DNA from: a virus
Taxonomy: Duplodnaviria; Caudoviricetes
DNA length: 64,000 bases
Virus record (IMG/VR): IMGVR_UViG_3300001528_000378
Span: 94,132 to 158,131 of that record
Direction: 5' to 3' (one strand)
The translations under genes were made by a program, and so were the position numbers. The notes under the pieces were generated by a model. The model had not been told where the DNA came from, made no database searches, and worked only from the letters and a program-made list of their open reading frames with translations. This document shows, piece by piece, positions 1-64,000 of this stretch (position 1 is the stretch's first letter; each line of letters begins with the position of its first letter).

Positions 1-141
1 CTCGTCAAAAGGGGAGTACTCCGAAATAGTTATTCCACCAAGTTTGCGCTCCCTTTCTTTCTGGACGTGTAGGTTATATTCCCCCTCGCTATGTGAAATA
101 TGTATATCTAAAACAAAATTATTTTCTAATGCTACTTTCAT
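1..141 (-). CDS. Partial small early protein (MKVALENNFVLD...), runs off the window start
   Basis: ATG at 141 with GGGAGG Shine-Dalgarno upstream; frame stays open to position 1; lies downstream of the promoter array. Confidence 0.6.
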   Translation of the reverse strand, partial: MKVALENNFVLDIHISHSEGEYNLHVQKERERKLGGITISEYSPFDE

Positions 142-752
142 AATACTACCTCCCTTGGTACTCCTATTCCATTATATAATCACACACGCCCCCCCCCATA
201 TGGCGGTTTGTGGCGGATATGATTGTATAATGGAGGGGGTATATTTAACTAGGTTAGGTACTTATATTTTGTACCTTCTATTGTACCCCCCTCCTTTTTT
301 TTTTACATTTATTTCCTTTTTTTAGTGTTTGATTAATTAACAAGGGAAATCACCCCCGCCATCACGGCCTAGGCCTTTTATTTGGTATCATAGTTCTATT
401 TTTGGTACAAACATAATGCAATATCTTATATGATCTCATATATCCTACCTTCACACTAGTATATTGATCCTCCCCTATTATTTTTTGCCGTGCAAAAATA
501 AGTTAGGTTATCACTTTATATTAGATGTTGGGAGTTACTTTTTATGTGCCACATATCCCTTTTTACATTATTTTTGTATCAATTTTTCCAATAGTTATAT
601 TGGTATATTTTTTGATACTTTTCTTAAATTATCAAAGATCCGTATTTTAATTATTTATCATATTTGCTTATCAATCCTAATAATTTGATGCTATCTGGTT
701 ATCATCCATTGATAAACTCTTTATGACTGGTTTTTAAAATACCACTGTATAC

Positions 753-1597
753 ATTATAGCATATTATAATATCATTGTCAATAGTCTTTTAATGATACAT
801 ATGCAAACTAATAAAGATAGATTGTACGACTATATCCGTACCGCTCTCTATATAGGTATACTTGTAAAGATCTATGAGCTCCTTTTAACATTAGCCCCTC
901 GTTTCCTTCATACTTATATTATAGCATATTTTACTACTCTTGTCAATACCTTTTTTATTTTAGAGGTGGTATTTGTTTTCCCCTATACTTATAGCATAGC
1001 ATATTTGGTTTTGATTGTCAAGGCACTTTTCCAAGTCCGTTTGATCTTTACCATCTGCTTTACTATACTTATATGTTAGCAAATTTTGATATTGATGTCA
1101 AGCCCTATTTTTATTCTTTTAGAGGCACTTGCAAATATCTTTTTTGCTCCCTTCATACTTATATTATAGCATATTTTGGAACTAATGTCAAGGCGCTTTT
1201 TCCAAGCCCTTCAATTAATACCCTTCTGCTATACATATATTATAACAAATAAATTTAACATTGTCAAGGGCCTTTTTTATCCCCTTATAATTCCTTATCT
1301 GCTATACTTATATATTAGCATATTTTACGGATTATGTCAAGGCCTTAATTTTAAAACACTTTTTTAATAGTGGTATATTATACCATATTATGATGCTTAA
1401 GTCAATACCCTTTTTTATGTGTTTATTAGCTTACGGCCTGGGCCTCTAATGATATTTTACAATTTTAAAAGACAGATGTCAATAGGTATTTTTATTCTAT
1501 TTTACCCATATCCTATATTTTACCATATTATTAGACAGATGTCAATAGGCTTTTTATCCCATCTTTACATTATATCATATTTGAAGCATTTTGTCAA
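753..1597 (-). promoter_or_regulatory. Tandem array of 11 consensus sigma70 promoters (TTGACA-17bp-TATAAT-like, many with extended -10 TG and A-rich UP element)
   Basis: 29-bp units at 753-781, 918-946, 993-1021, 1073-1101, 1163-1191, 1239-1267, 1312-1340, 1377-1405, 1454-1482, 1517-1545, 1569-1597; all on the minus strand with exactly 17-bp spacers. Confidence 0.9.
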
Positions 1598-2035
1598 GTG
1601 CAGCTCATAGATTCCATTAATACATACTACCATAAAAACACGGAGAAACCCCTAGCAGAATCGTAACTTATCCCTATATTTTAAGGGTTTTTAAAAAGTG
1701 CCCGTTTGTCTGTTTTATATCTATTTTAGGTATTTAATGGAGCATTTCATAGGTTAGTCTTATTATATGTTATCTAATGCAAATTAATTAGATATCTAAT
1801 ACTACAAAAGTTTAGCATCCCCTAGTGATTCCTTAATTTATCCCTATATTATAAGACTTTTCTTATCTAATATAAATTAATTAGTATTAATACAATCTGT
1901 GCCTAATTATGTAAAACATCCTAAAAGCCTCTATTTCATTTTTACCTATATCTACCTACCAGCTATAAATAAAAACCGTTCCTAGGGCATTTTAGGGCCC
2001 TTTACGGGCATCCTAGCAAGCATATCTAATAAATA

Positions 2036-2060
2036 AAAAGGGCACCAATTGGTGCCCTTT
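2036..2060. terminator. Intrinsic terminator hairpin AAAGGGCACC-AATT-GGTGCCCTTT
   Basis: Perfect inverted repeat just downstream of the minus-strand ORF 2081-2242. Confidence 0.75.
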
Positions 2061-2080
2061 AAATAAAACACAATCATACT

Positions 2081-2242
2081 TTATTTGTCATAAATGATCC
2101 AGCTACTTCCCAAATCCCCGGGATCCTTTACCACCAAAACAGAATTATCACAAGTTAGGCCCTTCTTGTAACATACATCCAGCATCTTATTAATACCTTT
2201 ACCTCTTGCCAAAACTAGTCTCCCGTGCTTCTCTCCGTTCAT
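2081..2242 (-). CDS. 53-aa early protein (MNGEKHGRLVLARGKG...), below the ORF-track cutoff
   Basis: AAGGAGGT SD, own promoter at 2270-2298, terminator downstream. Confidence 0.7.
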   Translation of the reverse strand: MNGEKHGRLVLARGKGINKMLDVCYKKGLTCDNSVLVVKDPGDLGSSWIIYDK

Positions 2243-2269
2243 ACCCTACCTCCTTTATGTATTTATTAT

Positions 2270-2538
2270 ATCCTAGCATATTATTAGATAGATGTCAATA
2301 TGTATATTTAATAACACAATGTTTTATACCATATCCTACAATGCCCTTTAATTAAGCAAAATTGCCCCTTCCTGCGACTTTTATTTGTAGCTGGTACCTG
2401 TATACCCCTCAAATCGTTATAGAGCGTTTTGATGTGTCTGCATATATATTATACCATATTAAAACTTATATGTCAATATCCTTTTTACATCCCAGATTGG
2501 GGGCTTTGCATTATACCATATTATCTCGCACCAGTCAA
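2270..2538 (-). promoter_or_regulatory. Three more leftward sigma70 promoters
   Basis: TTGAC(A/T)-17-TA(T/G)(A/G)AT at 2270-2298, 2448-2476, 2510-2538. Confidence 0.75.
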
Positions 2539-2974
2539 TACCTATTTTTAACATACGCTAACATCTAAAACTCTTTACGCCTAATATCACCTCATCACAC
2601 GCTAGCATTGCTAGTAAAGCTAATTATCCCTATTTTTTAAGCATTTTTGCCCCTTAATGCTATTATATCCCACTCCACATACCACTGTATAGCCCTTGCT
2701 CCAAAAACTTGATATAAAGCATTATAGCACGCTTGGCAGCCACCACAGTTTTCCCTATATGGCCGCTTTCCCCCGCTTGCCAAAATTAAGAGTAGCGGAT
2801 ATAGACCGATGAAAGTGGGTTATCAGATACCAAAAATTCTATTTTTAAATTTTGGAAAAAATTTTGCAATACCAACCACAAAAAAAATTATAAAAAATTT
2901 TTTACAACTTTTTCTACAATAATAGGGTCTAACTGAAACTGAATTAGACCTTTAATTATTCATTTTGAGATATA

Positions 2975-3661
2975 TTATTTAGGCACTATACTTAACTGTG
3001 TTCTAGTTTGTATATCTTCAAGAATTTGTCTACATATGGGAGTTATATCCGACTCACTAACAATCTGCTGTTTATTAATTCTATTATAAATAGTTGAGTA
3101 TGTTATACCCGTTTTTCTAGCTATATCACAAACGGGTAATAATTCTCCCAGGTATAGATATTTCTTCCCCCAAGCATTTCTATTGTTCATATTCTCTTTA
3201 TGTGAGACCCAATGACAGTTATCTGGTGTATAGTTCCCATTGTTATCGATTCTATCTAATTCTAAGTTATCTGAGTAGCCTGTTATTTCTGCCCATGATT
3301 TAAACACCTTATATCCATCTACTTTATCTAACCACTCGGAGCAAACCTGTATACCTCTACCGCCATATCTTTCATAGTTAATATTATTTGGGTTTGTACA
3401 TCTATCAATCATCTTGTACCAGATTCCGTAAAGCCTTTCGTAACTCTTACCTCGTAGTTTATTACAACCACAATTAAGTTTATGTTTTAGATAATAAATA
3501 CTGGTTGTAAATTTATTCCCGCATTTACATTGGCATAGAACGGTATAATTGACCACATCTACATATAGTATTATTACATCTCCAAATTTAGCCCCTATCG
3601 TTATATCAGATAGGTAGATTGATTTATATTTCTTTACATTTGTGTTAACTTCACCACTCAT
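2975..3661 (-). CDS. HNH homing endonuclease-like protein
   Basis: WxxMxxRC...YGGRGIxVCxEW...LDRIDNNGNYxPxNCxW signature. Confidence 0.85.
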   Translation of the reverse strand: MSGEVNTNVKKYKSIYLSDITIGAKFGDVIILYVDVVNYTVLCQCKCGNKFTTSIYYLKHKLNCGCNKLRGKSYERLYGIWYKMIDRCTNPNNINYERYGGRGIQVCSEWLDKVDGYKVFKSWAEITGYSDNLELDRIDNNGNYTPDNCHWVSHKENMNNRNAWGKKYLYLGELLPVCDIARKTGITYSTIYNRINKQQIVSESDITPICRQILEDIQTRTQLSIVPK

Positions 3662-3855
3662 ATTTTTATTCTCTCTTATAACTTATTTACATAATTCTTT
3701 AAACTATCTTTAACTTCTTGAATATTTCCTAATAACCTACTATTTTAATACAATTAATTGTTTTATATAACCATAGTCTAATGTAATATACAGCATACTT
3801 CCTTTATCAACTATGGAAATATTATCAATAGCGCCTTTATACTTATAATTTAGAA

Positions 3856-4368
3856 TCATACATTTAATTCTTTCTTTACATTTCCTATATAGTTAATTAA
3901 TTCTTGGTCTGAAATTATCTGATAATCCCACACATCTATGCCTACATTGATGTTTAGTATCTTACTATTCTTATCATAATAGTGTTTCCATAGATTATGT
4001 ACATGACCACATATATGTATTGGTAGTTTATTCTGTGAGTTTGTAATTGATGGATAATGAGATGCACTTACTTGATATTGTCCCAATGTGGTTATTATTA
4101 AATCTGCCACCGAACTTACTTTATTATTTTTATCATGATTTCCTTTTATATTTATAAAAATTGGACTTATCTGATTTATATAGTAGTCTTCTTTACACCC
4201 AAACACAAAATCACCCAAGTGTATTAGAGTATCATTGGTAGATGTAGTATTGTTAATGGTATCTATTAGTTCTGCATCCATTTGTTTGGTATCTATAAAG
4301 GGTCTATTGCAATACTTTATGATATTTGTGTGATTAAAGTGTAAATCAGATGTCCAAAATCTATTCAT
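3856..4368 (-). CDS. Calcineurin-like metallophosphoesterase
   Basis: SDLHFNH, HLGDF, GNHD, HYP, GHVH motifs. Confidence 0.9.
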   Translation of the reverse strand: MNRFWTSDLHFNHTNIIKYCNRPFIDTKQMDAELIDTINNTTSTNDTLIHLGDFVFGCKEDYYINQISPIFINIKGNHDKNNKVSSVADLIITTLGQYQVSASHYPSITNSQNKLPIHICGHVHNLWKHYYDKNSKILNINVGIDVWDYQIISDQELINYIGNVKKELNV

Positions 4369-4381
4369 AATATTTAAAATA

Positions 4382-4735
4382 CTACCTATTATATAAACTA
4401 GATAGTCTATTGGTAAGTTCTGTTAAAGACTCAAAGAACTCATTATAAGGAAGTAAAGAATCAGATAGAGGCTCTCTTAAATAGTAGATTTCTTTACCAG
4501 AATTGTAATTATGATAGATGTCCAAAATAAGTTCTGGCTTTATGGATTCTTTACTCTCTGTATCATAAGCATAATACTTACCTATGATACTCACAGTAGA
4601 TAGTAAGTCCTCATTATGATAAGTAAGATGATTATGGTTATTTGTATAAGAATATAACTCAAACTTATCTAACTTCTTAACCATCTTACAAATTAATGAT
4701 TCAATATATTTATAATCAACTTTAGTCTTAGTCAT
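4382..4735 (-). CDS. Hypothetical protein
   Basis: ORF in a tightly packed operon. Confidence 0.6.
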   Translation of the reverse strand: MTKTKVDYKYIESLICKMVKKLDKFELYSYTNNHNHLTYHNEDLLSTVSIIGKYYAYDTESKESIKPELILDIYHNYNSGKEIYYLREPLSDSLLPYNEFFESLTELTNRLSSLYNR

Positions 4736-4736
4736 A

Positions 4737-5129
4737 TTATTTTTTCTGTAATAGGCTAATTACTTTGTTATTTGCCTCTTCATATGTGCAAAATACTCTG
4801 TCTTTTTTGTAAACATCAATATTATTGGCTTTTACATCTCTAAGACAGTAATTATAGTCATCATGTGCAACATAGTATTTGGTATCAATAAAGATATTTG
4901 GATATTCACCCAATACTACATACATCTTCCACTGTGTATCGTTTACTTCATTATCTGGAGTCATTCTGGTGAAACAAATAGATTTAATATCATTTAATTT
5001 ATCACACATTTTTAATGCTCCTGATTTGGTATAGCAGGAATATACTTCCACAGTATCCGCAAATCCAACAGTTAAAAACTTATTACTGATGAGACTATAG
5101 TACACCTTGTATTTTTTATTCAAAAACAT
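4737..5129 (-). CDS. Hypothetical protein
   Basis: AAGGAGAG SD; operon context. Confidence 0.6.
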   Translation of the reverse strand: MFLNKKYKVYYSLISNKFLTVGFADTVEVYSCYTKSGALKMCDKLNDIKSICFTRMTPDNEVNDTQWKMYVVLGEYPNIFIDTKYYVAHDDYNYCLRDVKANNIDVYKKDRVFCTYEEANNKVISLLQKK

Positions 5130-5416
5130 ACACTCTCCTTAAAAAATATTGATAAAAACCATCCCTACAAACCCAACTAATAAAGATCCTACAACTACAG
5201 TTGCTCCAGCTAATAAAAATTCCATATTAAATGCCTACCTTATCCGCCGGAGTAAAGGTAAATAAAGTAGTACGATATTTACCACGTTTAAGTAATGCTC
5301 TGGAAGCTCTGTAAATTCTAGTTTTATTCTTTTTCATATCATATCTCCTTGTTTATAAATATAGTATAGCAAATATTCGTTCCTTTGTCAAGTCTAAAAT
5401 TAAATTCCCCTTTTGA

Positions 5417-5677
5417 TTATTTATCATTATATTGGTCTAACAGCCTTTTAAGTTCATTCTTTGCCTTATTTATGGCTGATTTCTTGTCCAAAAACAAGTA
5501 GGGATGGTCTTTTTCAGTAAAATAGTCCACACAACCATCGTCAAAAATAACTGTTACACCCTTTTTATCTGTATCTTCCTCTATTATGTCTACTTTTACC
5601 TCTGAAATTGAGAAATTTACCCCTAAATAGTACAGTTTTTGACCATTTTTAAGCGTTTTTGCATCATTTTTTGTCAT
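5417..5677 (-). CDS. Hypothetical protein
   Basis: GGAGG SD; start overlaps the upstream gene's end. Confidence 0.6.
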   Translation of the reverse strand: MTKNDAKTLKNGQKLYYLGVNFSISEVKVDIIEEDTDKKGVTVIFDDGCVDYFTEKDHPYLFLDKKSAINKAKNELKRLLDQYNDK

Positions 5678-6518
5678 TTTGGAAGTCCTCCCTATGGCTT
5701 GATATATCGTCGTATTTATAGGTTAAACCTTGGAATTTTACCTTATTTTCCTCTAAAAAACACACTTTTTTCTGTTTTTTACTGTGTTTTTGTATATATT
5801 TCCTAACTTCTGGGTCTAAACTATATATGAAGCACTTATTTTTGTTCACCCTATGTCTTATTCTATTATACTTTTCTGGAAATATAAGAGGATAGCAGGT
5901 TAATAGCCACTTATTCTTTGGTAATAATCCCATTTTTAGAAATTTATCCCGATTTGACTTAATAAGTTTTCTTATACGCCCACTTGGAACCAGCCTTCCA
6001 GCATAATCAATAAAATTTAATATCCTCACAAGTCTGTAATCTGTCAAATATAACATATATAACTGATATATTGCTATGCTCACCCCCTTAAACTCTGGCA
6101 TATCTGACTTATCAGTTTTTATTACTGGGGATATGTTAACACACCTATTAACTTTTGTTTTAGAAAATACTTCATCCACTAGGGAGTTCACATTTGAAAT
6201 GGTATCATAAACCGCTTGTGCCCCATACCTTATATACAGACCTGTATGATACAAATGTGCTCCTTCATCCACCACTACAATCCTTGATTTAGATGATGCT
6301 TCTTTGGCTGTTGATATTAAGTCAAAAGTTTCATTTCTTCTTTCTTCTTGAACTACAAATAAAATAACTTCTGGTTTATATATTTTACAAAATCTAATTA
6401 AAGATTCCTTATCACCACAAGAACCTATAAAAAAAAGTTTACTCTTATCAATGTCCATCGTGATAAGAGTTCTCAATAATTCTTTCTTGCAAACAAGTAA
6501 TAGCGATTTAGAATCCAT
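5664..6518 (-). CDS. Protein with degenerate response-regulator receiver (REC)-like N-terminus and basic C-terminus
   Basis: Pattern KSLLLV...KPEVILF...SRIVVV...GAQAVY resembles the REC alpha/beta order; phospho-acceptor residues not conserved. Confidence 0.45.
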   Translation of the reverse strand: MDSKSLLLVCKKELLRTLITMDIDKSKLFFIGSCGDKESLIRFCKIYKPEVILFVVQEERRNETFDLISTAKEASSKSRIVVVDEGAHLYHTGLYIRYGAQAVYDTISNVNSLVDEVFSKTKVNRCVNISPVIKTDKSDMPEFKGVSIAIYQLYMLYLTDYRLVRILNFIDYAGRLVPSGRIRKLIKSNRDKFLKMGLLPKNKWLLTCYPLIFPEKYNRIRHRVNKNKCFIYSLDPEVRKYIQKHSKKQKKVCFLEENKVKFQGLTYKYDDISSHREDFQNDKK

Positions 6519-6738
6519 GTGTTTTATTTAATGAAAAATATTTACAGATTTGAATTACATTATAAAAGAAAATGCTTCCATCATCCTTTAATTTATTTTC
6601 TTTTATCAAATTCCAAACAGATATTAAGTTATAGCCACAAGAAGAAAAATAATCCTGAAGTAATTTATGCACTTCCTCAGACTTCAAAATTAAATCCTCC
6701 GATGTAAGTATTTTAGTTTCTAAAATTTCTTGTGTCAT
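6508..6738 (-). CDS. Hypothetical protein
   Basis: Overlaps neighbouring start/stop codons. Confidence 0.55.
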   Translation of the reverse strand: MTQEILETKILTSEDLILKSEEVHKLLQDYFSSCGYNLISVWNLIKENKLKDDGSIFFYNVIQICKYFSLNKTHGF

Positions 6739-7247
6739 AGTTTTAATTCCTTAATATACATAGATGTCAATTCACTAGAACATCTACTAACTGCTCTATC
6801 CCAAACTCTCTGTGGAAATCCATGATGAAGTTTTCCTGCTGGTCTTATAACCTTAACTGGATGGTCTAGACTATTTGTTACTTCCATAACCCCATAGGGA
6901 GTTCCTTCTACAACCCTAAATACGTCTTTAATTAATCTATTTTCTACTGCATAGAATAATCTGTTTGGCATCATTTTATAAACTGTGTTTTGCAACTTCT
7001 TACCAGGATTAATCAGTTCATTTAAATAAAGTGTATGCTTACTATCTTTTGATTTAAACTCATGCTCAAAATCTTCTAATGATGTCTTAATTTCCACTTC
7101 AATAACGTCATTTGGTGTGGCTGCGACCACATCTGCAAAATAATTAGATAAAACACCAACCTCTGTTGCTACTAATGGAAAATGACGAATGTACCTATAA
7201 TAGTACATTACTAAACCTTTTATTTCTATTGAAGTTAGTTTATTCAT
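6735..7247 (-). CDS. MmcB-like PD-(D/E)XK nuclease
   Basis: ATEV...ADVVA...IEVEIKTSxxDF...PNRLFYAV. Confidence 0.7.
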   Translation of the reverse strand: MNKLTSIEIKGLVMYYYRYIRHFPLVATEVGVLSNYFADVVAATPNDVIEVEIKTSLEDFEHEFKSKDSKHTLYLNELINPGKKLQNTVYKMMPNRLFYAVENRLIKDVFRVVEGTPYGVMEVTNSLDHPVKVIRPAGKLHHGFPQRVWDRAVSRCSSELTSMYIKELKL

Positions 7248-7257
7248 AAAATAAAAA

Positions 7258-7331
7258 TGCCCTCGGCGGGATTTGAACTCACAACCTTCTCCTTAGGACG
7301 GAGCTGCTCTATCCAGTTGAGCTACGAGGGC
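7258..7331 (-). tRNA. tRNA-Arg(CCT)
   Basis: Cloverleaf with acceptor GCCCTCG/CGAGGGC, anticodon loop GT-CCT-AA, T-loop TTCAAAT. Confidence 0.85.
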
Positions 7332-7341
7332 TTAAATCATA

Positions 7342-7423
7342 TACCCAGAGAGGGACTTGAACCCTCATGGATTGCTCCATACGCTCCTAAGGCGTACGTG
7401 TCTACCAATTCCACCATCCGGGC
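7342..7423 (-). tRNA. tRNA-Leu(TAG)
   Basis: TGGTGGAATTGGTAGACAC D-arm, loop CT-TAG-GA, long variable arm. Confidence 0.9.
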
Positions 7424-7495
7424 AAAAATAATTAATATGGTTAAATCCTTATTAATAATATACCATATTAATTTTAACTTGTCAAGTAATATTTT

Positions 7496-7582
7496 GTGTC
7501 GTTGCCAGAATCGAACTGGCTCAATCGTCCTACGTTATAAACATCATCGGACATTTGCGTGCTACCATTACACCAAACGACT
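7496..7582 (-). ncRNA. tRNA-like RNA copy 1; anticodon arm replaced by a kink-turn-like hairpin
   Basis: Acceptor GTCGTT/AACGAC, D-arm GTGT-AATGGTA-GCAC, T-arm GCCAG-TTCGATT-CTGGC, central GTCC-GAT-GA-TGTT-TAT-AACG-TA-GGAC. Confidence 0.8.
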
Positions 7583-7586
7583 AAAA

Positions 7587-8042
7587 CTATAAAATGTTAA
7601 TACAGTATGCCAAACAGATATCTAAAAAAAATGCAACAAGATTTGCTGATACTACATCTAATGGCCAGTGTGCTTTTACATATACTCTAGTCCATGCACA
7701 AGCCCAAGCAAGTAATATAAATGGTATGCACACCCATAATGGCTTTACAAAAAATAAAACATAATATGCTGGTAGGGCTGCACTCATTGCATGCCCAGAC
7801 AAAAAACTCTCCCCATCTTTATGTGAATATCCATGAATATAAAGTACATGCTCTTTTGAATCACGTGGTCTTGGTGCGTCAAAAATACCTTTAAGTATTT
7901 GTACAATTATATTACCAATAAGATAAACAACTACAAAATAAACTAGCTCTCTTACCCCACGTAAGAAATAAATAACTGGGAGTGCAGATACTGGTAATAG
8001 TATGGTTAGAACATCACCCAATTTTTTAATAATATTTTTCAT
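7587..8042 (-). CDS. PAP2-family membrane phosphatase
   Basis: KxxxxxxRP, SGH, RVxxxxHWxxDV motifs; hydrophobic helices. Confidence 0.9.
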   Translation of the reverse strand: MKNIIKKLGDVLTILLPVSALPVIYFLRGVRELVYFVVVYLIGNIIVQILKGIFDAPRPRDSKEHVLYIHGYSHKDGESFLSGHAMSAALPAYYVLFFVKPLWVCIPFILLAWACAWTRVYVKAHWPLDVVSANLVAFFLDICLAYCINIL

Positions 8043-8049
8043 AAATTAG

Positions 8050-8160
8050 AATGCCTGTTTGTGGTCACTGGAACAGGCAATCCAGCAAATAAGGTATGGA
8101 GGTGCTCTACCCTGACCAGTAAGACTCGTACTACCTAGTTTTAAGTAGCGAACGTCCTAC
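8050..8160 (-). ncRNA. Unassigned structured RNA with pseudoknot in the tRNA-Pro trailer
   Basis: GTAGGAC/GTCTTAC hairpin; TGGTCA/TGACCA; CTGGA/TCCAG hairpin whose loop TGCCTGT can pair with downstream ACAGGCA. Confidence 0.5.
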
Positions 8161-8167
8161 AAATATA

Positions 8168-8239
8168 TCAGGAACGTGGGCACTGCCCCCACCCCATTCG
8201 GCCCCAAACCGAATATGCTACTGTCAACACCTGTTCCTG
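8168..8239 (-). tRNA. tRNA-Pro(TGG), atypical D- and T-loops
   Basis: CAGGAAC/GTTCCTG acceptor; TTCGG-TT-TGG-GG-CCGAA; T-loop GGCAGTG. Confidence 0.8.
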
Positions 8240-8304
8240 TAAATAAAACAACATATCTTGTAAATCTATAACAACATACTACAATATTTTTAGAACATTG
8301 TCAA

Positions 8305-8874
8305 CTACTTTTTTATAACTTTAAATCTATCCCAATCAACACGTACTGGAGTTGAATGCTCTTCTGTTGCCTCAAGAGACTTACGGAGTTTATCTTCTGG
8401 GGATAAAGTTTTATCTTTACTCAACCAATACAAAGCACCTTTTGCAAAATCCATACCACAACCAGCTTCATCATAGCCTCTTGTATCCTCTAACACAGAG
8501 AAGTCTGCTTGTACATGATATAGTTTGCCCTTATAACCCAAAAGGAAATCACCACCGGTTTTCTTACCATTCTCACTGTGGGTATGTTCCGTAGACAAAA
8601 ACCCCGAACAATCAAAGGTTCGCATAATAGATGGTATAACCATCTTAACTAAATATTGTAAATCATCTGTGCAAGTTTTTGGCCTCTTTGGTTGTTTCCA
8701 ATCGTATTGCAAAATTTGTCCCATCCTAAATGATCCACAATAACCAACAATAAAGTCACCATTAACAAACACTTTTTGATTATTATAGTGTAAATCGGAG
8801 TAGCCATCAGAACCCATATGGTCTCCCGCCATATACACGTGTTTCTTTTCAACAAAACCAACTATACAAGTCAT
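8305..8874 (-). CDS. HslV/proteasome-beta-like Ntn hydrolase
   Basis: N-terminal M-T-C-I-V-G, MAGD, KVF, GYCGSFR, GCG motifs. Confidence 0.8.
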   Translation of the reverse strand: MTCIVGFVEKKHVYMAGDHMGSDGYSDLHYNNQKVFVNGDFIVGYCGSFRMGQILQYDWKQPKRPKTCTDDLQYLVKMVIPSIMRTFDCSGFLSTEHTHSENGKKTGGDFLLGYKGKLYHVQADFSVLEDTRGYDEAGCGMDFAKGALYWLSKDKTLSPEDKLRKSLEATEEHSTPVRVDWDRFKVIKK

Positions 8875-8991
8875 TTTGCACCTCTATTATACGGATTATT
8901 CAACACTGACAAATTGTACATTACTATACAGGAGTAAGTCCATGTAACAATATATTCAATAAATAGTTTTTGTCATAAAGATACTCTGGTT

Positions 8992-9160
8992 TTTGAAACG
9001 TGGTTGCCCAGAAAACACGAAGCCGTAGCTTTAGGATACCGTAGCCTATCGTTGCGTTCACTTAACGACCTGATCGCACCTCAGCCCGGGCCGTATGGTG
9101 TACCAACCTCTAGAACTAATAAAATTATACGGAAGACGGAGGTGCTAAACAAGCTCTAAC
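8992..9160 (-). ncRNA. Unassigned structured RNA in the tRNA-Ser trailer
   Basis: GC-richer non-coding stretch; GCACCTC/GAGGTGC and CCGTAT/ATACGG stems. Confidence 0.45.
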
Positions 9161-9184
9161 TAACTAACTATATTCCTATAAATA

Positions 9185-9281
9185 TGGCGGTGAGGGTGGG
9201 ATTCTAACCCACGAACGAGAGTATTAATCCCGTTGCTGAGGTTCAAGCTCAGTGCGATAAAACAGGCTCCGCCACCTCACC
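9185..9281 (-). tRNA. tRNA-Ser(TGA)
   Basis: CTGAG-CT-TGA-AC-CTCAG, long variable arm, encoded GCCA end. Confidence 0.88.
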
Positions 9282-9599
9282 AAATTAACAATAGTGTCTG
9301 CGTTTCTTGTGGTCACTCTTCTTATTTTTACTTTTGTATGTTGGTAATTGACTATCACAGTTTGAACATAAATAAAACTTATTTTTATTTTTCCTTCTTT
9401 GAAATCTATATAGAGTTTATACCTTTTACATTCTTTGCAAAGTTCGGCCTCTGTATACCTTATTCCACATCCTTTGCATAAACGTGTATGATGCCTACAT
9501 GATTTTGCTGTACTACCTGTATACCATATTCTTTCTTTTTTCGGTTTTGATTTCTTATTTATAACTGATATCAAAACACGGTTTAACTTATTTATATAG

Positions 9600-9963
9600 A
9601 AATCAAACCCTAAATATTCTATACTACGTTTTCTAATAAGGTTTATACTTTCTGGTTTTTGTTTTCTCTTATGAGCACATTTTTGTGAACAAAACTTACC
9701 AGACCCAAACCATTCTGATACCAGTTTTCCACATGACTGGCAAGTATAGGCACAATTCTTTTTCTAAAACTAATCAGGTGTGTCTTATAAGACCCACCCT
9801 GCGCTGTTACTTCCTTCCCACAACATTCGCATATCCTTGTTCCATACACTACTGGTTTGTGTATACTCTTAACGTGATTCGCCACATCTGTTGAACGTTC
9901 AAATAATATGCCACAATATTTACATTTATACGTATTTACAAAATAAAACCAACATGCTTCCAA
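9600..9963 (-). pseudogene. Frameshifted zinc-finger homing-endonuclease remnant
   Basis: CKYC..H..H and CECC fingers; another frame continues CQSCGK...GSGKFCSQKCA. Confidence 0.5.
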
Positions 9964-9967
9964 AAAT

Positions 9968-10312
9968 CTATTCCTCTACATCGCTGCATATCTCACTGTG
10001 CGTTAATTTCATATTATACTTTGCCAAAATTAAATTATAAAAATATATTGGAAAAGTATACTTGTTATTAAAAACACTATTATTCAGTTCATTAACCGGA
10101 ATTTCATTCTGAAACTTTTTCAATTCACCCAAAAAATCTTTAGAATAACATGTTTCTAATAAACAATCTATATACTCGCATACGTCACCTTTTATATCTT
10201 TCTCTTCCATTTTCGTTTTGTCATATTTCCATTCTTTAATAAGAAATTGACAGCCATAATAAGTAGTATTAGTTGAATATAACCTAAACGCAAACATAAT
10301 AAATTTCCTCAC
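9968..10312 (-). CDS. Hypothetical protein
   Basis: 114-aa ORF on the coding strand. Confidence 0.5.
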   Translation of the reverse strand: MRKFIMFAFRLYSTNTTYYGCQFLIKEWKYDKTKMEEKDIKGDVCEYIDCLLETCYSKDFLGELKKFQNEIPVNELNNSVFNNKYTFPIYFYNLILAKYNMKLTHSEICSDVEE

Positions 10313-10322
10313 TTTATTTTTT

Positions 10323-10482
10323 ATTTCAATATGCCAATTAGTTACTCGTGGTTTCCACTGCAGTGTTTGTTCACTAATCGCTCTTTGCTTGTTGTACTTA
10401 ACATGTAATTAGTCTGTAGCACTCTATATGTACCTAGCACGTTTCTGACATATAGCAATCAACTTTCGTTGAATATTGAAAC
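10323..10482 (-). ncRNA. Unassigned ~160-nt structured RNA downstream of tRNA-Ala
   Basis: Closing stem TTTCAATAT/ATATTGAAA; TCAAC-GAAA-GTTGA; CTATATGT/ACATATAG; GTGG-AAA-CCAC. Confidence 0.55.
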
Positions 10483-10492
10483 AAAATCTATA

Positions 10493-10565
10493 TGGAGCTG
10501 ATCGGGTTCGAACCGACGACCCCCTGCTTGCAAAGCAGGTGCTCTCCCAACTGAGCTACAGCCCC
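10493..10565 (-). tRNA. tRNA-Ala(TGC)
   Basis: Canonical GGGGCTGTAGCTCAGTTGGGAGAGCACCTGCTTTGCAAGCAGG...; G3:U70. Confidence 0.95.
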
Positions 10566-10574
10566 TAAAATCCG

Positions 10575-10661
10575 TGCCCACCCTTGGACTTGAACCAAGA
10601 CAAGCGTCCTACGTACTAATTACATCATCGGACTTGTGCGTGCTACTTACACCAAGCGGGC
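10575..10661 (-). ncRNA. tRNA-like RNA copy 2; anticodon arm replaced by a kink-turn-like hairpin
   Basis: Acceptor GCCCGCT/GGTGGGC-A, D-arm GTGT..GCAC, T-arm CTTGG-TTCAAGT-CCAAG, central GTCC-GAT-GA-TGTA-ATTAG-TACG-TA-GGAC. Confidence 0.8.
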
Positions 10662-10666
10662 AAAAT

Positions 10667-11312
10667 CCACTGGAAAGTTAAACCCTTATACTCTCATAGC
10701 CCTATAAAAGGGCATCATATTTTAGCGATACTGGTCGCAAGGGAATTTAGATCACAGTGGTGTTCCCAGAAGCAATTTATCTAAGAACAAAGACACACCA
10801 ACTGTGGTATGTGTGTGCCCCAACCAATAGTTCTTTACACTAGTTTTATAAGTACCACTCTTTCCTTCTAATGTCCACGGACTATTACGTGAGTCATTCA
10901 GACCATAAGCTATCCTTTCGCGGTAGCAGCTAGATCGGTTTCTAAGGCACCTAATCCGGCCCAGGTTGAGTTTTTAGTGTGGCTCAGCCTCATGTACATG
11001 GTTCGGCCTAAAAAGGACCATTCGGTGCATTTTAGGCCCAGGAATGTGTATGGTATTACACACCCTAACTGTGCATCTTCTACGGGGTTTAACCGCAATT
11101 TCGGTAGCGGTCCTATGGTTCGCCAAGCTCACAGGGGAGCATGGGTTTCCTTGCGGTTCAAGGCATAGGATGCGATTGTTCCTGGAAGAACAGGATTTCG
11201 TCACCAACGTTTATTTTCCCCTACACAGTTTACTACACTAGGAGGTAGTTTTAGGTCATAACTCCACGGACCCCAGCTTCTCTGCTGGAACTGCAAAGCG
11301 CACTTCGCAGTA
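10667..11312 (-). ncRNA. Large (~650 nt) highly structured ncRNA candidate, between tRNA-Thr and tRNA-like copy 2
   Basis: GC clearly above background, no credible ORF with an RBS, more than 15 hairpins and long-range stems visible by eye. Confidence 0.7.
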
Positions 11313-11323
11313 TATTTACTAAA

Positions 11324-11397
11324 TGGAGCCGGAGAAGGGAATCAAACCCTTGTTTGATGCTTACAAGGCAACTATTCTATCATTGAATTACTCCGGC
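11324..11397 (-). tRNA. tRNA-Thr(TGT)
   Basis: GCCGGAG/CTCCGGC-TCCA; loop CT-TGT-AA. Confidence 0.88.
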
Positions 11398-11408
11398 CTT
11401 ATATTTAT

Positions 11409-11437
11409 ACTATACTAAATTATTTTACTTTTGTCAA
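11409..11437 (-). promoter_or_regulatory. sigma70 promoter for the tRNA-Thr/large ncRNA operon
   Basis: TTGACA-17-TATAGT; spacer contains AGTAAAATAATTTAG, shared with 12122-12150 and 13862-13890. Confidence 0.75.
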
Positions 11438-11791
11438 GCTTTCACCTTTGTAATCATTATAATTACAATAGGGTTCAAACTTTACTGGTGGTACATTAGT
11501 AGGCCACACAAAAGGTTGAGTAGGAACACTTGGTATAATAGGATTAGTTACTTCTTTGATAGTTACTGGAAATTCCCCATGAAGTAAAACATTCTCCAAT
11601 CCTTTCTTTAACCAATTAGTTTTTATATTCTCATAGGCATCTAAAACCAAATCCACTTCTGTAATAGATTTTAAGTTTGTTTGTGTTAAAAGTTGCTTAA
11701 CTAGAATACTATCTAACTTACTAAGGTTAGCATTAGGATGTAGCGAACTAAAGTTTTCAACAATAGTTTTAATATCGTTAATTGTCAACAT
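11420..11791 (-). CDS. Hypothetical protein with Pro-rich C-terminus
   Basis: AAGGAG SD. Confidence 0.6.
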   Translation of the reverse strand: MLTINDIKTIVENFSSLHPNANLSKLDSILVKQLLTQTNLKSITEVDLVLDAYENIKTNWLKKGLENVLLHGEFPVTIKEVTNPIIPSVPTQPFVWPTNVPPVKFEPYCNYNDYKGESLTKVK

Positions 11792-11811
11792 ATATTCTCC
11801 TTAAAAGTATT

Positions 11812-11844
11812 AACAGTTGTTCTAATCGATTGAGCTATAAGCGC
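11812..11844 (-). pseudogene. tRNA 5'-half remnant (Arg-like)
   Basis: GCGCTTA-TA-GCTC-AATCGATTA-GAAC-AACTG. Confidence 0.4.
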
Positions 11845-12094
11845 GAAATCTTCTTGTGTGGTTTACTTATAATACATCAGGAACAACATCCCTCCGTAAA
11901 TATAAATATAAATAAACAGATATAGATTTTTACATCAACCGGCTGGTGTCTGCTCCCAACTCATAATACATACCTTATGTTGTATAGGTATTCCCAGACA
12001 GGGTAGGGCATAAGGTGTACCAGGTATCTGTACTATACCAAGTGGCAGTTGGCCTATACACGTCTTACTCACTTATTCATTTAAGCACACAAAA

Positions 12095-12150
12095 CTTTCA
12101 AATATCAATTTACTTCTTATATATATACTAAATTATTTTACTTTTGTAAA
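12095..12150 (-). promoter_or_regulatory. Promoter followed by boxA-like TGATATTTGAAAG
   Basis: TTTACA-17-TATATA, then the boxA-like word at 12095-12107. Confidence 0.55.
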
Positions 12151-12157
12151 GTATAAA

Positions 12158-12265
12158 TCCTGCCAGATTTCACACCACTCTCCGGCTAAGCGTAGGGCCT
12201 ATTTAGGTACCTTTTGCCATATCTATAATGTCGCGCTAGGCTTTACCCTATCGTGCGAGAGTGTT
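12158..12265 (-). ncRNA. Unassigned ~110-nt structured RNA
   Basis: CACTCTC/GAGAGTG closing stem; TAGGG/CCCTA, GCCTA/TAGGC, GCCGGA/TCTGGC. Confidence 0.45.
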
Positions 12266-12290
12266 ATATTGACTAACATAACAAATTTAT

Positions 12291-12320
12291 TGCGCCCACA
12301 AGGACTTGAACCTACCGTAA
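12291..12320 (-). pseudogene. tRNA 3'-half remnant (Arg-like) right after the endonuclease stop codon
   Basis: TTACGG-TAGG-TTCAAGT-CCTTG-TGGGCGC-A. Confidence 0.55.
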
Positions 12321-12323
12321 TAT

Positions 12324-13112
12324 TTATTTTGATAATGCTAAATAATTTTTACAATCTTCATCTTTTATTATACTATTTATTCCTAATTTTTTCATTACTC
12401 TACTATCAACTATATTTATTTTTTTATCTTTTGGAAATTGCGTCCACTTAAAATAATCTTTTATTGTTTTATATCCTTTAACTTCAACATATTCATTTAA
12501 TTCTGGCAAATAAAAATCTGGAAAATATTTATGTGTTTTATTTAAATAAAAATAATCAAAACCAATTTTATTTCTTAAAAAATTTATATTATTTTTGTCA
12601 CACCATATAGCAAATTTTAATTCATAAGTTCCTTGTAGTTTTATATTTTTATATATATAAGTTTTTACGTATCCGCGTTTATAAGTTCCAATATATTTAT
12701 CGGGATTATTGCTTATATATTTTTTTATACCTATTGATATTTTTTGTTTCCATAACTCTTTATTTTTAGCAATAGATTTTTTATGTTTTCCCAAACTATG
12801 ATTTTGTTTATATGTTTTACTTTGTTTTAAAATTCTTTTATCTATTTCTTTTGTTAAACCTTTATTCCAAGCAACTCTTGTACCATTTTTATAGCCAGCA
12901 ATACATTTATTACAAAATTCTGCACCTTCTTTAGTATGCTTTCTCCAAATATGTGTAGCAATCCCCATTTTAGAATATTCTTTATTACATATTGGGCAAA
13001 TATATTTATTATTTTTAATAATACATTTAGATATAATTTCTAATATTACTTTATTACGTTGTTTTTGTTTGCCACAATACTTACAAATATACTTATTATC
13101 TTCAAGCATCAT
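12324..13112 (-). CDS. Homing endonuclease: C2H2 zinc finger, NUMOD3-like segment, PD-(D/E)XK nuclease
   Basis: CPICNKEY..H..H; AWNKGLTKE; YFPDFYLP...YVEVKG. Confidence 0.8.
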   Translation of the reverse strand: MMLEDNKYICKYCGKQKQRNKVILEIISKCIIKNNKYICPICNKEYSKMGIATHIWRKHTKEGAEFCNKCIAGYKNGTRVAWNKGLTKEIDKRILKQSKTYKQNHSLGKHKKSIAKNKELWKQKISIGIKKYISNNPDKYIGTYKRGYVKTYIYKNIKLQGTYELKFAIWCDKNNINFLRNKIGFDYFYLNKTHKYFPDFYLPELNEYVEVKGYKTIKDYFKWTQFPKDKKINIVDSRVMKKLGINSIIKDEDCKNYLALSK

Positions 13113-13160
13113 TTAATACCTAGTTTAAATTTAAACAGAGCTATTAACCAAAACTATAAG

Positions 13161-13256
13161 TGGCAGGTACTGGACTCGAACCAGTAACACGGTCTTATCT
13201 GGGCCGCGCTTTACGGGGTTATAAATCCCGCCCTTTAACCATTAAGCTAACCTGCC
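13161..13256 (-). tRNA. tRNA-Ile(TAT) with extra-long variable arm
   Basis: GGCAGGT/ACCTGCC-A; CGGGA-TT-TAT-AA-CCCCG; ~28-nt variable region with GCGCGG..CCGTGT stem. Confidence 0.8.
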
Positions 13257-13264
13257 ATTAAATC

Positions 13265-13450
13265 TATATGAGATAGTTTTATATCTTGTCTCCAAGGATA
13301 TTTTTACTACTTATCTCTAGAATCCCTACTCGCATAAGGGTTCCGTTACAACGACTAACTTAGTTAGGCATGCGATTGATAGCTTTTTATTCTTAACTCT
13401 TTCGCTATTAAACGGGTTAGCCACCTACATTCCCACATCGCGCTTAGAAT
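13265..13450 (-). ncRNA. Unassigned ~185-nt structured RNA
   Basis: GCGAT/ATCGC, ATAGC/GCTAT, crossing CCGTT/AACGG, CTAAC-TAA-GTTAG, CCCTTA/TAGGG, GAGATA/TATCTC. Confidence 0.5.
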
Positions 13451-13540
13451 TTCAATCTTTATAATCATTATTCAGCTTATAATTTTGATTGTCTAAGAGT
13501 CCGCGATAGAGTGAACTATTTAACGAACTATTTAAATCTT

Positions 13541-13613
13541 TAGCAGGGGCTGGAGTTGAACCAGCTATCTCTTGGTTATGGGCCAAGCGAGTTAACCGTT
13601 TCTCTACCCTGCA
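13541..13613 (-). tRNA. tRNA-Met(CAT), initiator type
   Basis: 1:72 mismatch; CTTGG-CC-CAT-AA-CCAAG. Confidence 0.85.
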
Positions 13614-13623
13614 ATAAAAAGAT

Positions 13624-13818
13624 TGTGCTGGAGTGTGATTTGCACACACTAAACGTGCTTTATTTTCTCTTCCGCTGTAAATAACCACAGAACTCGAATG
13701 GGAGTCGCACTTCCCACGTCAATAAATAATTATCGGGTAGAAATTCCTTTCGGTGACTTGTCGGCACTATGTTGGCCTATCTATCTGGCTCTAGCTACTT
13801 TTAGCTTACTCAGCACAC
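13624..13818 (-). ncRNA. tRNA-like RNA (~195 nt) with a large structured insert in place of the anticodon arm
   Basis: Terminal stem GTGCTG/CAGCAC-A; T-arm GTGTG-TGCAAAT-CACAC; internal CC-GAAA-GG and TGGGA/TCCCA hairpins. Confidence 0.6.
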
Positions 13819-13830
13819 GAATTATTTAAA

Positions 13831-13890
13831 GTTTCAAATAACAATTATTTCTTATATTTATAATATACTAAATTATTTTACTATTGTCAA
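13831..13890 (-). promoter_or_regulatory. sigma70 promoter plus boxA-like TGTTATTTGAAAC heading the tRNA/ncRNA operon
   Basis: TTGACA-17-TATATT at 13862-13890; boxA-like word at 13831-13843. Confidence 0.65.
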
Positions 13891-13973
13891 GTTATATTTT
13901 TATTTTTTTACTATTACTTAACAAATATATTATAGCATATTATTCTAAGTTTGTCAAGTGGGTAATTTTATAC

Positions 13974-14360
13974 TTAATCATTCCATGGACCAATGATATC
14001 CTGCCCACTAACCTCTTTTCGATATCTTGAACCAAACTCATTTACTGTGTAGGTGGAATCCTCACCCTCAGCAGCTACTAAAAATGGAAAACTACCTCTA
14101 GCCTTTTTGATAATCCAAGCCTTTCCGCCATCCCTCGTCTTGTAAAACTTACCTACTTCTAAGTTTAAGGGTTCAGGCTCAGCAATATAAGGATTATCCT
14201 CAGAATACACCACAGCATTTACAGCCCAACTTTTATCAGCCTTGTTAATAGCAATGAGCATTTTCCCAACTAATCTATATTCAACTTCGTCTGTTTCAAC
14301 TCTTTTACCAGTTTGTATAGCCTTGGCGATCTCTTCAGGCGTTTTTAAGTATTTTTTCAT
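13974..14360 (-). CDS. Hypothetical protein (LEVGKFYKTRDG C-terminal domain); probable start at MKKYLK
   Basis: GGAGG SD before the ATG at 14360; the longer track ORF overlaps the methyltransferase C-terminus. Confidence 0.6.
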   Translation of the reverse strand: MKKYLKTPEEIAKAIQTGKRVETDEVEYRLVGKMLIAINKADKSWAVNAVVYSEDNPYIAEPEPLNLEVGKFYKTRDGGKAWIIKKARGSFPFLVAAEGEDSTYTVNEFGSRYRKEVSGQDIIGPWND

Positions 14361-14553
14361 TCTTGTTTCCTCCATAGTACAGGTACAATCTTTTAAGTTA
14401 GTTTTAGAGTGTATACCTTGATATAGTGTATACAATGCAAATCCAGATACTAAAAGCAACACTGCTAATACAACACTAATACAAACTTCTATTACTTTAT
14501 CCCTTTTTAATACCCTTATTAAGGTATATCTACTTAATGTATACCTTATTATA

Positions 14554-15317
14554 TCATAATCCTTTCTTTTTGTCAACCACTTCTTTAATTCTATTAGAAG
14601 CAATATCAAAGTATTGTTTATCTAACTCAATACCGATAAAGTTTCTATTTGTGTTTACACAAGCAATACCAGTGGTACCACTACCCATACAGTTATCCAA
14701 TACAGTATCATTCTCATTGGTGTATGTCTTGATTAAGTATGATAAGCACTCTATACTTTTTCTGTTCTATGCTTGGCAATACTTGGGTGCGGTTTACTAA
14801 ATTTTAAAATACTTGTTGGATATTTATCTGTGCTACCTTTTCTAGAATCATCCATTATATTAAAATGGCCATAATTCTGATTTTTGGGTTGTTTATCCTT
14901 ATATCCACTACCCTTACTATGTAATGGTTCACCTACACTAAACTGAGGATTATAGGTAGGTAATTTCTTATAAAAAATAGCAATTTGTTCATGCTGTCTT
15001 AGTGGCATCCGTTTTGCATTTAAGAACCCAGATGTTAAAACTTTATCCCAAATTAAATCATACCTAAATAATTTTCTATTAGAGTTTACTAGGTCTACAT
15101 AAAATAAACCTTGTGAAAATAGTGCAATACAACCATTATCTTTTATTATCCTGTCATACTGACCCCACAGTTTATCAAAAGGTATAACTATGTCTAATTT
15201 ATTATTAGTGAGACCATAGGGTAAATCACATAAGATCATATCTATAGATTTATTTGGTATTTTATTCATTATATCTAAGCAGTCACCATTATATAATTCA
15301 ACTTTACTCATAATCAA
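14554..15317 (-). CDS. Beta-class DNA (N4-C/N6-A) methyltransferase, frameshifted near 14757
   Basis: DLPY catalytic motif; after HRTEK the -1 frame gives SIECLSYLIKTYTNENDTVLDNCMGSGTTGIAC...GIELD (SAM-binding motif). Confidence 0.85.
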
Positions 15318-15837
15318 AATCCCCCATTACAATTTGTTTATCTAGCAAGTTATAGCAGTAATAACTAGATGAAAATGTGGTCTTCTTATTTATGGTTCCG
15401 TCTGGTTGTATAAAATGCACCCTTTTTTCGAACATAAATAATTGTAAATCCTTATTCTTAAATAATTGTTTTGGTGCACTATCATTAAGCCAAGTATTTG
15501 ACATCAACAATGCAAATGGTTTGTTAAATGATAAAGCACGCTCAAATATTTTTCTTTTCCCTGTAAACGGTGGATTTGAAATTATAATATCAAATTCTGG
15601 TTCATATTTATAAAAATCGTATCCGTCGTCTATATGAGAAGAAATAACTTTATATCCAATATTTTCTAAGTATTGTACAAAATTACTTTCTGACTTGTCA
15701 AATGGGCACCATATAATCTGGTCTTTATTAATCAAATTATTTTGTTTTAAGTAATCAATTAGTGGTTTGACAGCATACATCGGTGTGTAAAACTCGTCAT
15801 TTTTACCTTGGCTGTATAAAATATCTTTGCTGTTCAT
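15304..15837 (-). CDS. Small phage N6-adenine methyltransferase
   Basis: DEFYTP, WCPFD, SNPPF. Confidence 0.8.
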   Translation of the reverse strand: MNSKDILYSQGKNDEFYTPMYAVKPLIDYLKQNNLINKDQIIWCPFDKSESNFVQYLENIGYKVISSHIDDGYDFYKYEPEFDIIISNPPFTGKRKIFERALSFNKPFALLMSNTWLNDSAPKQLFKNKDLQLFMFEKRVHFIQPDGTINKKTTFSSSYYCYNLLDKQIVMGDFDYE

Positions 15838-16622
15838 TCTATTCCCTCAATATTATCTTTAAGATATTTGTATAATCGCATTACAGATATTCTCTTCATT
15901 GAAATAGACTTCGTATAACTTCGTATTTTATCAAAAGATAGTAGGTCTAACATTAAGGGTAAAAACGATTTCTTATGACAATAAAAGTATACCTCTTGTG
16001 CATATTGACCTACATAGTCAGATCTTTTACCTAGGCTACCATTTCCCCAATTACACATAGCATAATCATAACCAGGCTGTATTACATACCCGCCACCTCT
16101 CCTAAATTCTTTTATAGTTATATCCTTTAGTGTGTAATCTGGCCTATCATTTAATCCATGTTTTGGTCGTTTATAAATATTAAAGCAACAGTGCAAATCT
16201 TTATCAGAGTATGTTCTAATACCCAAATCTTCTGAATATACCAAATCAAATTGATACATTTGTAAATTATTATTTAGTTGAGAAATGGGTTGTATAAAAG
16301 CAATATAATCACCCAATTCAACGCACTTTCTGTAAAACTTAACAGATAATGAATTATTATTTCCAAAAGGTGGATTTCCAATAAATAATCTTCCACTCTT
16401 ATAGGGAATGTTCAAGGATAAAAAATCTTGCTTCATAATACTATCATGCTGTGGTTCTATATCATATGCCGTGCATTTGACTTGTGTGCTAAATGCTCCA
16501 TTACCAGCGGAAGGTTCAATAATATCAGTTATATTATTGGTTCCAATTATTTCAATAGTTTTATTGATTAAATACTTGGCTAAATCTTTTGGCGTATAAT
16601 ATTTATCATTCTTTATTTTCAT
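15834..16622 (-). CDS. N6-adenine DNA methyltransferase
   Basis: DKYYTP, IEPSAGNG, GNPPFG. Confidence 0.85.
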   Translation of the reverse strand: MKIKNDKYYTPKDLAKYLINKTIEIIGTNNITDIIEPSAGNGAFSTQVKCTAYDIEPQHDSIMKQDFLSLNIPYKSGRLFIGNPPFGNNNSLSVKFYRKCVELGDYIAFIQPISQLNNNLQMYQFDLVYSEDLGIRTYSDKDLHCCFNIYKRPKHGLNDRPDYTLKDITIKEFRRGGGYVIQPGYDYAMCNWGNGSLGKRSDYVGQYAQEVYFYCHKKSFLPLMLDLLSFDKIRSYTKSISMKRISVMRLYKYLKDNIEGIE

Positions 16623-16632
16623 TTCATATCCT

Positions 16633-17193
16633 TTACATATAGGGTTCTTGCACCAAATCTAATTTCTCGAAAATTAATTTTTCTGGTAATAAATTGTGAC
16701 AAAAATACCCACTTGCAAAGTGATTTCCTGTCTTAATCACACTTAATTCACCACACATATAAAAGCAAATCCTACTATCAAAACCCAGATATTCCAACCC
16801 ATATTTCATAAATAGAGCTGTTCTATACTTAGACTGCAAAGAATTTTGTGGTAATAATATTGCAAATGGTTTACCTAATTCGTATAATCTGTTTAAAACT
16901 TTATCTTTCAAACTAAAAGGTGGATTCGAAATAATTATATCAATATCTTTGATTTCTTCCTTTGTGTAAGAAAAGAAGTCTTTTGTTTCTTTATGTGAAT
17001 AAATAACATTGAATCCTTCTCTTTTAAGGACACGTACATATTGAGAATGTTCCTTGTCAAAAGGACATAGAATATTCTTATATCCTTTTGCTTTAACATA
17101 CTTAATAATTGGTTCTACTGCATATCTCGGCGTTAATACCTCATCACTAGCAGCATCCGTTCCACAAGTTAAATAACCTATATTTAATCCCAT
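16633..17193 (-). CDS. Small phage N6-adenine methyltransferase (paralog of 15304)
   Basis: DEVLTP, LCPFD, SNPPF. Confidence 0.8.
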   Translation of the reverse strand: MGLNIGYLTCGTDAASDEVLTPRYAVEPIIKYVKAKGYKNILCPFDKEHSQYVRVLKREGFNVIYSHKETKDFFSYTKEEIKDIDIIISNPPFSLKDKVLNRLYELGKPFAILLPQNSLQSKYRTALFMKYGLEYLGFDSRICFYMCGELSVIKTGNHFASGYFCHNLLPEKLIFEKLDLVQEPYM

Positions 17194-17298
17194 TTAATCT
17201 CTCCTGTATTTATAAATAGTATACCATAAAATAAAAATCCTGTCAAGTGTTGTTTTGACAGGATTAATTTTAGCCTTATGCAAATAATTCGGACGAGA

Positions 17299-18546
17299 TT
17301 ACGCCCCCATACCTTTGGCTTCCCAATTATGGTCAAATCCACTAATATTATCCATTATTACAACCATATTTGTAGTTGTTTTCGTTTTTACATAATCAAC
17401 ACCGGATTCCGTCGTAGTAGAATATCCAGATGTTAAAAGTGCTGTATATTTAGTATTTGCAAACGGTTTTAAAAGTGTAATTGTATATGTAACATTACCA
17501 GCAGAAGAAAATACCCCACCCTGTTCCAACCAACCGCTCTTATATTTACGATACCAACTAGGGTCATCTGCTGTTGGCATTTTGCTTTCTACCACATAAT
17601 CAATGTTAGCCAACACATTGGACAAATCCGTATTCGCCTTGCCACTTAACGCTCCCGTAAATTCTGCTGCTTGCGCTGTACTAGCAGGTACCGCAGAGGT
17701 AAAAGCGGATATCCAAGGATATAATGTAGTATGCGCAGGAGTTACAGTGTCAGAGGAACCATAGACAGAGTTACCAAGCGAAGCCTGGGACTCTACATAG
17801 GCATAAGCAGTTGCAGCCCCAATACTAGAACCATACATCATTGAGTTCCCATCAGTATTGACAACGGCTTTTGCATAACTAGGTAGTTTAATCCAAGCAG
17901 GTGCATTAGGAGCAGCCGTAGCGCTATATGCTTTAACATCTGGCAACCCAGCACCCTTTTGCGTAATACCATCAGCACCAGCCATTTTGATATAGTTGGC
18001 TAACTTCGGCAAGCGGAGGGAGGTGCCAGCGATTGTAACTAGGCCAGTTCCAGTGGTAGTTGTACTGTACGTACCTGTCCACTCTTTTGTTGGTCCTGAA
18101 AAAGTTAGCGTATCATTAGACAAACTTATAACTGTATAATTACTTGCTTGCGTTGTATCTGTTGAACTCCAAACAGGGGCGCCAGCAACAGGTGTTCTTG
18201 TTTTTGTGTAAAAAGTTGAAGCACTTGCTAACCAACCATATACCGTTATTGTTCCAGTTGTCGTTCCACTATTTTCATCAACCACATACTTCGGGCACTC
18301 ACCGTAGGTAGCAATAGCATTATCATATTGTGTCTTGGTTACTTGCAGTTCGCTGTGTGCTTTTACAAAGTTATACAAGTCGGGGAATAAAGTCTTACCG
18401 TTCTCGTAATACTCACCAGTCCAACCAGGCAAAGCACCTGGGTTATCACTAGCCAAGCCGCTCTGCGAAAAATATACTTCGCCGATACATCTTTTAGTAC
18501 CGCCAAAGCCTGCTACAATATTAGTTTTTCCTTTAATGATAGACAT
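17299..18546 (-). CDS. Tail fibre / receptor-binding protein
   Basis: Collar-like region (LRLPKL); C-terminal WYRKYKSGWLEQGG...WEAKG fibre-tip domain. Confidence 0.7.
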   Translation of the reverse strand: MSIIKGKTNIVAGFGGTKRCIGEVYFSQSGLASDNPGALPGWTGEYYENGKTLFPDLYNFVKAHSELQVTKTQYDNAIATYGECPKYVVDENSGTTTGTITVYGWLASASTFYTKTRTPVAGAPVWSSTDTTQASNYTVISLSNDTLTFSGPTKEWTGTYSTTTTGTGLVTIAGTSLRLPKLANYIKMAGADGITQKGAGLPDVKAYSATAAPNAPAWIKLPSYAKAVVNTDGNSMMYGSSIGAATAYAYVESQASLGNSVYGSSDTVTPAHTTLYPWISAFTSAVPASTAQAAEFTGALSGKANTDLSNVLANIDYVVESKMPTADDPSWYRKYKSGWLEQGGVFSSAGNVTYTITLLKPFANTKYTALLTSGYSTTTESGVDYVKTKTTTNMVVIMDNISGFDHNWEAKGMGA

Positions 18547-18549
18547 AGT

Positions 18550-19335
18550 TTAGTTAGCTCCCAACATTGGATAAAAGTACAAAAACCCCTGTGAAAAAAT
18601 GTAGTAGTCAATAACATCTCCTGCTTTAACTGGATGGAATAGGTAAGATGTAACATAGTGTACATATCCGTTCCAATTAGCCACTTCACTAATTCTATTT
18701 CCATTTACCCAAACAACAGCACCTTTACCAGGAGTATCGACACTGGCTACAACATCCGTTGTATTTGTTCTTTCAAAAAAAGTATAACTTATCCACCCAT
18801 CATTAGGAGCTATATATTGTTTTTTTACGTTAACCGTACTATCCAAAGTTATAGCAGCATTATAATCAGGGAAGCGAAGAGCATAATTTGTAAGGCTGTT
18901 TTTTAGCTTGGTTTTACCTGTATCACTCAAATTTGTTAAGTTATTTGAATTATTTTCCACCACAGCCAAGTCCGCTTTCGTTGCAACTGTATCGCCACTC
19001 ACATCATCAGTAATTAAACTAACACTGTCATCAGTAATAGTTCCAGCAGTAACAGCAGCGTCAAATTCTGCTTTGGCGCCTTCAAAGTCAAAACCAGAAC
19101 TGGAAGACTTAATTGTACCATCAGAAGAAACAGAAATAGTTTTACCATCTGGTTTAACTATACCAGCCTTATTAGTGGTTGCTATTGCTACCTCGTCTAC
19201 TCCACTACTAGAAATCAAGTTTTTTAGTGATATACTTAATGCTTCCTCCCCACCTGTATCGATAGCCAATTTTGAAGAAGTATCCACTTTTGAAACTTCG
19301 GTTAATTCATTTATTCTTTTTCCTTCCAATGCCAT
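18550..19335 (-). CDS. Tail fibre-like protein
   Basis: KRINELT, IATTNKAGIVKPDG, FPDY...APNDGW...PVKAGD motifs. Confidence 0.65.
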   Translation of the reverse strand: MALEGKRINELTEVSKVDTSSKLAIDTGGEEALSISLKNLISSSGVDEVAIATTNKAGIVKPDGKTISVSSDGTIKSSSSGFDFEGAKAEFDAAVTAGTITDDSVSLITDDVSGDTVATKADLAVVENNSNNLTNLSDTGKTKLKNSLTNYALRFPDYNAAITLDSTVNVKKQYIAPNDGWISYTFFERTNTTDVVASVDTPGKGAVVWVNGNRISEVANWNGYVHYVTSYLFHPVKAGDVIDYYIFSQGFLYFYPMLGAN

Positions 19336-19539
19336 AGAATCTCCATGCTAATTCTGGCAGGGGATACGCCCCACTTTAGCCAGAACCGCAGTATTTTTTA
19401 TTTAATCAAACCTTTACTTTTCAACACTATCTCATTGGCTCTAACCAATTCGCTGAAAAAATAATTGGCTTTCTTAAACATATTCGTCATCTTTTTCATT
19501 TCTATCTCCTAAAACGAAAGGTAGATGACATACCTAAAA

Positions 19540-19773
19540 CTATTTTTTAATATCAAAAGCAAGTTTAATCATTGTTGCTACATTTAATACAACAGTTAAG
19601 ATAGCACCTAGGGGTAAACTATATTTTACCAATAAACCTACTGTTAAACAAGAAAAACAAAATAGCAATACTTTGTTTACAGTATTAAATAATGTGAAAA
19701 ACTTTTTAATACCAATACCTAAATACTTAAAAATAACTTTTAATACTTCTAATACTTTGTTATACCATTTCAT
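19540..19773 (-). CDS. Small two-TM membrane protein (holin-like?)
   Basis: Two hydrophobic segments, basic termini. Confidence 0.45.
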   Translation of the reverse strand: MKWYNKVLEVLKVIFKYLGIGIKKFFTLFNTVNKVLLFCFSCLTVGLLVKYSLPLGAILTVVLNVATMIKLAFDIKK

Positions 19774-19776
19774 AAA

Positions 19777-20511
19777 TTATTCCCACCTACAATTAAATGT
19801 ATTGCACCACAAGTGTGCTTCCTTATATGTATTTTCTATTACTTCTCTACTAAAAAATCTTACACCCTCTTTCCTACTAACAATTCTTACATTGTGAAAG
19901 AAATCATCAATCACGGCTTTCATCCCGTGGTTAAAATAAAGGTCTACTTGTTTATCCCTGTTATGGAATATATCTTTGTATGTTGGATTTCCATGTAGAA
20001 TATGAAACACCGCCGGAGCATTATTCTGCATTTCATCCAGTCTTACTTTTCCTTTAAGATTTGCTCTTAAATAAATCTCTTGTAGTGTGCTCTTATTTAC
20101 AATATGATGCACACCATTATAAGTCTGTGTCTTATTGATATTTTTCCAAATATGCAAGAAGTTTTTATCAATGAGTTTATTACGAGACATCCTACTTATA
20201 ATTTTTAAGTAATTATAGCCACCATAAAGTCTTTCTGGGTAAGTAAGAGGTGCAGTAGCAAACTGATAAGTAATTCTTATTTCTGGAACACAAACCTTTT
20301 TATTTAGATAAGTGTAAGAAGGATTTGTAAGAACTTTTCCACTTTGTATTACTGTTTTTGCTAAATTAACGTTTGTTGCTTGTGTAGTAATGGAGCGACA
20401 TATAATACTCGGCTTAAAAGAATTTTTTGCTGCTCTTACTACATTATATGCACTTTGTGCTAATACATCTAATGGGAGTAACAACAATAAACCAAGTATT
20501 ATATGTTTCAT
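19777..20511 (-). CDS. Signal-peptide protein with His-rich HNH/AHH-like C-terminal domain
   Basis: MKHIILGLLLLLPLDVLA signal; GVHHIV...FHILHG...FHN. Confidence 0.5.
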   Translation of the reverse strand: MKHIILGLLLLLPLDVLAQSAYNVVRAAKNSFKPSIICRSITTQATNVNLAKTVIQSGKVLTNPSYTYLNKKVCVPEIRITYQFATAPLTYPERLYGGYNYLKIISRMSRNKLIDKNFLHIWKNINKTQTYNGVHHIVNKSTLQEIYLRANLKGKVRLDEMQNNAPAVFHILHGNPTYKDIFHNRDKQVDLYFNHGMKAVIDDFFHNVRIVSRKEGVRFFSREVIENTYKEAHLWCNTFNCRWE

Positions 20512-20536
20512 AGAAATCTCCTAGAATAATATGTTT

Positions 20537-22006
20537 TTATGCTATAAAACTAATATTAGCATTTTCAACCCAAGTCATATTCCATGTTTCAATAGACATA
20601 TCTATTTTTCCTAAATAAATATTGGTATCTAACTCATTACCTGTAAGACTCCCTGTTTGTATAAGTGTTGGCGTGGCTGTATCTACATTTATATATAAAG
20701 AGCTAACGTCAAAAACACTTAATGCTGTGGTGTCCATTACTTTTACAGAACGCTTTGCTCCATCAAGTTCAGTATATACACCAGCAGGAATGGTTAATAT
20801 TTCTTTTTCTTCGGTGTATACTACTGGGTTATTCCCAGTAGTTGGGGTTTCTCCACCAGAATCGCCAGATTCCCCCGAAGATTTGCTTGTATATTTAATA
20901 TATTTATTAGGCGTCCAAGTATATGTTCCTGTATCACTATCAATTGTGACTGTTCCCACAAGTATCATTGTTTTTTCTTCTTCGCCAGTAAGATCTATTT
21001 TTGCAATGTAGGAAACAACGCCTGTATCTGTTGAAATATAGCAACTTCCAGCAAAACCAGCATTTTTAGTAAATTCGCTATCTACGGTTACAGTACGCTT
21101 TAAGTTGGTAGTTTCTTCATATGTGCCTGCGGGCACAACTAACTGCTGAGTAGATGTATCAAATGTAGCAGGGTTATTACCCTGATCACCTGTTTCTTCT
21201 CCACCAGAATCGCCACCAGAAGACTAACCACTAAATGTGAATGCTTCTGTTGGTACTGTATAGGTTAAATTAGTAGTATCAAAATCCTTTAATGTATTTA
21301 ATTTACTAATTCTAAATTCATCAACTGCACATGGATAACGTGAAGTAGAGTCACTCTGATTTAATCCTATGTAAAACTTATTGTTCCAACTTGGTAAGTT
21401 TGTTACTTGTAATAGGGTACCATTTAAGCCAGCAAACATTGTGCCATCTGCTAGCTTTACTAAAGCAAGGTGAACCCATTCAGCAGATCCAGAGGTAGTC
21501 GAATATAGTGTACTACTCGTTACAGCATCTGCATTATTGGCTGTTCTAATACTAGCTGTACCCTTAGTATAAGAATACCAAATAGCAAAACCATTATAGA
21601 CGGCTGAGTCATTTTTGGTCATATTGCTGAATGTTGAGTTATACTTCGTTGCATTACCCTTAATCCAACATTCTGCTGTCCATATACTGGGTTCTGTTTC
21701 TGGTAATGTAATAGTGACGTCAGTATAACCCTTATTACCACTAGCCAAACTACCTGTACCAAATTTAAAATCTGCTGTATCTATTGTAGCACTTGTATCC
21801 GCAACCACACTTACACCTGCTGCTAAATCAGCGGCTGCCACGTTTGTGCTATCATCAAAATGCATCAACACCAAAGTATCAGATGTAGATGGTTCAGGTG
21901 TAGGAGTAACAGAAGCAGAATAGACCTCCGTGGTCCCCAAATAAATTTTTGTTACTTCTTCACTTCCAAAATAAATTTTAGATACATCACTTGTTCCAAT
22001 TTTCAT
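20537..22006 (-). CDS. LamG/ConA-domain virion protein; single in-frame TAG at 21224-21226, then two ~100-aa repeats
   Basis: LLMHFD-like start, WTAECW, WVHLALV, VDEFRIS; frame stays open after the TAG through to 20537. Confidence 0.7.
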
Positions 22007-22008
22007 AA

Positions 22009-24297
22009 TTAACCCACAATGTAGTAAAGTGTATTATCATCCTTTGTTTCCAAACTATCATATTCTGATTGTGTAAGTTTTTTAATCTTAGTAATTTCTT
22101 CGGATACCACTACATTTGATATATTTGAATTTGCATCCTTATGCAACAAACTAGAAGCGTCTAATCTTAATACTGCACTTTCACTTCCGATTGCAAAGGA
22201 AGAGTTGCCAAGGTTTTGGATCATTGGCCAAGAATCAACAGTTAAGGCCGTTTTACTTGTTCCTGCATTAATAGCCACTTCGTTTTTAAAAGTTTTTTTA
22301 CCAGAAATAGTTTGGTCAGAATCAGGTGTGATAGCATATCCACCAATATTTCCAGAATCGATGTTTTCTAACTCAACACCATTTTTATTAATCTTTAAAG
22401 AATCATAAGTTTGTATAGTAACAGGATCACTACTTGAACCTAATAAGATTTTGGAGCCATCATACTTAACAATTGTAGAACCATTTGCTACAGTGAGTGC
22501 TTTATTAATTGGGAGATCAATTCCACCTGCAAAATGTTTATTTCCAGTAATGGTTTGCTCTGTATCTGTGGTAACCATGTTGTCAGGTGTAGAACTTCCA
22601 CCAGAACCAGCTTCACCCTTCAAACCAGTAAAGGCAAAATCAAACGTACGAGCAGACGCAGTACCACCTAATGTTACTGTTACATTTGGCGTACCTGTTG
22701 TGGCATCTACCGTAGCAGTAGCAGAAGTAATAGTAGCATTTGTGCCATTAGTACCATTTGTTCCGTCTTTTCCTGCAGGACCCTGCTCACCAGTAGCTCC
22801 TGTGGCGCCTTTCTCACCAGCAGGTCCTTGAGGACCAGTAGCCCCAGTATCACCTTTATCACCCTTATCGCCTTTAGGGCCTTTAAGTGCAGCTAATTGT
22901 TCTTCTGTAAAATCGGCATATGTAAATGCATCACCTTTTGGACCTTGAGGACCAACTGCACCTGCAGCACCTTTTTCTCCGGTTGCACCTGTTTCACCCT
23001 TGGGACCTTGTGCTCCTGTTGCTCCTTGTGGAATTGTAAAATCAAGAACCAAAGCAGACTCAGTACCAGAGTTTGTAACAACAGCTTGAGTACCAGCAGC
23101 ACCAGTAGTTGTTTTTCCAACTGTTACAGATACAGTAGAGCCACTACCGCCTTCACCTTCTACTAAAAATTTCTTACCATCTTTATTTACTACTTTTGCA
23201 CCATGAATAACAGTAGTAAACTCTGTTTCTGATACACCATCTGTTGCCAAATGGATACCTTCACCATATTTACCAGCAGAATCTGCTTCTTTATAGGAAA
23301 TTAAGTTAATTCCGTCAACAGCGTCTTTACTGTACTTTGTAACACCTCGAATAGCACATTCAGTTTTTAATTCCAAATCGCCTACTTTAATGCCTTTTGA
23401 AGCAGCAACATATGAATAAGCCTGAATGCCACCAGTAAATCTCTTTACACCAGTAATTGTTTCAAAATCGTCCAAATGTACAACTTTGGAATTATCTGCT
23501 TTTGTAGCCAAACCGCTTGTTACTGCTTCTGTAGTGACATAATCACCCGCGGGTTGTTTAGCGTTCCAAGAGGAAATATTATCCTGAGTAATAGATTTTA
23601 CATGTGCAGGTACTGTAGGATCAGTTTCTGTATAGGATTGTAGAGCAGTTGCACCTTTTGCAGCACCAGAACGGATAGTTTCTAAATCATCAATTTTATC
23701 CTGTTTATCTGCTAAGGATGCTTCAACGGCTGATTTATCTGCTTTATTGGTCTGAATATTAGTAACTGTTGTATTTAACTCATTAAGTGAAGTACCCTGA
23801 GCATCTATTGTATTGGTAATAGTTGCTACATCATCTTTTACTTGTTCTACTTCTGCCTTAGTAGCATAGTTATCTGGTACTTTTGTTAAGAAACCTGAAT
23901 CATTTTCCAAATCAGATGTTTTAGTAGGAAGTTCAGATTTTAAAGCGTAGTCACCCTTATCTTGCTTACCTGTTACTGTAGTATTAATACCCTCTACTTC
24001 TTTATTAATATCTACTATATCTGCTTTAATACCAGTAATATCGTTTGAGTTTGCTTCAACTCTAGTATCTGTTTCATTAAGAGAAGTTTTATCTGCCTTT
24101 AAATCAAGTGCTTCTTGTGTTGCTGTACTAATAGGTTTATCAACATCAGAAGTATTATCTACATTACCCAAACCAATATCTTCTAGTGTAGTATTATCCA
24201 CCAGTTCATGTTCATTTAAAGTAGGTTTATCTAATAAATCTTTATAATATTTTAAAGGTGTTACCCTTACATCTACATTGACATTTTTATAAGCCAT
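22009..24297 (-). CDS. Collagen-repeat fibre protein
   Basis: Gly-X-Y runs, coiled-coil, [20 protein letters not shown] repeats. Confidence 0.8.
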
Positions 24298-24299
24298 AT

Positions 24300-24842
24300 T
24301 TACTCCACAATAAAATTACTATTTGCATAAATTTCTTTATCACCAGTTTGTGAATAAAACCTTATTTGATAATAGTATACCCCTGATGTTTGTGTCACAG
24401 TTTCTGGAATATAAAATGTAGCCTCATTACCAGAAAAACCATTCTCTGGATATGGGTCAGTTTCTAATGGTGTATTAATTTTTATTTCATTATACATTGC
24501 ATCATCATCTGTAGAATCTGGTTTTGGTAAAATAATAAACTGTACACTACACCCTGTTAAATCCAGAGCTTCACCTTGTCTATTAGTAAAACTAATATTT
24601 ATTTTTAGGGGATTATTACTTGATACTACTATAGCCTCTTCTGTATCACCAATATATTCTGTATCTACATGGGAAGTTCCTTGTGCATAGCCACAAATTT
24701 CCATAACTATAAATGTATTATCAGGAAATAACTCAGACCGTCTAGTAGCTTCTTTTACAGCATCATTATATTCTGTAAATCGCTCATTTAAGTTATTTGG
24801 CATATTTGCCACAAATATAGACCAAAACTTTTTCATTAGCAA
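24300..24842 (-). CDS. BppU-like baseplate/fibre-associated protein
   Basis: DLTGCSVQF...GVYYYQI pattern. Confidence 0.45.
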
Positions 24843-25078
24843 TTATCCTCACCTGGTACACTATCCACTTCAGATGGACAGCAAATACATTTTTGATTCA
24901 ATATTTCTACTATTTCGTCTAAGTCACTATTTGTTAATTTTTCTGAAATAGATAGTTTTTCAGGACAACAGTCACCATACTTAAAAATTTTTATAGTATC
25001 ATCCTCACACAACAAATAATTTATATCTGTGCGCTTTACAATATTAGACGATACTATGGTGTATGTATTAGATAGCAT
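24836..25078 (-). CDS. Small Cys-rich protein (similar to the 28019 N-terminus)
   Basis: IKIFKYGDCCP vs LTLFRKGDCHP. Confidence 0.55.
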   Translation of the reverse strand: MLSNTYTIVSSNIVKRTDINYLLCEDDTIKIFKYGDCCPEKLSISEKLTNSDLDEIVEILNQKCICCPSEVDSVPGEDNC

Positions 25079-25095
25079 ATGTTATTATATAGCCC

Positions 25096-27714
25096 CTACC
25101 CAACGATAGCATAGAAAGTGCTGTCATCCTTAGTTTTTAATGCGTCATATTCAGCTTGTGTAAGTTTAACAATTTTTGTTACATTATCAGAAGTAACGGC
25201 TTTTGTTGGAATAAGTGCAGTTACATTATCAATGTCGTGAAATACAGCATCTGCAAGAGCATTCACCGTTGTAGTAATTTCTTTGCTGTTATAGGTATAG
25301 GTTGTTTCAATGTCCGCACCCGTAAGCGTGATAGCACCTGTCTTACCATTAACAGAGATATCATCTACTGTAGCAATTTGCTTGCCATTTAAGGTTGCCA
25401 AACCTTTCCCACCACTGTTAGGGTTTACCGTATTAATGTTAAAATCGCTCGCCTGTATTTCGGTCTTTTGGTCATAATTACTAAATTGCATAGTTCCTGA
25501 CGAACTTCCTGCAATTCGCTGATTAGTTGTGCTATATAATGAACTAACCCGAGCGAGGCTAGTAAAATCAATTTGTTCGGTAAAAGTTTTTCTCGCCGTG
25601 ATATCTTGGTAAGTGTCCATGGTGACCATGTTAGTAGGAGCAGTACCTGCTTCACCTTTCAAACCAGTAAAAGCAAAATCAAAAGTCCTTGCTGACGCTG
25701 TACCGCCTAATGTCACTGTTACATTTGGAGTTCCCGTGGTTTCATCTACTGTTGCTGTAGCTGCTGTAATAGTGGCATTTGTTCCTGGATCACCTTTCGG
25801 TCCAGTTTCACCTTGTTTACCTTGTGGTCCTTGTTCACCAGTCTCACCCTTTGGGCCTGTTGCGCCTGTGGCACCAGTATCACCTTTATCTCCTTTGGCT
25901 CCTTTTTCCACCCAATCAGTCCAAGTTTCTGATCCGCTAGCACAAGTGCGAATAAAAACTTTATTTGTTGAGTTATTTGAAGGTAAACAAATTTGAGCAT
26001 AATAACCGCTAGCGGTACGCACAACTATTAACCCAAAAGCGTCAACGTTTTCTGGTCCATTTAAACACTTATTTGACCCGCCCGCATAATATTTACCCTC
26101 AGCTTGTACTGTGTTTAAATCAGTACCACCAGCAATTTCTTGAGCATTTGCAGATAAAACACTATTTTTCAAAACTAATCCATCACCAACCGTGAAAGCG
26201 TTTTGTTTAGTTTTTAACCCATTAGTTAAAGCAGTGTTTGTAGCATAATCGCCTTTATCTTGTTTAGATTCTACTTCTGTTTTAGTAGCATAATTTTTTG
26301 CTGTTAACTCTGTTTCAGTTACATATTCCTCAGGAATAGCAGTTAAGAAGCCAGAATCATTTGTAAGTTGTGAAGTCTTTGTAATAGCATTGTTAATTGC
26401 TACTTTACCAGTAGGCTCTGCTACTGAATACGGTTGTGTTGGTGGTACGAAGTTTTCTGTATAACGAACTATGTCGGAAATACGGAGTTCGTCTATATAC
26501 CATGGTGTGCGTCCATTAAAATTACAAAGGTTAAAATCAGCTAATGGATAATCTGTAGTTCTGTCATCTACTTTTATACCATTAAGAAATGCAGAGATCT
26601 TCTTTTCATTTACACTGTATGTAAAAGCAACATGATTCCATGTATTATATTCAATCATTGGCGACAAATTCAAGTATTTTCCTGAACCGTTAGTTACTGC
26701 TACATAGAGCTGACTACTATTGACACCAATGAGTGTTTGAGCACTATGTCCTACAAAATTTCCGTACCATGCTAAATTTACATTGACACTTGTAAGTAAA
26801 ATAAAGAAATCAATAGTGAAATCTTTTGTATGATCTAATGTAAGTAATGTACCAGTGCTGGAAGGCGAATTGAATGAATAGCCGTGCGTCCCAAACTTAT
26901 GGTCCACAATTAACGAACCATTTGGCATATCTAGTGAATTTACAACATCTTTCAAATCTCCATCAAAATGCCAGCAAGCCAAAGTATGTTCGTCAATACC
27001 GCCTTCGGGTAATACCTCGTCAATAGTAATATTTTTACCAGATACCAAATTTGAAGCAGTATAGACATTTACTGGCAAATCACTCTTTAACGCGAAAATC
27101 TGGTCGTTTAATACCCTATAACCAACGTAATCTACGCGAATAACACCAGTTTCGCTCAAATGAACATCAGCCAAAGGACCTGCTTTTGTAGGAGTTCTCC
27201 AAACATTACCGTCATCGTTTGATTTAAATTGCCACTTACCAACTTCAGGACTAAACCAGGCCAAGTATGCTTCTTGTCCGTTTTCTGGTTCCTCCTTTTG
27301 ATAGTAAACTGCTTCTGCTTCTTTAATAACACCATCAGCTAAAAACAAAGTTACATCAGAGGTGCTGTTAATTGTATACTTGATATCGCTACCAATTTGA
27401 GTTTTGGTATCACTACCTGGCATCAGCAATTGAATACCTGCTTTTACTGTTACTTCTTTACTATCAGAAGCATAAGTAATCAAACCGTTTTGGGCATTAA
27501 TGATACCATATTTAGAAGCGTAATCACCTTTAATACCATTATTATCAGTATCAGAAGTAATGCCTAAATCTTTTTTAGTAGTATCCTTAGTTAAGACCAC
27601 ACCATCAATAGCAGGTTTGTTTGTTAAATCGTCATAATTGGTAGTTCCACCCTTACCACCATTGGAATTAAATGAGAAGCTACCTAGAAATTTTGTAGTT
27701 TTTGTCTTTTCCAT
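25096..27714 (-). CDS. Fibre protein with LamG, knob-like and collagen segments
   Basis: [28 protein letters not shown]; Gly-X-Y; module shared with 22009. Confidence 0.8.
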
Positions 27715-27716
27715 AG

Positions 27717-28007
27717 TTAACCCTCAATTTCAATATGCAAATCAGTGGAACCTTTTAAGCAACGAGCAAACACTTTTCCAGTAGTAAGTTTCAACCCACA
27801 CTGTTCTTTCGATTCTACTTCCAAACCCTTGGTAACTGTATCTTCTGGTTTTTCAGTAGTATTTAAAAATAAAACAGGTAATCCACCACAATTTACTAAA
27901 TAGTAGTTAGAATCACTCTTAAAAGTGAATGCTTCACCATTCACATTAGAAATTAAATCCTCTAAATTTACCCAGTCTTTATTTACTGTAACATTTGCAA
28001 CGTGCAT
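27717..28007 (-). CDS. Hypothetical virion protein
   Basis: GGAG SD; fibre operon. Confidence 0.55.
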
Positions 28008-28018
28008 AATATCTCCAA

Positions 28019-28552
28019 TTAAAAATCACTTAATAAAATTTGTTTCCAAGAAGTACCATCACTAAAAGCCAAACAATTTTTGTCTGACACATAAACAATA
28101 CTAAAAGAAAAATCTTCTGGATTTGGTAATTCTTCAAAAGTATAAGAAGTTGGTTTATTGAGTTTTGTTTCTTCCAAATCGTTTTTATACTTTTCTACAT
28201 TTTCAATACTTTCTTTTAAATCTAATGCTTCTTGTAATCCAGCAATAGCATCTATTGGGTGTTGCCCCTCTAAATCAAGATTTATAAGTTTTGAGTGGTC
28301 ATCTGTAGATAATTCTACTTGTTCACTCCCACAAGTATTTAATTCAAGTAGATATTCTGCAATCTGAGCCTTTGTTTTCTCAGAATACATTTTATATCTA
28401 AATGGATGACAATCACCCTTTCTAAATAAAGTAAGTATATCCCCATTAAATTCCAACTTGGAGATATACTTTTTATCAAAAATTAAACCGTCAATCCTCA
28501 TATACCTTCTTGGAATATAGGTATTAGAGGTTGCTGAACAGGAACAGGACAT
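28019..28552 (-). CDS. Fibre-associated structural protein
   Basis: DHSKL..QHPIDAIAGL, AFSDGTSWK motifs. Confidence 0.6.
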   Translation of the reverse strand: MSCSCSATSNTYIPRRYMRIDGLIFDKKYISKLEFNGDILTLFRKGDCHPFRYKMYSEKTKAQIAEYLLELNTCGSEQVELSTDDHSKLINLDLEGQHPIDAIAGLQEALDLKESIENVEKYKNDLEETKLNKPTSYTFEELPNPEDFSFSIVYVSDKNCLAFSDGTSWKQILLSDF

Positions 28553-28770
28553 TATTCTTCCCCTTTAAATTTCTTCGATAACAACCCTGTATTTTTTGGT
28601 TTTTCTATCTTTGCTTTCTAATTCAGCCGTTTGCTGAAACATATCAAGCAAGGTTTTTACACCTTCTATATCCTCAATACAGTATATTGCTTCGACATCT
28701 AAAAATGTTTTTGTCATGAACTCTCCTAAGGATAATCCTTTTGGTTTCCCGCTTTATATAAAATTAACTT

Positions 28771-29199
28771 TTACGGGCTTAACATCCCATCGTTCAGACG
28801 GTAGTTTTGTTCTCCATACTCTTTTTGTATGGACCTCAATAGAGAGGTGATTTCATCTTTATGCAAATCCCTCTGATAAATATATAAATGTAAACCTAAA
28901 TTGTATAATTCTGATATATTTATTGTTGAATCATATATTGTTTTAACTCCCTTATCCAAGAAGGGTTTATAATTTAAGGATTCCGTTATGGCAATTTTAT
29001 ACCCACTTAATTTAGGTACTTGTTCCATATCCTCATAATCATCTGTTAAAAATATATAAATATCTTTATCTTTTGGTATGTTATCAAAATTACTTATATA
29101 CACAAAAAAATCTTCCCTATTAGAAAGAAATTTGTATAATAACCTACCAAAATAGGTATTATTATCGACAATACAAATAGATACAATACAAGGTTTCAT
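28771..29199 (-). CDS. Degenerate REC-like protein
   Basis: ICIVDNN...DIYIFLTD...KIAIT...GVKTIY; probable start at MKPCIV. Confidence 0.45.
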   Translation of the reverse strand: MKPCIVSICIVDNNTYFGRLLYKFLSNREDFFVYISNFDNIPKDKDIYIFLTDDYEDMEQVPKLSGYKIAITESLNYKPFLDKGVKTIYDSTINISELYNLGLHLYIYQRDLHKDEITSLLRSIQKEYGEQNYRLNDGMLSP

Positions 29200-29290
29200 A
29201 TTAAAATGCCACACTAGGTAGTGGCCAACCGTGCTTTCTTTAGCCAAGCATTCAGATAGCTACTGCATCCAGTCGTGCAGTCGACACAAA

Positions 29291-29554
29291 TTATTTTAAC
29301 AGCATTAATACATCTTCTTTTTTAAGAACTATGTAATCTTCACCCTCAATAGTGATTTCTACACCAAGCATAGCAGGCCAAACAACTTTATCACCCTTTT
29401 TAATATCACTTTTAACTTCTTCACTAATTTCAACAACAGTACCAATATAAGGTTTTTTCTTTGCTGTATCTGGAATAATTAATCCATTTACTTCTTTCTG
29501 TTTCTCATCAGTATCTACTTTAACAATTAAAAAATCATTTAATGGTTTCATCAT
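29291..29554 (-). CDS. groES: Co-chaperonin GroES
   Basis: KPLNDFLIVK, GLIIPDTAK, GDKV, EDVL. Confidence 0.92.
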   Translation of the reverse strand: MMKPLNDFLIVKVDTDEKQKEVNGLIIPDTAKKKPYIGTVVEISEEVKSDIKKGDKVVWPAMLGVEITIEGEDYIVLKKEDVLMLLK

Positions 29555-29583
29555 ATCATATACCTTTTCTAGTAAAACTAATA

Positions 29584-32500
29584 TTATTTTTTATCTGCTT
29601 GCTTTAAATCGACAAACTTGCGCCTCTTAAACTCCCAGTCACGACGAACAGGGTTCCAGTCCTCAACTTTTGTAAAAAATCCAATTACACGAGAATAGTG
29701 GTCAAAGGATTTGTTACCACATTTAGGACAAATACTTGCATTTCCAACAACAACATTGTGGCACTCTCTACACTGACTATATACTACATTAATAGCAAAG
29801 TGTTCACAACCACACTCAACTGCATGTAGAATAATATTTTTAGCCTGAGCGGATGTTACCTTACTATTTGCTTGAGCATGAACAATACCACCACCAGACA
29901 ATAATTGGTTATATTTTCCATCTATATCTAACCTTTCATAAATAGTTGCATCATGCCATAACGCACAAAATTGGTTTGCATACAAGGGGTCTAAATTATA
30001 TGGATTACCATAAATTAACTTATCTGCATCAGCCAAACGAACTCCAAAACTTTCAGCAGGGATTTGCTCCACATTAAAAATAATACCATTTTCTTTAGAG
30101 TATTTTCTGCACATCTCATTAAACTTGACTAGAATATCACCCATATAATCAAAGTCATTTTTACCATACTTTTGTAAAATAATTTGCTGTGCTTCAACAA
30201 TACCAAGAACACCAAAAGTGCTAAACATATGACTCATGTTAATCCAACCATTTTTTAAAAATGGTTCTAATCCAATAGCACTTAATTTTTTAATTAATAC
30301 TTTATGTGCCTTTAAAATTTTTGCAGCAGATTCCACACGTTTATCCAATAGTTTCAAGTACTCATCATAATTATTGGTTTCATACGCCAAACGAGTAAAA
30401 TTAATTGTAACAACTCTATGTGATCCAAGAGAAATATTACTACCACCAAAACTATTAACCGAAGCACCCATATCCATTAGTTCTGTGTTATTTATCATCC
30501 GGCAATTATGCGTAATAATACCATTTGCAATTTGGAACAGGTGATTGTCATTTTCTACTGTAAAATCATACACATGCACACCCTTTTTAGTTTTTATATG
30601 TTCAATTTTTTCAATTTGAATACCATAATAGTCACCAAAATCACTTAACACAGTGGATTTAGAAAGAGCACCTCTTCCATTTCTCCAATCCTGTAATGGT
30701 TTTAATTTAAGTTTATCATTGTGCATAATTGAAATAACACAATCATTTCCATTACTACCATTTCTATAACCACATCTAATATTTACAGAGTTTGCAAGAG
30801 CAACCAAATCCATACCTAGTTCTTTATTGGCAATATGGATAGATACATAATCACCCCTCATATTATCACAAGTATGACCATTACCTTCAATAAAACCCTC
30901 TAAAAATCCAATTCTAAAATCATAACTCATATTAAAAATTCTAGAACGTAAACGCTTATCGGTACATAAGTTCCCAACAAAGAAATCTCTCATTGTAGCA
31001 TGAGCCATTCTACTATTGATGGATACTCTTGTTGAATTTGGCCAAATGTCAGAAACTGTGACATTGGTTGTTGCTGCTAATCTATCTTTGGAAAAATTTA
31101 CTACAAAATCTTGTAGTTCTTTTTCTTCAGTATGAAAGGAAAGTGCAATATCAGTATTACGTCTTATATCATACTGACCCTCTGCCCCAAATAACCCTAC
31201 AAAACGTCCAAAATCGCGGTCACCCCCGAGAATACTATCATAGGAAATATTCTTGGATACAGGAAGCATATCCCCAACTTTTAAGTCATTAGCTTGAACT
31301 TCTACCAAAGATCCATTATTTAATACTTTTACAGATGGGTGGTCAAGTGTTGTTGTTATAACTAACCCACTTTTCAGAGTCACTTTATTCAAAGTTCTAT
31401 TTTCATTTAAGATTGAAAATCCATTGGTTATTTTAGTAAAACCATTCGCACCCATAATCTCAATTACTTTATTTTCTTTGGATTTATCCCATATATCAAA
31501 TAACTGTTTTACAGTAATATAACGCACATAACCATCCACCCTTGCGATCACTTTTGTTGTTGAAGTTAAGCAGCAGCTTGCTATTTTCGTACCATAGGAA
31601 GTGAAAATATTATACTTGGAAATATCCTTAGTTAGCATATAGGACAGCAACTCATTATCCTTACTTAACTCATCTTTTCCTGTCTCTTCATTTTTATGCT
31701 TTGAAAAATTTACAGTAACAACAGGAAATCTATAATTAATTCCACCGTTAATTGTATCCCCTTTATCAAAGAAATCTACAAAGATTTTTTGTAATTCAAA
31801 CACATAATCTTTTACAAAATTTTTATAGTCTTCATTTGAAAGTTTATATTCTTCCCCACCCAAATTATTATCTACACGAACCTGAACTTTATTTGGGAAA
31901 AGCCATCCATAGTTTTCATCAGACAAAAATGTATCTAATTTTTCTTTATCAAAAATAGAGATATTTGTAAATGGGCTTTCATTCCCATTACGAGATAAAA
32001 AGTTCACTGAGTGAACAAACTGTTGAAATTCATTCTCAATACGTTTTCTTACTACTTTATCTTCCTTAATAGAGGATAAGGGAATACGCTCTTTGTAAAT
32101 CAATAAGTGAGCACAGTCTGTAAAAAATGAACCAATAGCAACTGCACCAGCCAAATGAGAGGCGAGCTGGTGCACTGTTTCACACAAGGCAGAAATATAA
32201 GAGGATAAACGCTTTGATGGCTTTGAAGGAAGTGTACCAAAATCACGTCCAGTAGTAATTAATTTTGAAGCATCAATAGCATAGCAATATGGGATCAAAA
32301 TATTAGAACTATCTGATAGACCCAATGAGAAGTCATACATCTCTCCACATAACCGTTTTGCTTCGTCTTGGCCATATAATTCTTTCATTGTACGATAAAG
32401 CATATCATACCCAATAATTTTATCTGCTGGTAATTCCAAGTCCTTTAAGACACCCTTGATACTCTTCTCACCCTTATTAGCATTTGCATCAATAGAGATA

Positions 32501-32811
32501 TCATTGATGTTAGAACTCATATATTTTGAAAACCCATTAATAAAATCAAAATTGTCTTCATGTAATCCATGAATTTTGAGTAAACCGTCAACAATAGATT
32601 TTAATTCACCATTTGTTTTACCATATTTTTTCTTTAATGTTTTAACTAATGTTTCTCTGATATTTTTGATAGTTCTGGTTGTACCAGCGTCCGCAAATGT
32701 TTTATCAGTAATCTTATCTAGTTCTGCTTGATACTGCTTATCATCTAAATCTTGAATATATTTATCATTATAATTAACTTTAATAGGCTTTTTTACCAAT
32801 TCATTTTCCAT
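29584..32811 (-). CDS. nrdD: Anaerobic ribonucleoside-triphosphate reductase with intein
   Basis: GAVA, SPFTNISIFD, FPVVT, ASC|CR, EQIPAES, C-terminal CxxC-CxxC and RVIGF glycyl-radical motif. Confidence 0.93.
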   Translation of the reverse strand: MENELVKKPIKVNYNDKYIQDLDDKQYQAELDKITDKTFADAGTTRTIKNIRETLVKTLKKKYGKTNGELKSIVDGLLKIHGLHEDNFDFINGFSKYMSSNINDISIDANANKGEKSIKGVLKDLELPADKIIGYDMLYRTMKELYGQDEAKRLCGEMYDFSLGLSDSSNILIPYCYAIDASKLITTGRDFGTLPSKPSKRLSSYISALCETVHQLASHLAGAVAIGSFFTDCAHLLIYKERIPLSSIKEDKVVRKRIENEFQQFVHSVNFLSRNGNESPFTNISIFDKEKLDTFLSDENYGWLFPNKVQVRVDNNLGGEEYKLSNEDYKNFVKDYVFELQKIFVDFFDKGDTINGGINYRFPVVTVNFSKHKNEETGKDELSKDNELLSYMLTKDISKYNIFTSYGTKIASCCLTSTTKVIARVDGYVRYITVKQLFDIWDKSKENKVIEIMGANGFTKITNGFSILNENRTLNKVTLKSGLVITTTLDHPSVKVLNNGSLVEVQANDLKVGDMLPVSKNISYDSILGGDRDFGRFVGLFGAEGQYDIRRNTDIALSFHTEEKELQDFVVNFSKDRLAATTNVTVSDIWPNSTRVSINSRMAHATMRDFFVGNLCTDKRLRSRIFNMSYDFRIGFLEGFIEGNGHTCDNMRGDYVSIHIANKELGMDLVALANSVNIRCGYRNGSNGNDCVISIMHNDKLKLKPLQDWRNGRGALSKSTVLSDFGDYYGIQIEKIEHIKTKKGVHVYDFTVENDNHLFQIANGIITHNCRMINNTELMDMGASVNSFGGSNISLGSHRVVTINFTRLAYETNNYDEYLKLLDKRVESAAKILKAHKVLIKKLSAIGLEPFLKNGWINMSHMFSTFGVLGIVEAQQIILQKYGKNDFDYMGDILVKFNEMCRKYSKENGIIFNVEQIPAESFGVRLADADKLIYGNPYNLDPLYANQFCALWHDATIYERLDIDGKYNQLLSGGGIVHAQANSKVTSAQAKNIILHAVECGCEHFAINVVYSQCRECHNVVVGNASICPKCGNKSFDHYSRVIGFFTKVEDWNPVRRDWEFKRRKFVDLKQADKK
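30505..31572 (-). mobile_element. 356-aa intein with LAGLIDADG endonuclease in NrdD
   Basis: Starts CLTSTT, TxxH (TLDH), GLFGAEG / GFIEGNG, ends THN|C. Confidence 0.92.
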
Positions 32812-32822
32812 TTCAATTACCT

Positions 32823-33323
32823 CTAAAAATAATAAATCCCATTATGTGAAACTAACTCTAAAAATTCATTATATAACTCTTGATTTGAAGTTGCAAATTG
32901 AATATAGGTATCTGTTTTTTTAGAACCAATAAATTTTGTTTTATCAAAAATACCACACTTGATAAACTTAAATCCACTTAAATTTAATTTTTTTACTTCG
33001 TCTAACAGTGCACCTGTATAGATACATATATCAAACTTACTTCCTAAATTATACAAAATTTTTCTTGTTAAGTCAACATTTTTTTTATAGAGTGGATCTC
33101 CCCCACACAAAACAACTTTGTTTGTTTTAAGACGATTACTATAATTAATTATACCATCAATAACAGCATTCTCGTCTAATGGTGTGTAATCTTTCAATGA
33201 AGTATTCTGACAACCATCACAGTTTCTATCACAACCACTAAAATAGAAAATAGTTGATATACTGCTATTATCTGGGTATTCTAGAAAAGTTGATTCTATG
33301 TTAAGCATCCAATTTCTCCACAA
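32823..33323 (-). CDS. nrdG: Anaerobic RNR activase (radical SAM)
   Basis: CDRNCDGC CxxxCxxC, GGDPL, SNQ; adjacent to nrdD. Confidence 0.88.
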   Translation of the reverse strand: MWRNWMLNIESTFLEYPDNSSISTIFYFSGCDRNCDGCQNTSLKDYTPLDENAVIDGIINYSNRLKTNKVVLCGGDPLYKKNVDLTRKILYNLGSKFDICIYTGALLDEVKKLNLSGFKFIKCGIFDKTKFIGSKKTDTYIQFATSNQELYNEFLELVSHNGIYYF

Positions 33324-33762
33324 TGTTATTGCATGAGTTAACTTTTACATCTAAACCGTCTTCGATGGCTTGAACCTGATTATCAGATATTTTTACACCA
33401 ATTCTAGCCTTTAAGTCTTTTGTTTTGATTAAAAACCAGTTTATTTTATCATCATATTTGTATTTTTTCTTTTTAGGTTTTTTACTAGCTTTGCTAACTT
33501 TACTAGCTAAATTAACATCCGATTCAAGTTTTTTTACATAAAGTCTACACTTCTCAACAAACAAGTCAATATCAGATAATTTTAATGTTTCGAACCCTTT
33601 TTCGTGAAAAAAAGGAAAGCAAGTGCTGTTGAAGGTCAGAGTTATGCTATCATCAGCTCCATAGAGAACATATACACGAGGTTCAATGGTAGAACTCTCA
33701 CGACCCAACAATACCTTTGCTTTCTTTCCAAGTGTTAAAAATTCCTGTATCTTGTCTTGCAT
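33301..33762 (-). CDS. Hypothetical protein
   Basis: First gene of the leftward operon. Confidence 0.55.
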   Translation of the reverse strand: MQDKIQEFLTLGKKAKVLLGRESSTIEPRVYVLYGADDSITLTFNSTCFPFFHEKGFETLKLSDIDLFVEKCRLYVKKLESDVNLASKVSKASKKPKKKKYKYDDKINWFLIKTKDLKARIGVKISDNQVQAIEDGLDVKVNSCNNIVEKLDA

Positions 33763-33789
33763 ATTATACCAAAATGTAAACTAAAAATA

Positions 33790-34600
33790 TTTTCCCTATT
33801 CAAATCGTCTAAGGATATTGTAACATATTTTTAGAAAAATGTCAAGCCCTAATTTTAGGTTCAAAAAGCCAAAATTTAACTAAAAATAAAAAATTATGTA
33901 AAATGTGGTTGGCAACAAATATCAGGAATGCCATTTAAATCGCCAAAATGGTACCTAGCTGCGATTTTTATTTTGTTTTAATACCAACATAGCGGAACGC
34001 ATATAAAATCGCTCTACGGGCCGATTTTTGATACCTAGCAAATTTTTTGTGGGGGAACCCCCCTGGAGGGTGTGTTTAAAACAACTGCCGTTAAGAACAA
34101 TTTGGGTTTTGTAAGATACTTATCCAACTACTCTACCTAGGAAACTACTTTTGCCTTCTAGAAATTATTTGACTCTTAATAGATAATTTGCTATAATATT
34201 TCTAAGAACATCAGGGTTGGCTCTCCGTAGGAGAGACGACTATTTTTACGAAGTAAAAATATTTTCCAATGTCGTTAGTATTCGAGTCGTTGTAGTTGTA
34301 GTTAGTTGCATAAGCTGGTATTAATTAAGGTATTATATAAAATATTATATATATTTATTATTATATTATATATATATATTTATTATATTTTAGTATTTTT
34401 AAAAACATGATGATGTATTTTTTTATAAATAAAAAAATATCTATCTGATATTTTATAAACAGCTATAAAATATCATCTAGATAATATATTAATTATTATT
34501 TTATATATATTATTATTAATTAAAATACAATCATAACCCGCGTGCGCGTGTGCGCGCGTACGATATACCGACGATAAAAATGCAACTTTTGTAAAGGTTA
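33790..34600. other. Strand-switch intergenic region; candidate replication origin / divergent control region
   Basis: Coding strand flips here; near-pure AT tract 34320-34530; alternating purine-pyrimidine tract ~34539-34563. Confidence 0.45.
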
Positions 34601-34611
34601 AACCAAATTAG

Positions 34612-34631
34612 GTTTACACTTTGGTATTATA
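34612..34631 (+). promoter_or_regulatory. Candidate late promoter GTTTACA-N6-TATTATA
   Basis: Same motif at 46383-46402, 51034-51053 and (minus strand) 33762-33781. Confidence 0.6.
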
Positions 34632-34667
34632 CAGATAGGTTTGATTTAGTTTAGGAGATTTTGAGTA

Positions 34668-36995
34668 ATGAAATTATTAAACACATTTTTGAACAAAGTT
34701 AGCAAAAAAGATTTTAATAGCATGATTAAATCCGTAGCTGCTTTGAAACTGTTTGCTAGCGGTATGCAAGATGAGGATATTTTAAGGTCGTTATACGTTT
34801 TGTCTTTTAACGATATTCCAAATAAAGATTTTTCTATCAAAGAAGTCATCACCAGAAGAGCTGACGCAAAGAATAAACTTAACTTGGTTGAAAGGCAGTT
34901 GATTGCCAAAGAAGTTTGCAAAGTGTTAAAAAATGCGTCGGCTTTATTTGATTCTGAACTTGCTAACATTACTAACAATGCTAACAATTTTATTCAACCA
35001 CAAAATCCAGAATTTATTAAATCTGCCAAGTTTGGTTTGCTTGCAAATGTTAATGGAAAGTATCATTTGGTAAATCCCTTAACAAAACGTGTGGCTTCTG
35101 AGTTTATTACAGAAGCATCCGATGAAAGTTATGCAAAACTACACGAGTTAGTTGGTCAATACAGGAAAGAGGATAAAATTTCTTATTTTGATGAATCTGA
35201 TGGTATTATGCTCTTAACAGGTACTCCTGAAGTTATCAATGACTTAGAACACAAAGTAAAAGATATTGGGTACTATTGTGAAGTTGTAAATGAAGAAACT
35301 GGTGTAGATGGCGAGTTACCAAATTATACTTTAAAAGTGTTCATTAACAAAGTTGCTTCAAAAGAAGATGGTGTTGAAAAACAAGCAGACTCAGAAGAAT
35401 TTCTAGAACCAACCCAAGGGCCTGAAATTATATTCGAGGGTAAAAATCTTACAGTAAAATTGGTCATTTCAGGTTTAAGCTATGCTAAGGAAAATGGTAA
35501 CTATTCCGGCGGGTATAACTTCTATAACTCATATGACAAATCAATAGCTGTTCAAAGAATTTATAAAAACAATGACGGATATGCTCTTGGTGGTATTGAA
35601 TTTTTTGACGCAGATCCACGCAAACCTTTACCACAAACATTAGAAGAAAATGAGCCTACATATTCCAAATTTGGAATTTCGGAGGATACATGGGCAGAAG
35701 CATTGCAAGCAGTTCAAAATGATTTTCAGAAACGCTATGAAGATGTAAATCCAACACAGGATTTAAAAGGACTCAATGTAAAGGATACCGACGACACTAA
35801 TCCAAATTTAAAAAAAGATAATCCAAACCTTAAATCAGATAATGAGGTGGATAATAATTTGAAAAAAACTACTTCAAAGACCATATCTTTAAAAGCGTCT
35901 GAATCTTTGAATAAATATGGTGAAGTTATTTATTCTGATGAAGATGGGTACTACATTACTGTTCATACAGAAGATGACGCTAAGAGTGGTCTTCAAGTTT
36001 TTATGTGCTGGTTATTTAAGAAATCAGAAAAATATCCAATGGAAGATATTGTAACTTTTGAGAGTGTATCTGATTCTAATTTTAAAAATAATAAAATTAA
36101 TTTTGCCAATAAACTTAGTGAAGATGATATGTCTAACTTTGGCTTAACTAATGAAAAGTTAAGTCATCTATCAGAAGTAGTAAATAATTATATTTCTGAT
36201 AAAATTGAGGGAAATGGGCCTAAAAATGGTGAAGAACCTCTTACTGACATTGATAAAGAATCCAAGGTTGTTAAGAAAGATGACAAGTATCAAGCACAGT
36301 CTGAAAAGGGTAAAAATTTTGGTACATATGATACAAAAGATGAAGCAGAAAAACGTGTTAAACAAATGGAAATGTTTAAGCATATGGATAAAGATGCTTC
36401 AAAAGAAATTCCAATGTTTGTTGTGGATGCTTCCGAAGTGGAAAATGTAAAAGTTTATGCCAATGATAAGTTAATTGGTACTTGTAAAACTGTTTCTGCC
36501 GCTTTTAATTTAAAAGCAGATGAAGAATTAAAGCAGTTTGATATGAAGCAAGAAAAAGATGGGCAAAAAGAATTTGAAACACAGGATGATTCTTTAAAAG
36601 ACGTTTCTGTTCCAGAAGAAAAAGAGGATACATCAGAAGTAAATGAAGCCATGAGTGCAAAGCCAACACAGAATAAAGGAGATTCCTTCTCTGCTTCTGA
36701 GTTTGGGAATAATTTGGCTTATATCAAACAGAATAATCCAGAAGATTTTGAAAGCATTATGGCAAACCTTAAACAGCTAATGGTTGGCGACCAAAAACCA
36801 ATTTATGATTTTTTGGAATTATGGTCTCAAAATAACTTTCAAAATTTTACAGAAACAACTCGTATGGATCCTACATATAACAGGCACTCTCAATATCAAG
36901 AACAACTAAAAAATAATGTTCTACCAAAAGTAATGGAAATGTCAGAGTATAAAAAAGCAATGGAAGAAAAAGTGTCGGCTGAAAAGGGTGCTTAA
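34668..36995 (+). CDS. Acidic modular putative internal head protein
   Basis: Repeated K/V-x-A(S) motifs; KGKNFGTYDTKDEAEKRVKQME module; head-gene neighbourhood. Confidence 0.55.
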   Translation: MKLLNTFLNKVSKKDFNSMIKSVAALKLFASGMQDEDILRSLYVLSFNDIPNKDFSIKEVITRRADAKNKLNLVERQLIAKEVCKVLKNASALFDSELANITNNANNFIQPQNPEFIKSAKFGLLANVNGKYHLVNPLTKRVASEFITEASDESYAKLHELVGQYRKEDKISYFDESDGIMLLTGTPEVINDLEHKVKDIGYYCEVVNEETGVDGELPNYTLKVFINKVASKEDGVEKQADSEEFLEPTQGPEIIFEGKNLTVKLVISGLSYAKENGNYSGGYNFYNSYDKSIAVQRIYKNNDGYALGGIEFFDADPRKPLPQTLEENEPTYSKFGISEDTWAEALQAVQNDFQKRYEDVNPTQDLKGLNVKDTDDTNPNLKKDNPNLKSDNEVDNNLKKTTSKTISLKASESLNKYGEVIYSDEDGYYITVHTEDDAKSGLQVFMCWLFKKSEKYPMEDIVTFESVSDSNFKNNKINFANKLSEDDMSNFGLTNEKLSHLSEVVNNYISDKIEGNGPKNGEEPLTDIDKESKVVKKDDKYQAQSEKGKNFGTYDTKDEAEKRVKQMEMFKHMDKDASKEIPMFVVDASEVENVKVYANDKLIGTCKTVSAAFNLKADEELKQFDMKQEKDGQKEFETQDDSLKDVSVPEEKEDTSEVNEAMSAKPTQNKGDSFSASEFGNNLAYIKQNNPEDFESIMANLKQLMVGDQKPIYDFLELWSQNNFQNFTETTRMDPTYNRHSQYQEQLKNNVLPKVMEMSEYKKAMEEKVSAEKGA

Positions 36996-37699
36996 TGGAA
37001 GTAATAAAAGTAAAAACGGTAGAAGAATTACCTAGTTCTGTTATTGATGAGATTAGAAGGCTCTATCTTGAAGACGGGATGAGCCCTATTCTCATTATCA
37101 AACAAATAGAGAAGAACTTTGGGTATGCTCTACCTGGATTACATACACTTGTTACTTACTTAAAAAGCATTAAACCAGCATTATCATCAGAACCTGACTT
37201 ATCTGACCCGTCGGATTTTGAAGAACCAACACCAACTACACTTGCTCCATTTACAGGAAAAGCCATATCAGTAGATACTTCATCTGTTAAATCTCAAAAT
37301 GAGACTCTAAAAGAGTTAATGAAAAATAAGATTGAGTTTTTACAGAATAAATCCTTGAGTGAAGAGTTTGATAAAGACACAGAGCAAATTCTACAAAGAT
37401 ATATTTTGGAGTTCACTAAACTTACACAAAATGAAGTAAAAATCAAGGACGATTTTAAAGATACTGATAAAGTTGCTTTAACAGATGTAAAGTTCTATAT
37501 TAATAAAATAATGTCCAGTATGAGGTCATGCTTATCAAAGCATGTTCCAGATAAAGTGGACGAAATTTTTAAGGATTTAAAAATACAATTAGATTATACA
37601 TTAAGGGATATAGTAGACCCTCATGTTTATTCCTCACAGTCTAGTATTGACTATGAGAAAAATTTAGAAAAGGAAAATAATAATGACAAAAAAATTTGA
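36995..37699 (+). CDS. N-terminal HTH protein, candidate terminase small subunit
   Basis: IDEIRRLYLEDGMSPILIIKQI HTH-like segment plus helical body. Confidence 0.35.
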   Translation: MEVIKVKTVEELPSSVIDEIRRLYLEDGMSPILIIKQIEKNFGYALPGLHTLVTYLKSIKPALSSEPDLSDPSDFEEPTPTTLAPFTGKAISVDTSSVKSQNETLKELMKNKIEFLQNKSLSEEFDKDTEQILQRYILEFTKLTQNEVKIKDDFKDTDKVALTDVKFYINKIMSSMRSCLSKHVPDKVDEIFKDLKIQLDYTLRDIVDPHVYSSQSSIDYEKNLEKENNNDKKI

Positions 37700-38924
37700 T
37701 GTTAAGTATCAGTTTACAAAGGTTGCACAGGATATGTACAACTTGTATGATTCCTTTAAAAAAGAGGGGTCTTTTAAAAACACAAAAGAATTGTGTGATT
37801 TTCTTGTAAATACTCGTGGTGGTGCTTCCCTTAACACTGACACCTATGAAATGCTTTCTGGTATGGAAATTGGTGATTCTTTGGGTGTTACAAGCAGTGC
37901 ATTAGAAATTACAAAAACAGCGAAAGTACAAGGTATTGAGCCTTGGAAAATTGCAAATGTGGATGGCCAAGAAGTTTTTGTTTCTGCTTCTACTGGTTGT
38001 GAAGTAGAAGATGACGAAGAAGAAAAACTGCATAAAAAGGCTTCTTTGAATAAAGTAAAACATACATATAAAGTTGCTATTCATACAGGTACTTTGGCAA
38101 AAACTGCTGCTGCTCATGGTATTTTAGAAAATGACGGTTACTGTGATGATCAGTTATATATTAATCCAGGTAATCCAGATACAGTTGTTGTGACAGTTGA
38201 GTCTGATGAAACACCCTCCCAAGTAAAAAATCACTTTTTAAATAAAATGAATAAGGATTTCTTAGGGTTAGATAGTGATGACATTGAGTGTTGCCATGAC
38301 TACTGTAATTGTGGACAACAAATTTTTGATTTTCCAGAAATGAAGGAAAATGAGTTCGTACTCCTTATTCCAAATAACAATCCCATGTTTGGTTCTGAAA
38401 AAGATTTAAAGGAATATGTGGATGCAAATAATTTCCCAAATTTTAAAGTGTGTGCTTCAAATGGTTCTACAGTTTATGATGAGGCCATGAGGGACGCTCT
38501 AAATGAAGCAAATAATATTGAACCACATAAAGATGTTCATGTAGAAGCAAAAACAGTTTTTGAAGATACAAATACAGGTGAAGTGTTTACACCAGAACAG
38601 TTAGAATCTGATGCAAACAAGGCAAATCGTTCATTAAAAATGAAGGACTTAAATGCTTCTATTAAGGATTTGTTTAGCAAAGAAGCAACCGTCGATTTGG
38701 CCTTAGCGGATAAAAACTTGCTAAGAGCTGCTATGCATTATTTTAACTTTGAAAAGGTAGCCTACTTATCAGATGACTCCTTTACCATTAAAGCCGGTGA
38801 TGCAGTTATCACAGTGGATAATGACAAAGCAACAATGCTACCACTTGCCTTGTTTAATGATAGGGCACTTGGGGAAGACTCACAGGTAAAAGAAGAAACT
38901 AAAACAGATTCTATTTTGGGGTAA
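37683..38924 (+). CDS. Putative internal head protein
   Basis: KVA/KTA/KKAS/KEA motifs; acidic. Confidence 0.5.
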   Translation: MTKKFDVKYQFTKVAQDMYNLYDSFKKEGSFKNTKELCDFLVNTRGGASLNTDTYEMLSGMEIGDSLGVTSSALEITKTAKVQGIEPWKIANVDGQEVFVSASTGCEVEDDEEEKLHKKASLNKVKHTYKVAIHTGTLAKTAAAHGILENDGYCDDQLYINPGNPDTVVVTVESDETPSQVKNHFLNKMNKDFLGLDSDDIECCHDYCNCGQQIFDFPEMKENEFVLLIPNNNPMFGSEKDLKEYVDANNFPNFKVCASNGSTVYDEAMRDALNEANNIEPHKDVHVEAKTVFEDTNTGEVFTPEQLESDANKANRSLKMKDLNASIKDLFSKEATVDLALADKNLLRAAMHYFNFEKVAYLSDDSFTIKAGDAVITVDNDKATMLPLALFNDRALGEDSQVKEETKTDSILG

Positions 38925-38929
38925 GTGTT

Positions 38930-39625
38930 ATGCCAACAGGAACAAATTTTGGTGATGCAAATAAATCCAAATCTAATAATGATAAAAAAGTATGGAAGGG
39001 TGTAAAGCAAGACCCAAAAAGTGGTAAATTTATTGTTTATATTACAGAATCTAATGAAAGGGTTTTTCCTACTTTGGATGAAGCAGTAAACCACTTGGTT
39101 GAGGCATCCTACTCTAATTATATTACAAAAGAAGCCGGTTCCCCAGAATATTCAGGTGTAGAGCGTGGACAGAAAAATCTAGATGGTGTAAAACAAGTTC
39201 AGATTACAAGAAAACTTGTTCAGGATTCAACAACAGGTGACTGGAAAGTAAAAGAACGCAGACGGTATGATGTTATCAAACAAAATGCAGGGGATGCCAA
39301 GTCGACTTGGAAAAACATCAATGAGGAAAAGGAAGAAGCAAAAGAAATTGAAAATCCTTTTGATGAATCAAATAAAAGTGTTGAAGATTCAAAAGAAGTA
39401 GAAAAAGAATCTTCTCTTGATAAAGATTTTAAGTTAGAGCCAATATGTAAGTGTTCACATTGTGGTGCATTTATTTTTCCACCTAATATGGATTATTATT
39501 TTGATAGACAAAATCTTGCAGATGCTTATTGTCCTGCCTGTGGGTATGGTTTAGACGAAATGGGAAATACTAGTTGGCAAGATAACACACAGTCGGTTGA
39601 TAATTTGATAAAAGGCTACAAATAA
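38930..39625 (+). CDS. Putative head protein with C-terminal Zn ribbon
   Basis: CSHC...CPAC; VEAS/KEAG motifs. Confidence 0.5.
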   Translation: MPTGTNFGDANKSKSNNDKKVWKGVKQDPKSGKFIVYITESNERVFPTLDEAVNHLVEASYSNYITKEAGSPEYSGVERGQKNLDGVKQVQITRKLVQDSTTGDWKVKERRRYDVIKQNAGDAKSTWKNINEEKEEAKEIENPFDESNKSVEDSKEVEKESSLDKDFKLEPICKCSHCGAFIFPPNMDYYFDRQNLADAYCPACGYGLDEMGNTSWQDNTQSVDNLIKGYK

Positions 39626-39930
39626 TGAATAGAGACTATTTTGAAATTTTAACTATGCTTGCAGGTGGAAATGCAAACAGGATGTATGATTTATTTTTAA
39701 TGTATAAAGGCTATACAAAAAAAGATTATGAGTCTTTTAAAAAGGCTGTACGTTCTGTTTTAATGTATGGTTTAATTGAAAAAGTAGATAATCATTACCC
39801 CTTGTTTTTTGGTGATACAAGAGTTAAACTAACTAATAAGGGTTTTGACGCTCTTGATTTCTATGAGATAAAATTTTACAAGGGAACATCAGAAGCTAAG
39901 TTTATTGATTCCGAGTTTTTAGGTATTTGA
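39625..39930 (+). CDS. Winged-helix-like protein
   Basis: GLIEKV...VKLTNKG. Confidence 0.45.
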   Translation: MNRDYFEILTMLAGGNANRMYDLFLMYKGYTKKDYESFKKAVRSVLMYGLIEKVDNHYPLFFGDTRVKLTNKGFDALDFYEIKFYKGTSEAKFIDSEFLGI

Positions 39931-39931
39931 T

Positions 39932-41530
39932 ATGGATTTTAATTGCATAGACATTAGAGAGCTATTAGACAGCACACTAAGTAAATGGTTTGATAATCCT
40001 AGTGATAAAAGCCCAAATTTAGATGATTTGGGCATACAGCTTGATTGTAATGATACAACTAGGGATACTTCAAAGGATACTAAGGAACGCTTTGTAGAGC
40101 CATCTGTTGTTCCACAAGTTTATGTAAATGAGTATAATGAAGATATAGACCCTACTTGGACAGATATGGAAAATGCAAAATGGGCTTCTAAAAAGGAAGC
40201 GGACTTAGTTGGTAATACAGACCAAGAGGGGGATGTTTTCATGTATAATTATAGGTCTGACCAAGAAGAACCAGAAAAAGACTTTTTGACAGATGAAATA
40301 TATCCAAGTGGTATTGAACCTAGGTTTTATATGAAAGCAGAAGACGGACAAAGCCAAACTGGTGTTGTAAATAATGTGGTAGATAATGTAAAAGACAGTG
40401 TGTCAGAGAGTGTAACACCACAAGTTGGCGGAACAGCAGGAACACCTAGGATGTATGGGGCAAAGCCTTCTGGTGATAAACAAATGAAAAACTATGCAGT
40501 TATGACCAATAATTTTAAAAAAGAAGCAGAGGAAAAGTCATTGGAAGATTTGCAATCTGAGTCTGGAGAGCTGCATGATGAATATGATAAACTATATCAA
40601 AAATTAGTAAATGAGGAAGCCTCTGGAATAGCTGGACAGTATGCAGAAGAATACATAGCTAATATAAAAAATAAATTAAATTCTGCTAATATAGTGAGTG
40701 ATATAGCAAATGCACTTTCTACCGATGATGAGTCTGTATTAGACATATACGAGGATAGGTTTGGTGGTAAGCGTACTGATGATATATCTAGTATAAAAAA
40801 TGCTTTTATTAATGATGAAGACTGGTTCAACGAAGAGTATGATTATCAGTATAATGATAAGTTGGACTCTAGCTATAAGGATGCAGAGTATAAAGTAGAT
40901 AATAATAGGGACGATTATCCAGAATTAAAAGATATATATGATAAGATGTGTAAAGTAGATGATGAACTTGAATCTATTGAACTTAAACCTTATGATGATT
41001 TAGAGGATAAAGTAAGGGAAATAGCAAAGGAATATGGTTTTAATGTTGGTCATACAATTTACTCTCAATCGTCAAATAGTAGATATTTATCCTTATTTAA
41101 GGATAATACCTACTATAAAGTAAGGATTTCTAACCATGATGACGTATCTATGTTTGGCCCAAGGGATAGTGATATTACTCTACAAGTGGACAATTCTATG
41201 GAAGAAAATTTATTAGAATTAGAGCAGTTACTTCAAAAGAGTGCCTCATTATTTACAATTACATCCATAGATAAAATAGCAGATTTATTTGGAGATGGGG
41301 TAAGACAAGATGAAATACCCAATTCAGAAAACAAGTTTTTGAATAGGTCCCCCATTACAGAAGTAAATAAAGACCAGAAAGATGAACTGATGGAAAAAGC
41401 AAAAAAAGTAAACAAGCCAGTAACATATATTCCAAAAGACTTAAATTTTCCATTCATTGAGGATGAGATGACTGGAAATAAATTATTTTATAGTGATACG
41501 GATTTTTTGTTAGATGACTTGTATCAATAA
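39932..41530 (+). CDS. Acidic modular putative internal head protein
   Basis: KKEA motifs; SxY...VRISNH module. Confidence 0.55.
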   Translation: MDFNCIDIRELLDSTLSKWFDNPSDKSPNLDDLGIQLDCNDTTRDTSKDTKERFVEPSVVPQVYVNEYNEDIDPTWTDMENAKWASKKEADLVGNTDQEGDVFMYNYRSDQEEPEKDFLTDEIYPSGIEPRFYMKAEDGQSQTGVVNNVVDNVKDSVSESVTPQVGGTAGTPRMYGAKPSGDKQMKNYAVMTNNFKKEAEEKSLEDLQSESGELHDEYDKLYQKLVNEEASGIAGQYAEEYIANIKNKLNSANIVSDIANALSTDDESVLDIYEDRFGGKRTDDISSIKNAFINDEDWFNEEYDYQYNDKLDSSYKDAEYKVDNNRDDYPELKDIYDKMCKVDDELESIELKPYDDLEDKVREIAKEYGFNVGHTIYSQSSNSRYLSLFKDNTYYKVRISNHDDVSMFGPRDSDITLQVDNSMEENLLELEQLLQKSASLFTITSIDKIADLFGDGVRQDEIPNSENKFLNRSPITEVNKDQKDELMEKAKKVNKPVTYIPKDLNFPFIEDEMTGNKLFYSDTDFLLDDLYQ

Positions 41531-41559
41531 TGTGAAGAATATTTAACGAGGAAAACTAA

Positions 41560-43926
41560 ATGGATATTAACAAATTACTTAAAGATGTAAAATCTTTTAA
41601 TAAAGAAGCAGCTATGAAAGAAAATATGCGTATGCTTGCTTTGAAAGACAGTATTGTATTAGATGCTTTTAATGAAGCAAATGTGAAACTTGCTTCTTAT
41701 TTTGGTGGTATTAAACTTGATTCCCCAGAATCTAATTTAACTGAATTTTCTAGAAATAAATTAAGTGGTAAAATGAAAGCAATTCTTTCTGTTTCCACCA
41801 CTGCTGGTTTGAAAAGACTTCCTATTCACTTTGTGGTAAAAGCATCTGTTCCTTATATGGTTGAAACGCCAGAACAAGTTGTTGCTGCTTTGGAAAATGT
41901 GGAAGGCAGCTTGGATAAAGAAGTAAGAGAAATCTTGGAAAAACAAAAAGGTTTAACAGATTATCACAATGAAGATATTGAAGTAAAAGCAGACGGATTA
42001 CCCGGAGATAAGTATAAACAGGTGTGGTTTAAGAAAGATGGTAAGTCAATTTGGGAACCATGGGGACCAATTAGAGATTTAAATGATTTTAATAGAGATT
42101 TCAATGATTGGGTAAATGACTATTTTGAAAGTGAGCCTGATATGAGATATTGTGAAAATTGGGATGAAGCACTTGAAGTCTTAAATACAAAAGGTGCTAG
42201 TGCTCGTGCTGGGTGGTTTACTTTAGAAGATGATGGTGTTGACCCAAATACAACTACAGCGTCAGCCAATTCAAATATCACAGTACAAGCCAAGAAAAAA
42301 GAAATCAATTTAGTTAATAGAGAAAACACAGCTGCTTCTCAATTTCCAGTTAAACTATTGGTTTATCCTAAAACTTATTTACCAGAATTAAAGAAAGGCG
42401 ATGTGGTAAATGTAGGTGGTTTCAAATATAAATATATTGGTGACGAACCTTTATTAAATGGTGATACAGAAAATGGTATCAATGCTCGTTTTGAGTTAAT
42501 GAGGACGGATAAAAAGGCTTCCTTAAGTAAAAAAGCCAAAGTTGAAGAAGACACAGAAAAATGTGCTATCTGTGACGAGTATTTTCCTGTTTCAGATATG
42601 ATAGACGAATCAGATTTTGGGTATGTATGTGATAAGTGCTTTCGTGGTTTAAAATCAAGAGGGGAAGATTTACATAAGAAAGCAGCCGATGATAAAAAAG
42701 AAGAAAAACCTAAAAAATCTGAGGAAGATGAGGATAAAGAACAAAGGGATAAAGACTTCAAAGATAAATTAAAATTTATGCAAGAAGAAAAGCACTTTGA
42801 AGATTTGGACCCAAGCCAATTAATGTCTATGGTGACCACATATAGATATTATCACATGCATTTACCAAAAGAAGCATTAGATGCTATTTCTCAAAGTGCA
42901 GATTCTGCATCTAGGTATATGTCTTCTTTTGATAGTTTGGATGAAGCTTTTGAAGAAGCTACACCTAAAATTATTGAAAGGGTTGTTTCTTCCCCAAAAT
43001 ACTTAGTTGGTGTATTAAAAAACTATTCAGATGATATTAGTTTTGATACTTTACCAAAACAAGTCAAGGATAAACTGATGGGGGATGTTGTAGCTTTGGT
43101 TGAAGTGGTAAATTCTGCCCCAAGTTTGTTAACAGAAGAAGTAGCAGAAAAAATTATTAAAGAAAGTCCTACTGAAGCCGAAACTATCTATTCTACTTTT
43201 GGTACTGTTGAAGAAAAGGGTAAAGGTTGGGATAAAATTAAAGAATGGGCTGAAGAAAAGAAATTAGACCAAGCTCCAACAAATGAAGAGATTGGAATTT
43301 CCCAGGATGATCAACCATATAAGCCTAATGTAAAAAAGGATAAGAGTGTGGATGATGACTATGCTGCTATGGGTACAGAGGAAGATTCTGAACCATATAA
43401 TCCTTCAAACAAGGAAGAAGTTTTAGGACCTAATAAGAATGACTTACAAGTTGAGGACGAGGAAGATAAAAAGGCAAGTGTAGACAACAGCCTTAAGAAA
43501 GAGGCAGAAGCTACTGACTTTTCAACTGATTTGTCCAAAATTAAATTAGACATTTCTAGTAAGTATATTTCTAATATTTTAAAAGAGCAAGGAATTACAG
43601 TTGGTCAAGAGAGTGAATCCTACGCCATTAATTCTGTTGAATCTGATGGTGCTTTAAAATGGAAATTTGATTTTAGTGGTGGTACAGATGGTATTGAATA
43701 CTTCCAAATAAATGTTCCAGATCAAACTATTCCTGTTAAAGTAGAATACTATACAGCAGAAGAATACAACAATGAAAATGGTGGGGAACCCACAACTACT
43801 GATATTCAATTACCTTTGTCTAATGTAACAGTAGTGGCACAAACAATGAACACTATGGATGGTATGACTTTATACCCGAAATCTCTTGAAGTAAATGATA
43901 ATGGTGGAGTAGAGGTTTCTTTCTAA
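41560..43926 (+). CDS. Acidic modular putative internal head protein
   Basis: KKAS/KKAA/KKEA motifs bounding a Zn finger (CAIC..CDKC) and helical repeats. Confidence 0.55.
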   Translation: MDINKLLKDVKSFNKEAAMKENMRMLALKDSIVLDAFNEANVKLASYFGGIKLDSPESNLTEFSRNKLSGKMKAILSVSTTAGLKRLPIHFVVKASVPYMVETPEQVVAALENVEGSLDKEVREILEKQKGLTDYHNEDIEVKADGLPGDKYKQVWFKKDGKSIWEPWGPIRDLNDFNRDFNDWVNDYFESEPDMRYCENWDEALEVLNTKGASARAGWFTLEDDGVDPNTTTASANSNITVQAKKKEINLVNRENTAASQFPVKLLVYPKTYLPELKKGDVVNVGGFKYKYIGDEPLLNGDTENGINARFELMRTDKKASLSKKAKVEEDTEKCAICDEYFPVSDMIDESDFGYVCDKCFRGLKSRGEDLHKKAADDKKEEKPKKSEEDEDKEQRDKDFKDKLKFMQEEKHFEDLDPSQLMSMVTTYRYYHMHLPKEALDAISQSADSASRYMSSFDSLDEAFEEATPKIIERVVSSPKYLVGVLKNYSDDISFDTLPKQVKDKLMGDVVALVEVVNSAPSLLTEEVAEKIIKESPTEAETIYSTFGTVEEKGKGWDKIKEWAEEKKLDQAPTNEEIGISQDDQPYKPNVKKDKSVDDDYAAMGTEEDSEPYNPSNKEEVLGPNKNDLQVEDEEDKKASVDNSLKKEAEATDFSTDLSKIKLDISSKYISNILKEQGITVGQESESYAINSVESDGALKWKFDFSGGTDGIEYFQINVPDQTIPVKVEYYTAEEYNNENGGEPTTTDIQLPLSNVTVVAQTMNTMDGMTLYPKSLEVNDNGGVEVSF

Positions 43927-43946
43927 TAAGGAGAATTTAGTTTAAT

Positions 43947-45101
43947 ATGATTAATTATAAAAAAGCAGGTTTTGATAGCTTAAAAAGTATGTTTGATACA
44001 ATGCTTGATTTACAAGCAAAGGAAGACCATAAAGGTTTTGTTAAACTATGCTCCATGTTGAATAAGGAACAGAAACTAGGTTTTATTGACTATAGCAAAT
44101 CCCACCAAGCATTCGCAAGTGCTATGAAAGACATGGCCTGTGAACTAATGGGGGGATTTACAGTAGAAAAGGCTTACATGGATATCATTTCTATGGAACT
44201 TAATAAATTTGGCTATATGATAACTAATTCAGATGGTGGTGCATATCCAGAAATTAGTTTTACAGATAATCAGTTTATTGAGGGTAGGGTGTCACCTCTT
44301 GATAAAAAAGTATATATGAAAGCAGTAGATGCAGATGAAAAAGTGTATGAAAAGAATGTCACCTATAATACTCTTGAAGATATGTTAGATAGCATTAATC
44401 ATTTTCAGGAAGACATTTCTGAAACATTTAAAAATAAGGCTGTTCCGGAGTGTTCAATGGATACAATGCTTCAGGATGAAGATTTTATGAAGTCTATCGA
44501 CACTGAGGCATTTATGCCAAAAAAAGAAGCAGATGTAGAAAATGATATTGCAGTAAATGAGCTGTATTTATATGCAGTAAATGATGGCCAGTTATATTAT
44601 CAAATGGTGCAACCAACTATTAAAAACTATGCTAGAAAAATGCTCAAAAATGTGTTTGATGAAGATCTAGCAGTAAAAGGTTTTTTGTATGTGGTTAATG
44701 AAGCATTAAAGAGATATAATGATGAATTAGGCGAGTTAAAATTGTCATCAGAAGAAAAGAAAGAAGTAGCCAAAAGAATGCTGGACCACTATATGGACGA
44801 AATCAAAGATACTGTTGACCAGATTTCTATTGGAAAGGTAGAAAAAGAAAGTAAGGAAGATGAAGATTTTGATAGAAAAGTAGCCACATTAAGTGATGAC
44901 TCTATGGAGGCTCTAATTCTGGCCAAATATTTAAAAGAAGACCCAAAAGATGTATCCACAAATGATGGTGAAAACTATTCTGTTAAAAATAGAACAGAAG
45001 TATTTAAGATTAGTGATAAACCATTAAGCATTAAAGAGCAAGGATATAAGGAAGATTCCATTATGGAAGATGGAAAAGAATACTTTATCTATTGGAAATA
45101 A
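43947..45101 (+). CDS. Modular putative internal head protein
   Basis: ELYLYAVNDGQLY module bounded by KKEA and KES. Confidence 0.55.
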   Translation: MINYKKAGFDSLKSMFDTMLDLQAKEDHKGFVKLCSMLNKEQKLGFIDYSKSHQAFASAMKDMACELMGGFTVEKAYMDIISMELNKFGYMITNSDGGAYPEISFTDNQFIEGRVSPLDKKVYMKAVDADEKVYEKNVTYNTLEDMLDSINHFQEDISETFKNKAVPECSMDTMLQDEDFMKSIDTEAFMPKKEADVENDIAVNELYLYAVNDGQLYYQMVQPTIKNYARKMLKNVFDEDLAVKGFLYVVNEALKRYNDELGELKLSSEEKKEVAKRMLDHYMDEIKDTVDQISIGKVEKESKEDEDFDRKVATLSDDSMEALILAKYLKEDPKDVSTNDGENYSVKNRTEVFKISDKPLSIKEQGYKEDSIMEDGKEYFIYWK

Positions 45102-45505
45102 ATATGCCTTTATTTACTTATGATAATTTAAAAAAGTATAATCCTCAGGGTAATAATATAGACCCTGAGGAAGTATACACCAATAAGAAACTGCAAGATG
45201 ATTATACCAAACTTACAAGTAATGGTGAAACTATTGCAGTTATAATTCCTTTTCACAAAGAAAATGTAGATATGAAAAATATAACTACAGAGGACAATGG
45301 AACTGTCAATATTTCTGAACTTATTAGAGATAATAATGGTGAAACAGATATTAGTTATGAAGAGGAAGAAGACCCAGAAAATAAAGAGCGTGGTGAATTT
45401 AGAAAAAGATTAAATGACTCAAAGCAACACATGGTTGATGTGGAAGAAAATCAGAATGTATATACAGAGTCTTCATTTGAGTTTACCACCATTGATAAGA
45501 TTTGA
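45092..45505 (+). CDS. Hypothetical acidic protein
   Basis: Operon-coupled ORF. Confidence 0.5.
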   Translation: MEINMPLFTYDNLKKYNPQGNNIDPEEVYTNKKLQDDYTKLTSNGETIAVIIPFHKENVDMKNITTEDNGTVNISELIRDNNGETDISYEEEEDPENKERGEFRKRLNDSKQHMVDVEENQNVYTESSFEFTTIDKI

Positions 45506-46383
45506 GAGGTTTTATGAATATAAAAGAGAGCAGACGGGTATTCAATTTGGCTATTTCAAAGAAAGGAAACAGATTTGATATTGTACGGTATAATAATGGT
45601 TTTGATAATCAACCAGATATTATACTAAAAAACATCTGTAAGGAAGATTTGCAGGCAAAGTTTAATAGGGCTATTGAACTTATTGGTAGTACAATGAAAG
45701 AGTGGGGAGTTTTTTTAAGGCCAGATTCAAGGAATAAACTTGTAGAGTTAGTGCTTATTATTGAAGATTCTGGTATTAATACATCTGATATTAAGATACA
45801 AGAAAACGGTCTAATTTATTTCAAAACAAAAGGTGAAACAGACGAGCTGGTAGAAAAAAATGTGGAGTCTGTTTTGAGAGATGGTGGTTTTGAGTATAAT
45901 GATGACACCATTACAGTTGTTCGTGGGGATGCCATTGTTTCAGATAAGAAGGCCTCAGTTAATGAAATTGGTTTTGAATACCCTGCAACAAATACAGTGT
46001 ATCAAAAGACTACAAAGGATAATATTGATACAAGAATAGACCCACAACCCCAATTTGATGACAGAGAAAAACAGGAATATGAAGCACTTAAATTATATCC
46101 AGTTTTGCAAGGAAATCCAGAGTTAAAAGCAAGGTTTGACTATTTAAATAAAAAATATGGGTATGTTCAACACTCTCCGTCTATGGATGCTAATGATACA
46201 GACCCCATTAAAGAAGTTGAACCAAAAGTAAATAAGGTAGAAGTTTATTTGGAAAGACTTACAAAAAACTTTTCTTCTGCACAGGAATTATTACAAGATA
46301 TGATTACAAATGGTATTTCTGTGGAAGAAATCAAAGAGTTTAATAAAAATAATCCAAAAGAACTAGCAAAGCACATTGGTTAG
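45502..46383 (+). CDS. Hypothetical protein
   Basis: Operon-coupled ORF; KKAS motif. Confidence 0.5.
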   Translation: MRGFMNIKESRRVFNLAISKKGNRFDIVRYNNGFDNQPDIILKNICKEDLQAKFNRAIELIGSTMKEWGVFLRPDSRNKLVELVLIIEDSGINTSDIKIQENGLIYFKTKGETDELVEKNVESVLRDGGFEYNDDTITVVRGDAIVSDKKASVNEIGFEYPATNTVYQKTTKDNIDTRIDPQPQFDDREKQEYEALKLYPVLQGNPELKARFDYLNKKYGYVQHSPSMDANDTDPIKEVEPKVNKVEVYLERLTKNFSSAQELLQDMITNGISVEEIKEFNKNNPKELAKHIG

Positions 46384-46415
46384 TTTACATTTTAGTATTA
46401 TATAGCAGGTAATAT

Positions 46416-48047
46416 ATGTTAGTAGGAAATGAGCTGAGAGATTTTATTATTAAAGCCACAGCAGAAGCAGTTACAGTTAATTCTTCCCTAGATAACTGGG
46501 CTAAGAGTATTGGTGTTCATTTGTGGAAAAATCAGCTTGAAATTCTTGATACCATATTAAATCCTGCTATTAAAAATATAGCCATCACGGCTGCTCGTGG
46601 TGCAGGTAAAACATTTATTATTTCAATCGCATGTATTAAAATGTGTGTTGAAAATAGAGGCTATCGTGTTCTTTTATTTGGTCCAAAAGCAGAGTTGGCA
46701 AACCGTATTTTAGCAGACGGTATTAGACCATTATGTTTAAACAATCCAATACTTTCAGCAGAAGTTGACTGGGATGTTTGTACAAAGAAGGAATTTAGGT
46801 TTAAGAATGGTAGTTGGGTAAGATGTTTGGGTGCTTCTGAAACCACACAGGTTGAAGGGTACCATGCAGATATGATAGTAACCGACGAATCACATCAGAT
46901 TTCCACCCAGTTTTATAATTTACGTGTATCACCAATGAACTCGGATTCCAAAAATCCAAAGAATATTAAAATTGGTATTACAATGTATGATAACCACTTT
47001 AGGCAGTCTTGTAAATCATCTAAGTGGAAATGGTTAAATTATCCATGGTATAAGTGTGAAAATATTTATAACCCGAATGATTTGATAAATATTAATGGTG
47101 TAGACTATCCAAATGATATTGTAGATAGGATGCCCCTATCTATGAAGTTAAAGAGATGGCCAAATAACCCGGAAGTTCATTTTGAATCCTCAGTGAACCT
47201 TAGCGAAGAAGATTTCAAAACACAATACGAGATGCAGTGGGTAGACTCTATATCGGGTCTTTTAACTGGTGAAGACCAAGCCAAGTTAGAGGGTGAGCAC
47301 GACTATCTATACTGTGGCCTACCTGATGAAACTTATTATTTTGGTCTAGACTGTGCTGGGGGTTCTCTTATTAAAGAGGGTGTAGACCGTGACTATACGG
47401 AGCTTGTTATTGGAAGGATTGCAGAAAACCATCAAAAGCAAGTAGTTGCACTATATCAGTGGCAGGGTGATTTAACAGTTCAAGTAGAAGAAATAATGCA
47501 TATTATTACAAATGTATTTCCATGTGCATTTGGATGTGCAGACTATTCTACAATGGGTACGGCTATAGTGGACCAGTTTTTATCAAAGCATATACCAATC
47601 GCGGGTATTGCTTATAAGAAAACAGACCCAATATCTGGTAAAAACTATAAAAACTCTCTATTTGACCAGTTTTTATATGAGTTGAGGCATGATAGGTTTA
47701 AGTATCCCTCACTAAAATCTATGTTATCGGAAGACGACCAGATGACAACAAAGGAAGCACAACTACTCAACAAGCATTTAATTGAGTGGGGTGCAGTTGA
47801 AAGAAGAAGGAAAGCAGTTGGTATAAATGATGACATTTCTGCACCAAAAGGTGGTGGGTATCATGATGACTGTGTAAACGCAACTGCATTATTTGTTTGG
47901 GCGTGTGATAAATGTGATGAAGATAAGAAAAGAGTAGGTTTTTTCAAAAAAGATTTTAAGTTTGTAATGCCAAAATTTGGTTCTACAACAACACAGGCAA
48001 GAAATAATTTAGGTAAACCAAGTGGTTCTATGTGGGGTCAGAGATGA
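46416..48047 (+). CDS. terL: Terminase large subunit
   Basis: Walker A AARGAGKT, Walker B VTDE, nuclease GLDCAG and HDDCVNA; directly upstream of portal. Confidence 0.9.
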   Translation: MLVGNELRDFIIKATAEAVTVNSSLDNWAKSIGVHLWKNQLEILDTILNPAIKNIAITAARGAGKTFIISIACIKMCVENRGYRVLLFGPKAELANRILADGIRPLCLNNPILSAEVDWDVCTKKEFRFKNGSWVRCLGASETTQVEGYHADMIVTDESHQISTQFYNLRVSPMNSDSKNPKNIKIGITMYDNHFRQSCKSSKWKWLNYPWYKCENIYNPNDLININGVDYPNDIVDRMPLSMKLKRWPNNPEVHFESSVNLSEEDFKTQYEMQWVDSISGLLTGEDQAKLEGEHDYLYCGLPDETYYFGLDCAGGSLIKEGVDRDYTELVIGRIAENHQKQVVALYQWQGDLTVQVEEIMHIITNVFPCAFGCADYSTMGTAIVDQFLSKHIPIAGIAYKKTDPISGKNYKNSLFDQFLYELRHDRFKYPSLKSMLSEDDQMTTKEAQLLNKHLIEWGAVERRRKAVGINDDISAPKGGGYHDDCVNATALFVWACDKCDEDKKRVGFFKKDFKFVMPKFGSTTTQARNNLGKPSGSMWGQR

Positions 48048-48292
48048 GTACAATAGGTTATATTAAAGGGAAAGTAAGGGATATACAACCAATTTTAGAT
48101 GAAAGTACACAGGTACTCATGGATTGTTTAGAGGAATTGAGGGCTTGTGGTATATTTTCGGAAGAGATAGCTCATATGGCTACTTCAATAGAAAATTTGG
48201 AAAAAGTAAGTAGTTTATTACAAAATAGACTAGATATTTTTAAGGAATATGATAATAGTATTTCGTCAGAAGAAATAGAAGAGGATAAATAG
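48032..48292 (+). CDS. Small helical protein
   Basis: Between terminase and portal. Confidence 0.5.
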   Translation: MGSEMSTIGYIKGKVRDIQPILDESTQVLMDCLEELRACGIFSEEIAHMATSIENLEKVSSLLQNRLDIFKEYDNSISSEEIEEDK

Positions 48293-48298
48293 CACACT

Positions 48299-50824
48299 AT
48301 GGCAAAGAATTTGATTACAGGTAACACAGGCAGTAAAAGAAGTGGTAAATTTTCAAAGTATGCAAATCCTACTTTTATTACAAAGAATGAAAATCTGATG
48401 ACTGGTGTGGTAAAGTCTGATTTTGGTAAGACTGCATACTATGATACCGAGCAAACAATTCCTAATTTTTACACACCTGAACTTACACCAGAAACTTACT
48501 TACTCCCTAGATCGCGTGCGGAAATTTTACGTTGGAGCAGATTATTCTTCAATCTAGACCCCTATATTAATTCCATTCTTACGATGCACGCGCAGTACCC
48601 AATTTCCAATTTTAGGCTTGCATATAAGGATAAAGATACAGAAGCATTTTTTAACAGAAAATTATTTGATAACAAAGAGTTTAGTTGGATAGATTTTTTG
48701 GAACAAGTGATGCTTTCCTATTTCAAGCTAGGGGAGGCTGTTGTTTGGGCAGATTGGTCTGAATCAAAGGGTACCTGGAACGGTTTTTCATTAATAGACC
48801 CATCTTTAATTGAGTATAAGGAAGACCCAATGTCTGGTGATGTTGAGATGTCTATTATTCCCACTAGAGAACTCAAACAAATGCTTGCAGATGGTTTGAA
48901 GCAGGGTAGAACGGATATCCCAGTAGAATATATTAGATGCGTACAAGAAAACCAAAAAATTCCATTGGATGCAACTGGTACGGAACCAAACTATTTAACT
49001 GGTAAGAAGTATTCCCCAGCCAAAGTTTTTATGCTTGCCAGGAAGACAGATCCTGGCGCGACACGTGGGACACCAATTACACAGTGTGCTAGGTATAGTA
49101 CAAAGATAAAGTTATTAGAGGGTACAACCAAGTGTATTGGTGACTTATACAAAGAGGGTGCAAAAGATTTCTGGGTGTATTCTATTGATGACAATGGAAA
49201 CATTATACCAAAAAAAGCGTCTAAAGTAATTTATCAGGGTAAAAAACTCACATATGATATAACACTAGATAATGGGGAAGTATTAGGTTTCACATCAGAC
49301 CATCCATTTCTTATGAGAGATGGAAGTTGGAAAGAGGTGAAAGACCTAAAACCTGGTGATGAGTTATTTTCAGATAAAAAGGTTTCTGTTGTCTCAATAA
49401 ATAAAAGCATAGAAGAGGATGTATATGACATTGAATCTGTGGAAGATACACATGTATTTGGTGTTTTGTGTAATAATGGTTCAATGGTATTTGTGCATAA
49501 CTGTCTTTTTAAATGCGTAACAGGGGATACACATATTGCATTACTAGATGGTACAAATCCAACTATTAAAGAGCTTGCTGAATTTGGTAAAAAAGATTTC
49601 TGGGTATATGGTGCAGATCAACAGGGGAATATCGTTCCTGCAAAAGCAGAGTGTGCTGTCTATATTAAAGATGAGGAGACAGTAGAGGTTTTATTAGATA
49701 ATGGTTCTAAAATAAGATGTACAAAAGACCACCCACTCTTTTTAAGAGATATGACTAAGGTAGAAGCACAGAACTTGAAACCAGGTGATTCTTTAATGCC
49801 TTTAAAGGAGGATCTCAGGGTTGTATCAGTAATAGATACAGGTAAAGTAGAGCCTGTATATTGTGTTGCAAATGCAGGAGAAAATCATAATTTTATGATT
49901 TCATTTGAAGATGGAAGTGGTATATTATCTGGAAATACACTTATCTATCAAGATAAAATCAAACTTGCTCAAATCGCATGTGCAGACAGATTACATCTCC
50001 CAATCGAGATATGGACCATTGGTTCATACACAGGCGACCCACAAACTTCCATTATCCCAGATGATGCAATGATAGGTGAGGTAAGGGAAGCTATTAGACA
50101 GGCAACTATGCAACCACCATTTTCTATATTTGTTCCACCATACATTAAGTATGAAGCAGTTGGTGTAAACGGAAAATTGTTGTCCGTTTATGAAGACTTG
50201 GGGTATGTAGAAAATTGTATTTTTGTAGGTTTGGGTGTAAATAAGAACTTAATTTTAGGTGCAGGTCCGTCCTTCTCATCTAGTAAACAAACTTCCTTAT
50301 TTAAGTTAATTAAGACATATAAGATGTTAAGACTTAAACTGGAAGCCTTTATTAAAAGGTATATTTTGCTCCCCATTGCAAAAGCCAACGATATTAAGGA
50401 TGAATATGGTGATTATGTTGTCCCAGATATTGAGTGGGAAGAAAGTTTGCAACCAGAGCAAGATGTAGAAAAATTTAATAATGTGCTGAAACTATGGGAT
50501 AAAGGTTTGGTTTCTACAACCACAGTTTATGAATACTTCCCAGGCAAGTTAGATATTAATCTAGAAAAACAAAGACTTGAGAAGGAACGTGGCTCTATCT
50601 GGGATAAAGGTACTGATCGTTTGGGTAGTAAGGATCAAAGATCAGATTTAAATGAAAAGAAACCAGATACAGGAAATAAGCCTAGTATTCCAACCCCAAG
50701 TGATGGTTCAAAGCCAGCAGAGGGGCTACCACCCCCAATGGGTGGGGATGTAGAAGAGATAGGTGAACCTGAGGTTCCAGAAACCTCAGAAGAATCCCCA
50801 GTAGAAACACCAGCAGAACAATAG
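48299..50824 (+). CDS. Portal protein with two tandem inteins
   Basis: Position; LDPYINS, YFKLGEA, RGTP, GLGV; two Hint domains. Confidence 0.85.
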   Translation: MAKNLITGNTGSKRSGKFSKYANPTFITKNENLMTGVVKSDFGKTAYYDTEQTIPNFYTPELTPETYLLPRSRAEILRWSRLFFNLDPYINSILTMHAQYPISNFRLAYKDKDTEAFFNRKLFDNKEFSWIDFLEQVMLSYFKLGEAVVWADWSESKGTWNGFSLIDPSLIEYKEDPMSGDVEMSIIPTRELKQMLADGLKQGRTDIPVEYIRCVQENQKIPLDATGTEPNYLTGKKYSPAKVFMLARKTDPGATRGTPITQCARYSTKIKLLEGTTKCIGDLYKEGAKDFWVYSIDDNGNIIPKKASKVIYQGKKLTYDITLDNGEVLGFTSDHPFLMRDGSWKEVKDLKPGDELFSDKKVSVVSINKSIEEDVYDIESVEDTHVFGVLCNNGSMVFVHNCLFKCVTGDTHIALLDGTNPTIKELAEFGKKDFWVYGADQQGNIVPAKAECAVYIKDEETVEVLLDNGSKIRCTKDHPLFLRDMTKVEAQNLKPGDSLMPLKEDLRVVSVIDTGKVEPVYCVANAGENHNFMISFEDGSGILSGNTLIYQDKIKLAQIACADRLHLPIEIWTIGSYTGDPQTSIIPDDAMIGEVREAIRQATMQPPFSIFVPPYIKYEAVGVNGKLLSVYEDLGYVENCIFVGLGVNKNLILGAGPSFSSSKQTSLFKLIKTYKMLRLKLEAFIKRYILLPIAKANDIKDEYGDYVVPDIEWEESLQPEQDVEKFNNVLKLWDKGLVSTTTVYEYFPGKLDINLEKQRLEKERGSIWDKGTDRLGSKDQRSDLNEKKPDTGNKPSIPTPSDGSKPAEGLPPPMGGDVEEIGEPEVPETSEESPVETPAEQ
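49085..49501 (+). mobile_element. Mini-intein 1 in portal (139 aa)
   Basis: Q|CARYST...TSDHPF...VYDI...VHN|C. Confidence 0.88.
49514..49936 (+). mobile_element. Mini-intein 2 in portal (141 aa)
   Basis: K|CVTGDT...TKDHPL...VYCV...HNF...SGN|T. Confidence 0.88.
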
Positions 50825-50834
50825 GAGATATAAT

Positions 50835-51020
50835 ATGATTTATAAGAATGGTGCAGTAGTACATTTGGCAGTATTGAAAAAAGCAGAGGACGTAAAAGAA
50901 GTGGTTAAGGACCACAAAGAAGTAAAAGAAGAAAAAGTAGATGTAGAACCCAAGAAAGAAGAACCTACCAAAGAAGAAAAGAAAGAACAAAAAAAGAAAA
51001 ATAAAAAAGAGCATAAATAA
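50835..51020 (+). CDS. Small Lys/Glu-rich protein
   Basis: AGGAG SD; KKA motif. Confidence 0.55.
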   Translation: MIYKNGAVVHLAVLKKAEDVKEVVKDHKEVKEEKVDVEPKKEEPTKEEKKEQKKKNKKEHK

Positions 51021-51068
51021 TAATTTGAAATTGGTTTACACTTTATTATTATATGTAAGGGTAAAAGT

Positions 51069-51332
51069 ATGGCAGAAAATAAACTCAATCTTAGTACCGC
51101 AGTAAAGCAAGTATTATTAAAAGAATTGCTTGGTGATGTTATAGATCTAACCCGTCTTAGTGATATGGGTGATAGGCAGCATCGCCAGTTCTGCATTTCA
51201 ATTAAGAAAGAGTTTTTTGAAAAGTTGGAGTTGTTAAACAACTTGTTTGTTCAAGCAGATACTTTTGAAGTAACCCCTACAGATGAAGTGATGAACTCCC
51301 TTCGGACGAAAAAAGATGATTACCACAACTAA
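51069..51332 (+). CDS. Hypothetical protein
   Basis: Follows a late-promoter motif. Confidence 0.55.
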   Translation: MAENKLNLSTAVKQVLLKELLGDVIDLTRLSDMGDRQHRQFCISIKKEFFEKLELLNNLFVQADTFEVTPTDEVMNSLRTKKDDYHN

Positions 51333-52074
51333 TGACTGGTTAAAAACCTTGTCTGTTACAGCAGGTAATGAAAATAGTGGGAATCATACTCCAAAAATAC
51401 CGGATGATAGCCTAGATTACTTAATTGAACTCCTAAATCAGGGGTATGACAGGGTAACTTGGGTTGGTAGTGCAAGGGATAAAGCAGAGAACGAACTTTG
51501 TCAAAGGTATGATTCTAACCAAACTACTTGGTCTTTGAAATCATTTTTAAACATATCAGGTAGTTTTAAGACTTTATCCATTACAAAACAAGCAAAGTCT
51601 AAAGACGAGTACACAGAGAAACAATGGATGAACATCATTCTGGACCCTTCCAAAGCACTTAAATTTGCAAGGGAAAATAATTTTCAGAACTTAGATGAAG
51701 ATATTGTAGATGTAATTTCAAAGGATAGCATTGTTTCCAACAGATTTGTAAATCAGTTTTTAAAAGTAAATAAGACAGACAGTGTACCTCAAGCCATTGT
51801 AGATGCAACATTAAATGACGCAGATGCAGTATACTATTTGGCAGATATTTATTCAGAGAATCAAAATTTGCCAGTAGAATACAAAGAAATGGTAAGAGGT
51901 ATGCAAGTGGGTGAAGAGGCAGTATATGGTCCATATACTTCCTCAGACGCAAATATCCCATATAGTGCTCCAATATATACACATAGCCATGTTGGGTGTA
52001 AGTGCTTTCTAAAAGTATGGAAATCCACAGACCCAAATGATGTGGTTTATGTAGACGCACACGGTAGGTTTTAG
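51316..52074 (+). CDS. MuF-like head morphogenesis protein with an inserted helical module
   Basis: VTW...C......HSHVGCKC; position between portal and protease. Confidence 0.55.
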   Translation: MITTTNDWLKTLSVTAGNENSGNHTPKIPDDSLDYLIELLNQGYDRVTWVGSARDKAENELCQRYDSNQTTWSLKSFLNISGSFKTLSITKQAKSKDEYTEKQWMNIILDPSKALKFARENNFQNLDEDIVDVISKDSIVSNRFVNQFLKVNKTDSVPQAIVDATLNDADAVYYLADIYSENQNLPVEYKEMVRGMQVGEEAVYGPYTSSDANIPYSAPIYTHSHVGCKCFLKVWKSTDPNDVVYVDAHGRF

Positions 52075-52087
52075 GAGATATAATTAA

Positions 52088-55000
52088 ATGGCATTTTTTA
52101 AATATGGTGCTACGGTAAATATTAGAAAGCAAGCTTCCTTGGATATTATTGCAAAAGATGTCCCAGAAGTTAGCCATACAGCCGATAAGATTTCTGCAAA
52201 GAAAGATGACAATTTTGTTTATTTCTGGACTCGTGCCGTTTCTGCAGATGTGCCAAATTTAAACTCAGATTTATTTCCACTAGACGAACTTAAAAAGGCT
52301 TATCCTACTTTTATAGGTAGGGGTTTATACATGGACCACAATGCCCAGTCTGTGGCCAATGCAGTAGGTAAGGTTTTTGATGCTAAATTATTAGAAGATC
52401 CTACTGCCACTGACGAAGAGGGCAGGTACTATGTTGGTTGTTTGTGTGGTGTGGATAAAACGACACACCCAGATATTGCAGCCAAAGTAGCACATGGTGT
52501 CATTGATAGTGTATCAATGGGAGCTTCCTGTGGTTCTTGTGAGTGTGGGATTTGTCATAGGGTATGCCATACTCCTGAGGAGTTCTGTGTTCATTTACAG
52601 CATCAAGGTCAAATTGACCCAGAAACTGGTAAGAAATGTATCTCTATTAACAGAGATGTGAACTTCTCAGAATTATCCTTAGTGGGTGTACCTGCTGACC
52701 CAATGGCTAAAATGCAACAAGTGTTTGCAGACTTTGTGGGTGGATTAAGAAAATCTGCTTCATTAGATAAAGAAGCAGAAAATTCGTTTTTAGAAAAATT
52801 CTCATTTAGTATTCCTTGTGGAAATGAGAATATATGTGAAACATTATTTAATGTTCTTACAGGATATAAAAAACAAGGTATTTCGGACCTATCTATGGAT
52901 GGTTCTATTTTAAAGTTATCTGTTGAAGCAAAAAATGAAGAATTAGCTAAGCAGAAACTGGAAAAAATTAGTGAAGAGCAGGGGTTAGGTGTTGAACAAC
53001 CCCTTGAAAGAGAGGAAAATTTAATGCCTAAGGAAGAAATTAAACCTGTTGAAAAAATGGAAGAAACCAAAGTAGAAGAAAAGGTTGCTTCAAAAGAAGA
53101 AAAGTTAAGCATCAACAAAAAAGCAGATGAAGAACAAGAAAGCTCAAAAACATATACATTTGATGAATTATCTCCAGAAGCAAAAGAAAGAGTTATTATT
53201 GTAGAAGGGGATCGTTACATGGAATGGTTTTGGAAGAATTTTCAGACAGACCCAGAAATTTATATTAAACCAGAATTAATAACAAAATATAACCTTGATT
53301 TAGATATACTCGAATTAGGTGCAGATACACCTGGCGGTTCCAGTAGAACTTATGGTACTGCTGAATTGAAGTCTGGTTTTCTTCATGGTTCATTCAGCAA
53401 CATTATTCGGCCAATAGTTGAACGTGTTGTTAGAGAAGCAGCAAAGGAATCTAAATATGTAGCAGATCACTTAGAAGATTATATTGACTTAGGTTGTGGA
53501 GACATGTACTGGGATAGTGATTACTTTGCTCCATATAATGGGTTTTCCGATATAGATGATGTACCGTCTAGTTTATCAAATGATATTGCAGAAGCCTTAA
53601 ATAATGAGGCTGTTCCACAAATTGAAAAAGCATTAGAAGAAATAGCCGATAGTATTACAGAAGCGATTAATATAGAAGAAGAGTATGCTTATTCTGAGGA
53701 TAATGCCAGAGATATGGCTGAGGCTAATCAGGTTAAATTTAATGAAGACGGATCATTTGCAAAAGTATCACAGTTTACTAGAAAGTTGTGTGTTCATAAA
53801 ACAGCAAAAAGTCGTTTATTGAAGAATAGAAAACCAGAGGATAAAAACAATTCACACAAAGTTGAATCCTCTATAACCCAATTAAAAGAAGTAAAAGCAA
53901 ATGTAGAAGATGACGAACCTACTGTGTCACCCGAAACAATCAAAAGGTATAAGGAACAAGGATTTGTTGAGAAAGGTACCCCAGATTATGACGAATTTTA
54001 TAATGCTGGCTTTACTTTGAAGAAGTCTTTTGTTGGTGAAGAAGACGGGAAAGACTTATATAATGTTGTAGAAATTGAACGTGAATCTTCAAAACCTCAA
54101 TCAAACGAGGTAAAAGAAGTGAAAGCAGAAGAAAATAAAGAAACCAAGAAGGAAGATTTGGTTCCTGGTGTATCCAAAGAGGATGCCAAAAAAGATATTA
54201 AACATGATTTGGCCAAAGAAAAAGATGAAGCCAAAGGTGGGGAAGACGAAACCAAAGATATTGAAACCTTAGAAAAAGCAATTAAAGAAACAGATAAGGG
54301 AGCATTAACCAAGGTTATCGACTTATTGAAAAAGTTTATTGGTGGTGAAACTAAAGAGGGTGAAGATTTGAAGGATTATAAATCTGACGATTTGGTTAAA
54401 AAGTTGGAAGATAAGCCAGCTGATAAAAAGGCTTCCCTAGAAGAACCAGTAAATAATGTGGTTAATACAGTTGCAGAACCTGTTGTGAACCATGTTGAAG
54501 CCAAACCAGAAGTTCCTGCTCAACCAGTTCCAGAAGTGAAAGAAGAAGTGGAAGAGAAAAAGGAAGAAGTGAAACCTTCCAAGGATGTCAAAACCAAGGA
54601 AGATGCCGTAAAGGTGTTGGAGGATGTTCTGAAAGCTGGTGAGGAAGCCAATGTGGAAGAATTAGGTAAAGTTTTGGATTTCTTAAAATCCGATAAAAAG
54701 GAAGAAAAGGAAGATGTGGAAAAGAAGGCAGACTTTGACTCTGCTGTGTCAAATGAAGACCTAGAATTTGTTGAAAAGAGGGATGAGGCAGAGACATTGT
54801 TAAATAAAAGGCTACTAGAAATAATGGAAGAAGCAGAACGCTACGGTATTGATGCACAAAAATTTCTTTCTGAACCAAATGGATTATCTCATTTGCTTGA
54901 TGAGTTAGAAGAAATGGAATCATATTCACATGACGTTGAATCTTCAAAAACTCAATCAAACGAGGTAAAAGAAGTGAAAGCTGGTGAGGAAGCAGAATCC

Positions 55001-55918
55001 AAAAAAGAAGCCAAACCTTTGTTTGCCAATGTAACCAGAGTTTCTTTACTCAAAACGGCCAATTTAATTGACAGCAAATGGGTATTCCACTTCAAAGGAA
55101 CAAATAAAGTAGCCTGCCTCAGTGTAAAGAATTTATTACCAGGTGTATCCGAAAAGGTTGCCTACTTAACTTCAAAAGAATTTTATAACGAGATGATGGA
55201 CACCTTAACAAAGAAACAAGCATTTGACGGTGAAGCCGTTAAACAAATTGTTGCAAACTACAATGAAAAAATCAAAGTAGGTTCAGATGAAGCCAAATCT
55301 CAAGTTTCCAAAGCCACATCCAAGGCCAAAAATGAAACGGACGGGAAGAAAGTTTCAGATACCAGCAAGGCCGTAGACACAAAATTAATGGATGATGGTA
55401 AAGCACAGAAACAAGACAAAGTAAACTCAAAAGAAGACGCTGGTGCTGTTGAGTCTGCTACAAAGAAAGCCCCTGCTGAAACTGATATTAAGGTATCTGC
55501 TGAATTGGAAGCCAAGTGCAAACAATTAACGGCTGCCTTAGAAGCAAAAGAAGCAGAGGTTTCACAAATGAAAATGCAGCAAGAATTAGCTGCAAAAACT
55601 GCAAAAGCCAGACAGATTGTGGAAAAATCCATTAAATGTGGTTTGGTACAATGCAATGAGACTTTTAGACAGGAAGAGTTGTTAAAGCAAGCCTCTCCGT
55701 TGAAAGCCAAAGAAGAAGCCATGAAAAGAACGGCAGATTCTATGGTAGCGGATTTGTTGGCCCTATCTGATGAAGAATTGGATAAACAAGCCTCTTACTT
55801 GTCCAATTTTAAGGTTGAAGCAGAAGTTAAACAGCTTAAACCTATTAAAATCGAAGCATCTTGCGAAAAATCGGAAGATGAGGACCTCATTAAAGCACTT
55901 GGTGCTGAGATGTGGTAA
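52088..55918 (+). CDS. Prohead protease fused to extra modules and a C-terminal scaffold
   Basis: NxNxDxF, YMDH, SVSMG, CxxCxxC..C.H, FSELSLVGVPADP; coiled-coil C-terminus. Confidence 0.85.
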   Translation: MAFFKYGATVNIRKQASLDIIAKDVPEVSHTADKISAKKDDNFVYFWTRAVSADVPNLNSDLFPLDELKKAYPTFIGRGLYMDHNAQSVANAVGKVFDAKLLEDPTATDEEGRYYVGCLCGVDKTTHPDIAAKVAHGVIDSVSMGASCGSCECGICHRVCHTPEEFCVHLQHQGQIDPETGKKCISINRDVNFSELSLVGVPADPMAKMQQVFADFVGGLRKSASLDKEAENSFLEKFSFSIPCGNENICETLFNVLTGYKKQGISDLSMDGSILKLSVEAKNEELAKQKLEKISEEQGLGVEQPLEREENLMPKEEIKPVEKMEETKVEEKVASKEEKLSINKKADEEQESSKTYTFDELSPEAKERVIIVEGDRYMEWFWKNFQTDPEIYIKPELITKYNLDLDILELGADTPGGSSRTYGTAELKSGFLHGSFSNIIRPIVERVVREAAKESKYVADHLEDYIDLGCGDMYWDSDYFAPYNGFSDIDDVPSSLSNDIAEALNNEAVPQIEKALEEIADSITEAINIEEEYAYSEDNARDMAEANQVKFNEDGSFAKVSQFTRKLCVHKTAKSRLLKNRKPEDKNNSHKVESSITQLKEVKANVEDDEPTVSPETIKRYKEQGFVEKGTPDYDEFYNAGFTLKKSFVGEEDGKDLYNVVEIERESSKPQSNEVKEVKAEENKETKKEDLVPGVSKEDAKKDIKHDLAKEKDEAKGGEDETKDIETLEKAIKETDKGALTKVIDLLKKFIGGETKEGEDLKDYKSDDLVKKLEDKPADKKASLEEPVNNVVNTVAEPVVNHVEAKPEVPAQPVPEVKEEVEEKKEEVKPSKDVKTKEDAVKVLEDVLKAGEEANVEELGKVLDFLKSDKKEEKEDVEKKADFDSAVSNEDLEFVEKRDEAETLLNKRLLEIMEEAERYGIDAQKFLSEPNGLSHLLDELEEMESYSHDVESSKTQSNEVKEVKAGEEAESKKEAKPLFANVTRVSLLKTANLIDSKWVFHFKGTNKVACLSVKNLLPGVSEKVAYLTSKEFYNEMMDTLTKKQAFDGEAVKQIVANYNEKIKVGSDEAKSQVSKATSKAKNETDGKKVSDTSKAVDTKLMDDGKAQKQDKVNSKEDAGAVESATKKAPAETDIKVSAELEAKCKQLTAALEAKEAEVSQMKMQQELAAKTAKARQIVEKSIKCGLVQCNETFRQEELLKQASPLKAKEEAMKRTADSMVADLLALSDEELDKQASYLSNFKVEAEVKQLKPIKIEASCEKSEDEDLIKALGAEMW
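54083..54981 (+). repeat. 44-bp direct repeat (54083-54126 and 54938-54981, 1 mismatch) encoding ESSK(P/T)QSNEVKEVKA; degenerate third copy ~53861-53899
   Basis: Direct comparison of the sequences. Confidence 0.85.
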
Positions 55919-55940
55919 AAATTAAGGAGATAAAACTAAT

Positions 55941-56468
55941 ATGGCTATTAGAGTAATTTCGCCTGTTAACTTAGACGAAGGCCACTTGGTAGCATTGACT
56001 GCTGATGGCAAGATGGACGAAACCAAGGCAGTTATTGGTGGTCAAGTGGTAAAATTGGTGGAAAGCACAGAAGGTGTGTATGGTGGTGAACCCCACATCG
56101 AAGCTTCCAAAAAAGCCGACGTGTTGGCTACTGCTTTCCCTTATGGGTTTGTGTATAAGGCTTCCAAAGCTGAACCCGCAAATAACCTATACATTCCTTT
56201 CAATCAGTATAAAGCCCCTTTGAATAGACAATCTGTCATTCTTACCAAAGGCTTCCGTGCTGAATTGTGGAACGACGGCACTGGTAAAGTGTTTGAAGAC
56301 AATGTGGCCCAAGCCAAACCTGGTACACTCTTGTATGTGTCTGCAACTGGTACTTTGACAACTGAAGCTGATGACACTGCTACGAACGTAGGTTCTATGG
56401 CTGTTGCTTCTGTGGAAATTGCCCCTGCTGATAAAGATGGTGTGTTGACCATTCAGGCTGTCATCTAA
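55941..56468 (+). CDS. Capsid decoration/stabilising protein
   Basis: Between scaffold and MCP; PGTLLYVSATGTLT. Confidence 0.7.
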   Translation: MAIRVISPVNLDEGHLVALTADGKMDETKAVIGGQVVKLVESTEGVYGGEPHIEASKKADVLATAFPYGFVYKASKAEPANNLYIPFNQYKAPLNRQSVILTKGFRAELWNDGTGKVFEDNVAQAKPGTLLYVSATGTLTTEADDTATNVGSMAVASVEIAPADKDGVLTIQAVI

Positions 56469-56492
56469 TCAAGGGTATAGGAGATATAGAAA

Positions 56493-57428
56493 ATGGAATT
56501 TACAAAATTATCGAATATTGAAAAAGAAGCTGCTTTGAACGCAATGTATGCTTCTTCCAACGGCTTGCAGAAAATTGCTGCTGTTATGTTGAACCCTATT
56601 ATTCGTGATTTACTTCACGAAGGTAGAGGTCGTCAGTGCTTGGCTGTGGATAAACTACAGCAAGGTATGGATGCCACTTACGATTCTGATGTGTCTGCCA
56701 AGGCTTGCGTATGCTCTGCCGATGGTGTACCTCAGTTGTCCGTAATTGAATCTGGCCGTTTCATCGTGCCCACCTTCCCTATTGGTGTGCAAGCCTCTAT
56801 TAAATGGGTGGAATCTAACTATCGTAAATTCGATATGATTAACCGCACCCAAGAACGTGCCAAATCTGCCTTGCAGTCTGTGGAAGATAAGAGAATCTTC
56901 GACTTGATCAAATTCGCTTCTACACAGCACTACGAAGCCCAAGAAACTGCTGACCAAGGCCGTGTGTCCTTGTTAGACTTGGCTATTGCCAAAGCTACCT
57001 TGGAAAAAGGTCGTGTGCCTGCTGCTAAAATGGTAATGACTCCTACTCGTGCAGTAGATGTGGAATTGCTATATAATGGTCAAAACTATGGCCCATTGTT
57101 CTTGCCTCAGACCTCTGAAGCCAATGTGAACAAAGGCTTGGGTAAAAACATCTTGGGTATGGATATTGTAACTGTACCAGATGGTGATACAGTGACCCGT
57201 GTGGTTGATGGCAAAGAAGTTATCACCGACTTGCCTATCATCAGTGACAGCGACATCTTTGTGTTGGGTCGCCCAGAAATGGTTGGTATTATGACCATCC
57301 GCCAAGATGTGTTGGTGGAAACTCAGAAATGGGTACGCGGTCTCGAAGATCTCTTCGCAATCTATGAGATCGTTGGTTTTGGGATTCGCTATTCGAAAGG
57401 CCAAATCCAAGTTAACGTTAAAGCGTAA
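56493..57428 (+). CDS. Major capsid protein
   Basis: Position, 311 aa, C-ending codon bias typical of high expression, followed by a terminator. Confidence 0.85.
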   Translation: MEFTKLSNIEKEAALNAMYASSNGLQKIAAVMLNPIIRDLLHEGRGRQCLAVDKLQQGMDATYDSDVSAKACVCSADGVPQLSVIESGRFIVPTFPIGVQASIKWVESNYRKFDMINRTQERAKSALQSVEDKRIFDLIKFASTQHYEAQETADQGRVSLLDLAIAKATLEKGRVPAAKMVMTPTRAVDVELLYNGQNYGPLFLPQTSEANVNKGLGKNILGMDIVTVPDGDTVTRVVDGKEVITDLPIISDSDIFVLGRPEMVGIMTIRQDVLVETQKWVRGLEDLFAIYEIVGFGIRYSKGQIQVNVKA

Positions 57429-57440
57429 GACTTTATCGTC

Positions 57441-57468
57441 GAGGGGAGTGGTGTATAAACCACTCCTC
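57441..57468 (+). terminator. Terminator hairpin after MCP; the promoter TTGACA-17-TACAAT for the endonuclease follows directly
   Basis: GAGGGGAGTGG-TGTATAAA-CCACTCCTC. Confidence 0.7.
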
Positions 57469-57546
57469 TTGACAAACATTAAAAAAGTTAGTACAATAAG
57501 TATTAGCAAATAAGTATTCTAATACTTATTCAAATAAGTCTTCAAT

Positions 57547-59235
57547 TTGGAGAATAAAATGAACACTAACTTTTTTAATCGTGTTGATATAAGTAAGTTA
57601 AAAAGGGATTATCTCACCAACCCCTTAAACAATGGTGAGCAGCTTGATAAAAATGAGCTGAAATATTTGTTCTTTGACTTAAATTTTTCTGCCACTATTA
57701 TTGGCGATTATGTTAAAAAGAACCATGCTACAATTAGTAATTGGTTAAATAAATTTGGCTATAAAAAGGATAAGGAACAAGAATATAAGAGTAAACTTAT
57801 TTGCATGGAGTACAAGACAGGTGTAAAAGTTAGAAACTCTTATGAAGTTCCAGGAGCAAAAGAAAAGGCAGAAAAGACCTGTATTAGTAAGTATGGGGTG
57901 AAGCACCATTTATCATCCAAAGAAGTTATTAACAAGAGAATAGAAACTGTTATTGAAAAATATGGTGTTGATAATGTTGCTAAGTTGGACTCAGTACAGG
58001 ATAAAATAAAAAAGACCAATTTATTAGTATATGGGTATGAATCTCCTATAAAGAATAAAAAGGTTAAAAATAAGATAAAAGCCACCTGCCAGAAAAAGTA
58101 TGGCGCAGATTCCGTTATGGAGTCAAACTATTATAAAAATAAATGTAAAGATTTTCTTAATAGTTTAGGTGTTGATAACATTTCACAGGCACATATTTCT
58201 AAAGAATCAAGAGAAATATTAGAAGATAAAGAAAAGTTTAAGAAGTTTATCATTGATTCTGGGTATAAGGTTTCATACAAGTTAGGTGATCTTTTAGGTG
58301 TTAGTTCTTTACCTATCTTACAGCGAATCCATGAATGGGACCTTCAAGATTTAGTAGAAGATTATGGTTCTTCCATTGAGAAAGAAATAAGTGAGTGCTT
58401 ACCAGAAATTGAGTTTCACAAAGATAGAAACATCCTAGAAGGTAGAGAGATAGATTTATATAATAAAGAGCATAAAATTGGCATTGAATTTAATGGCAAT
58501 TATTGGCACTCGGATAAATTTGAAAAAGATATTTATTATCATCAGAAAAAGAGTTTTGACGCAGAAAAGAAAGGCATTTTTATCTATCATATTTGGGAAT
58601 ATGAGTGGCATGATAAGCGTACAAAATCTGCTATTATTAATCAGTTAAGAAATATTTTTAAGTTAAATAAAGGCTCTATATTTGCCAGAAAGTGTGTTGT
58701 AAGAGAAGTAAAGGGCTGTGAAGCCAGTAAATTTTTAGACGCCAACCATGTACAGGGAAAATTGTATAGTGGTATTAAACTGGGTCTTTATTATAATAAT
58801 GAGTTAGTTAGTTTAATGTGTTTTGCAGCAAATTCTATAAATAAAAACTACCAGTATGAGCTGAATAGATTTTGCAGTAAAGCAGGATACAATGTAGTAG
58901 GTGGAGCAAGTAAATTATTTAAATATTTTATAAAAACCTACAATCCGAAAAGTATTATATCATATTCTGATATTGCAAAGACTAGGGGAACATTGTATCA
59001 AACATTAGGTTTTGTGAAATCTCATTTGTCGGACCCACAGTACCATTGGACTAATGGCACGAAGGTTATTAGCAAGTATAAAACTAGACTTAAAAAGCTA
59101 AATGAGGCAGGGTGGAGAGACCCAAACTCTAATGAAAGTGAAAGTCAAGTAATGAGAAGACATGGGTTTAATAAATTATATGATTGTGGTAAAATTGCTT
59201 GGATTTGGAAAAATACTCAAATTGAAAAGGAATGA
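57547..59235 (+). CDS. Free-standing homing endonuclease (KYGV repeats, PD-(D/E)XK/Vsr-like domain, Hef-like C-terminus)
   Basis: EIDLY..IGIEFNGNYWHS; ARKC..H.QG..RFCS..GGASKL..YDCG. Confidence 0.8.
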   Translation: MENKMNTNFFNRVDISKLKRDYLTNPLNNGEQLDKNELKYLFFDLNFSATIIGDYVKKNHATISNWLNKFGYKKDKEQEYKSKLICMEYKTGVKVRNSYEVPGAKEKAEKTCISKYGVKHHLSSKEVINKRIETVIEKYGVDNVAKLDSVQDKIKKTNLLVYGYESPIKNKKVKNKIKATCQKKYGADSVMESNYYKNKCKDFLNSLGVDNISQAHISKESREILEDKEKFKKFIIDSGYKVSYKLGDLLGVSSLPILQRIHEWDLQDLVEDYGSSIEKEISECLPEIEFHKDRNILEGREIDLYNKEHKIGIEFNGNYWHSDKFEKDIYYHQKKSFDAEKKGIFIYHIWEYEWHDKRTKSAIINQLRNIFKLNKGSIFARKCVVREVKGCEASKFLDANHVQGKLYSGIKLGLYYNNELVSLMCFAANSINKNYQYELNRFCSKAGYNVVGGASKLFKYFIKTYNPKSIISYSDIAKTRGTLYQTLGFVKSHLSDPQYHWTNGTKVISKYKTRLKKLNEAGWRDPNSNESESQVMRRHGFNKLYDCGKIAWIWKNTQIEKE

Positions 59236-59241
59236 TTAGAA

Positions 59242-59850
59242 ATGGCATATTATATCTATAACAAAACAGATTTTATGTTGAGCATTGGGGACATTAAAAA
59301 GAATGTTCATGCGGCTGCCGGAGATGTAGAAATTGGTATGCCTCTTCGTATTGCTCCAAAATCTTGGGCTACGACCAAAGGTTATGCAGATGAGGATGTA
59401 GAGAGTAGTATTCATAGTGGTGTGCTCCATTCTTCCCAATCCAAGGGAAATGTAATAATTTGCGAAAGAGAAGAATATTTGGAAATGTCCAAAAATCAAG
59501 CACAGGATAGGCTTGAAAAAGATATGGGTATTTCAGGTCATAAGGAAGAGCCCCAGCAACAATTTGGGTTTTTAAGTAAAGCCATTAAAAGGGATACAAG
59601 TGGTGTAAATCTATCAAACTTAATTGTATCTGACGATATAGACGAAGAACCAGAAGTAATGGAAGAAGCAGAAGAAAAAGAGGATAGAATTTCAGTATTG
59701 GAAAAAAGTGTGGGAGAGATAAGTTCCACATTAGCAAAACTCACAGAATTAATTGTTTCTAAAAATGTTAAGAAAAAAGGTTCAACTGTAACAAAATCTG
59801 TTAAGAAACCAGCAAAGAAAGCAGTTAGTAAGAAATCTAAAAGGAAATAG
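59242..59850 (+). CDS. Hypothetical virion-associated protein
   Basis: Post-capsid position; basic tail. Confidence 0.5.
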   Translation: MAYYIYNKTDFMLSIGDIKKNVHAAAGDVEIGMPLRIAPKSWATTKGYADEDVESSIHSGVLHSSQSKGNVIICEREEYLEMSKNQAQDRLEKDMGISGHKEEPQQQFGFLSKAIKRDTSGVNLSNLIVSDDIDEEPEVMEEAEEKEDRISVLEKSVGEISSTLAKLTELIVSKNVKKKGSTVTKSVKKPAKKAVSKKSKRK

Positions 59851-59859
59851 GTACATTTA

Positions 59860-60327
59860 ATGTCTTGCCAACTAGATATACCAGATATGCTAGAACGTGC
59901 TCGGACAGTGATGTCAGAGTATTTTAATAATAAGTTTGAGGATGACCAGTTAATTCAACTAATGCAGCTAGTATTAGACGAAATTAATGCAATCACGCCA
60001 ATGACTTATTATTCCTTATGTAATGCACCAAAGCATTGGGGTTCTGCCATTATAGTTGGCTTAAAGTTTTATTTATTACTATCTCTACAAGAAACTCTTG
60101 CCTTAAAAGACTTTAACTACAATGATAATGGGTTATCTTTAACTATTAACCGTGTACAAAATTTGGATGTTCCCTTGAAAACAGTAAGAGCATTATTTGA
60201 AAAGTATGCTTGGAACATTAAGAAACCCTATATTTTTAGACAAGGACCTAAACTATTGACATACCAGCGTTTTGGGGCACAAATATCAGGGTTCATGCGT
60301 GTGTTATATGGTTTAAGTTGGCAGTAG
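59860..60327 (+). CDS. Head-tail adaptor-like protein
   Basis: FEDDQL..EIN..P, YNDNGLSL; position. Confidence 0.55.
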   Translation: MSCQLDIPDMLERARTVMSEYFNNKFEDDQLIQLMQLVLDEINAITPMTYYSLCNAPKHWGSAIIVGLKFYLLLSLQETLALKDFNYNDNGLSLTINRVQNLDVPLKTVRALFEKYAWNIKKPYIFRQGPKLLTYQRFGAQISGFMRVLYGLSWQ

Positions 60328-60449
60328 TTTACAAATATGTATATTTTATAGGGTAGGACACAGAATAACCAGACAGGTTCAATATTCTAGATAATATATC
60401 TTACTACCCCACAGTTTAATAGCAGGTATTCTTAATTGAGGAAATATAG

Positions 60450-60896
60450 ATGACTACAAATTGGTTCGACGAAGCAATTAAAGAGCAGTTGAATAAAGAA
60501 GAGTTAAAAGAAGTAAAACCAAGAGAATTTAACCCAGAAGAGATGAAGCAGGTATTAAGTTCTTTTGGATATGATATTTCAAATGTATCTATTCTCAATA
60601 AAAATTCTTGCTCGGAAGAAAATATTGGAAAAAAAGTTTGTGTAAAGAATAGTCTAGTTATTGCAGCCAATATCATTATTAAAACAAATTATAACTTGTA
60701 TAAGGTAGCAAGGGTAGTCCTTCCACAAGGTTACATTGGGATTATTGGTGGGGTGGATAGTAACAAATATGTGGTGGACTTTGATGCTAATCTTTCTATC
60801 CTACCAGAAGATGTAGTAGAGGGGTATGATGGTTCAAACATTACATATCCCTTGGATAAGTTTGAACTGTCTGCAAATGAAGTGCAGTTTTTATAA
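60450..60896 (+). CDS. Hypothetical protein
   Basis: GAGG SD. Confidence 0.5.
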   Translation: MTTNWFDEAIKEQLNKEELKEVKPREFNPEEMKQVLSSFGYDISNVSILNKNSCSEENIGKKVCVKNSLVIAANIIIKTNYNLYKVARVVLPQGYIGIIGGVDSNKYVVDFDANLSILPEDVVEGYDGSNITYPLDKFELSANEVQFL

Positions 60897-60907
60897 GGGG
60901 TACAACT

Positions 60908-61828
60908 ATGGCGTATCGTTTACCATCGCCAAAGTTTAGGGTTCAGAATTTATTAAATAGAACCAAGACTTATGGGTCGGCTAGAAAGATTACTTGGAAT
61001 AAAGTTGGTAAAGCCGACAAATACAACATTTACAGGTCCTATGTTCCCTATGGGAAGTTTGATCTTTTAGCAACAGTAAGTGGTGACACTACAGAATATA
61101 TTGACGAAAATGTAGGTATTATTTCCAACAATGATTTTGAAGATTTAGAAGATTTAACAGTAAATACTTGGCGTGGTTGGTATTATAGATTATCTGCTGT
61201 AAGATCTAATGGGGAAGAGGGATATATATCAGACCCATATTCAGACCAAGAAGCAACACTACTTAATAATCCACCATTTGGTAGTTATCAAGTTGGTGAC
61301 GGAAAGGAATACAAATATTGTGGTTCATCCCCACTACCAGATGAGGATGACACCTCTGTATTTTTAGAGATTAGAAATAGGGATTTAAACATTCTTCAAA
61401 GAGATGGTCAGTGGGTTTGGTACTTTAAGCAAAGAGCAGAAGGTCAAAGGTGCCCTTATTGGGTAGATACACTGCACCAGTGTAAAAATGGAAAGAATTG
61501 CCCTGTATGTCATGGAACAGGCTTAGCTCAGGGTGGATACTATGACCCAGTTAAAATTTTAGTTAGGCTAGTAGGTGCTAGTAGAACTTTAAAACAATAC
61601 CAGCATGGTATGCAAATAGAATATCAAGCAAGGTCTTGGACAGTGTGGACACCAATACTTGCAAACAGAGATATTATAGTAACCAATGATGGTAGAAGGT
61701 ATGAAATTTTAGATGTAACACCATCAATTATCCGAGGTGGTGTTATTACAAAACAAGATTTCAATATCAAGGAAAAAATGCCAGAAGACTTTGTATATAC
61801 ATTAGAGGTTCCTGGACCATTATACTAA
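60908..61828 (+). CDS. FN3-like domain plus neck/head-closure protein
   Basis: ITW..YNIYRS..YYRLSAV; CPVCHGTG; DIIV..RYEI. Confidence 0.6.
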   Translation: MAYRLPSPKFRVQNLLNRTKTYGSARKITWNKVGKADKYNIYRSYVPYGKFDLLATVSGDTTEYIDENVGIISNNDFEDLEDLTVNTWRGWYYRLSAVRSNGEEGYISDPYSDQEATLLNNPPFGSYQVGDGKEYKYCGSSPLPDEDDTSVFLEIRNRDLNILQRDGQWVWYFKQRAEGQRCPYWVDTLHQCKNGKNCPVCHGTGLAQGGYYDPVKILVRLVGASRTLKQYQHGMQIEYQARSWTVWTPILANRDIIVTNDGRRYEILDVTPSIIRGGVITKQDFNIKEKMPEDFVYTLEVPGPLY

Positions 61829-61829
61829 T

Positions 61830-62477
61830 ATGATAGAACCATTTAATACACCCTTGTCCACAGTTAAAAGTCAGATATATGTTGGTTTATCTACACAGAT
61901 ACAGGATGCAAACATATCCTTTCTAAGGCAGTATTTTAAATCAATGGCTTCTTTTGACGGAACTAATAAGAAGTATAATCAAGATATTTGTAAATCAAGG
62001 ATTTCCATTGAGGGTGAGTTTCCAAGAAGGCATGTAAGATACCCATTAATTATTGTTTCCCCATTATCTGGTGGAAATTTAATGGATAGACTTATTGGTA
62101 ATGAGTTATACACCAAAATAAAAGAAGTAAAAGATGGAAAAGAAGTAGTAACAGGCTATTCATTGGGTGGTGTATTTACTTCTGATTTTTCAATTTCTAT
62201 TGCTAGTGAATCCACAGCAGAAAGAAGAGATTTATTAGATTTAGTTGTAATATTATACAGGACTATTGGGTCAGAATATTTAAGAAAATTTGGTGTTAAT
62301 ATTACATCTATTAGATATGGTTCAAGTAGGACAGAGTATTTGGCAAATGATTTTGTGTACTTTGATACATTGAACTTCACCGTACAAACGGAATGGAAAC
62401 AAGTAATAAAAAATATACCTCTTATTACAGAGATTAATGTGGAAGAGGTTGCAGTAGAAGAAGAACCAATATTTTAG
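61830..62477 (+). CDS. Tail completion/terminator protein
   Basis: YPLIIV; position before sheath. Confidence 0.55.
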   Translation: MIEPFNTPLSTVKSQIYVGLSTQIQDANISFLRQYFKSMASFDGTNKKYNQDICKSRISIEGEFPRRHVRYPLIIVSPLSGGNLMDRLIGNELYTKIKEVKDGKEVVTGYSLGGVFTSDFSISIASESTAERRDLLDLVVILYRTIGSEYLRKFGVNITSIRYGSSRTEYLANDFVYFDTLNFTVQTEWKQVIKNIPLITEINVEEVAVEEEPIF

Positions 62478-62504
62478 GTTTATTTTTAAGGAGATTATTT
62501 AAAT

Positions 62505-63890
62505 ATGGCTACAAATGCAGAATTGGGACGTATGCCAGGTGTGCGTGTAAAAGAAATTCTAAACGCAGATTTAGGTGTTACTTCTCCTCAATTTAGAATT
62601 GCTGGCTTGGTCAGTACCTCTTTCACGGAATTATTAAAACGGGATATTGTAATTACTCGTGGTTCAGAAGATACTGATACTATCCCTGGATTTGAGGCAG
62701 ACGAAATTAAAAAGGTAGAATGTGTAAGTCCTTATCAAGAAGCTTATGGTACACAGCGTGTAAAATACACACCCGTAACAGATTATACTGTTGAAAACAA
62801 TGTAATTACATGGACAGTAACAGGTAAAGCAAAAGTTGTTGAAGGCACCAAATATTATGTAACGGCTACTATTGATAAAAAGTCTGATTCTTTTTTCGAA
62901 CCTATCGAGATGACAGATTATTCTCAGGTTACAGCAGAGTATGGTCCAGAATATGATGCTACCACAGATACAATTAACCCAATGGTTTCACTAGCCAAGG
63001 TTATGTTTAATGCTGGTGTGAAAAGGTTAGTTTGTGTGCAGGCAAAATTGGCTACAAAAGACTCCTATACAGAAGCAATTAAAAAGTTAGAAGAAGTAGA
63101 CTTGCAGTATTTGCTCTGTGCAGGTAATAACGTAGATGGTGTCAATGAGGCTCTTTTAACCCATGTTGTAGATATGAGCACCATTGAAAACAGCATGAAC
63201 CGTATTGGTTTTACCGCCCCAAAAGATAATGAAGCCGATGTAGACACCATTATTAGTGCAGCCAAAGCGTTGAAATCACAGGATATGGTGATGGTGGCCC
63301 CAGGTAAGTTGCTAGTTTTAGTTGAAGATGGTCAGGGTAATTCTTATCAAAAATGGGTGAGTGGTATTTATGGTGCAGCAGCTATTGTTGGTATGCTTTG
63401 TAATCCTAACAGAAGATTAGCTACTCCTTTAACTAGGAAGGATGTAACTGCTTATGGTATTGTTGACACAGCCATTCATTATAAAAAACAAGAAATTGAA
63501 AAGATGGCTGAAAATGGGGTAACAGTACTAATTCAAAGAAAATCTTACAATAATATCGTTATTAACCAAGGTTTAACAACAGATAATACAAACTATGGTT
63601 CTTATTACTTGAATGTGGTTTGTTGCAAATTTGAAGTTGCTAGACTTTTAAAGGAAGATTTAGATAATGGTTGGATTGGTACAGAATTACTAAGCACTAC
63701 TCTATCATTACTACATGCACACATTGTGTCTGTGTTGGACGGTTTCAAGGGCATCTATTTGAATGACTATAAAGACTTGTCCGTATCCAGGGATGCTACT
63801 GTTCCAACTAAGGTTAATGTAAGTTTTAAGATGAGTTCTATCTTCGCCTTGGACTATATTGACTTATCCTTCTCAGTATATGTGGACTAA
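62505..63890 (+). CDS. Contractile tail sheath protein
   Basis: PGVRVKE N-terminus, PLTRK, GVT, NQGLTT, LDYIDLSF C-terminus. Confidence 0.88.
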   Translation: MATNAELGRMPGVRVKEILNADLGVTSPQFRIAGLVSTSFTELLKRDIVITRGSEDTDTIPGFEADEIKKVECVSPYQEAYGTQRVKYTPVTDYTVENNVITWTVTGKAKVVEGTKYYVTATIDKKSDSFFEPIEMTDYSQVTAEYGPEYDATTDTINPMVSLAKVMFNAGVKRLVCVQAKLATKDSYTEAIKKLEEVDLQYLLCAGNNVDGVNEALLTHVVDMSTIENSMNRIGFTAPKDNEADVDTIISAAKALKSQDMVMVAPGKLLVLVEDGQGNSYQKWVSGIYGAAAIVGMLCNPNRRLATPLTRKDVTAYGIVDTAIHYKKQEIEKMAENGVTVLIQRKSYNNIVINQGLTTDNTNYGSYYLNVVCCKFEVARLLKEDLDNGWIGTELLSTTLSLLHAHIVSVLDGFKGIYLNDYKDLSVSRDATVPTKVNVSFKMSSIFALDYIDLSFSVYVD

Positions 63891-63907
63891 TTTAGGAGAA
63901 TTTAAAA

Positions 63908-64000
63908 ATGTCTAAGATTGATTATACATACGCACCCAATCCAATTAATGAAAAAAACGGAACTGTTATGCTAATGTCTGCATTGAAATTATATGCAGAA
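63908..64000 (+). CDS. Start of probable tail tube protein (partial)
   Basis: AGGAG SD directly after sheath. Confidence 0.5.
   Translation, partial: MSKIDYTYAPNPINEKNGTVMLMSALKLYAE

Follow-up and report, generated by a model that had tools for sequence, protein, structure and literature searches.

A candidate structured non-coding RNA outside Rfam within a predicted tRNA precursor of a gut phage

Introduction

ROOL and GOLLD are protein-free RNAs that were recently shown to build nanocages and whose function is unknown. In MALAT1/mascRNA and in the tRNA-linked RNAs of bacterial tRNA operons, RNA ends are made by tRNA-processing enzymes acting at a flanking tRNA-like structure. ROOL is a large phage and prophage RNA (~580 nt) of unknown function that contains multiple helices and often lies beside tRNA islands (10.1101/2024.12.08.627333; PMC5737381). 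GOLLD, a large ornate RNA of phages and prophages, is often found near tRNAs or even contains them, and has a conserved and a variable part (10.1101/2024.12.08.627333).

The locus analyzed here also lies in a phage tRNA island, where a gene-free stretch is bracketed by a genuine tRNA and a tRNA-like element. On balance, and with moderate confidence, we favor the explanation that this stretch encodes an undescribed, narrowly distributed, structured non-coding phage RNA that falls outside Rfam, is part of a single tRNA precursor, and consists of a conserved portion (nt 1-532) and an optional 3' module.

Results

A gene-free stretch within a tRNA transcription unit

The window, meaning the entire 64,000-nt stretch of DNA that was analyzed, makes up the final 64 kb of an IMG/VR phage record of 158,131 bp that has direct terminal repeats, and related contigs originate from gut metagenomes, including Hadza human samples. 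The minus strand carries, in order, a promoter, tRNA-Thr(UGU), 662 gene-free nucleotides, a tRNA look-alike, tRNA-Ala(UGC), a spacer, and an open reading frame, as follows (window coordinates).

11409-11437, minus strand: sigma-70-type promoter (TTGACA, 17 nt, TATAGT), ending ~12 nt before tRNA-Thr
11324-11397, minus strand: tRNA-Thr(UGU) with encoded CCA, directly followed by the start of the candidate RNA
10662-11323, minus strand: gene-free candidate RNA stretch of ~660 nt (662)
10575-10661, minus strand: tRNA-like element of 87 nt with acceptor, D, and T arms, the anticodon arm being replaced by a 33-nt arm
10493-10565, minus strand: tRNA-Ala(UGC), the final RNA gene of the unit, followed by a 180-nt spacer
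9968-10312: 114-codon ORF after the spacer
7446-7486, 11398-11438, 12111-12151, 13851-13891, and 13918-13958: a 41-nt repeat (family D1) that carries the promoter and occurs five times in the tRNA island

The flanks are those that an earlier note on this DNA had described, with tRNA-Thr(UGU) on one side of the stretch and the tRNA-like element, which scored 25.9 bits against a tRNA cut-off of 29, on the other. All tRNAs share one strand, and no strong terminator was found within the candidate stretch. We propose that the promoter at 11437-11409 would drive synthesis of one minus-strand precursor containing tRNA-Thr, the RNA, the look-alike, and tRNA-Ala, and that host tRNA-processing enzymes would cut this precursor to free a stable RNA. 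RNase P, which requires only a stack of acceptor and T arm, both of which the look-alike keeps, could cleave on the 5' side of the look-alike or, in a shorter natural variant, on the 5' side of a tRNA-Asp; trimming of the 3' end of tRNA-Thr would free the other end of the RNA. The look-alike would not be essential for release, because the short variant adjoins tRNA-Asp.

The look-alike has a paralogue at 7496-7582 (minus strand), in which the acceptor and T stems differ in sequence yet still pair and the central motif, GUCCGAUGAUGU..ACGUAGGAC, is nearly identical. A homologue in a related phage (G002, L011:11630-11716) has a compensatory change from GUCC/GGAC to AUCC/GGAU. A search for the exact central motif gave 0 matches elsewhere in IMG/VR.

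Neighboring genes and rearrangement of the tRNA island

The RNA sits in a fast-changing part of the genome that holds tRNAs, DNA methyltransferase genes, which adjoin the tRNA island in the window, and, in relatives, anti-defense genes. The latter, encoding Tad3 (PF25185) and Sequestin (PF21825), lie beside the island at L016:1917-2640 and in L013, L017, and L019; a gene for ribosomal protein S21 (PF01165) is also present in contig L020. The five 41-nt promoter repeats punctuate the island, probably delimit transcription units, and may act as recombination points.

Elsewhere on the minus strand of the window, an endonuclease-like ORF (12324-13112; phrog_15137) lies between a 96-nt tRNA match (13161-13256) and a T-arm/acceptor fragment (12291-12312). 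The layout of 12291-13256 would be consistent with a tRNA gene interrupted by an intron that encodes a homing endonuclease, although the Rfam group I model scored below threshold throughout the window. The gene for the anaerobic ribonucleotide reductase NrdD (29584-32811, minus strand) contains an intein (PF14890, residues 433-769).

The position of the cassette relative to a 109-aa ORF differs between contigs, and repeated spacers flank the cassette. In L012, a 1503-nt gut metagenome contig from ENA, the ends overlap exactly by 127 nt, which is the k-mer size of the assembler, and a cassette of tRNA-Ser, tRNA-Thr, the RNA, the look-alike, tRNA-Ala, and the spacer thereby assembles as a 1376-bp circle. 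Since L023 has the spacer on either side of the cassette, a repeat-induced artefact is the most likely source of this circle, which may alternatively be a tandem or excised form. Taken together, the shifting position of the cassette, the repeated flanking spacers, the self-closure of L012, and the double spacer of L023 indicate that the island has been shuffled by recombination.

Natural variants and their distribution

We reached variants of the stretch through a protein index, using a spurious 73-aa ORF on a homologous contig and the cluster of the neighboring 109-114-aa protein. Five further distinct variants, 93-97% identical to the window, were found on gut metagenome contigs: L012, L020, L022, and L023 are full length (93.7-95.8% identity), and L016, to which L018 is equal over the stretch, has only nt 1-532 (96.8% identity). 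In addition, L026 carries an identical copy of the window stretch. Identity among variants is 93.6-96.5% in the core, 93-96% in the spacer, 91-94% in the adjacent ORF, and 98.6-100% in the look-alike and tRNA-Ala.

Outside this group, BLAST of the region against 50,697 cultured-phage records gave no match, and the nearest IMG/VR relatives, G001 and G002, yielded no counterpart when searched with BLAST, nhmmer, and a covariance model for domain I (nt 94-257). L002/G001 (64% complete) has an identical tRNA-Thr, but ORFs follow directly and the RNA is missing; G002, a complete 170-kb genome with 85% terminase identity, weakly matched only the tRNA look-alike part. The RNA is thus dispensable, as close relatives do without it. 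The domain I model matched known variants only. Six degenerate 24-nt patterns from a 77-aa pseudo-ORF gave no confirmed match in IMG/VR or JGI metagenomes, a 22-mer of the 5' module gave one chance match in an unrelated high-GC phage (L029), and a 22-mer of the invariant core gave 0 matches in JGI metagenomes and GTDB genomes. None of these searches brought up a distant homologue, so the RNA lacks a consensus structure in the proper sense.

Just upstream of the tRNA cluster of G002 (L011:6994-8746) lie 1.75 kb that hold no ORF of at least 70 aa and have a GC content of 0.37, rising to 0.44 in parts. This segment had no Rfam match at E<=0.01 and no similarity to the candidate RNA.

Modular architecture

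The variants and the predicted fold divide the stretch into three modules, numbered from the nucleotide after the CCA of tRNA-Thr; the features are listed in 5' to 3' order on the minus strand.

11246-11323, minus strand: 5' module (nt 1-78) with three hairpins, CUGCGAAG/CUUUGCAG, CCAGC/GCUGG, and GGUC/GACC
10792-11245, minus strand: core (nt 79-532; GC 0.47) with a multi-helix domain, a series of hairpins, and an end hairpin at nt 513-532
11123-11144, minus strand: helix CCAUGCUC/GAGCUUGG, in which one pair is A-U in the window, G-C in L016, and a broken U-U in the four other variants
10963-10990, minus strand: helix AGGCUGAG/CUCAACCU, in which the central pair is C-A in the window, U-A in L023, and A-U in L012
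10876-10891, minus strand: helix CACG/CGUG, with a compensatory G-C to A-U change in L016 (CACA/UGUG)
10793-10812, minus strand: hairpin ACAUACC..GGUGUGU followed by CUUUGUUCUU (nt 513-532), a weak terminator-like site
10662-10791, minus strand: 3' module (nt 533-662; ~130 nt; GC 0.38), missing in L016 and L018

Domain I of the core is closed by AACUGUGUAGGGG/CCCC..CACAGUU, and in the 3' module the closing pair of a GCCCU/AGGGC hairpin is G-C, U-C, or U-A among the variants.

In every variant the RNA follows tRNA-Thr(UGU) and starts right after the CCA. Two complete tRNA-Thr(UGU) genes of differing sequence precede it, as does a third, cut by the end of contig L020, that was identified as Thr(UGU) by eye. 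The 5' module and core are kept in all six variants, and the full set of three modules is contiguous and in the same order in four of the five variants other than that of the window. In L016 and L018, the RNA stops exactly after the hairpin at nt 513-532 and tRNA-Asp follows. In L017 and L013, the 5' module alone (nt 2-79 retained) follows tRNA-Thr, and is succeeded by a hairpin and U run that we read as terminator-like. Because natural variants drop the 3' module, the conserved unit is nt 1-532. The earlier note had pictured an ornate RNA inside a tRNA operon; its non-coding and structured nature, its minus-strand orientation, and its place within a tRNA transcription unit hold up, and the single molecule of ~650 nt is less secure, given natural variants with nt 1-532 or nt 1-78.

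From these sequences, the stretch is modular and could correspond to one RNA with an optional 3' module or to as many as three separate RNAs. In the latter arrangement, a tRNA-Thr trailer with three hairpins (nt 1-78), a core RNA of ~450 nt, and a 3' RNA of ~130 nt would form a row of small RNAs or processing elements, each released or terminated alone. We regard this as possible, at perhaps the strength of a tentative second choice. It draws support from the occurrence of the modules apart from one another in nature, from the lower GC content of the 3' module compared with the core, and from the terminator-like hairpin placed exactly at the end of the 532-nt variants. Moreover, a single helix (nt 79-89 with 450-460) links the 5' edge of the core with the 3' part of the core; it is predicted by thermodynamics only and is broken in two variants. 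Several observations argue the other way. The site at nt 513-532 is weak, with three G-C pairs and an interrupted U run; neither an internal promoter nor a tRNA-like processing site was found within 10662-11323; and the modules stay together in most variants. We continue to favor, with moderate confidence, a structured RNA with an optional 3' module.

Folding and patterns of substitution

The minimum free energy (MFE) of the stretch is -206.1 kcal/mol, compared with -180.9 +/- 7.9 kcal/mol for 120 dinucleotide-preserving shuffles (z = -3.17), none of which folded as stably (0/120). The corresponding energy of the antisense strand is -194.1 kcal/mol (z = -2.73), and the sense-strand fold contains 25 G-U pairs. 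The GC content of the stretch (0.45) exceeds the values for the neighboring ORFs (0.30 and 0.27), the spacer (0.32), and the window (0.34). No tandem repeats were found in the stretch. A 10-nt palindrome, CAUGUACAUG, was considered as a dimerization site and dropped, as we estimate that chance would yield ~0.6 palindromes of this kind in 662 nt.

All complementary pairs listed in the earlier note are literally present on the minus strand, including two imperfect helices, CTGCGAAG/CTTTGCAG with one G-U pair and AGGCTGAG/CTCAACCT with one C-A mismatch. Most of the listed helices recur both in the thermodynamic fold and in the RNAalifold consensus of the six variants; these are CTGCGAAG/CTTTGCAG, CCAGC/GCTGG, GGTC/GACC, the long-range closing stem AACTGTG/CACAGTT, TCCTG/CAGGA, TCCTATG/CATAGGA, CCTTG/CAAGG, GGCCTAAAA/TTTTAGGCC, AGGCTGAG/CTCAACCT, and the terminal CACTG/CAGTG. 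Three others fared worse. ACCGC/GCGGT is contradicted by the variants, in which the first strand varies freely in the manner of a hairpin loop (ACCGC, ACCAC, ACAAC, ACCAT); this strand behaves as a loop closed by CCUUG/CAAGG, and the local partner of GCGGU is CCGC (ACCGC-UA) instead. ACTAC/GTAGT is broken in L012, where U-to-C and A-to-G changes would keep a 3-bp UAC/GUA helix in its place. AAGAAC/GTTCTT cannot form in the 532-nt variant, which does not contain GTTCTT. The variants speak neither for nor against the loop-loop contacts proposed between GGAG and CUCC and between GCACC and GGUGC, where a G-U pair survives one C-to-U change.

Comparison of the variants provides several lines of evidence that bear on selection for structure. 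To avoid circularity, the structure was predicted from the window sequence alone, and the 86 substitution events in the five other variants were then mapped onto it. First, substitutions avoid the predicted stems, with 43 in the MFE stems (53.9 expected; P = 0.009), 31 in the centroid stems (45.2 expected; P = 0.0008), and 38 in the maximum-expected-accuracy (MEA) stems (51.0 expected; P = 0.002). In a circular-shift control that preserves the clustering of substitutions, 17, 2, and 6 of 661 shifts did as well. Second, pairs in which both sides had changed and were still paired numbered 3-4 compared with 0.6-0.7 expected (P = 0.029, 0.016, and 0.0025) among six sequences that are at least 93% identical; the examples are the changes listed above for CACG/CGUG, GCCCU/AGGGC, CCAUGCUC/GAGCUUGG, and AGGCUGAG/CUCAACCU. 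Third, a loop indel that converts GAAU to AGAUGA leaves its ACC/GGU stem intact. One-sided changes that preserve a pair were at the level of chance (18 compared with 16.7 expected), and some of the variants disrupt several of the predicted pairs. The core also diverges at roughly the pace of the adjacent spacer and ORF, and far faster than the look-alike and tRNA-Ala, and the truncated variants indicate that a large portion of the stretch can be lost. With only six distinct sequences, all at least 93% identical, the evidence from covariation is thin; within this set, the comparative tests are suggestive of structure under selection. We consider it likely that the stretch encodes a structured RNA under selection.

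A non-functional relic, such as leftovers of recombination or the decayed remains of an intron or RNA gene within a highly plastic tRNA island, would retain GC content and foldability as marks of its ancestry. The absence of the RNA from close relatives and its shortening in others, a rate of divergence as fast as that of the neighboring spacer, and clear signs that the island has been rearranged at repeated promoters, spacers, and tRNA ends are all compatible with such an origin, and intron-derived material would have been available, given that group I introns interrupt tRNA genes of this island in G002 (described below). Neutral debris, however, would show neither the avoidance of stems by substitutions nor the excess of compensatory changes. 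In addition, no group I or group II intron model matched at E<=10, and the 660-nt non-coding insert persists, with 93-100% identity, across at least six independent gut samples. We judge this origin to be unlikely and retain the reading of a selected, structured RNA.

Comparison with known RNA families

We ran cmscan on the whole window at gathering thresholds and, with permissive filters, on 10400-11500 against the 4227 families of Rfam 15 at E<=10. Only tRNAs were detected in the window-wide search, and the permissive search returned only tRNAs, the tRNA-like element, and noise. ROOL (RF03087; gathering score 99.1 bits) had no match at E<=10 in 10400-11500 by cmscan, a run that worked in that it detected the tRNAs, or in the whole 158-kb phage, where the ROOL-specific search had no positive control, the control genomes also being blank. 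GOLLD (RF02032; gathering score 150 bits, conserved 3' region) had no match at E<=10 in the region or the whole phage. Group I and group II introns (RF00028, RF00029, and the group-II-D1D4 families, of which RF01998 is group-II-D1D4-1 in the Rfam library used) likewise had no match at E<=10, and both flanking RNA genes are complete. Models of RNase P RNA, tmRNA, OLE, and HEARO gave no match, and an ARAGORN search for tmRNA was blank. The reluctance of the earlier note to assign the RNA to GOLLD or ROOL is borne out by these results. Motifs resembling RNase P RNA that had been recognized by eye were dropped, as no model supported them.

In G002, tRNA genes are interrupted by two group I introns (L011:11123-11577 and 11755-11943; 42.2 and 59.4 bits). 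Judged by eye, an endonuclease-like ORF is present in one of them, and a gene resembling tRNA-Leu is split by the other. Because the same search picks up these introns, the intron models are effective for phages of this group.

A strongly diverged member of ROOL, GOLLD, OLE, RNase P RNA, tmRNA, or a group I or II intron, unrecognized by the models, would fit the size and setting of the stretch as far as ROOL and GOLLD are concerned (10.1101/2024.12.08.627333). We consider this very improbable in view of the searches above, in which nothing except tRNAs and noise appeared. An RNA outside these families is the explanation that we prefer.

Coding potential

Each of the six frames of the stretch contains two or three kinds of stop codon, and therefore no single codon reassignment opens a frame. 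The indels among variants are 1 or 2 nt long, and two of them fall inside the longest (77-aa) ORF. Variable sites are distributed 10/11/10 over the codon positions, so there is no codon periodicity or third-position bias; the lack of a conserved reading frame is a generic property of structured non-coding RNAs. Four short pseudo-ORFs in the stretch had no Pfam or PHROG match, and protein searches with pseudo-ORFs, one of which led us to L012, recovered nothing but this locus on other contigs. A coding function for the stretch, perhaps under a non-standard code, can thus be set aside as exceedingly improbable, even though gene callers place ORFs of 62 to 77 aa in the stretch and some related contigs were called with TAG as glutamine.

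Some ENA calls of the neighboring 109-aa protein (L022, L023, L024, and L025) translate only with TAG read as glutamine, and a 143-aa form (L022-L024) appears to overrun its stop into tRNA-like sequence. These calls look like artefacts rather than recoding, because the standard code leaves the large ORFs of the window open.

Discussion

The RNA proposed here probably belongs to the broad type of RNA represented by ROOL and GOLLD, without being a member of either family. That it represents a new class of RNA is plausible, though the case is built on six sequences that are at least 93% identical. During infection, it may serve as an accessory RNA-only factor or RNA scaffold, as has been proposed for ROOL and GOLLD. 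An accessory role in host takeover or counter-defense fits its neighborhood of methyltransferase, Tad3, and Sequestin genes and its patchy distribution. A more ambitious idea, by analogy, is that this RNA of 530-660 nt is the founder of a third class of ornate phage RNA, which would be cut from a tRNA precursor by tRNA-processing enzymes of the host, would self-assemble into a multimer made only of RNA, and would act in host takeover or counter-defense; we regard this full combination as a long shot.

As an object of study, the RNA has the weaknesses of a very narrow distribution and an uncultured host. Its natural deletion variants (78, 532, and 662 nt) and its fixed link to tRNA-Thr(UGU) offer a guide for the design of constructs. 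Each independent, unrelated large RNA from this genomic setting adds weight to the view that phages have repeatedly evolved RNAs of this type together with their tRNAs, and each further example provides an extra handle on what RNAs of the ROOL/GOLLD type do.

How, then, does the candidate compare with described systems? Like the MALAT1/mascRNA type, it is bracketed by tRNA structures, with a genuine tRNA upstream and a tRNA-like element that has acceptor and T arms downstream; it differs in that its short variant has an ordinary tRNA-Asp downstream. It resembles ROOL in size (530-660 nt) and in its tRNA-island setting, but the two have no detectable similarity in sequence or structure. ROOL is widespread, with strong covariation, whereas the candidate is represented by six near-identical sequences. 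The cage formed by ROOL is octameric. Finally, the conserved and variable parts of GOLLD parallel the modular make-up of the candidate, with the polarity reversed: GOLLD conserves its 3' region, whereas the phage RNA described here keeps its 5' 532 nt and treats the 3' module as optional.

Follow-up and report, generated by a model that had tools for sequence, protein, structure and literature searches.

A recurring K-x-A-(S/D) motif in the head module of a gut phage related to phage G: candidate sites for a gp21/assemblin-fold protease

Results

Organization of the head module

The window, a 64,000-nt stretch of DNA, comes from a gut phage of 158 kb that has not been cultured and is a distant relative of Bacillus phage G. 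Positions 34668-57428 most likely form one late head module. Ten ORFs at 34668-46383, all on the + strand, precede head genes in the order large terminase (TerL), portal, a 252-aa gene, a protease-scaffold fusion, a decoration-like protein, and the major capsid protein (MCP). PHROG and Pfam matches identify TerL (46416-48047, +) and the portal (48299-50824, +), which carries a Hint/intein insert; an 86-aa ORF lies between them (within 46416-50824, +). The decoration-like protein occupies 55941-56468 (+). The MCP (56493-57428, +) matches the PHROG major head protein (E 2e-22) and is 33% identical to phage G gp27. The 252-aa gene at 51316 had looked MuF-like by eye, from an H-x-x-C-x-C tail, but this assignment was dropped as the databases gave no support.

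A late-promoter-like motif, GGTTTACA-N6-TATTATAC, lies on the + strand at 34613-34640, 38 nt 5′ of the ORF1 start. It recurs 5′ of TerL (46384), of the ORF at 51069 (51035), and of a minus-strand gene ending at 33762, and it heads four blocks elsewhere, one of which contains baseplate and tail genes. That ORF1, TerL, head genes, and the baseplate/tail block have this motif in common favors a late head module. A consensus host-type promoter at 34169-34197 is also directed into the block, so early expression of the block is possible.

K-x-A-S is enriched in the module

An earlier note on this DNA had described acidic, mosaic ORFs punctuated by K/V-x-A(S) motifs. We compared the ten ORFs plus the protease-scaffold (test set, 5164 aa) with the remaining 187 ORFs (44,324 aa), taking expectations from 2000 within-protein shuffles. 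The recurring motif proved real: K.AS occurred 17 times in the test set versus 2.40 expected, a count reached in none of the 2000 shuffles, while the other 187 ORFs were at expectation (15 versus 12.8). Likewise, K[KQS]AS[LV] occurred 8 times (0.08 expected) and [KR].A[SD] 28 times (6.4 expected; 33 versus 33 in the other ORFs). As the shuffles preserve composition, the enrichment exceeds what Lys and Ala content explains, although K.A is itself frequent in these proteins (63 versus 34 expected). The looser [VLI].AS was weakly enriched (9 versus 4.0, p 0.02).

When all 8,000 a.bc patterns were scanned, K.AS ranked first (Poisson p 7e-10; shuffle minimum 1.7e-6). When sets of the same size were drawn from the genome's real proteins, only about 1% reached that level, all through a G-x-K-G repeat protein. 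The plain 4-mer KKAS was not significant against real-protein controls, being no rarer than their top 4-mers, and the motif claim therefore rests on the gapped pattern.

When all 198 ORFs were ranked one by one, the highest places went to the protease-scaffold, ORF6, ORF7, and ORF1, the four proteins in which the strict motif is concentrated. Strict K.A[SD] is absent from ORF2, ORF4, ORF5, ORF9, and TerL, and the sole strict site of the portal lies inside the intein. The note's claim that such motifs mark nearly every ORF from 34668 to the protease thus goes too far, since they are lacking in the mature portal, in TerL, and in four of the small ORFs. Judged by the motif, TerL, the 86-aa ORF, and the portal would not be substrates. 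A KKAD found in the decoration-like protein shows no conservation and probably arose by chance.

Codons at the sites vary (GCT, GCC, GCA, or GCG for Ala; TCT, TCA, TCC, AGT, or TCG for Ser), indicating that the motif is a feature of the protein sequence and ruling out a DNA-level signal, such as AAGCTT within AAA-GCT-TCT, as its cause. Site flanks are similar in polarity to the rest of these proteins (0.374 versus 0.365). Nine of the ten ORFs are acidic, as described, with pI 4.3-5.2. Such strong acidity is odd in companions of packed DNA.

The protease-scaffold carries the motif at its internal junction

The gene at 52088-55918 (+) encodes 1276 aa with a protease core at aa ~40-213. It matches the PHROG head maturation protease (E 3.9e-14). 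A PDB search by sequence found nothing. In the AF2 model, the core (aa 40-200) has pLDDT 80-90, and its top three Foldseek matches in the PDB are T4 gp21 chains (5jbl; prob 1.0, TMt 0.60-0.65, E 1e-3). Weak matches (prob 0.5-0.85) to the HSV-2, KSHV, PRV, VZV, HCMV, and EBV proteases follow. The modeled structure thus supports a protease-scaffold fusion with the T4 gp21/herpes assemblin fold. All 31 homologues compared share H84 and S143 (in S-V-S-M-G), which have putative catalytic roles. H169 is invariant too, but it belongs to an invariant C153/C156/C167/H169 cluster, which may bind metal.

The protein has nine strict K.A[SD] sites, an RTAD at 1214, and I-E-A-S 18 aa from its C end. One strict site, K-S-A-S (aa 222-225; 52751-52762, +), marks the protease/scaffold junction, within a low-confidence AF2 linker (216-233). 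Among 120 homologues, down to 38% identity, every distinct sequence with a VPADP anchor has K-x-A 17-24 aa past it, and S, D, E, G, V, I, or N comes next. Conservation reaches at least 90% at both K222 and A224. In the closer relatives, [IV]-x-A-S is retained 18-20 aa before the scaffold C end. The scaffold middle is hypervariable; homologues at least 94% identical over the first 330 aa range from 913 to 1451 aa. Scaffolds of distant relatives have no overall K.A excess (290 versus 243), and a pooled pattern scan over scaffold homologues was uninformative, being swamped by conserved domain motifs. By sequence, the junction motif appears to be the same one that is enriched and conserved in ORF1, ORF3, ORF6, ORF7, and ORF10.

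Motifs lie at the borders of variable modules

ORF1 (34668-36995, +; 775 aa, pI 4.8) has strict sites at aa 88, 228, 238, and 575. A conserved N part (aa 21-220) and C domain (aa 621-775) surround a hypervariable middle (aa ~401-615). In an alignment of 47 family members, up to 1326 insertion columns fall directly before the C domain, where nearly all members have (N/E)-K-K-A-D and the window ORF1 has N-L-K-A-D. An alignment segment with a relative resumes at aa 578, on KDAS575.

ORF3 (37683-38924, +; 413 aa) contains H-K-K-A-S-L (aa 117-122) behind an acidic run, and KKASLN is kept in all three genomes compared. At a second junction, immediately before the conserved C part, both relatives have K-x-A-D-L. 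The neighboring ORF2 (36995-37699, +; 234 aa), which is acidic and has no strict site, is 84% identical to its syntenic gene in the close relative G001. ORF4 (231 aa) and ORF5 (101 aa; together 38930-39930, +), also without strict sites, are syntenic and 55% and 74% conserved, respectively.

ORF6 (39932-41530, +; 532 aa, pI 4.3) has sites KWAS83, KEAD88, KSAS436, and KIAD448. Conserved ends (aa 1-220 and 439-532) surround a module at aa ~206-435 (nt ~40547-41236). Alignment segments with relatives end at 85 or begin at 88 and 439, and three genomes share K-[IL]-A-D at 448. Free-standing proteins of 240-247 aa (P0340 and P0341) correspond to the module and end where KSAS436 begins. ORF8 (43947-45101, +; 384 aa) carries an inserted module (aa 195-293, nt ~44529-44825) that is preceded by P-K-K-E-A-D (aa 191-196), is missing in G001, and is present in the relative L022. 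Its fold matches stand-alone phage proteins of ~100-120 aa (TM 0.79). Both modules, which the earlier note had singled out, are therefore real mobile domains with free-standing homologues and borders that touch a motif. Searches of Pfam, PHROGs, and NCBIfam did not bear out their proposed likeness to domains of early or polyvalent proteins, and Pfam searches down to E 10 returned nothing usable.

ORF7 (41560-43926, +; 788 aa) has K-K-A-S-L at 318-322 and further sites at aa 374, 637, and 646. Regions at aa 1-140 and 241-320 are conserved, and a hypervariable stretch (aa 323-380) begins directly after KKASL. Among 66 homologues, K318, A320, S321, and L322 are invariant and K319 nearly so. In the AF2 model, site 318 lies behind a strand (308-315), at the start of a low-confidence region (317-392), and sites 637 and 646 close a linker (574-649) ahead of a beta domain (650-788). 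Sites thus fall in low-confidence linkers of the AF2 models, but some motifs lie within predicted helices or conserved domains, such as KLAS43 and VKAS93 of ORF7 and V-E-A-S of ORF4. Comparison of the ORF7 model with the PDB (Foldseek, VIA wide) gave only generic helical-repeat and cystatin/NTF2-like likeness (Z < 7), and its matches in BFVD were small unnamed phage proteins.

The last two ORFs lie within 45092-46383 (+). ORF9 (137 aa) has no strict site. ORF10 (293 aa) has D-K-K-A-S-V at aa 147-152; L022 and L003 retain KKASV, which G001 has lost by deletion. Pfam, PHROGs, and NCBIfam searches with all ten ORFs gave nothing usable, and no module in the window has an effector domain or function recognizable from these databases.

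Relatives swap modules near the motif, and one carries ArdA

IMG/VR searches found three related contigs. Mosaicism is evident against two syntenic relatives, and swaps occur at motifs, as the note had supposed: 6 of 17 alignment break-points fall within 3 residues of a strict site (chance ~0.03-0.07 per break-point). G001 has far fewer strict sites (K.AS 6 versus 2.3, p 0.03). For the syntenic proteins of two relatives, Pfam matches were limited to DUF5661, an HNH gene, and WbqC, the last of them weak. P0217, a relative's homologue of ORF7, has ArdA (PF07275) at aa 558-717 (E 3.1e-32), behind L-K-K-S-A; PF07275 is absent from ORF7 of the window. The longest contig is 155,695 bp for P0217 and likewise for P0073, a homologue of the protease, suggesting that they come from one phage. 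The anti-defense payload reading rests on this one relative.

Phage G provides an independent replicate. Its protease gp19 is 33% identical and has E-K-V-A-S and L-K-I-A-S after the core. In its head module (gp2-gp25), K.AS occurs 12 times versus 2.15 expected (0 of 2000 shuffles), compared with 3 versus 1.14 in gp28-gp65. The phage G proteomics paper does not report cleavage sites.

Discussion

On balance, we favor a model in which head-module proteins are loaded into the capsid and cut at K-x-A-(S/D) by the gp21/assemblin-fold protease, releasing modules as cargo. The protease most likely recognizes Lys-x-Ala, with Ser or Asp as the usual next residue, and its cut probably comes after the Ala. 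Since the motif both follows the protease domain and marks module joins, the acidic proteins are probably capsid-loaded and cut. ORF1, ORF6, and ORF7, and probably ORF3, ORF8, and ORF10, would enter the prohead via their conserved end domains. The activated protease would release itself from the scaffold at aa 224/225 and trim the scaffold, including at sites close to its C-terminal tail, the presumed shell-binding part. It would also cut neighboring proteins at module borders, and the freed hypervariable modules would remain with the DNA and pass into the host; ArdA is the candidate in one relative. The earlier note's overall interpretation is partly supported; its many small effectors are a proposal, and some of the pieces may be carrier or scaffold debris.

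The same cut could instead serve assembly, with the proteins acting as core parts (extra scaffold, size determinants, or propeptide carriers) whose fragments are expelled at DNA entry rather than injected as effectors. Fragments of the T4 core proteins gp22, gp67, and gp68 are expelled as DNA enters. The strong acidity (pI 4.3-5.2), the scaffold's own variable inserts and its site count, which is the highest among these proteins, and the window's lack of a recognizable effector domain all fit such a role, as do SPN3US propeptides of 111-254 aa that are cut several times and lost (PMC10052503). We nevertheless consider it unlikely, as hypervariable, horizontally swapped modules with free-standing homologues are unexpected in structural core parts and as ArdA, a known anti-restriction protein, fills such a slot in a relative.

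Less probable still is that K-x-A-(S/D) is a docking or targeting signal, or a favored linker at module borders, in proteins that stay whole or are otherwise processed. The variety of residues after the Ala at the protease junction and the ordinary polarity of the flanks would agree with this. However, the motif directly follows the protease core, where gp21, SPN3US gp245, and herpes assemblin release themselves; the pattern, in which Lys and Ala are invariant around a variable middle residue, is typical of protease subsites; and several copies are in the scaffold, which must be removed. Finally, a functionless by-product of Lys/Ala/Ser-rich low-complexity linkers and common ancestry, to which the unremarkable KKAS 4-mer and generally high K.A would point, is very improbable given the shuffles, the differing codons, the invariance over 66-120 homologues within otherwise unalignable stretches, and the phage G replicate.

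Head-protein processing is known from T4 and phiKZ, and cutting at K-x-A-(S/D) would be a variant of it. Cleavage and release of capsid-loaded cargo at this motif would provide a concrete putative rule for a little-studied lineage whose members include phage G, to our knowledge the only cultivated megaphage, for which existing virion mass-spectrometry data allow the rule to be checked. If true, motif-bounded slots in head-module proteins would reveal what these phages bring into the cell and be a rich source of candidate anti-defense proteins, namely ArdA in one relative plus numerous unnamed modules that have free-standing homologues. A broader idea, which we offer as speculation and consider doubtful, is that the whole phage G-like head lineage, spanning gut phages of 150 kb and the cultivated megaphage of 500 kb, uses an assemblin-like cut-after-Ala code (K/V-x-A↓S/D) as a cassette system. 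A foreign domain placed between two sites in a carrier or scaffold would be loaded, freed, and injected, yielding a fast-evolving anti-defense payload such as ArdA, and the Ala-Ser preference and the release/maturation-site layout shared with herpesviruses would be ancestral, not convergent.

Comparison with known systems

Like polyvalent proteins (Iyer et al., 2017, PMC5512222), the head-module proteins are multi-module, fast-shuffling, and encoded beside portal and terminase genes. Polyvalent proteins are predicted to travel in the capsid, and ArdA is among their catalogued domains (PMC5512222). Unlike them, the window has none of their defining domains detected, only P0217 of the relative having one (ArdA). 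Also unlike them, the head-module proteins have no built-in zincin-like peptidase detected, and the prohead protease would do the processing, at a common motif.

The T4 internal proteins IPI-III and Alt have a capsid targeting sequence and L/I-x-E sites. The protease fold is the same as that of T4 gp21 (5jbl being the best PDB match), and in both systems head-loaded proteins would carry the protease's site. The T4 cargo IPI* is anti-restriction (PMC5512222), a parallel to the relative's ArdA. In contrast to T4, the window motif is K-x-A-(S/D), and [LI].E is not enriched (73 versus 66, p 0.20). The putative cargo consists of large, acidic, multi-module proteins with internal sites, whereas T4's is small and basic with a short N-terminal tag, and the window protease is fused to its scaffold.

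In phiKZ (gp175) and SPN3US (gp245), where ejection proteins are among the substrates, the site likewise occurs in many head proteins, with several copies in long conserved N-terminal parts, and the giant-phage prohead protease trims its own C-terminal extension (PMC10052503). However, the sites there are A/S/G-x-E, and [ASG].E is not enriched in the window (110 versus 96, p 0.06), where swappable modules at internal and C-terminal positions also have sites between them. The lineage differs as well, the window's capsid protein being closest to that of phage G.

The herpesvirus assemblin-scaffold precursor (UL26/UL80) is cut at R and M sites, (V/L)-x-A↓S. Both here and there, the scaffold continues in frame from an N-terminal protease. 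The phage protein also has Ala-containing motifs, candidate release and maturation sites that recall the herpes layout, one straight after the protease and another, [IV]-x-A-S, 18-20 aa from the C end. Unlike in herpesviruses, the putative P3 residue is mostly Lys, the motif also occurs in neighboring proteins, and the invariant H169, a candidate third catalytic residue, belongs to a cluster rich in Cys; fold matches to the herpes proteases are weak. With candidate Ala sites after the protease and near the C end, the protease-scaffold is a close phage parallel to the assemblin precursor, a parallel that bears on the common origin of phage and herpesvirus assembly systems.

K-x-A-S is enriched in the head module

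The window is the end 64 kb of one 158,131-bp phage contig (G+C ~33%). After a strand switch at ~33.8-34.6 kb, a single plus-strand block continues from there on, opening with ten ORFs (ORF1-ORF10, 34668-46383) that have no matches in Pfam, PHROGs, or NCBIfam; nine of the ten products have a pI of 4.3-5.2. Directly after them, also on the plus strand, lie the large terminase gene (TerL, 46416-48047), a portal gene (48299-50824), a conserved 252-aa gene, a gene for a 1276-aa protease-scaffold fusion (52088-55918) that matches head maturation proteases over residues 1 to ~213, a decoration-like gene, and the gene for the major capsid protein, which shares 33% identity with gp27 of Bacillus phage G. 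The portal gene carries ~277 extra residues matching Hint/intein splicing, possibly two elements, which are absent from the portals (564 and 570 aa) of two syntenic relatives. An HNH-type homing endonuclease gene (562 aa, 57547-59235; PHROG E 6e-104) immediately follows that of the major capsid protein.

An earlier note had described nearly every ORF from 34668 to the protease as punctuated by K/V-x-A(S) motifs. Using shuffles that preserve the composition of each protein, we found 17 K-x-A-S motifs in the ten ORFs and the protease-scaffold (5164 aa) against 2.4 expected, with 0 of 2000 shuffles reaching 17. K-[KQS]-A-S-[LV] occurred 8 times (0.08 expected) and [KR]-x-A-[SD] 28 times (6.4 expected). 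The other 187 ORFs (44,324 aa) were at expectation, with 15 versus 12.8 for K-x-A-S and 33 versus 33 for [KR]-x-A-[SD]. The recurrence thus goes beyond Lys/Ala composition. L/I-x-E (T4) and A/S/G-x-E (phiKZ) motifs were not enriched in the same proteins. In a blind scan of 8,000 a-x-b-c patterns, K-x-A-S ranked first (p 7e-10; best shuffle at least 1.7e-6). Only ~1% of size-matched sets of the genome's real proteins reached this level, all via a G-x-K-G repeat protein. Two large minus-strand proteins (22009-24297 and 25096-27714) have eight such collagen-like repeats each and are the sole real-protein source of a comparable pattern excess. Since codons vary from site to site at the K-x-A-S motifs, selection acts at the peptide level.

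The signal is narrower than the earlier note had proposed. When single ORFs were ranked over the genome, the protease-scaffold, ORF6, ORF7, and ORF1 came out on top, while ORF2, ORF4, ORF5, and ORF9 had no strict site (K-x-A-(S/D)). The looser V/I/L-x-A-S forms were weakly enriched and the plain word KKAS by itself was not significant, leaving K-x-A-S to carry the signal.

Phage G (NC_023719), a cultivated phage, is an independent replicate of the enrichment. Its head module (gp2-gp25, 1980-22468) contains 12 K-x-A-S motifs versus 2.15 expected (0 of 2000 shuffles), while gp28-gp65 contain 3 versus 1.14 expected. The sites include some near both portal ends (aa 55 and 625), four in the 930-aa gp7, and two past the core of the gp19 protease. 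This separate protease (33% identity) carries E-K-V-A-S and L-K-I-A-S downstream of its core and ends in an L-P-W-S tail common to some fused scaffolds. We found no published report of a K-x-A-(S/D) protease specificity; a recent multi-omics paper on phage G catalogs virion proteins and does not give cleavage sites.

Sites follow the protease core and lie near the scaffold C end

An AF2 model of protease-scaffold residues 1-330, built from 31 homologues, was confident for the protease core (aa 40-200, pLDDT 80-90). The best PDB matches of the core were three T4 gp21 chains (prob 1.0, TMt 0.60-0.65), with six herpesvirus proteases ranking next. Invariant positions include H84, S143, and a C-x2-C ... 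C-x-H cluster (C153/C156/C167/H169) inserted in the core at aa 153-169 (window 52544-52597) and kept as far as phage G gp19. This cluster may be a zinc site, and H169 may act either in catalysis or as a metal ligand.

In the model, R-K-S-A-S (aa 221-225) is part of a low-confidence linker (216-233) that joins the core to the next small domain. Comparison of 120 homologues (38-97% identity, first 330 aa) revealed K-x-A 17-24 residues past the anchor VPADP in every distinct anchor-bearing sequence; the residue following Ala and the flanks vary. Closer relatives also retain L-D-K-Q-A-S ~43 residues and [IV]-x-A-S 18-20 residues from the scaffold C end. The scaffold middle is hypervariable: proteins whose N ends share at least 94% identity range in total length from 913 to 1451 aa. 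This middle (aa ~345-970, window 53120-55000) is entirely different between close relatives and includes both a duplicated S-N-E-V-K-E-V-K-A segment and, behind K-K-A-D 344, an insert of ~300 aa. Cargo may also be carried by the scaffold itself.

Sites coincide with module borders in neighboring proteins

The block is matched ORF for ORF in the two syntenic relatives, a 170.5-kb IMG/VR contig (G001) and a 165-kb JGI contig (L022), with swapped middles between conserved ends. In ORF1, alignment with a relative resumes at aa 578, on K-D-A-S 575-578. One ORF6 segment ends at 85 and others start at 88 and 439, positions that correspond to K-W-A-S 83, K-E-A-D 88, and K-S-A-S 436, and an ORF8 insert starts at aa 198, behind K-E-A-D 193. 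In all, 6 of 17 alignment break-points (four distinct sites) were no more than 3 residues from a strict site, for which chance is ~0.03-0.07 per break-point. Module swapping with breaks at motifs, a comparison that the earlier note proposed, is seen between these genomes.

Wider families gave a similar picture. ORF7 residues K318, A320, S321, and L322 are invariant in 66 homologues (30-95% identity) and form the exact border between conserved aa 241-320 (column identity 0.83-0.97) and a gappy stretch with >260 insertion columns. In an AF2 model of ORF7, the 318 site follows strand 308-315, where a low-confidence segment begins, and K-K-A-S 637 and K-K-E-A 646 are at a linker end, ahead of a confident beta domain. 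Nearly all ORF1 family members have (N/E)-K-K-A-D before the conserved C domain, with up to 1326 insertion columns directly upstream. ORF3 retains K-K-A-S-L in 3 of 3 genomes, and two lineages have kept the K-K-A-S-V of ORF10.

The block shares a promoter-like motif with virion genes

A late-promoter-like motif, AGTTTACA-N6-7-TATTATAT, i.e., (A/G)GTTTACA-N6-7-TAT(T/A)ATAT, occurs at 34613, 46384, and 51035 on the plus strand and at 33763 on the minus strand. These copies are 1-38 nt before ORF1, TerL, the 51069 ORF (which precedes the protease), and a minus-strand gene ending at 33762. Another four copies precede blocks in other parts of the genome, one with baseplate wedge and tail protein genes. 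This common motif argues that the ORF1 block is co-expressed with virion genes. A host-type promoter close to consensus and with an extended -10 (34169-34197, plus strand) is also directed into the block. It is contained in a 905-bp divergent intergenic region (33763-34667) with long AT-only repeats (~34330-34520) and an alternating CG/TG run (~34537-34565) that is conspicuous within a 31% G+C stretch.

A candidate prohead protease code

These sequence patterns are most simply explained if the prohead protease of this lineage recognizes K-x-A-(S/D). Cutting at these sites would release the protease from the scaffold, dismantle the scaffold, and split neighboring carrier proteins at the edges of their swappable modules. 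The cutting, the release, and the fate of the pieces are what we infer beyond the patterns themselves.

Two modules flagged in the earlier note bear on that fate. The ORF6 stretch belongs to a module (aa ~206-435) found elsewhere as free-standing proteins of 240 and 247 aa, ending just where K-S-A-S starts. That in ORF8 (aa 195-293) is absent from G001 and resembles stand-alone phage proteins of 100-120 aa (TM 0.79). Both modules are thus bounded as described, but neither they nor other modules in the window matched a named family, including in Pfam, PHROGs, and NCBIfam. A complete ArdA anti-restriction domain (aa 558-717, E 3e-32), ten residues behind L-K-K-S-A, closes one ORF7-family member encoded on a 155,695-bp contig. 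ArdA is among the domains of polyvalent proteins, which are predicted to travel in phage heads (Iyer et al.; PMC5512222). This ArdA domain and the free-standing module homologues favor a reading in which the freed pieces may be injected effectors. That the pieces might instead be expelled debris is kept alive by the strong acidity of the proteins and the lack of named domains in the modules, although the ArdA domain and the free-standing homologues argue against it.

The proposed scheme would work like that of T4 gp21 and its internal proteins, and like that of phiKZ and SPN3US, whose long head propeptides are cut multiple times (PMC10052503). The code would differ from both, as it is K-x-A-(S/D) here, while the layout of the protease-scaffold echoes that of the herpes assemblin precursor.
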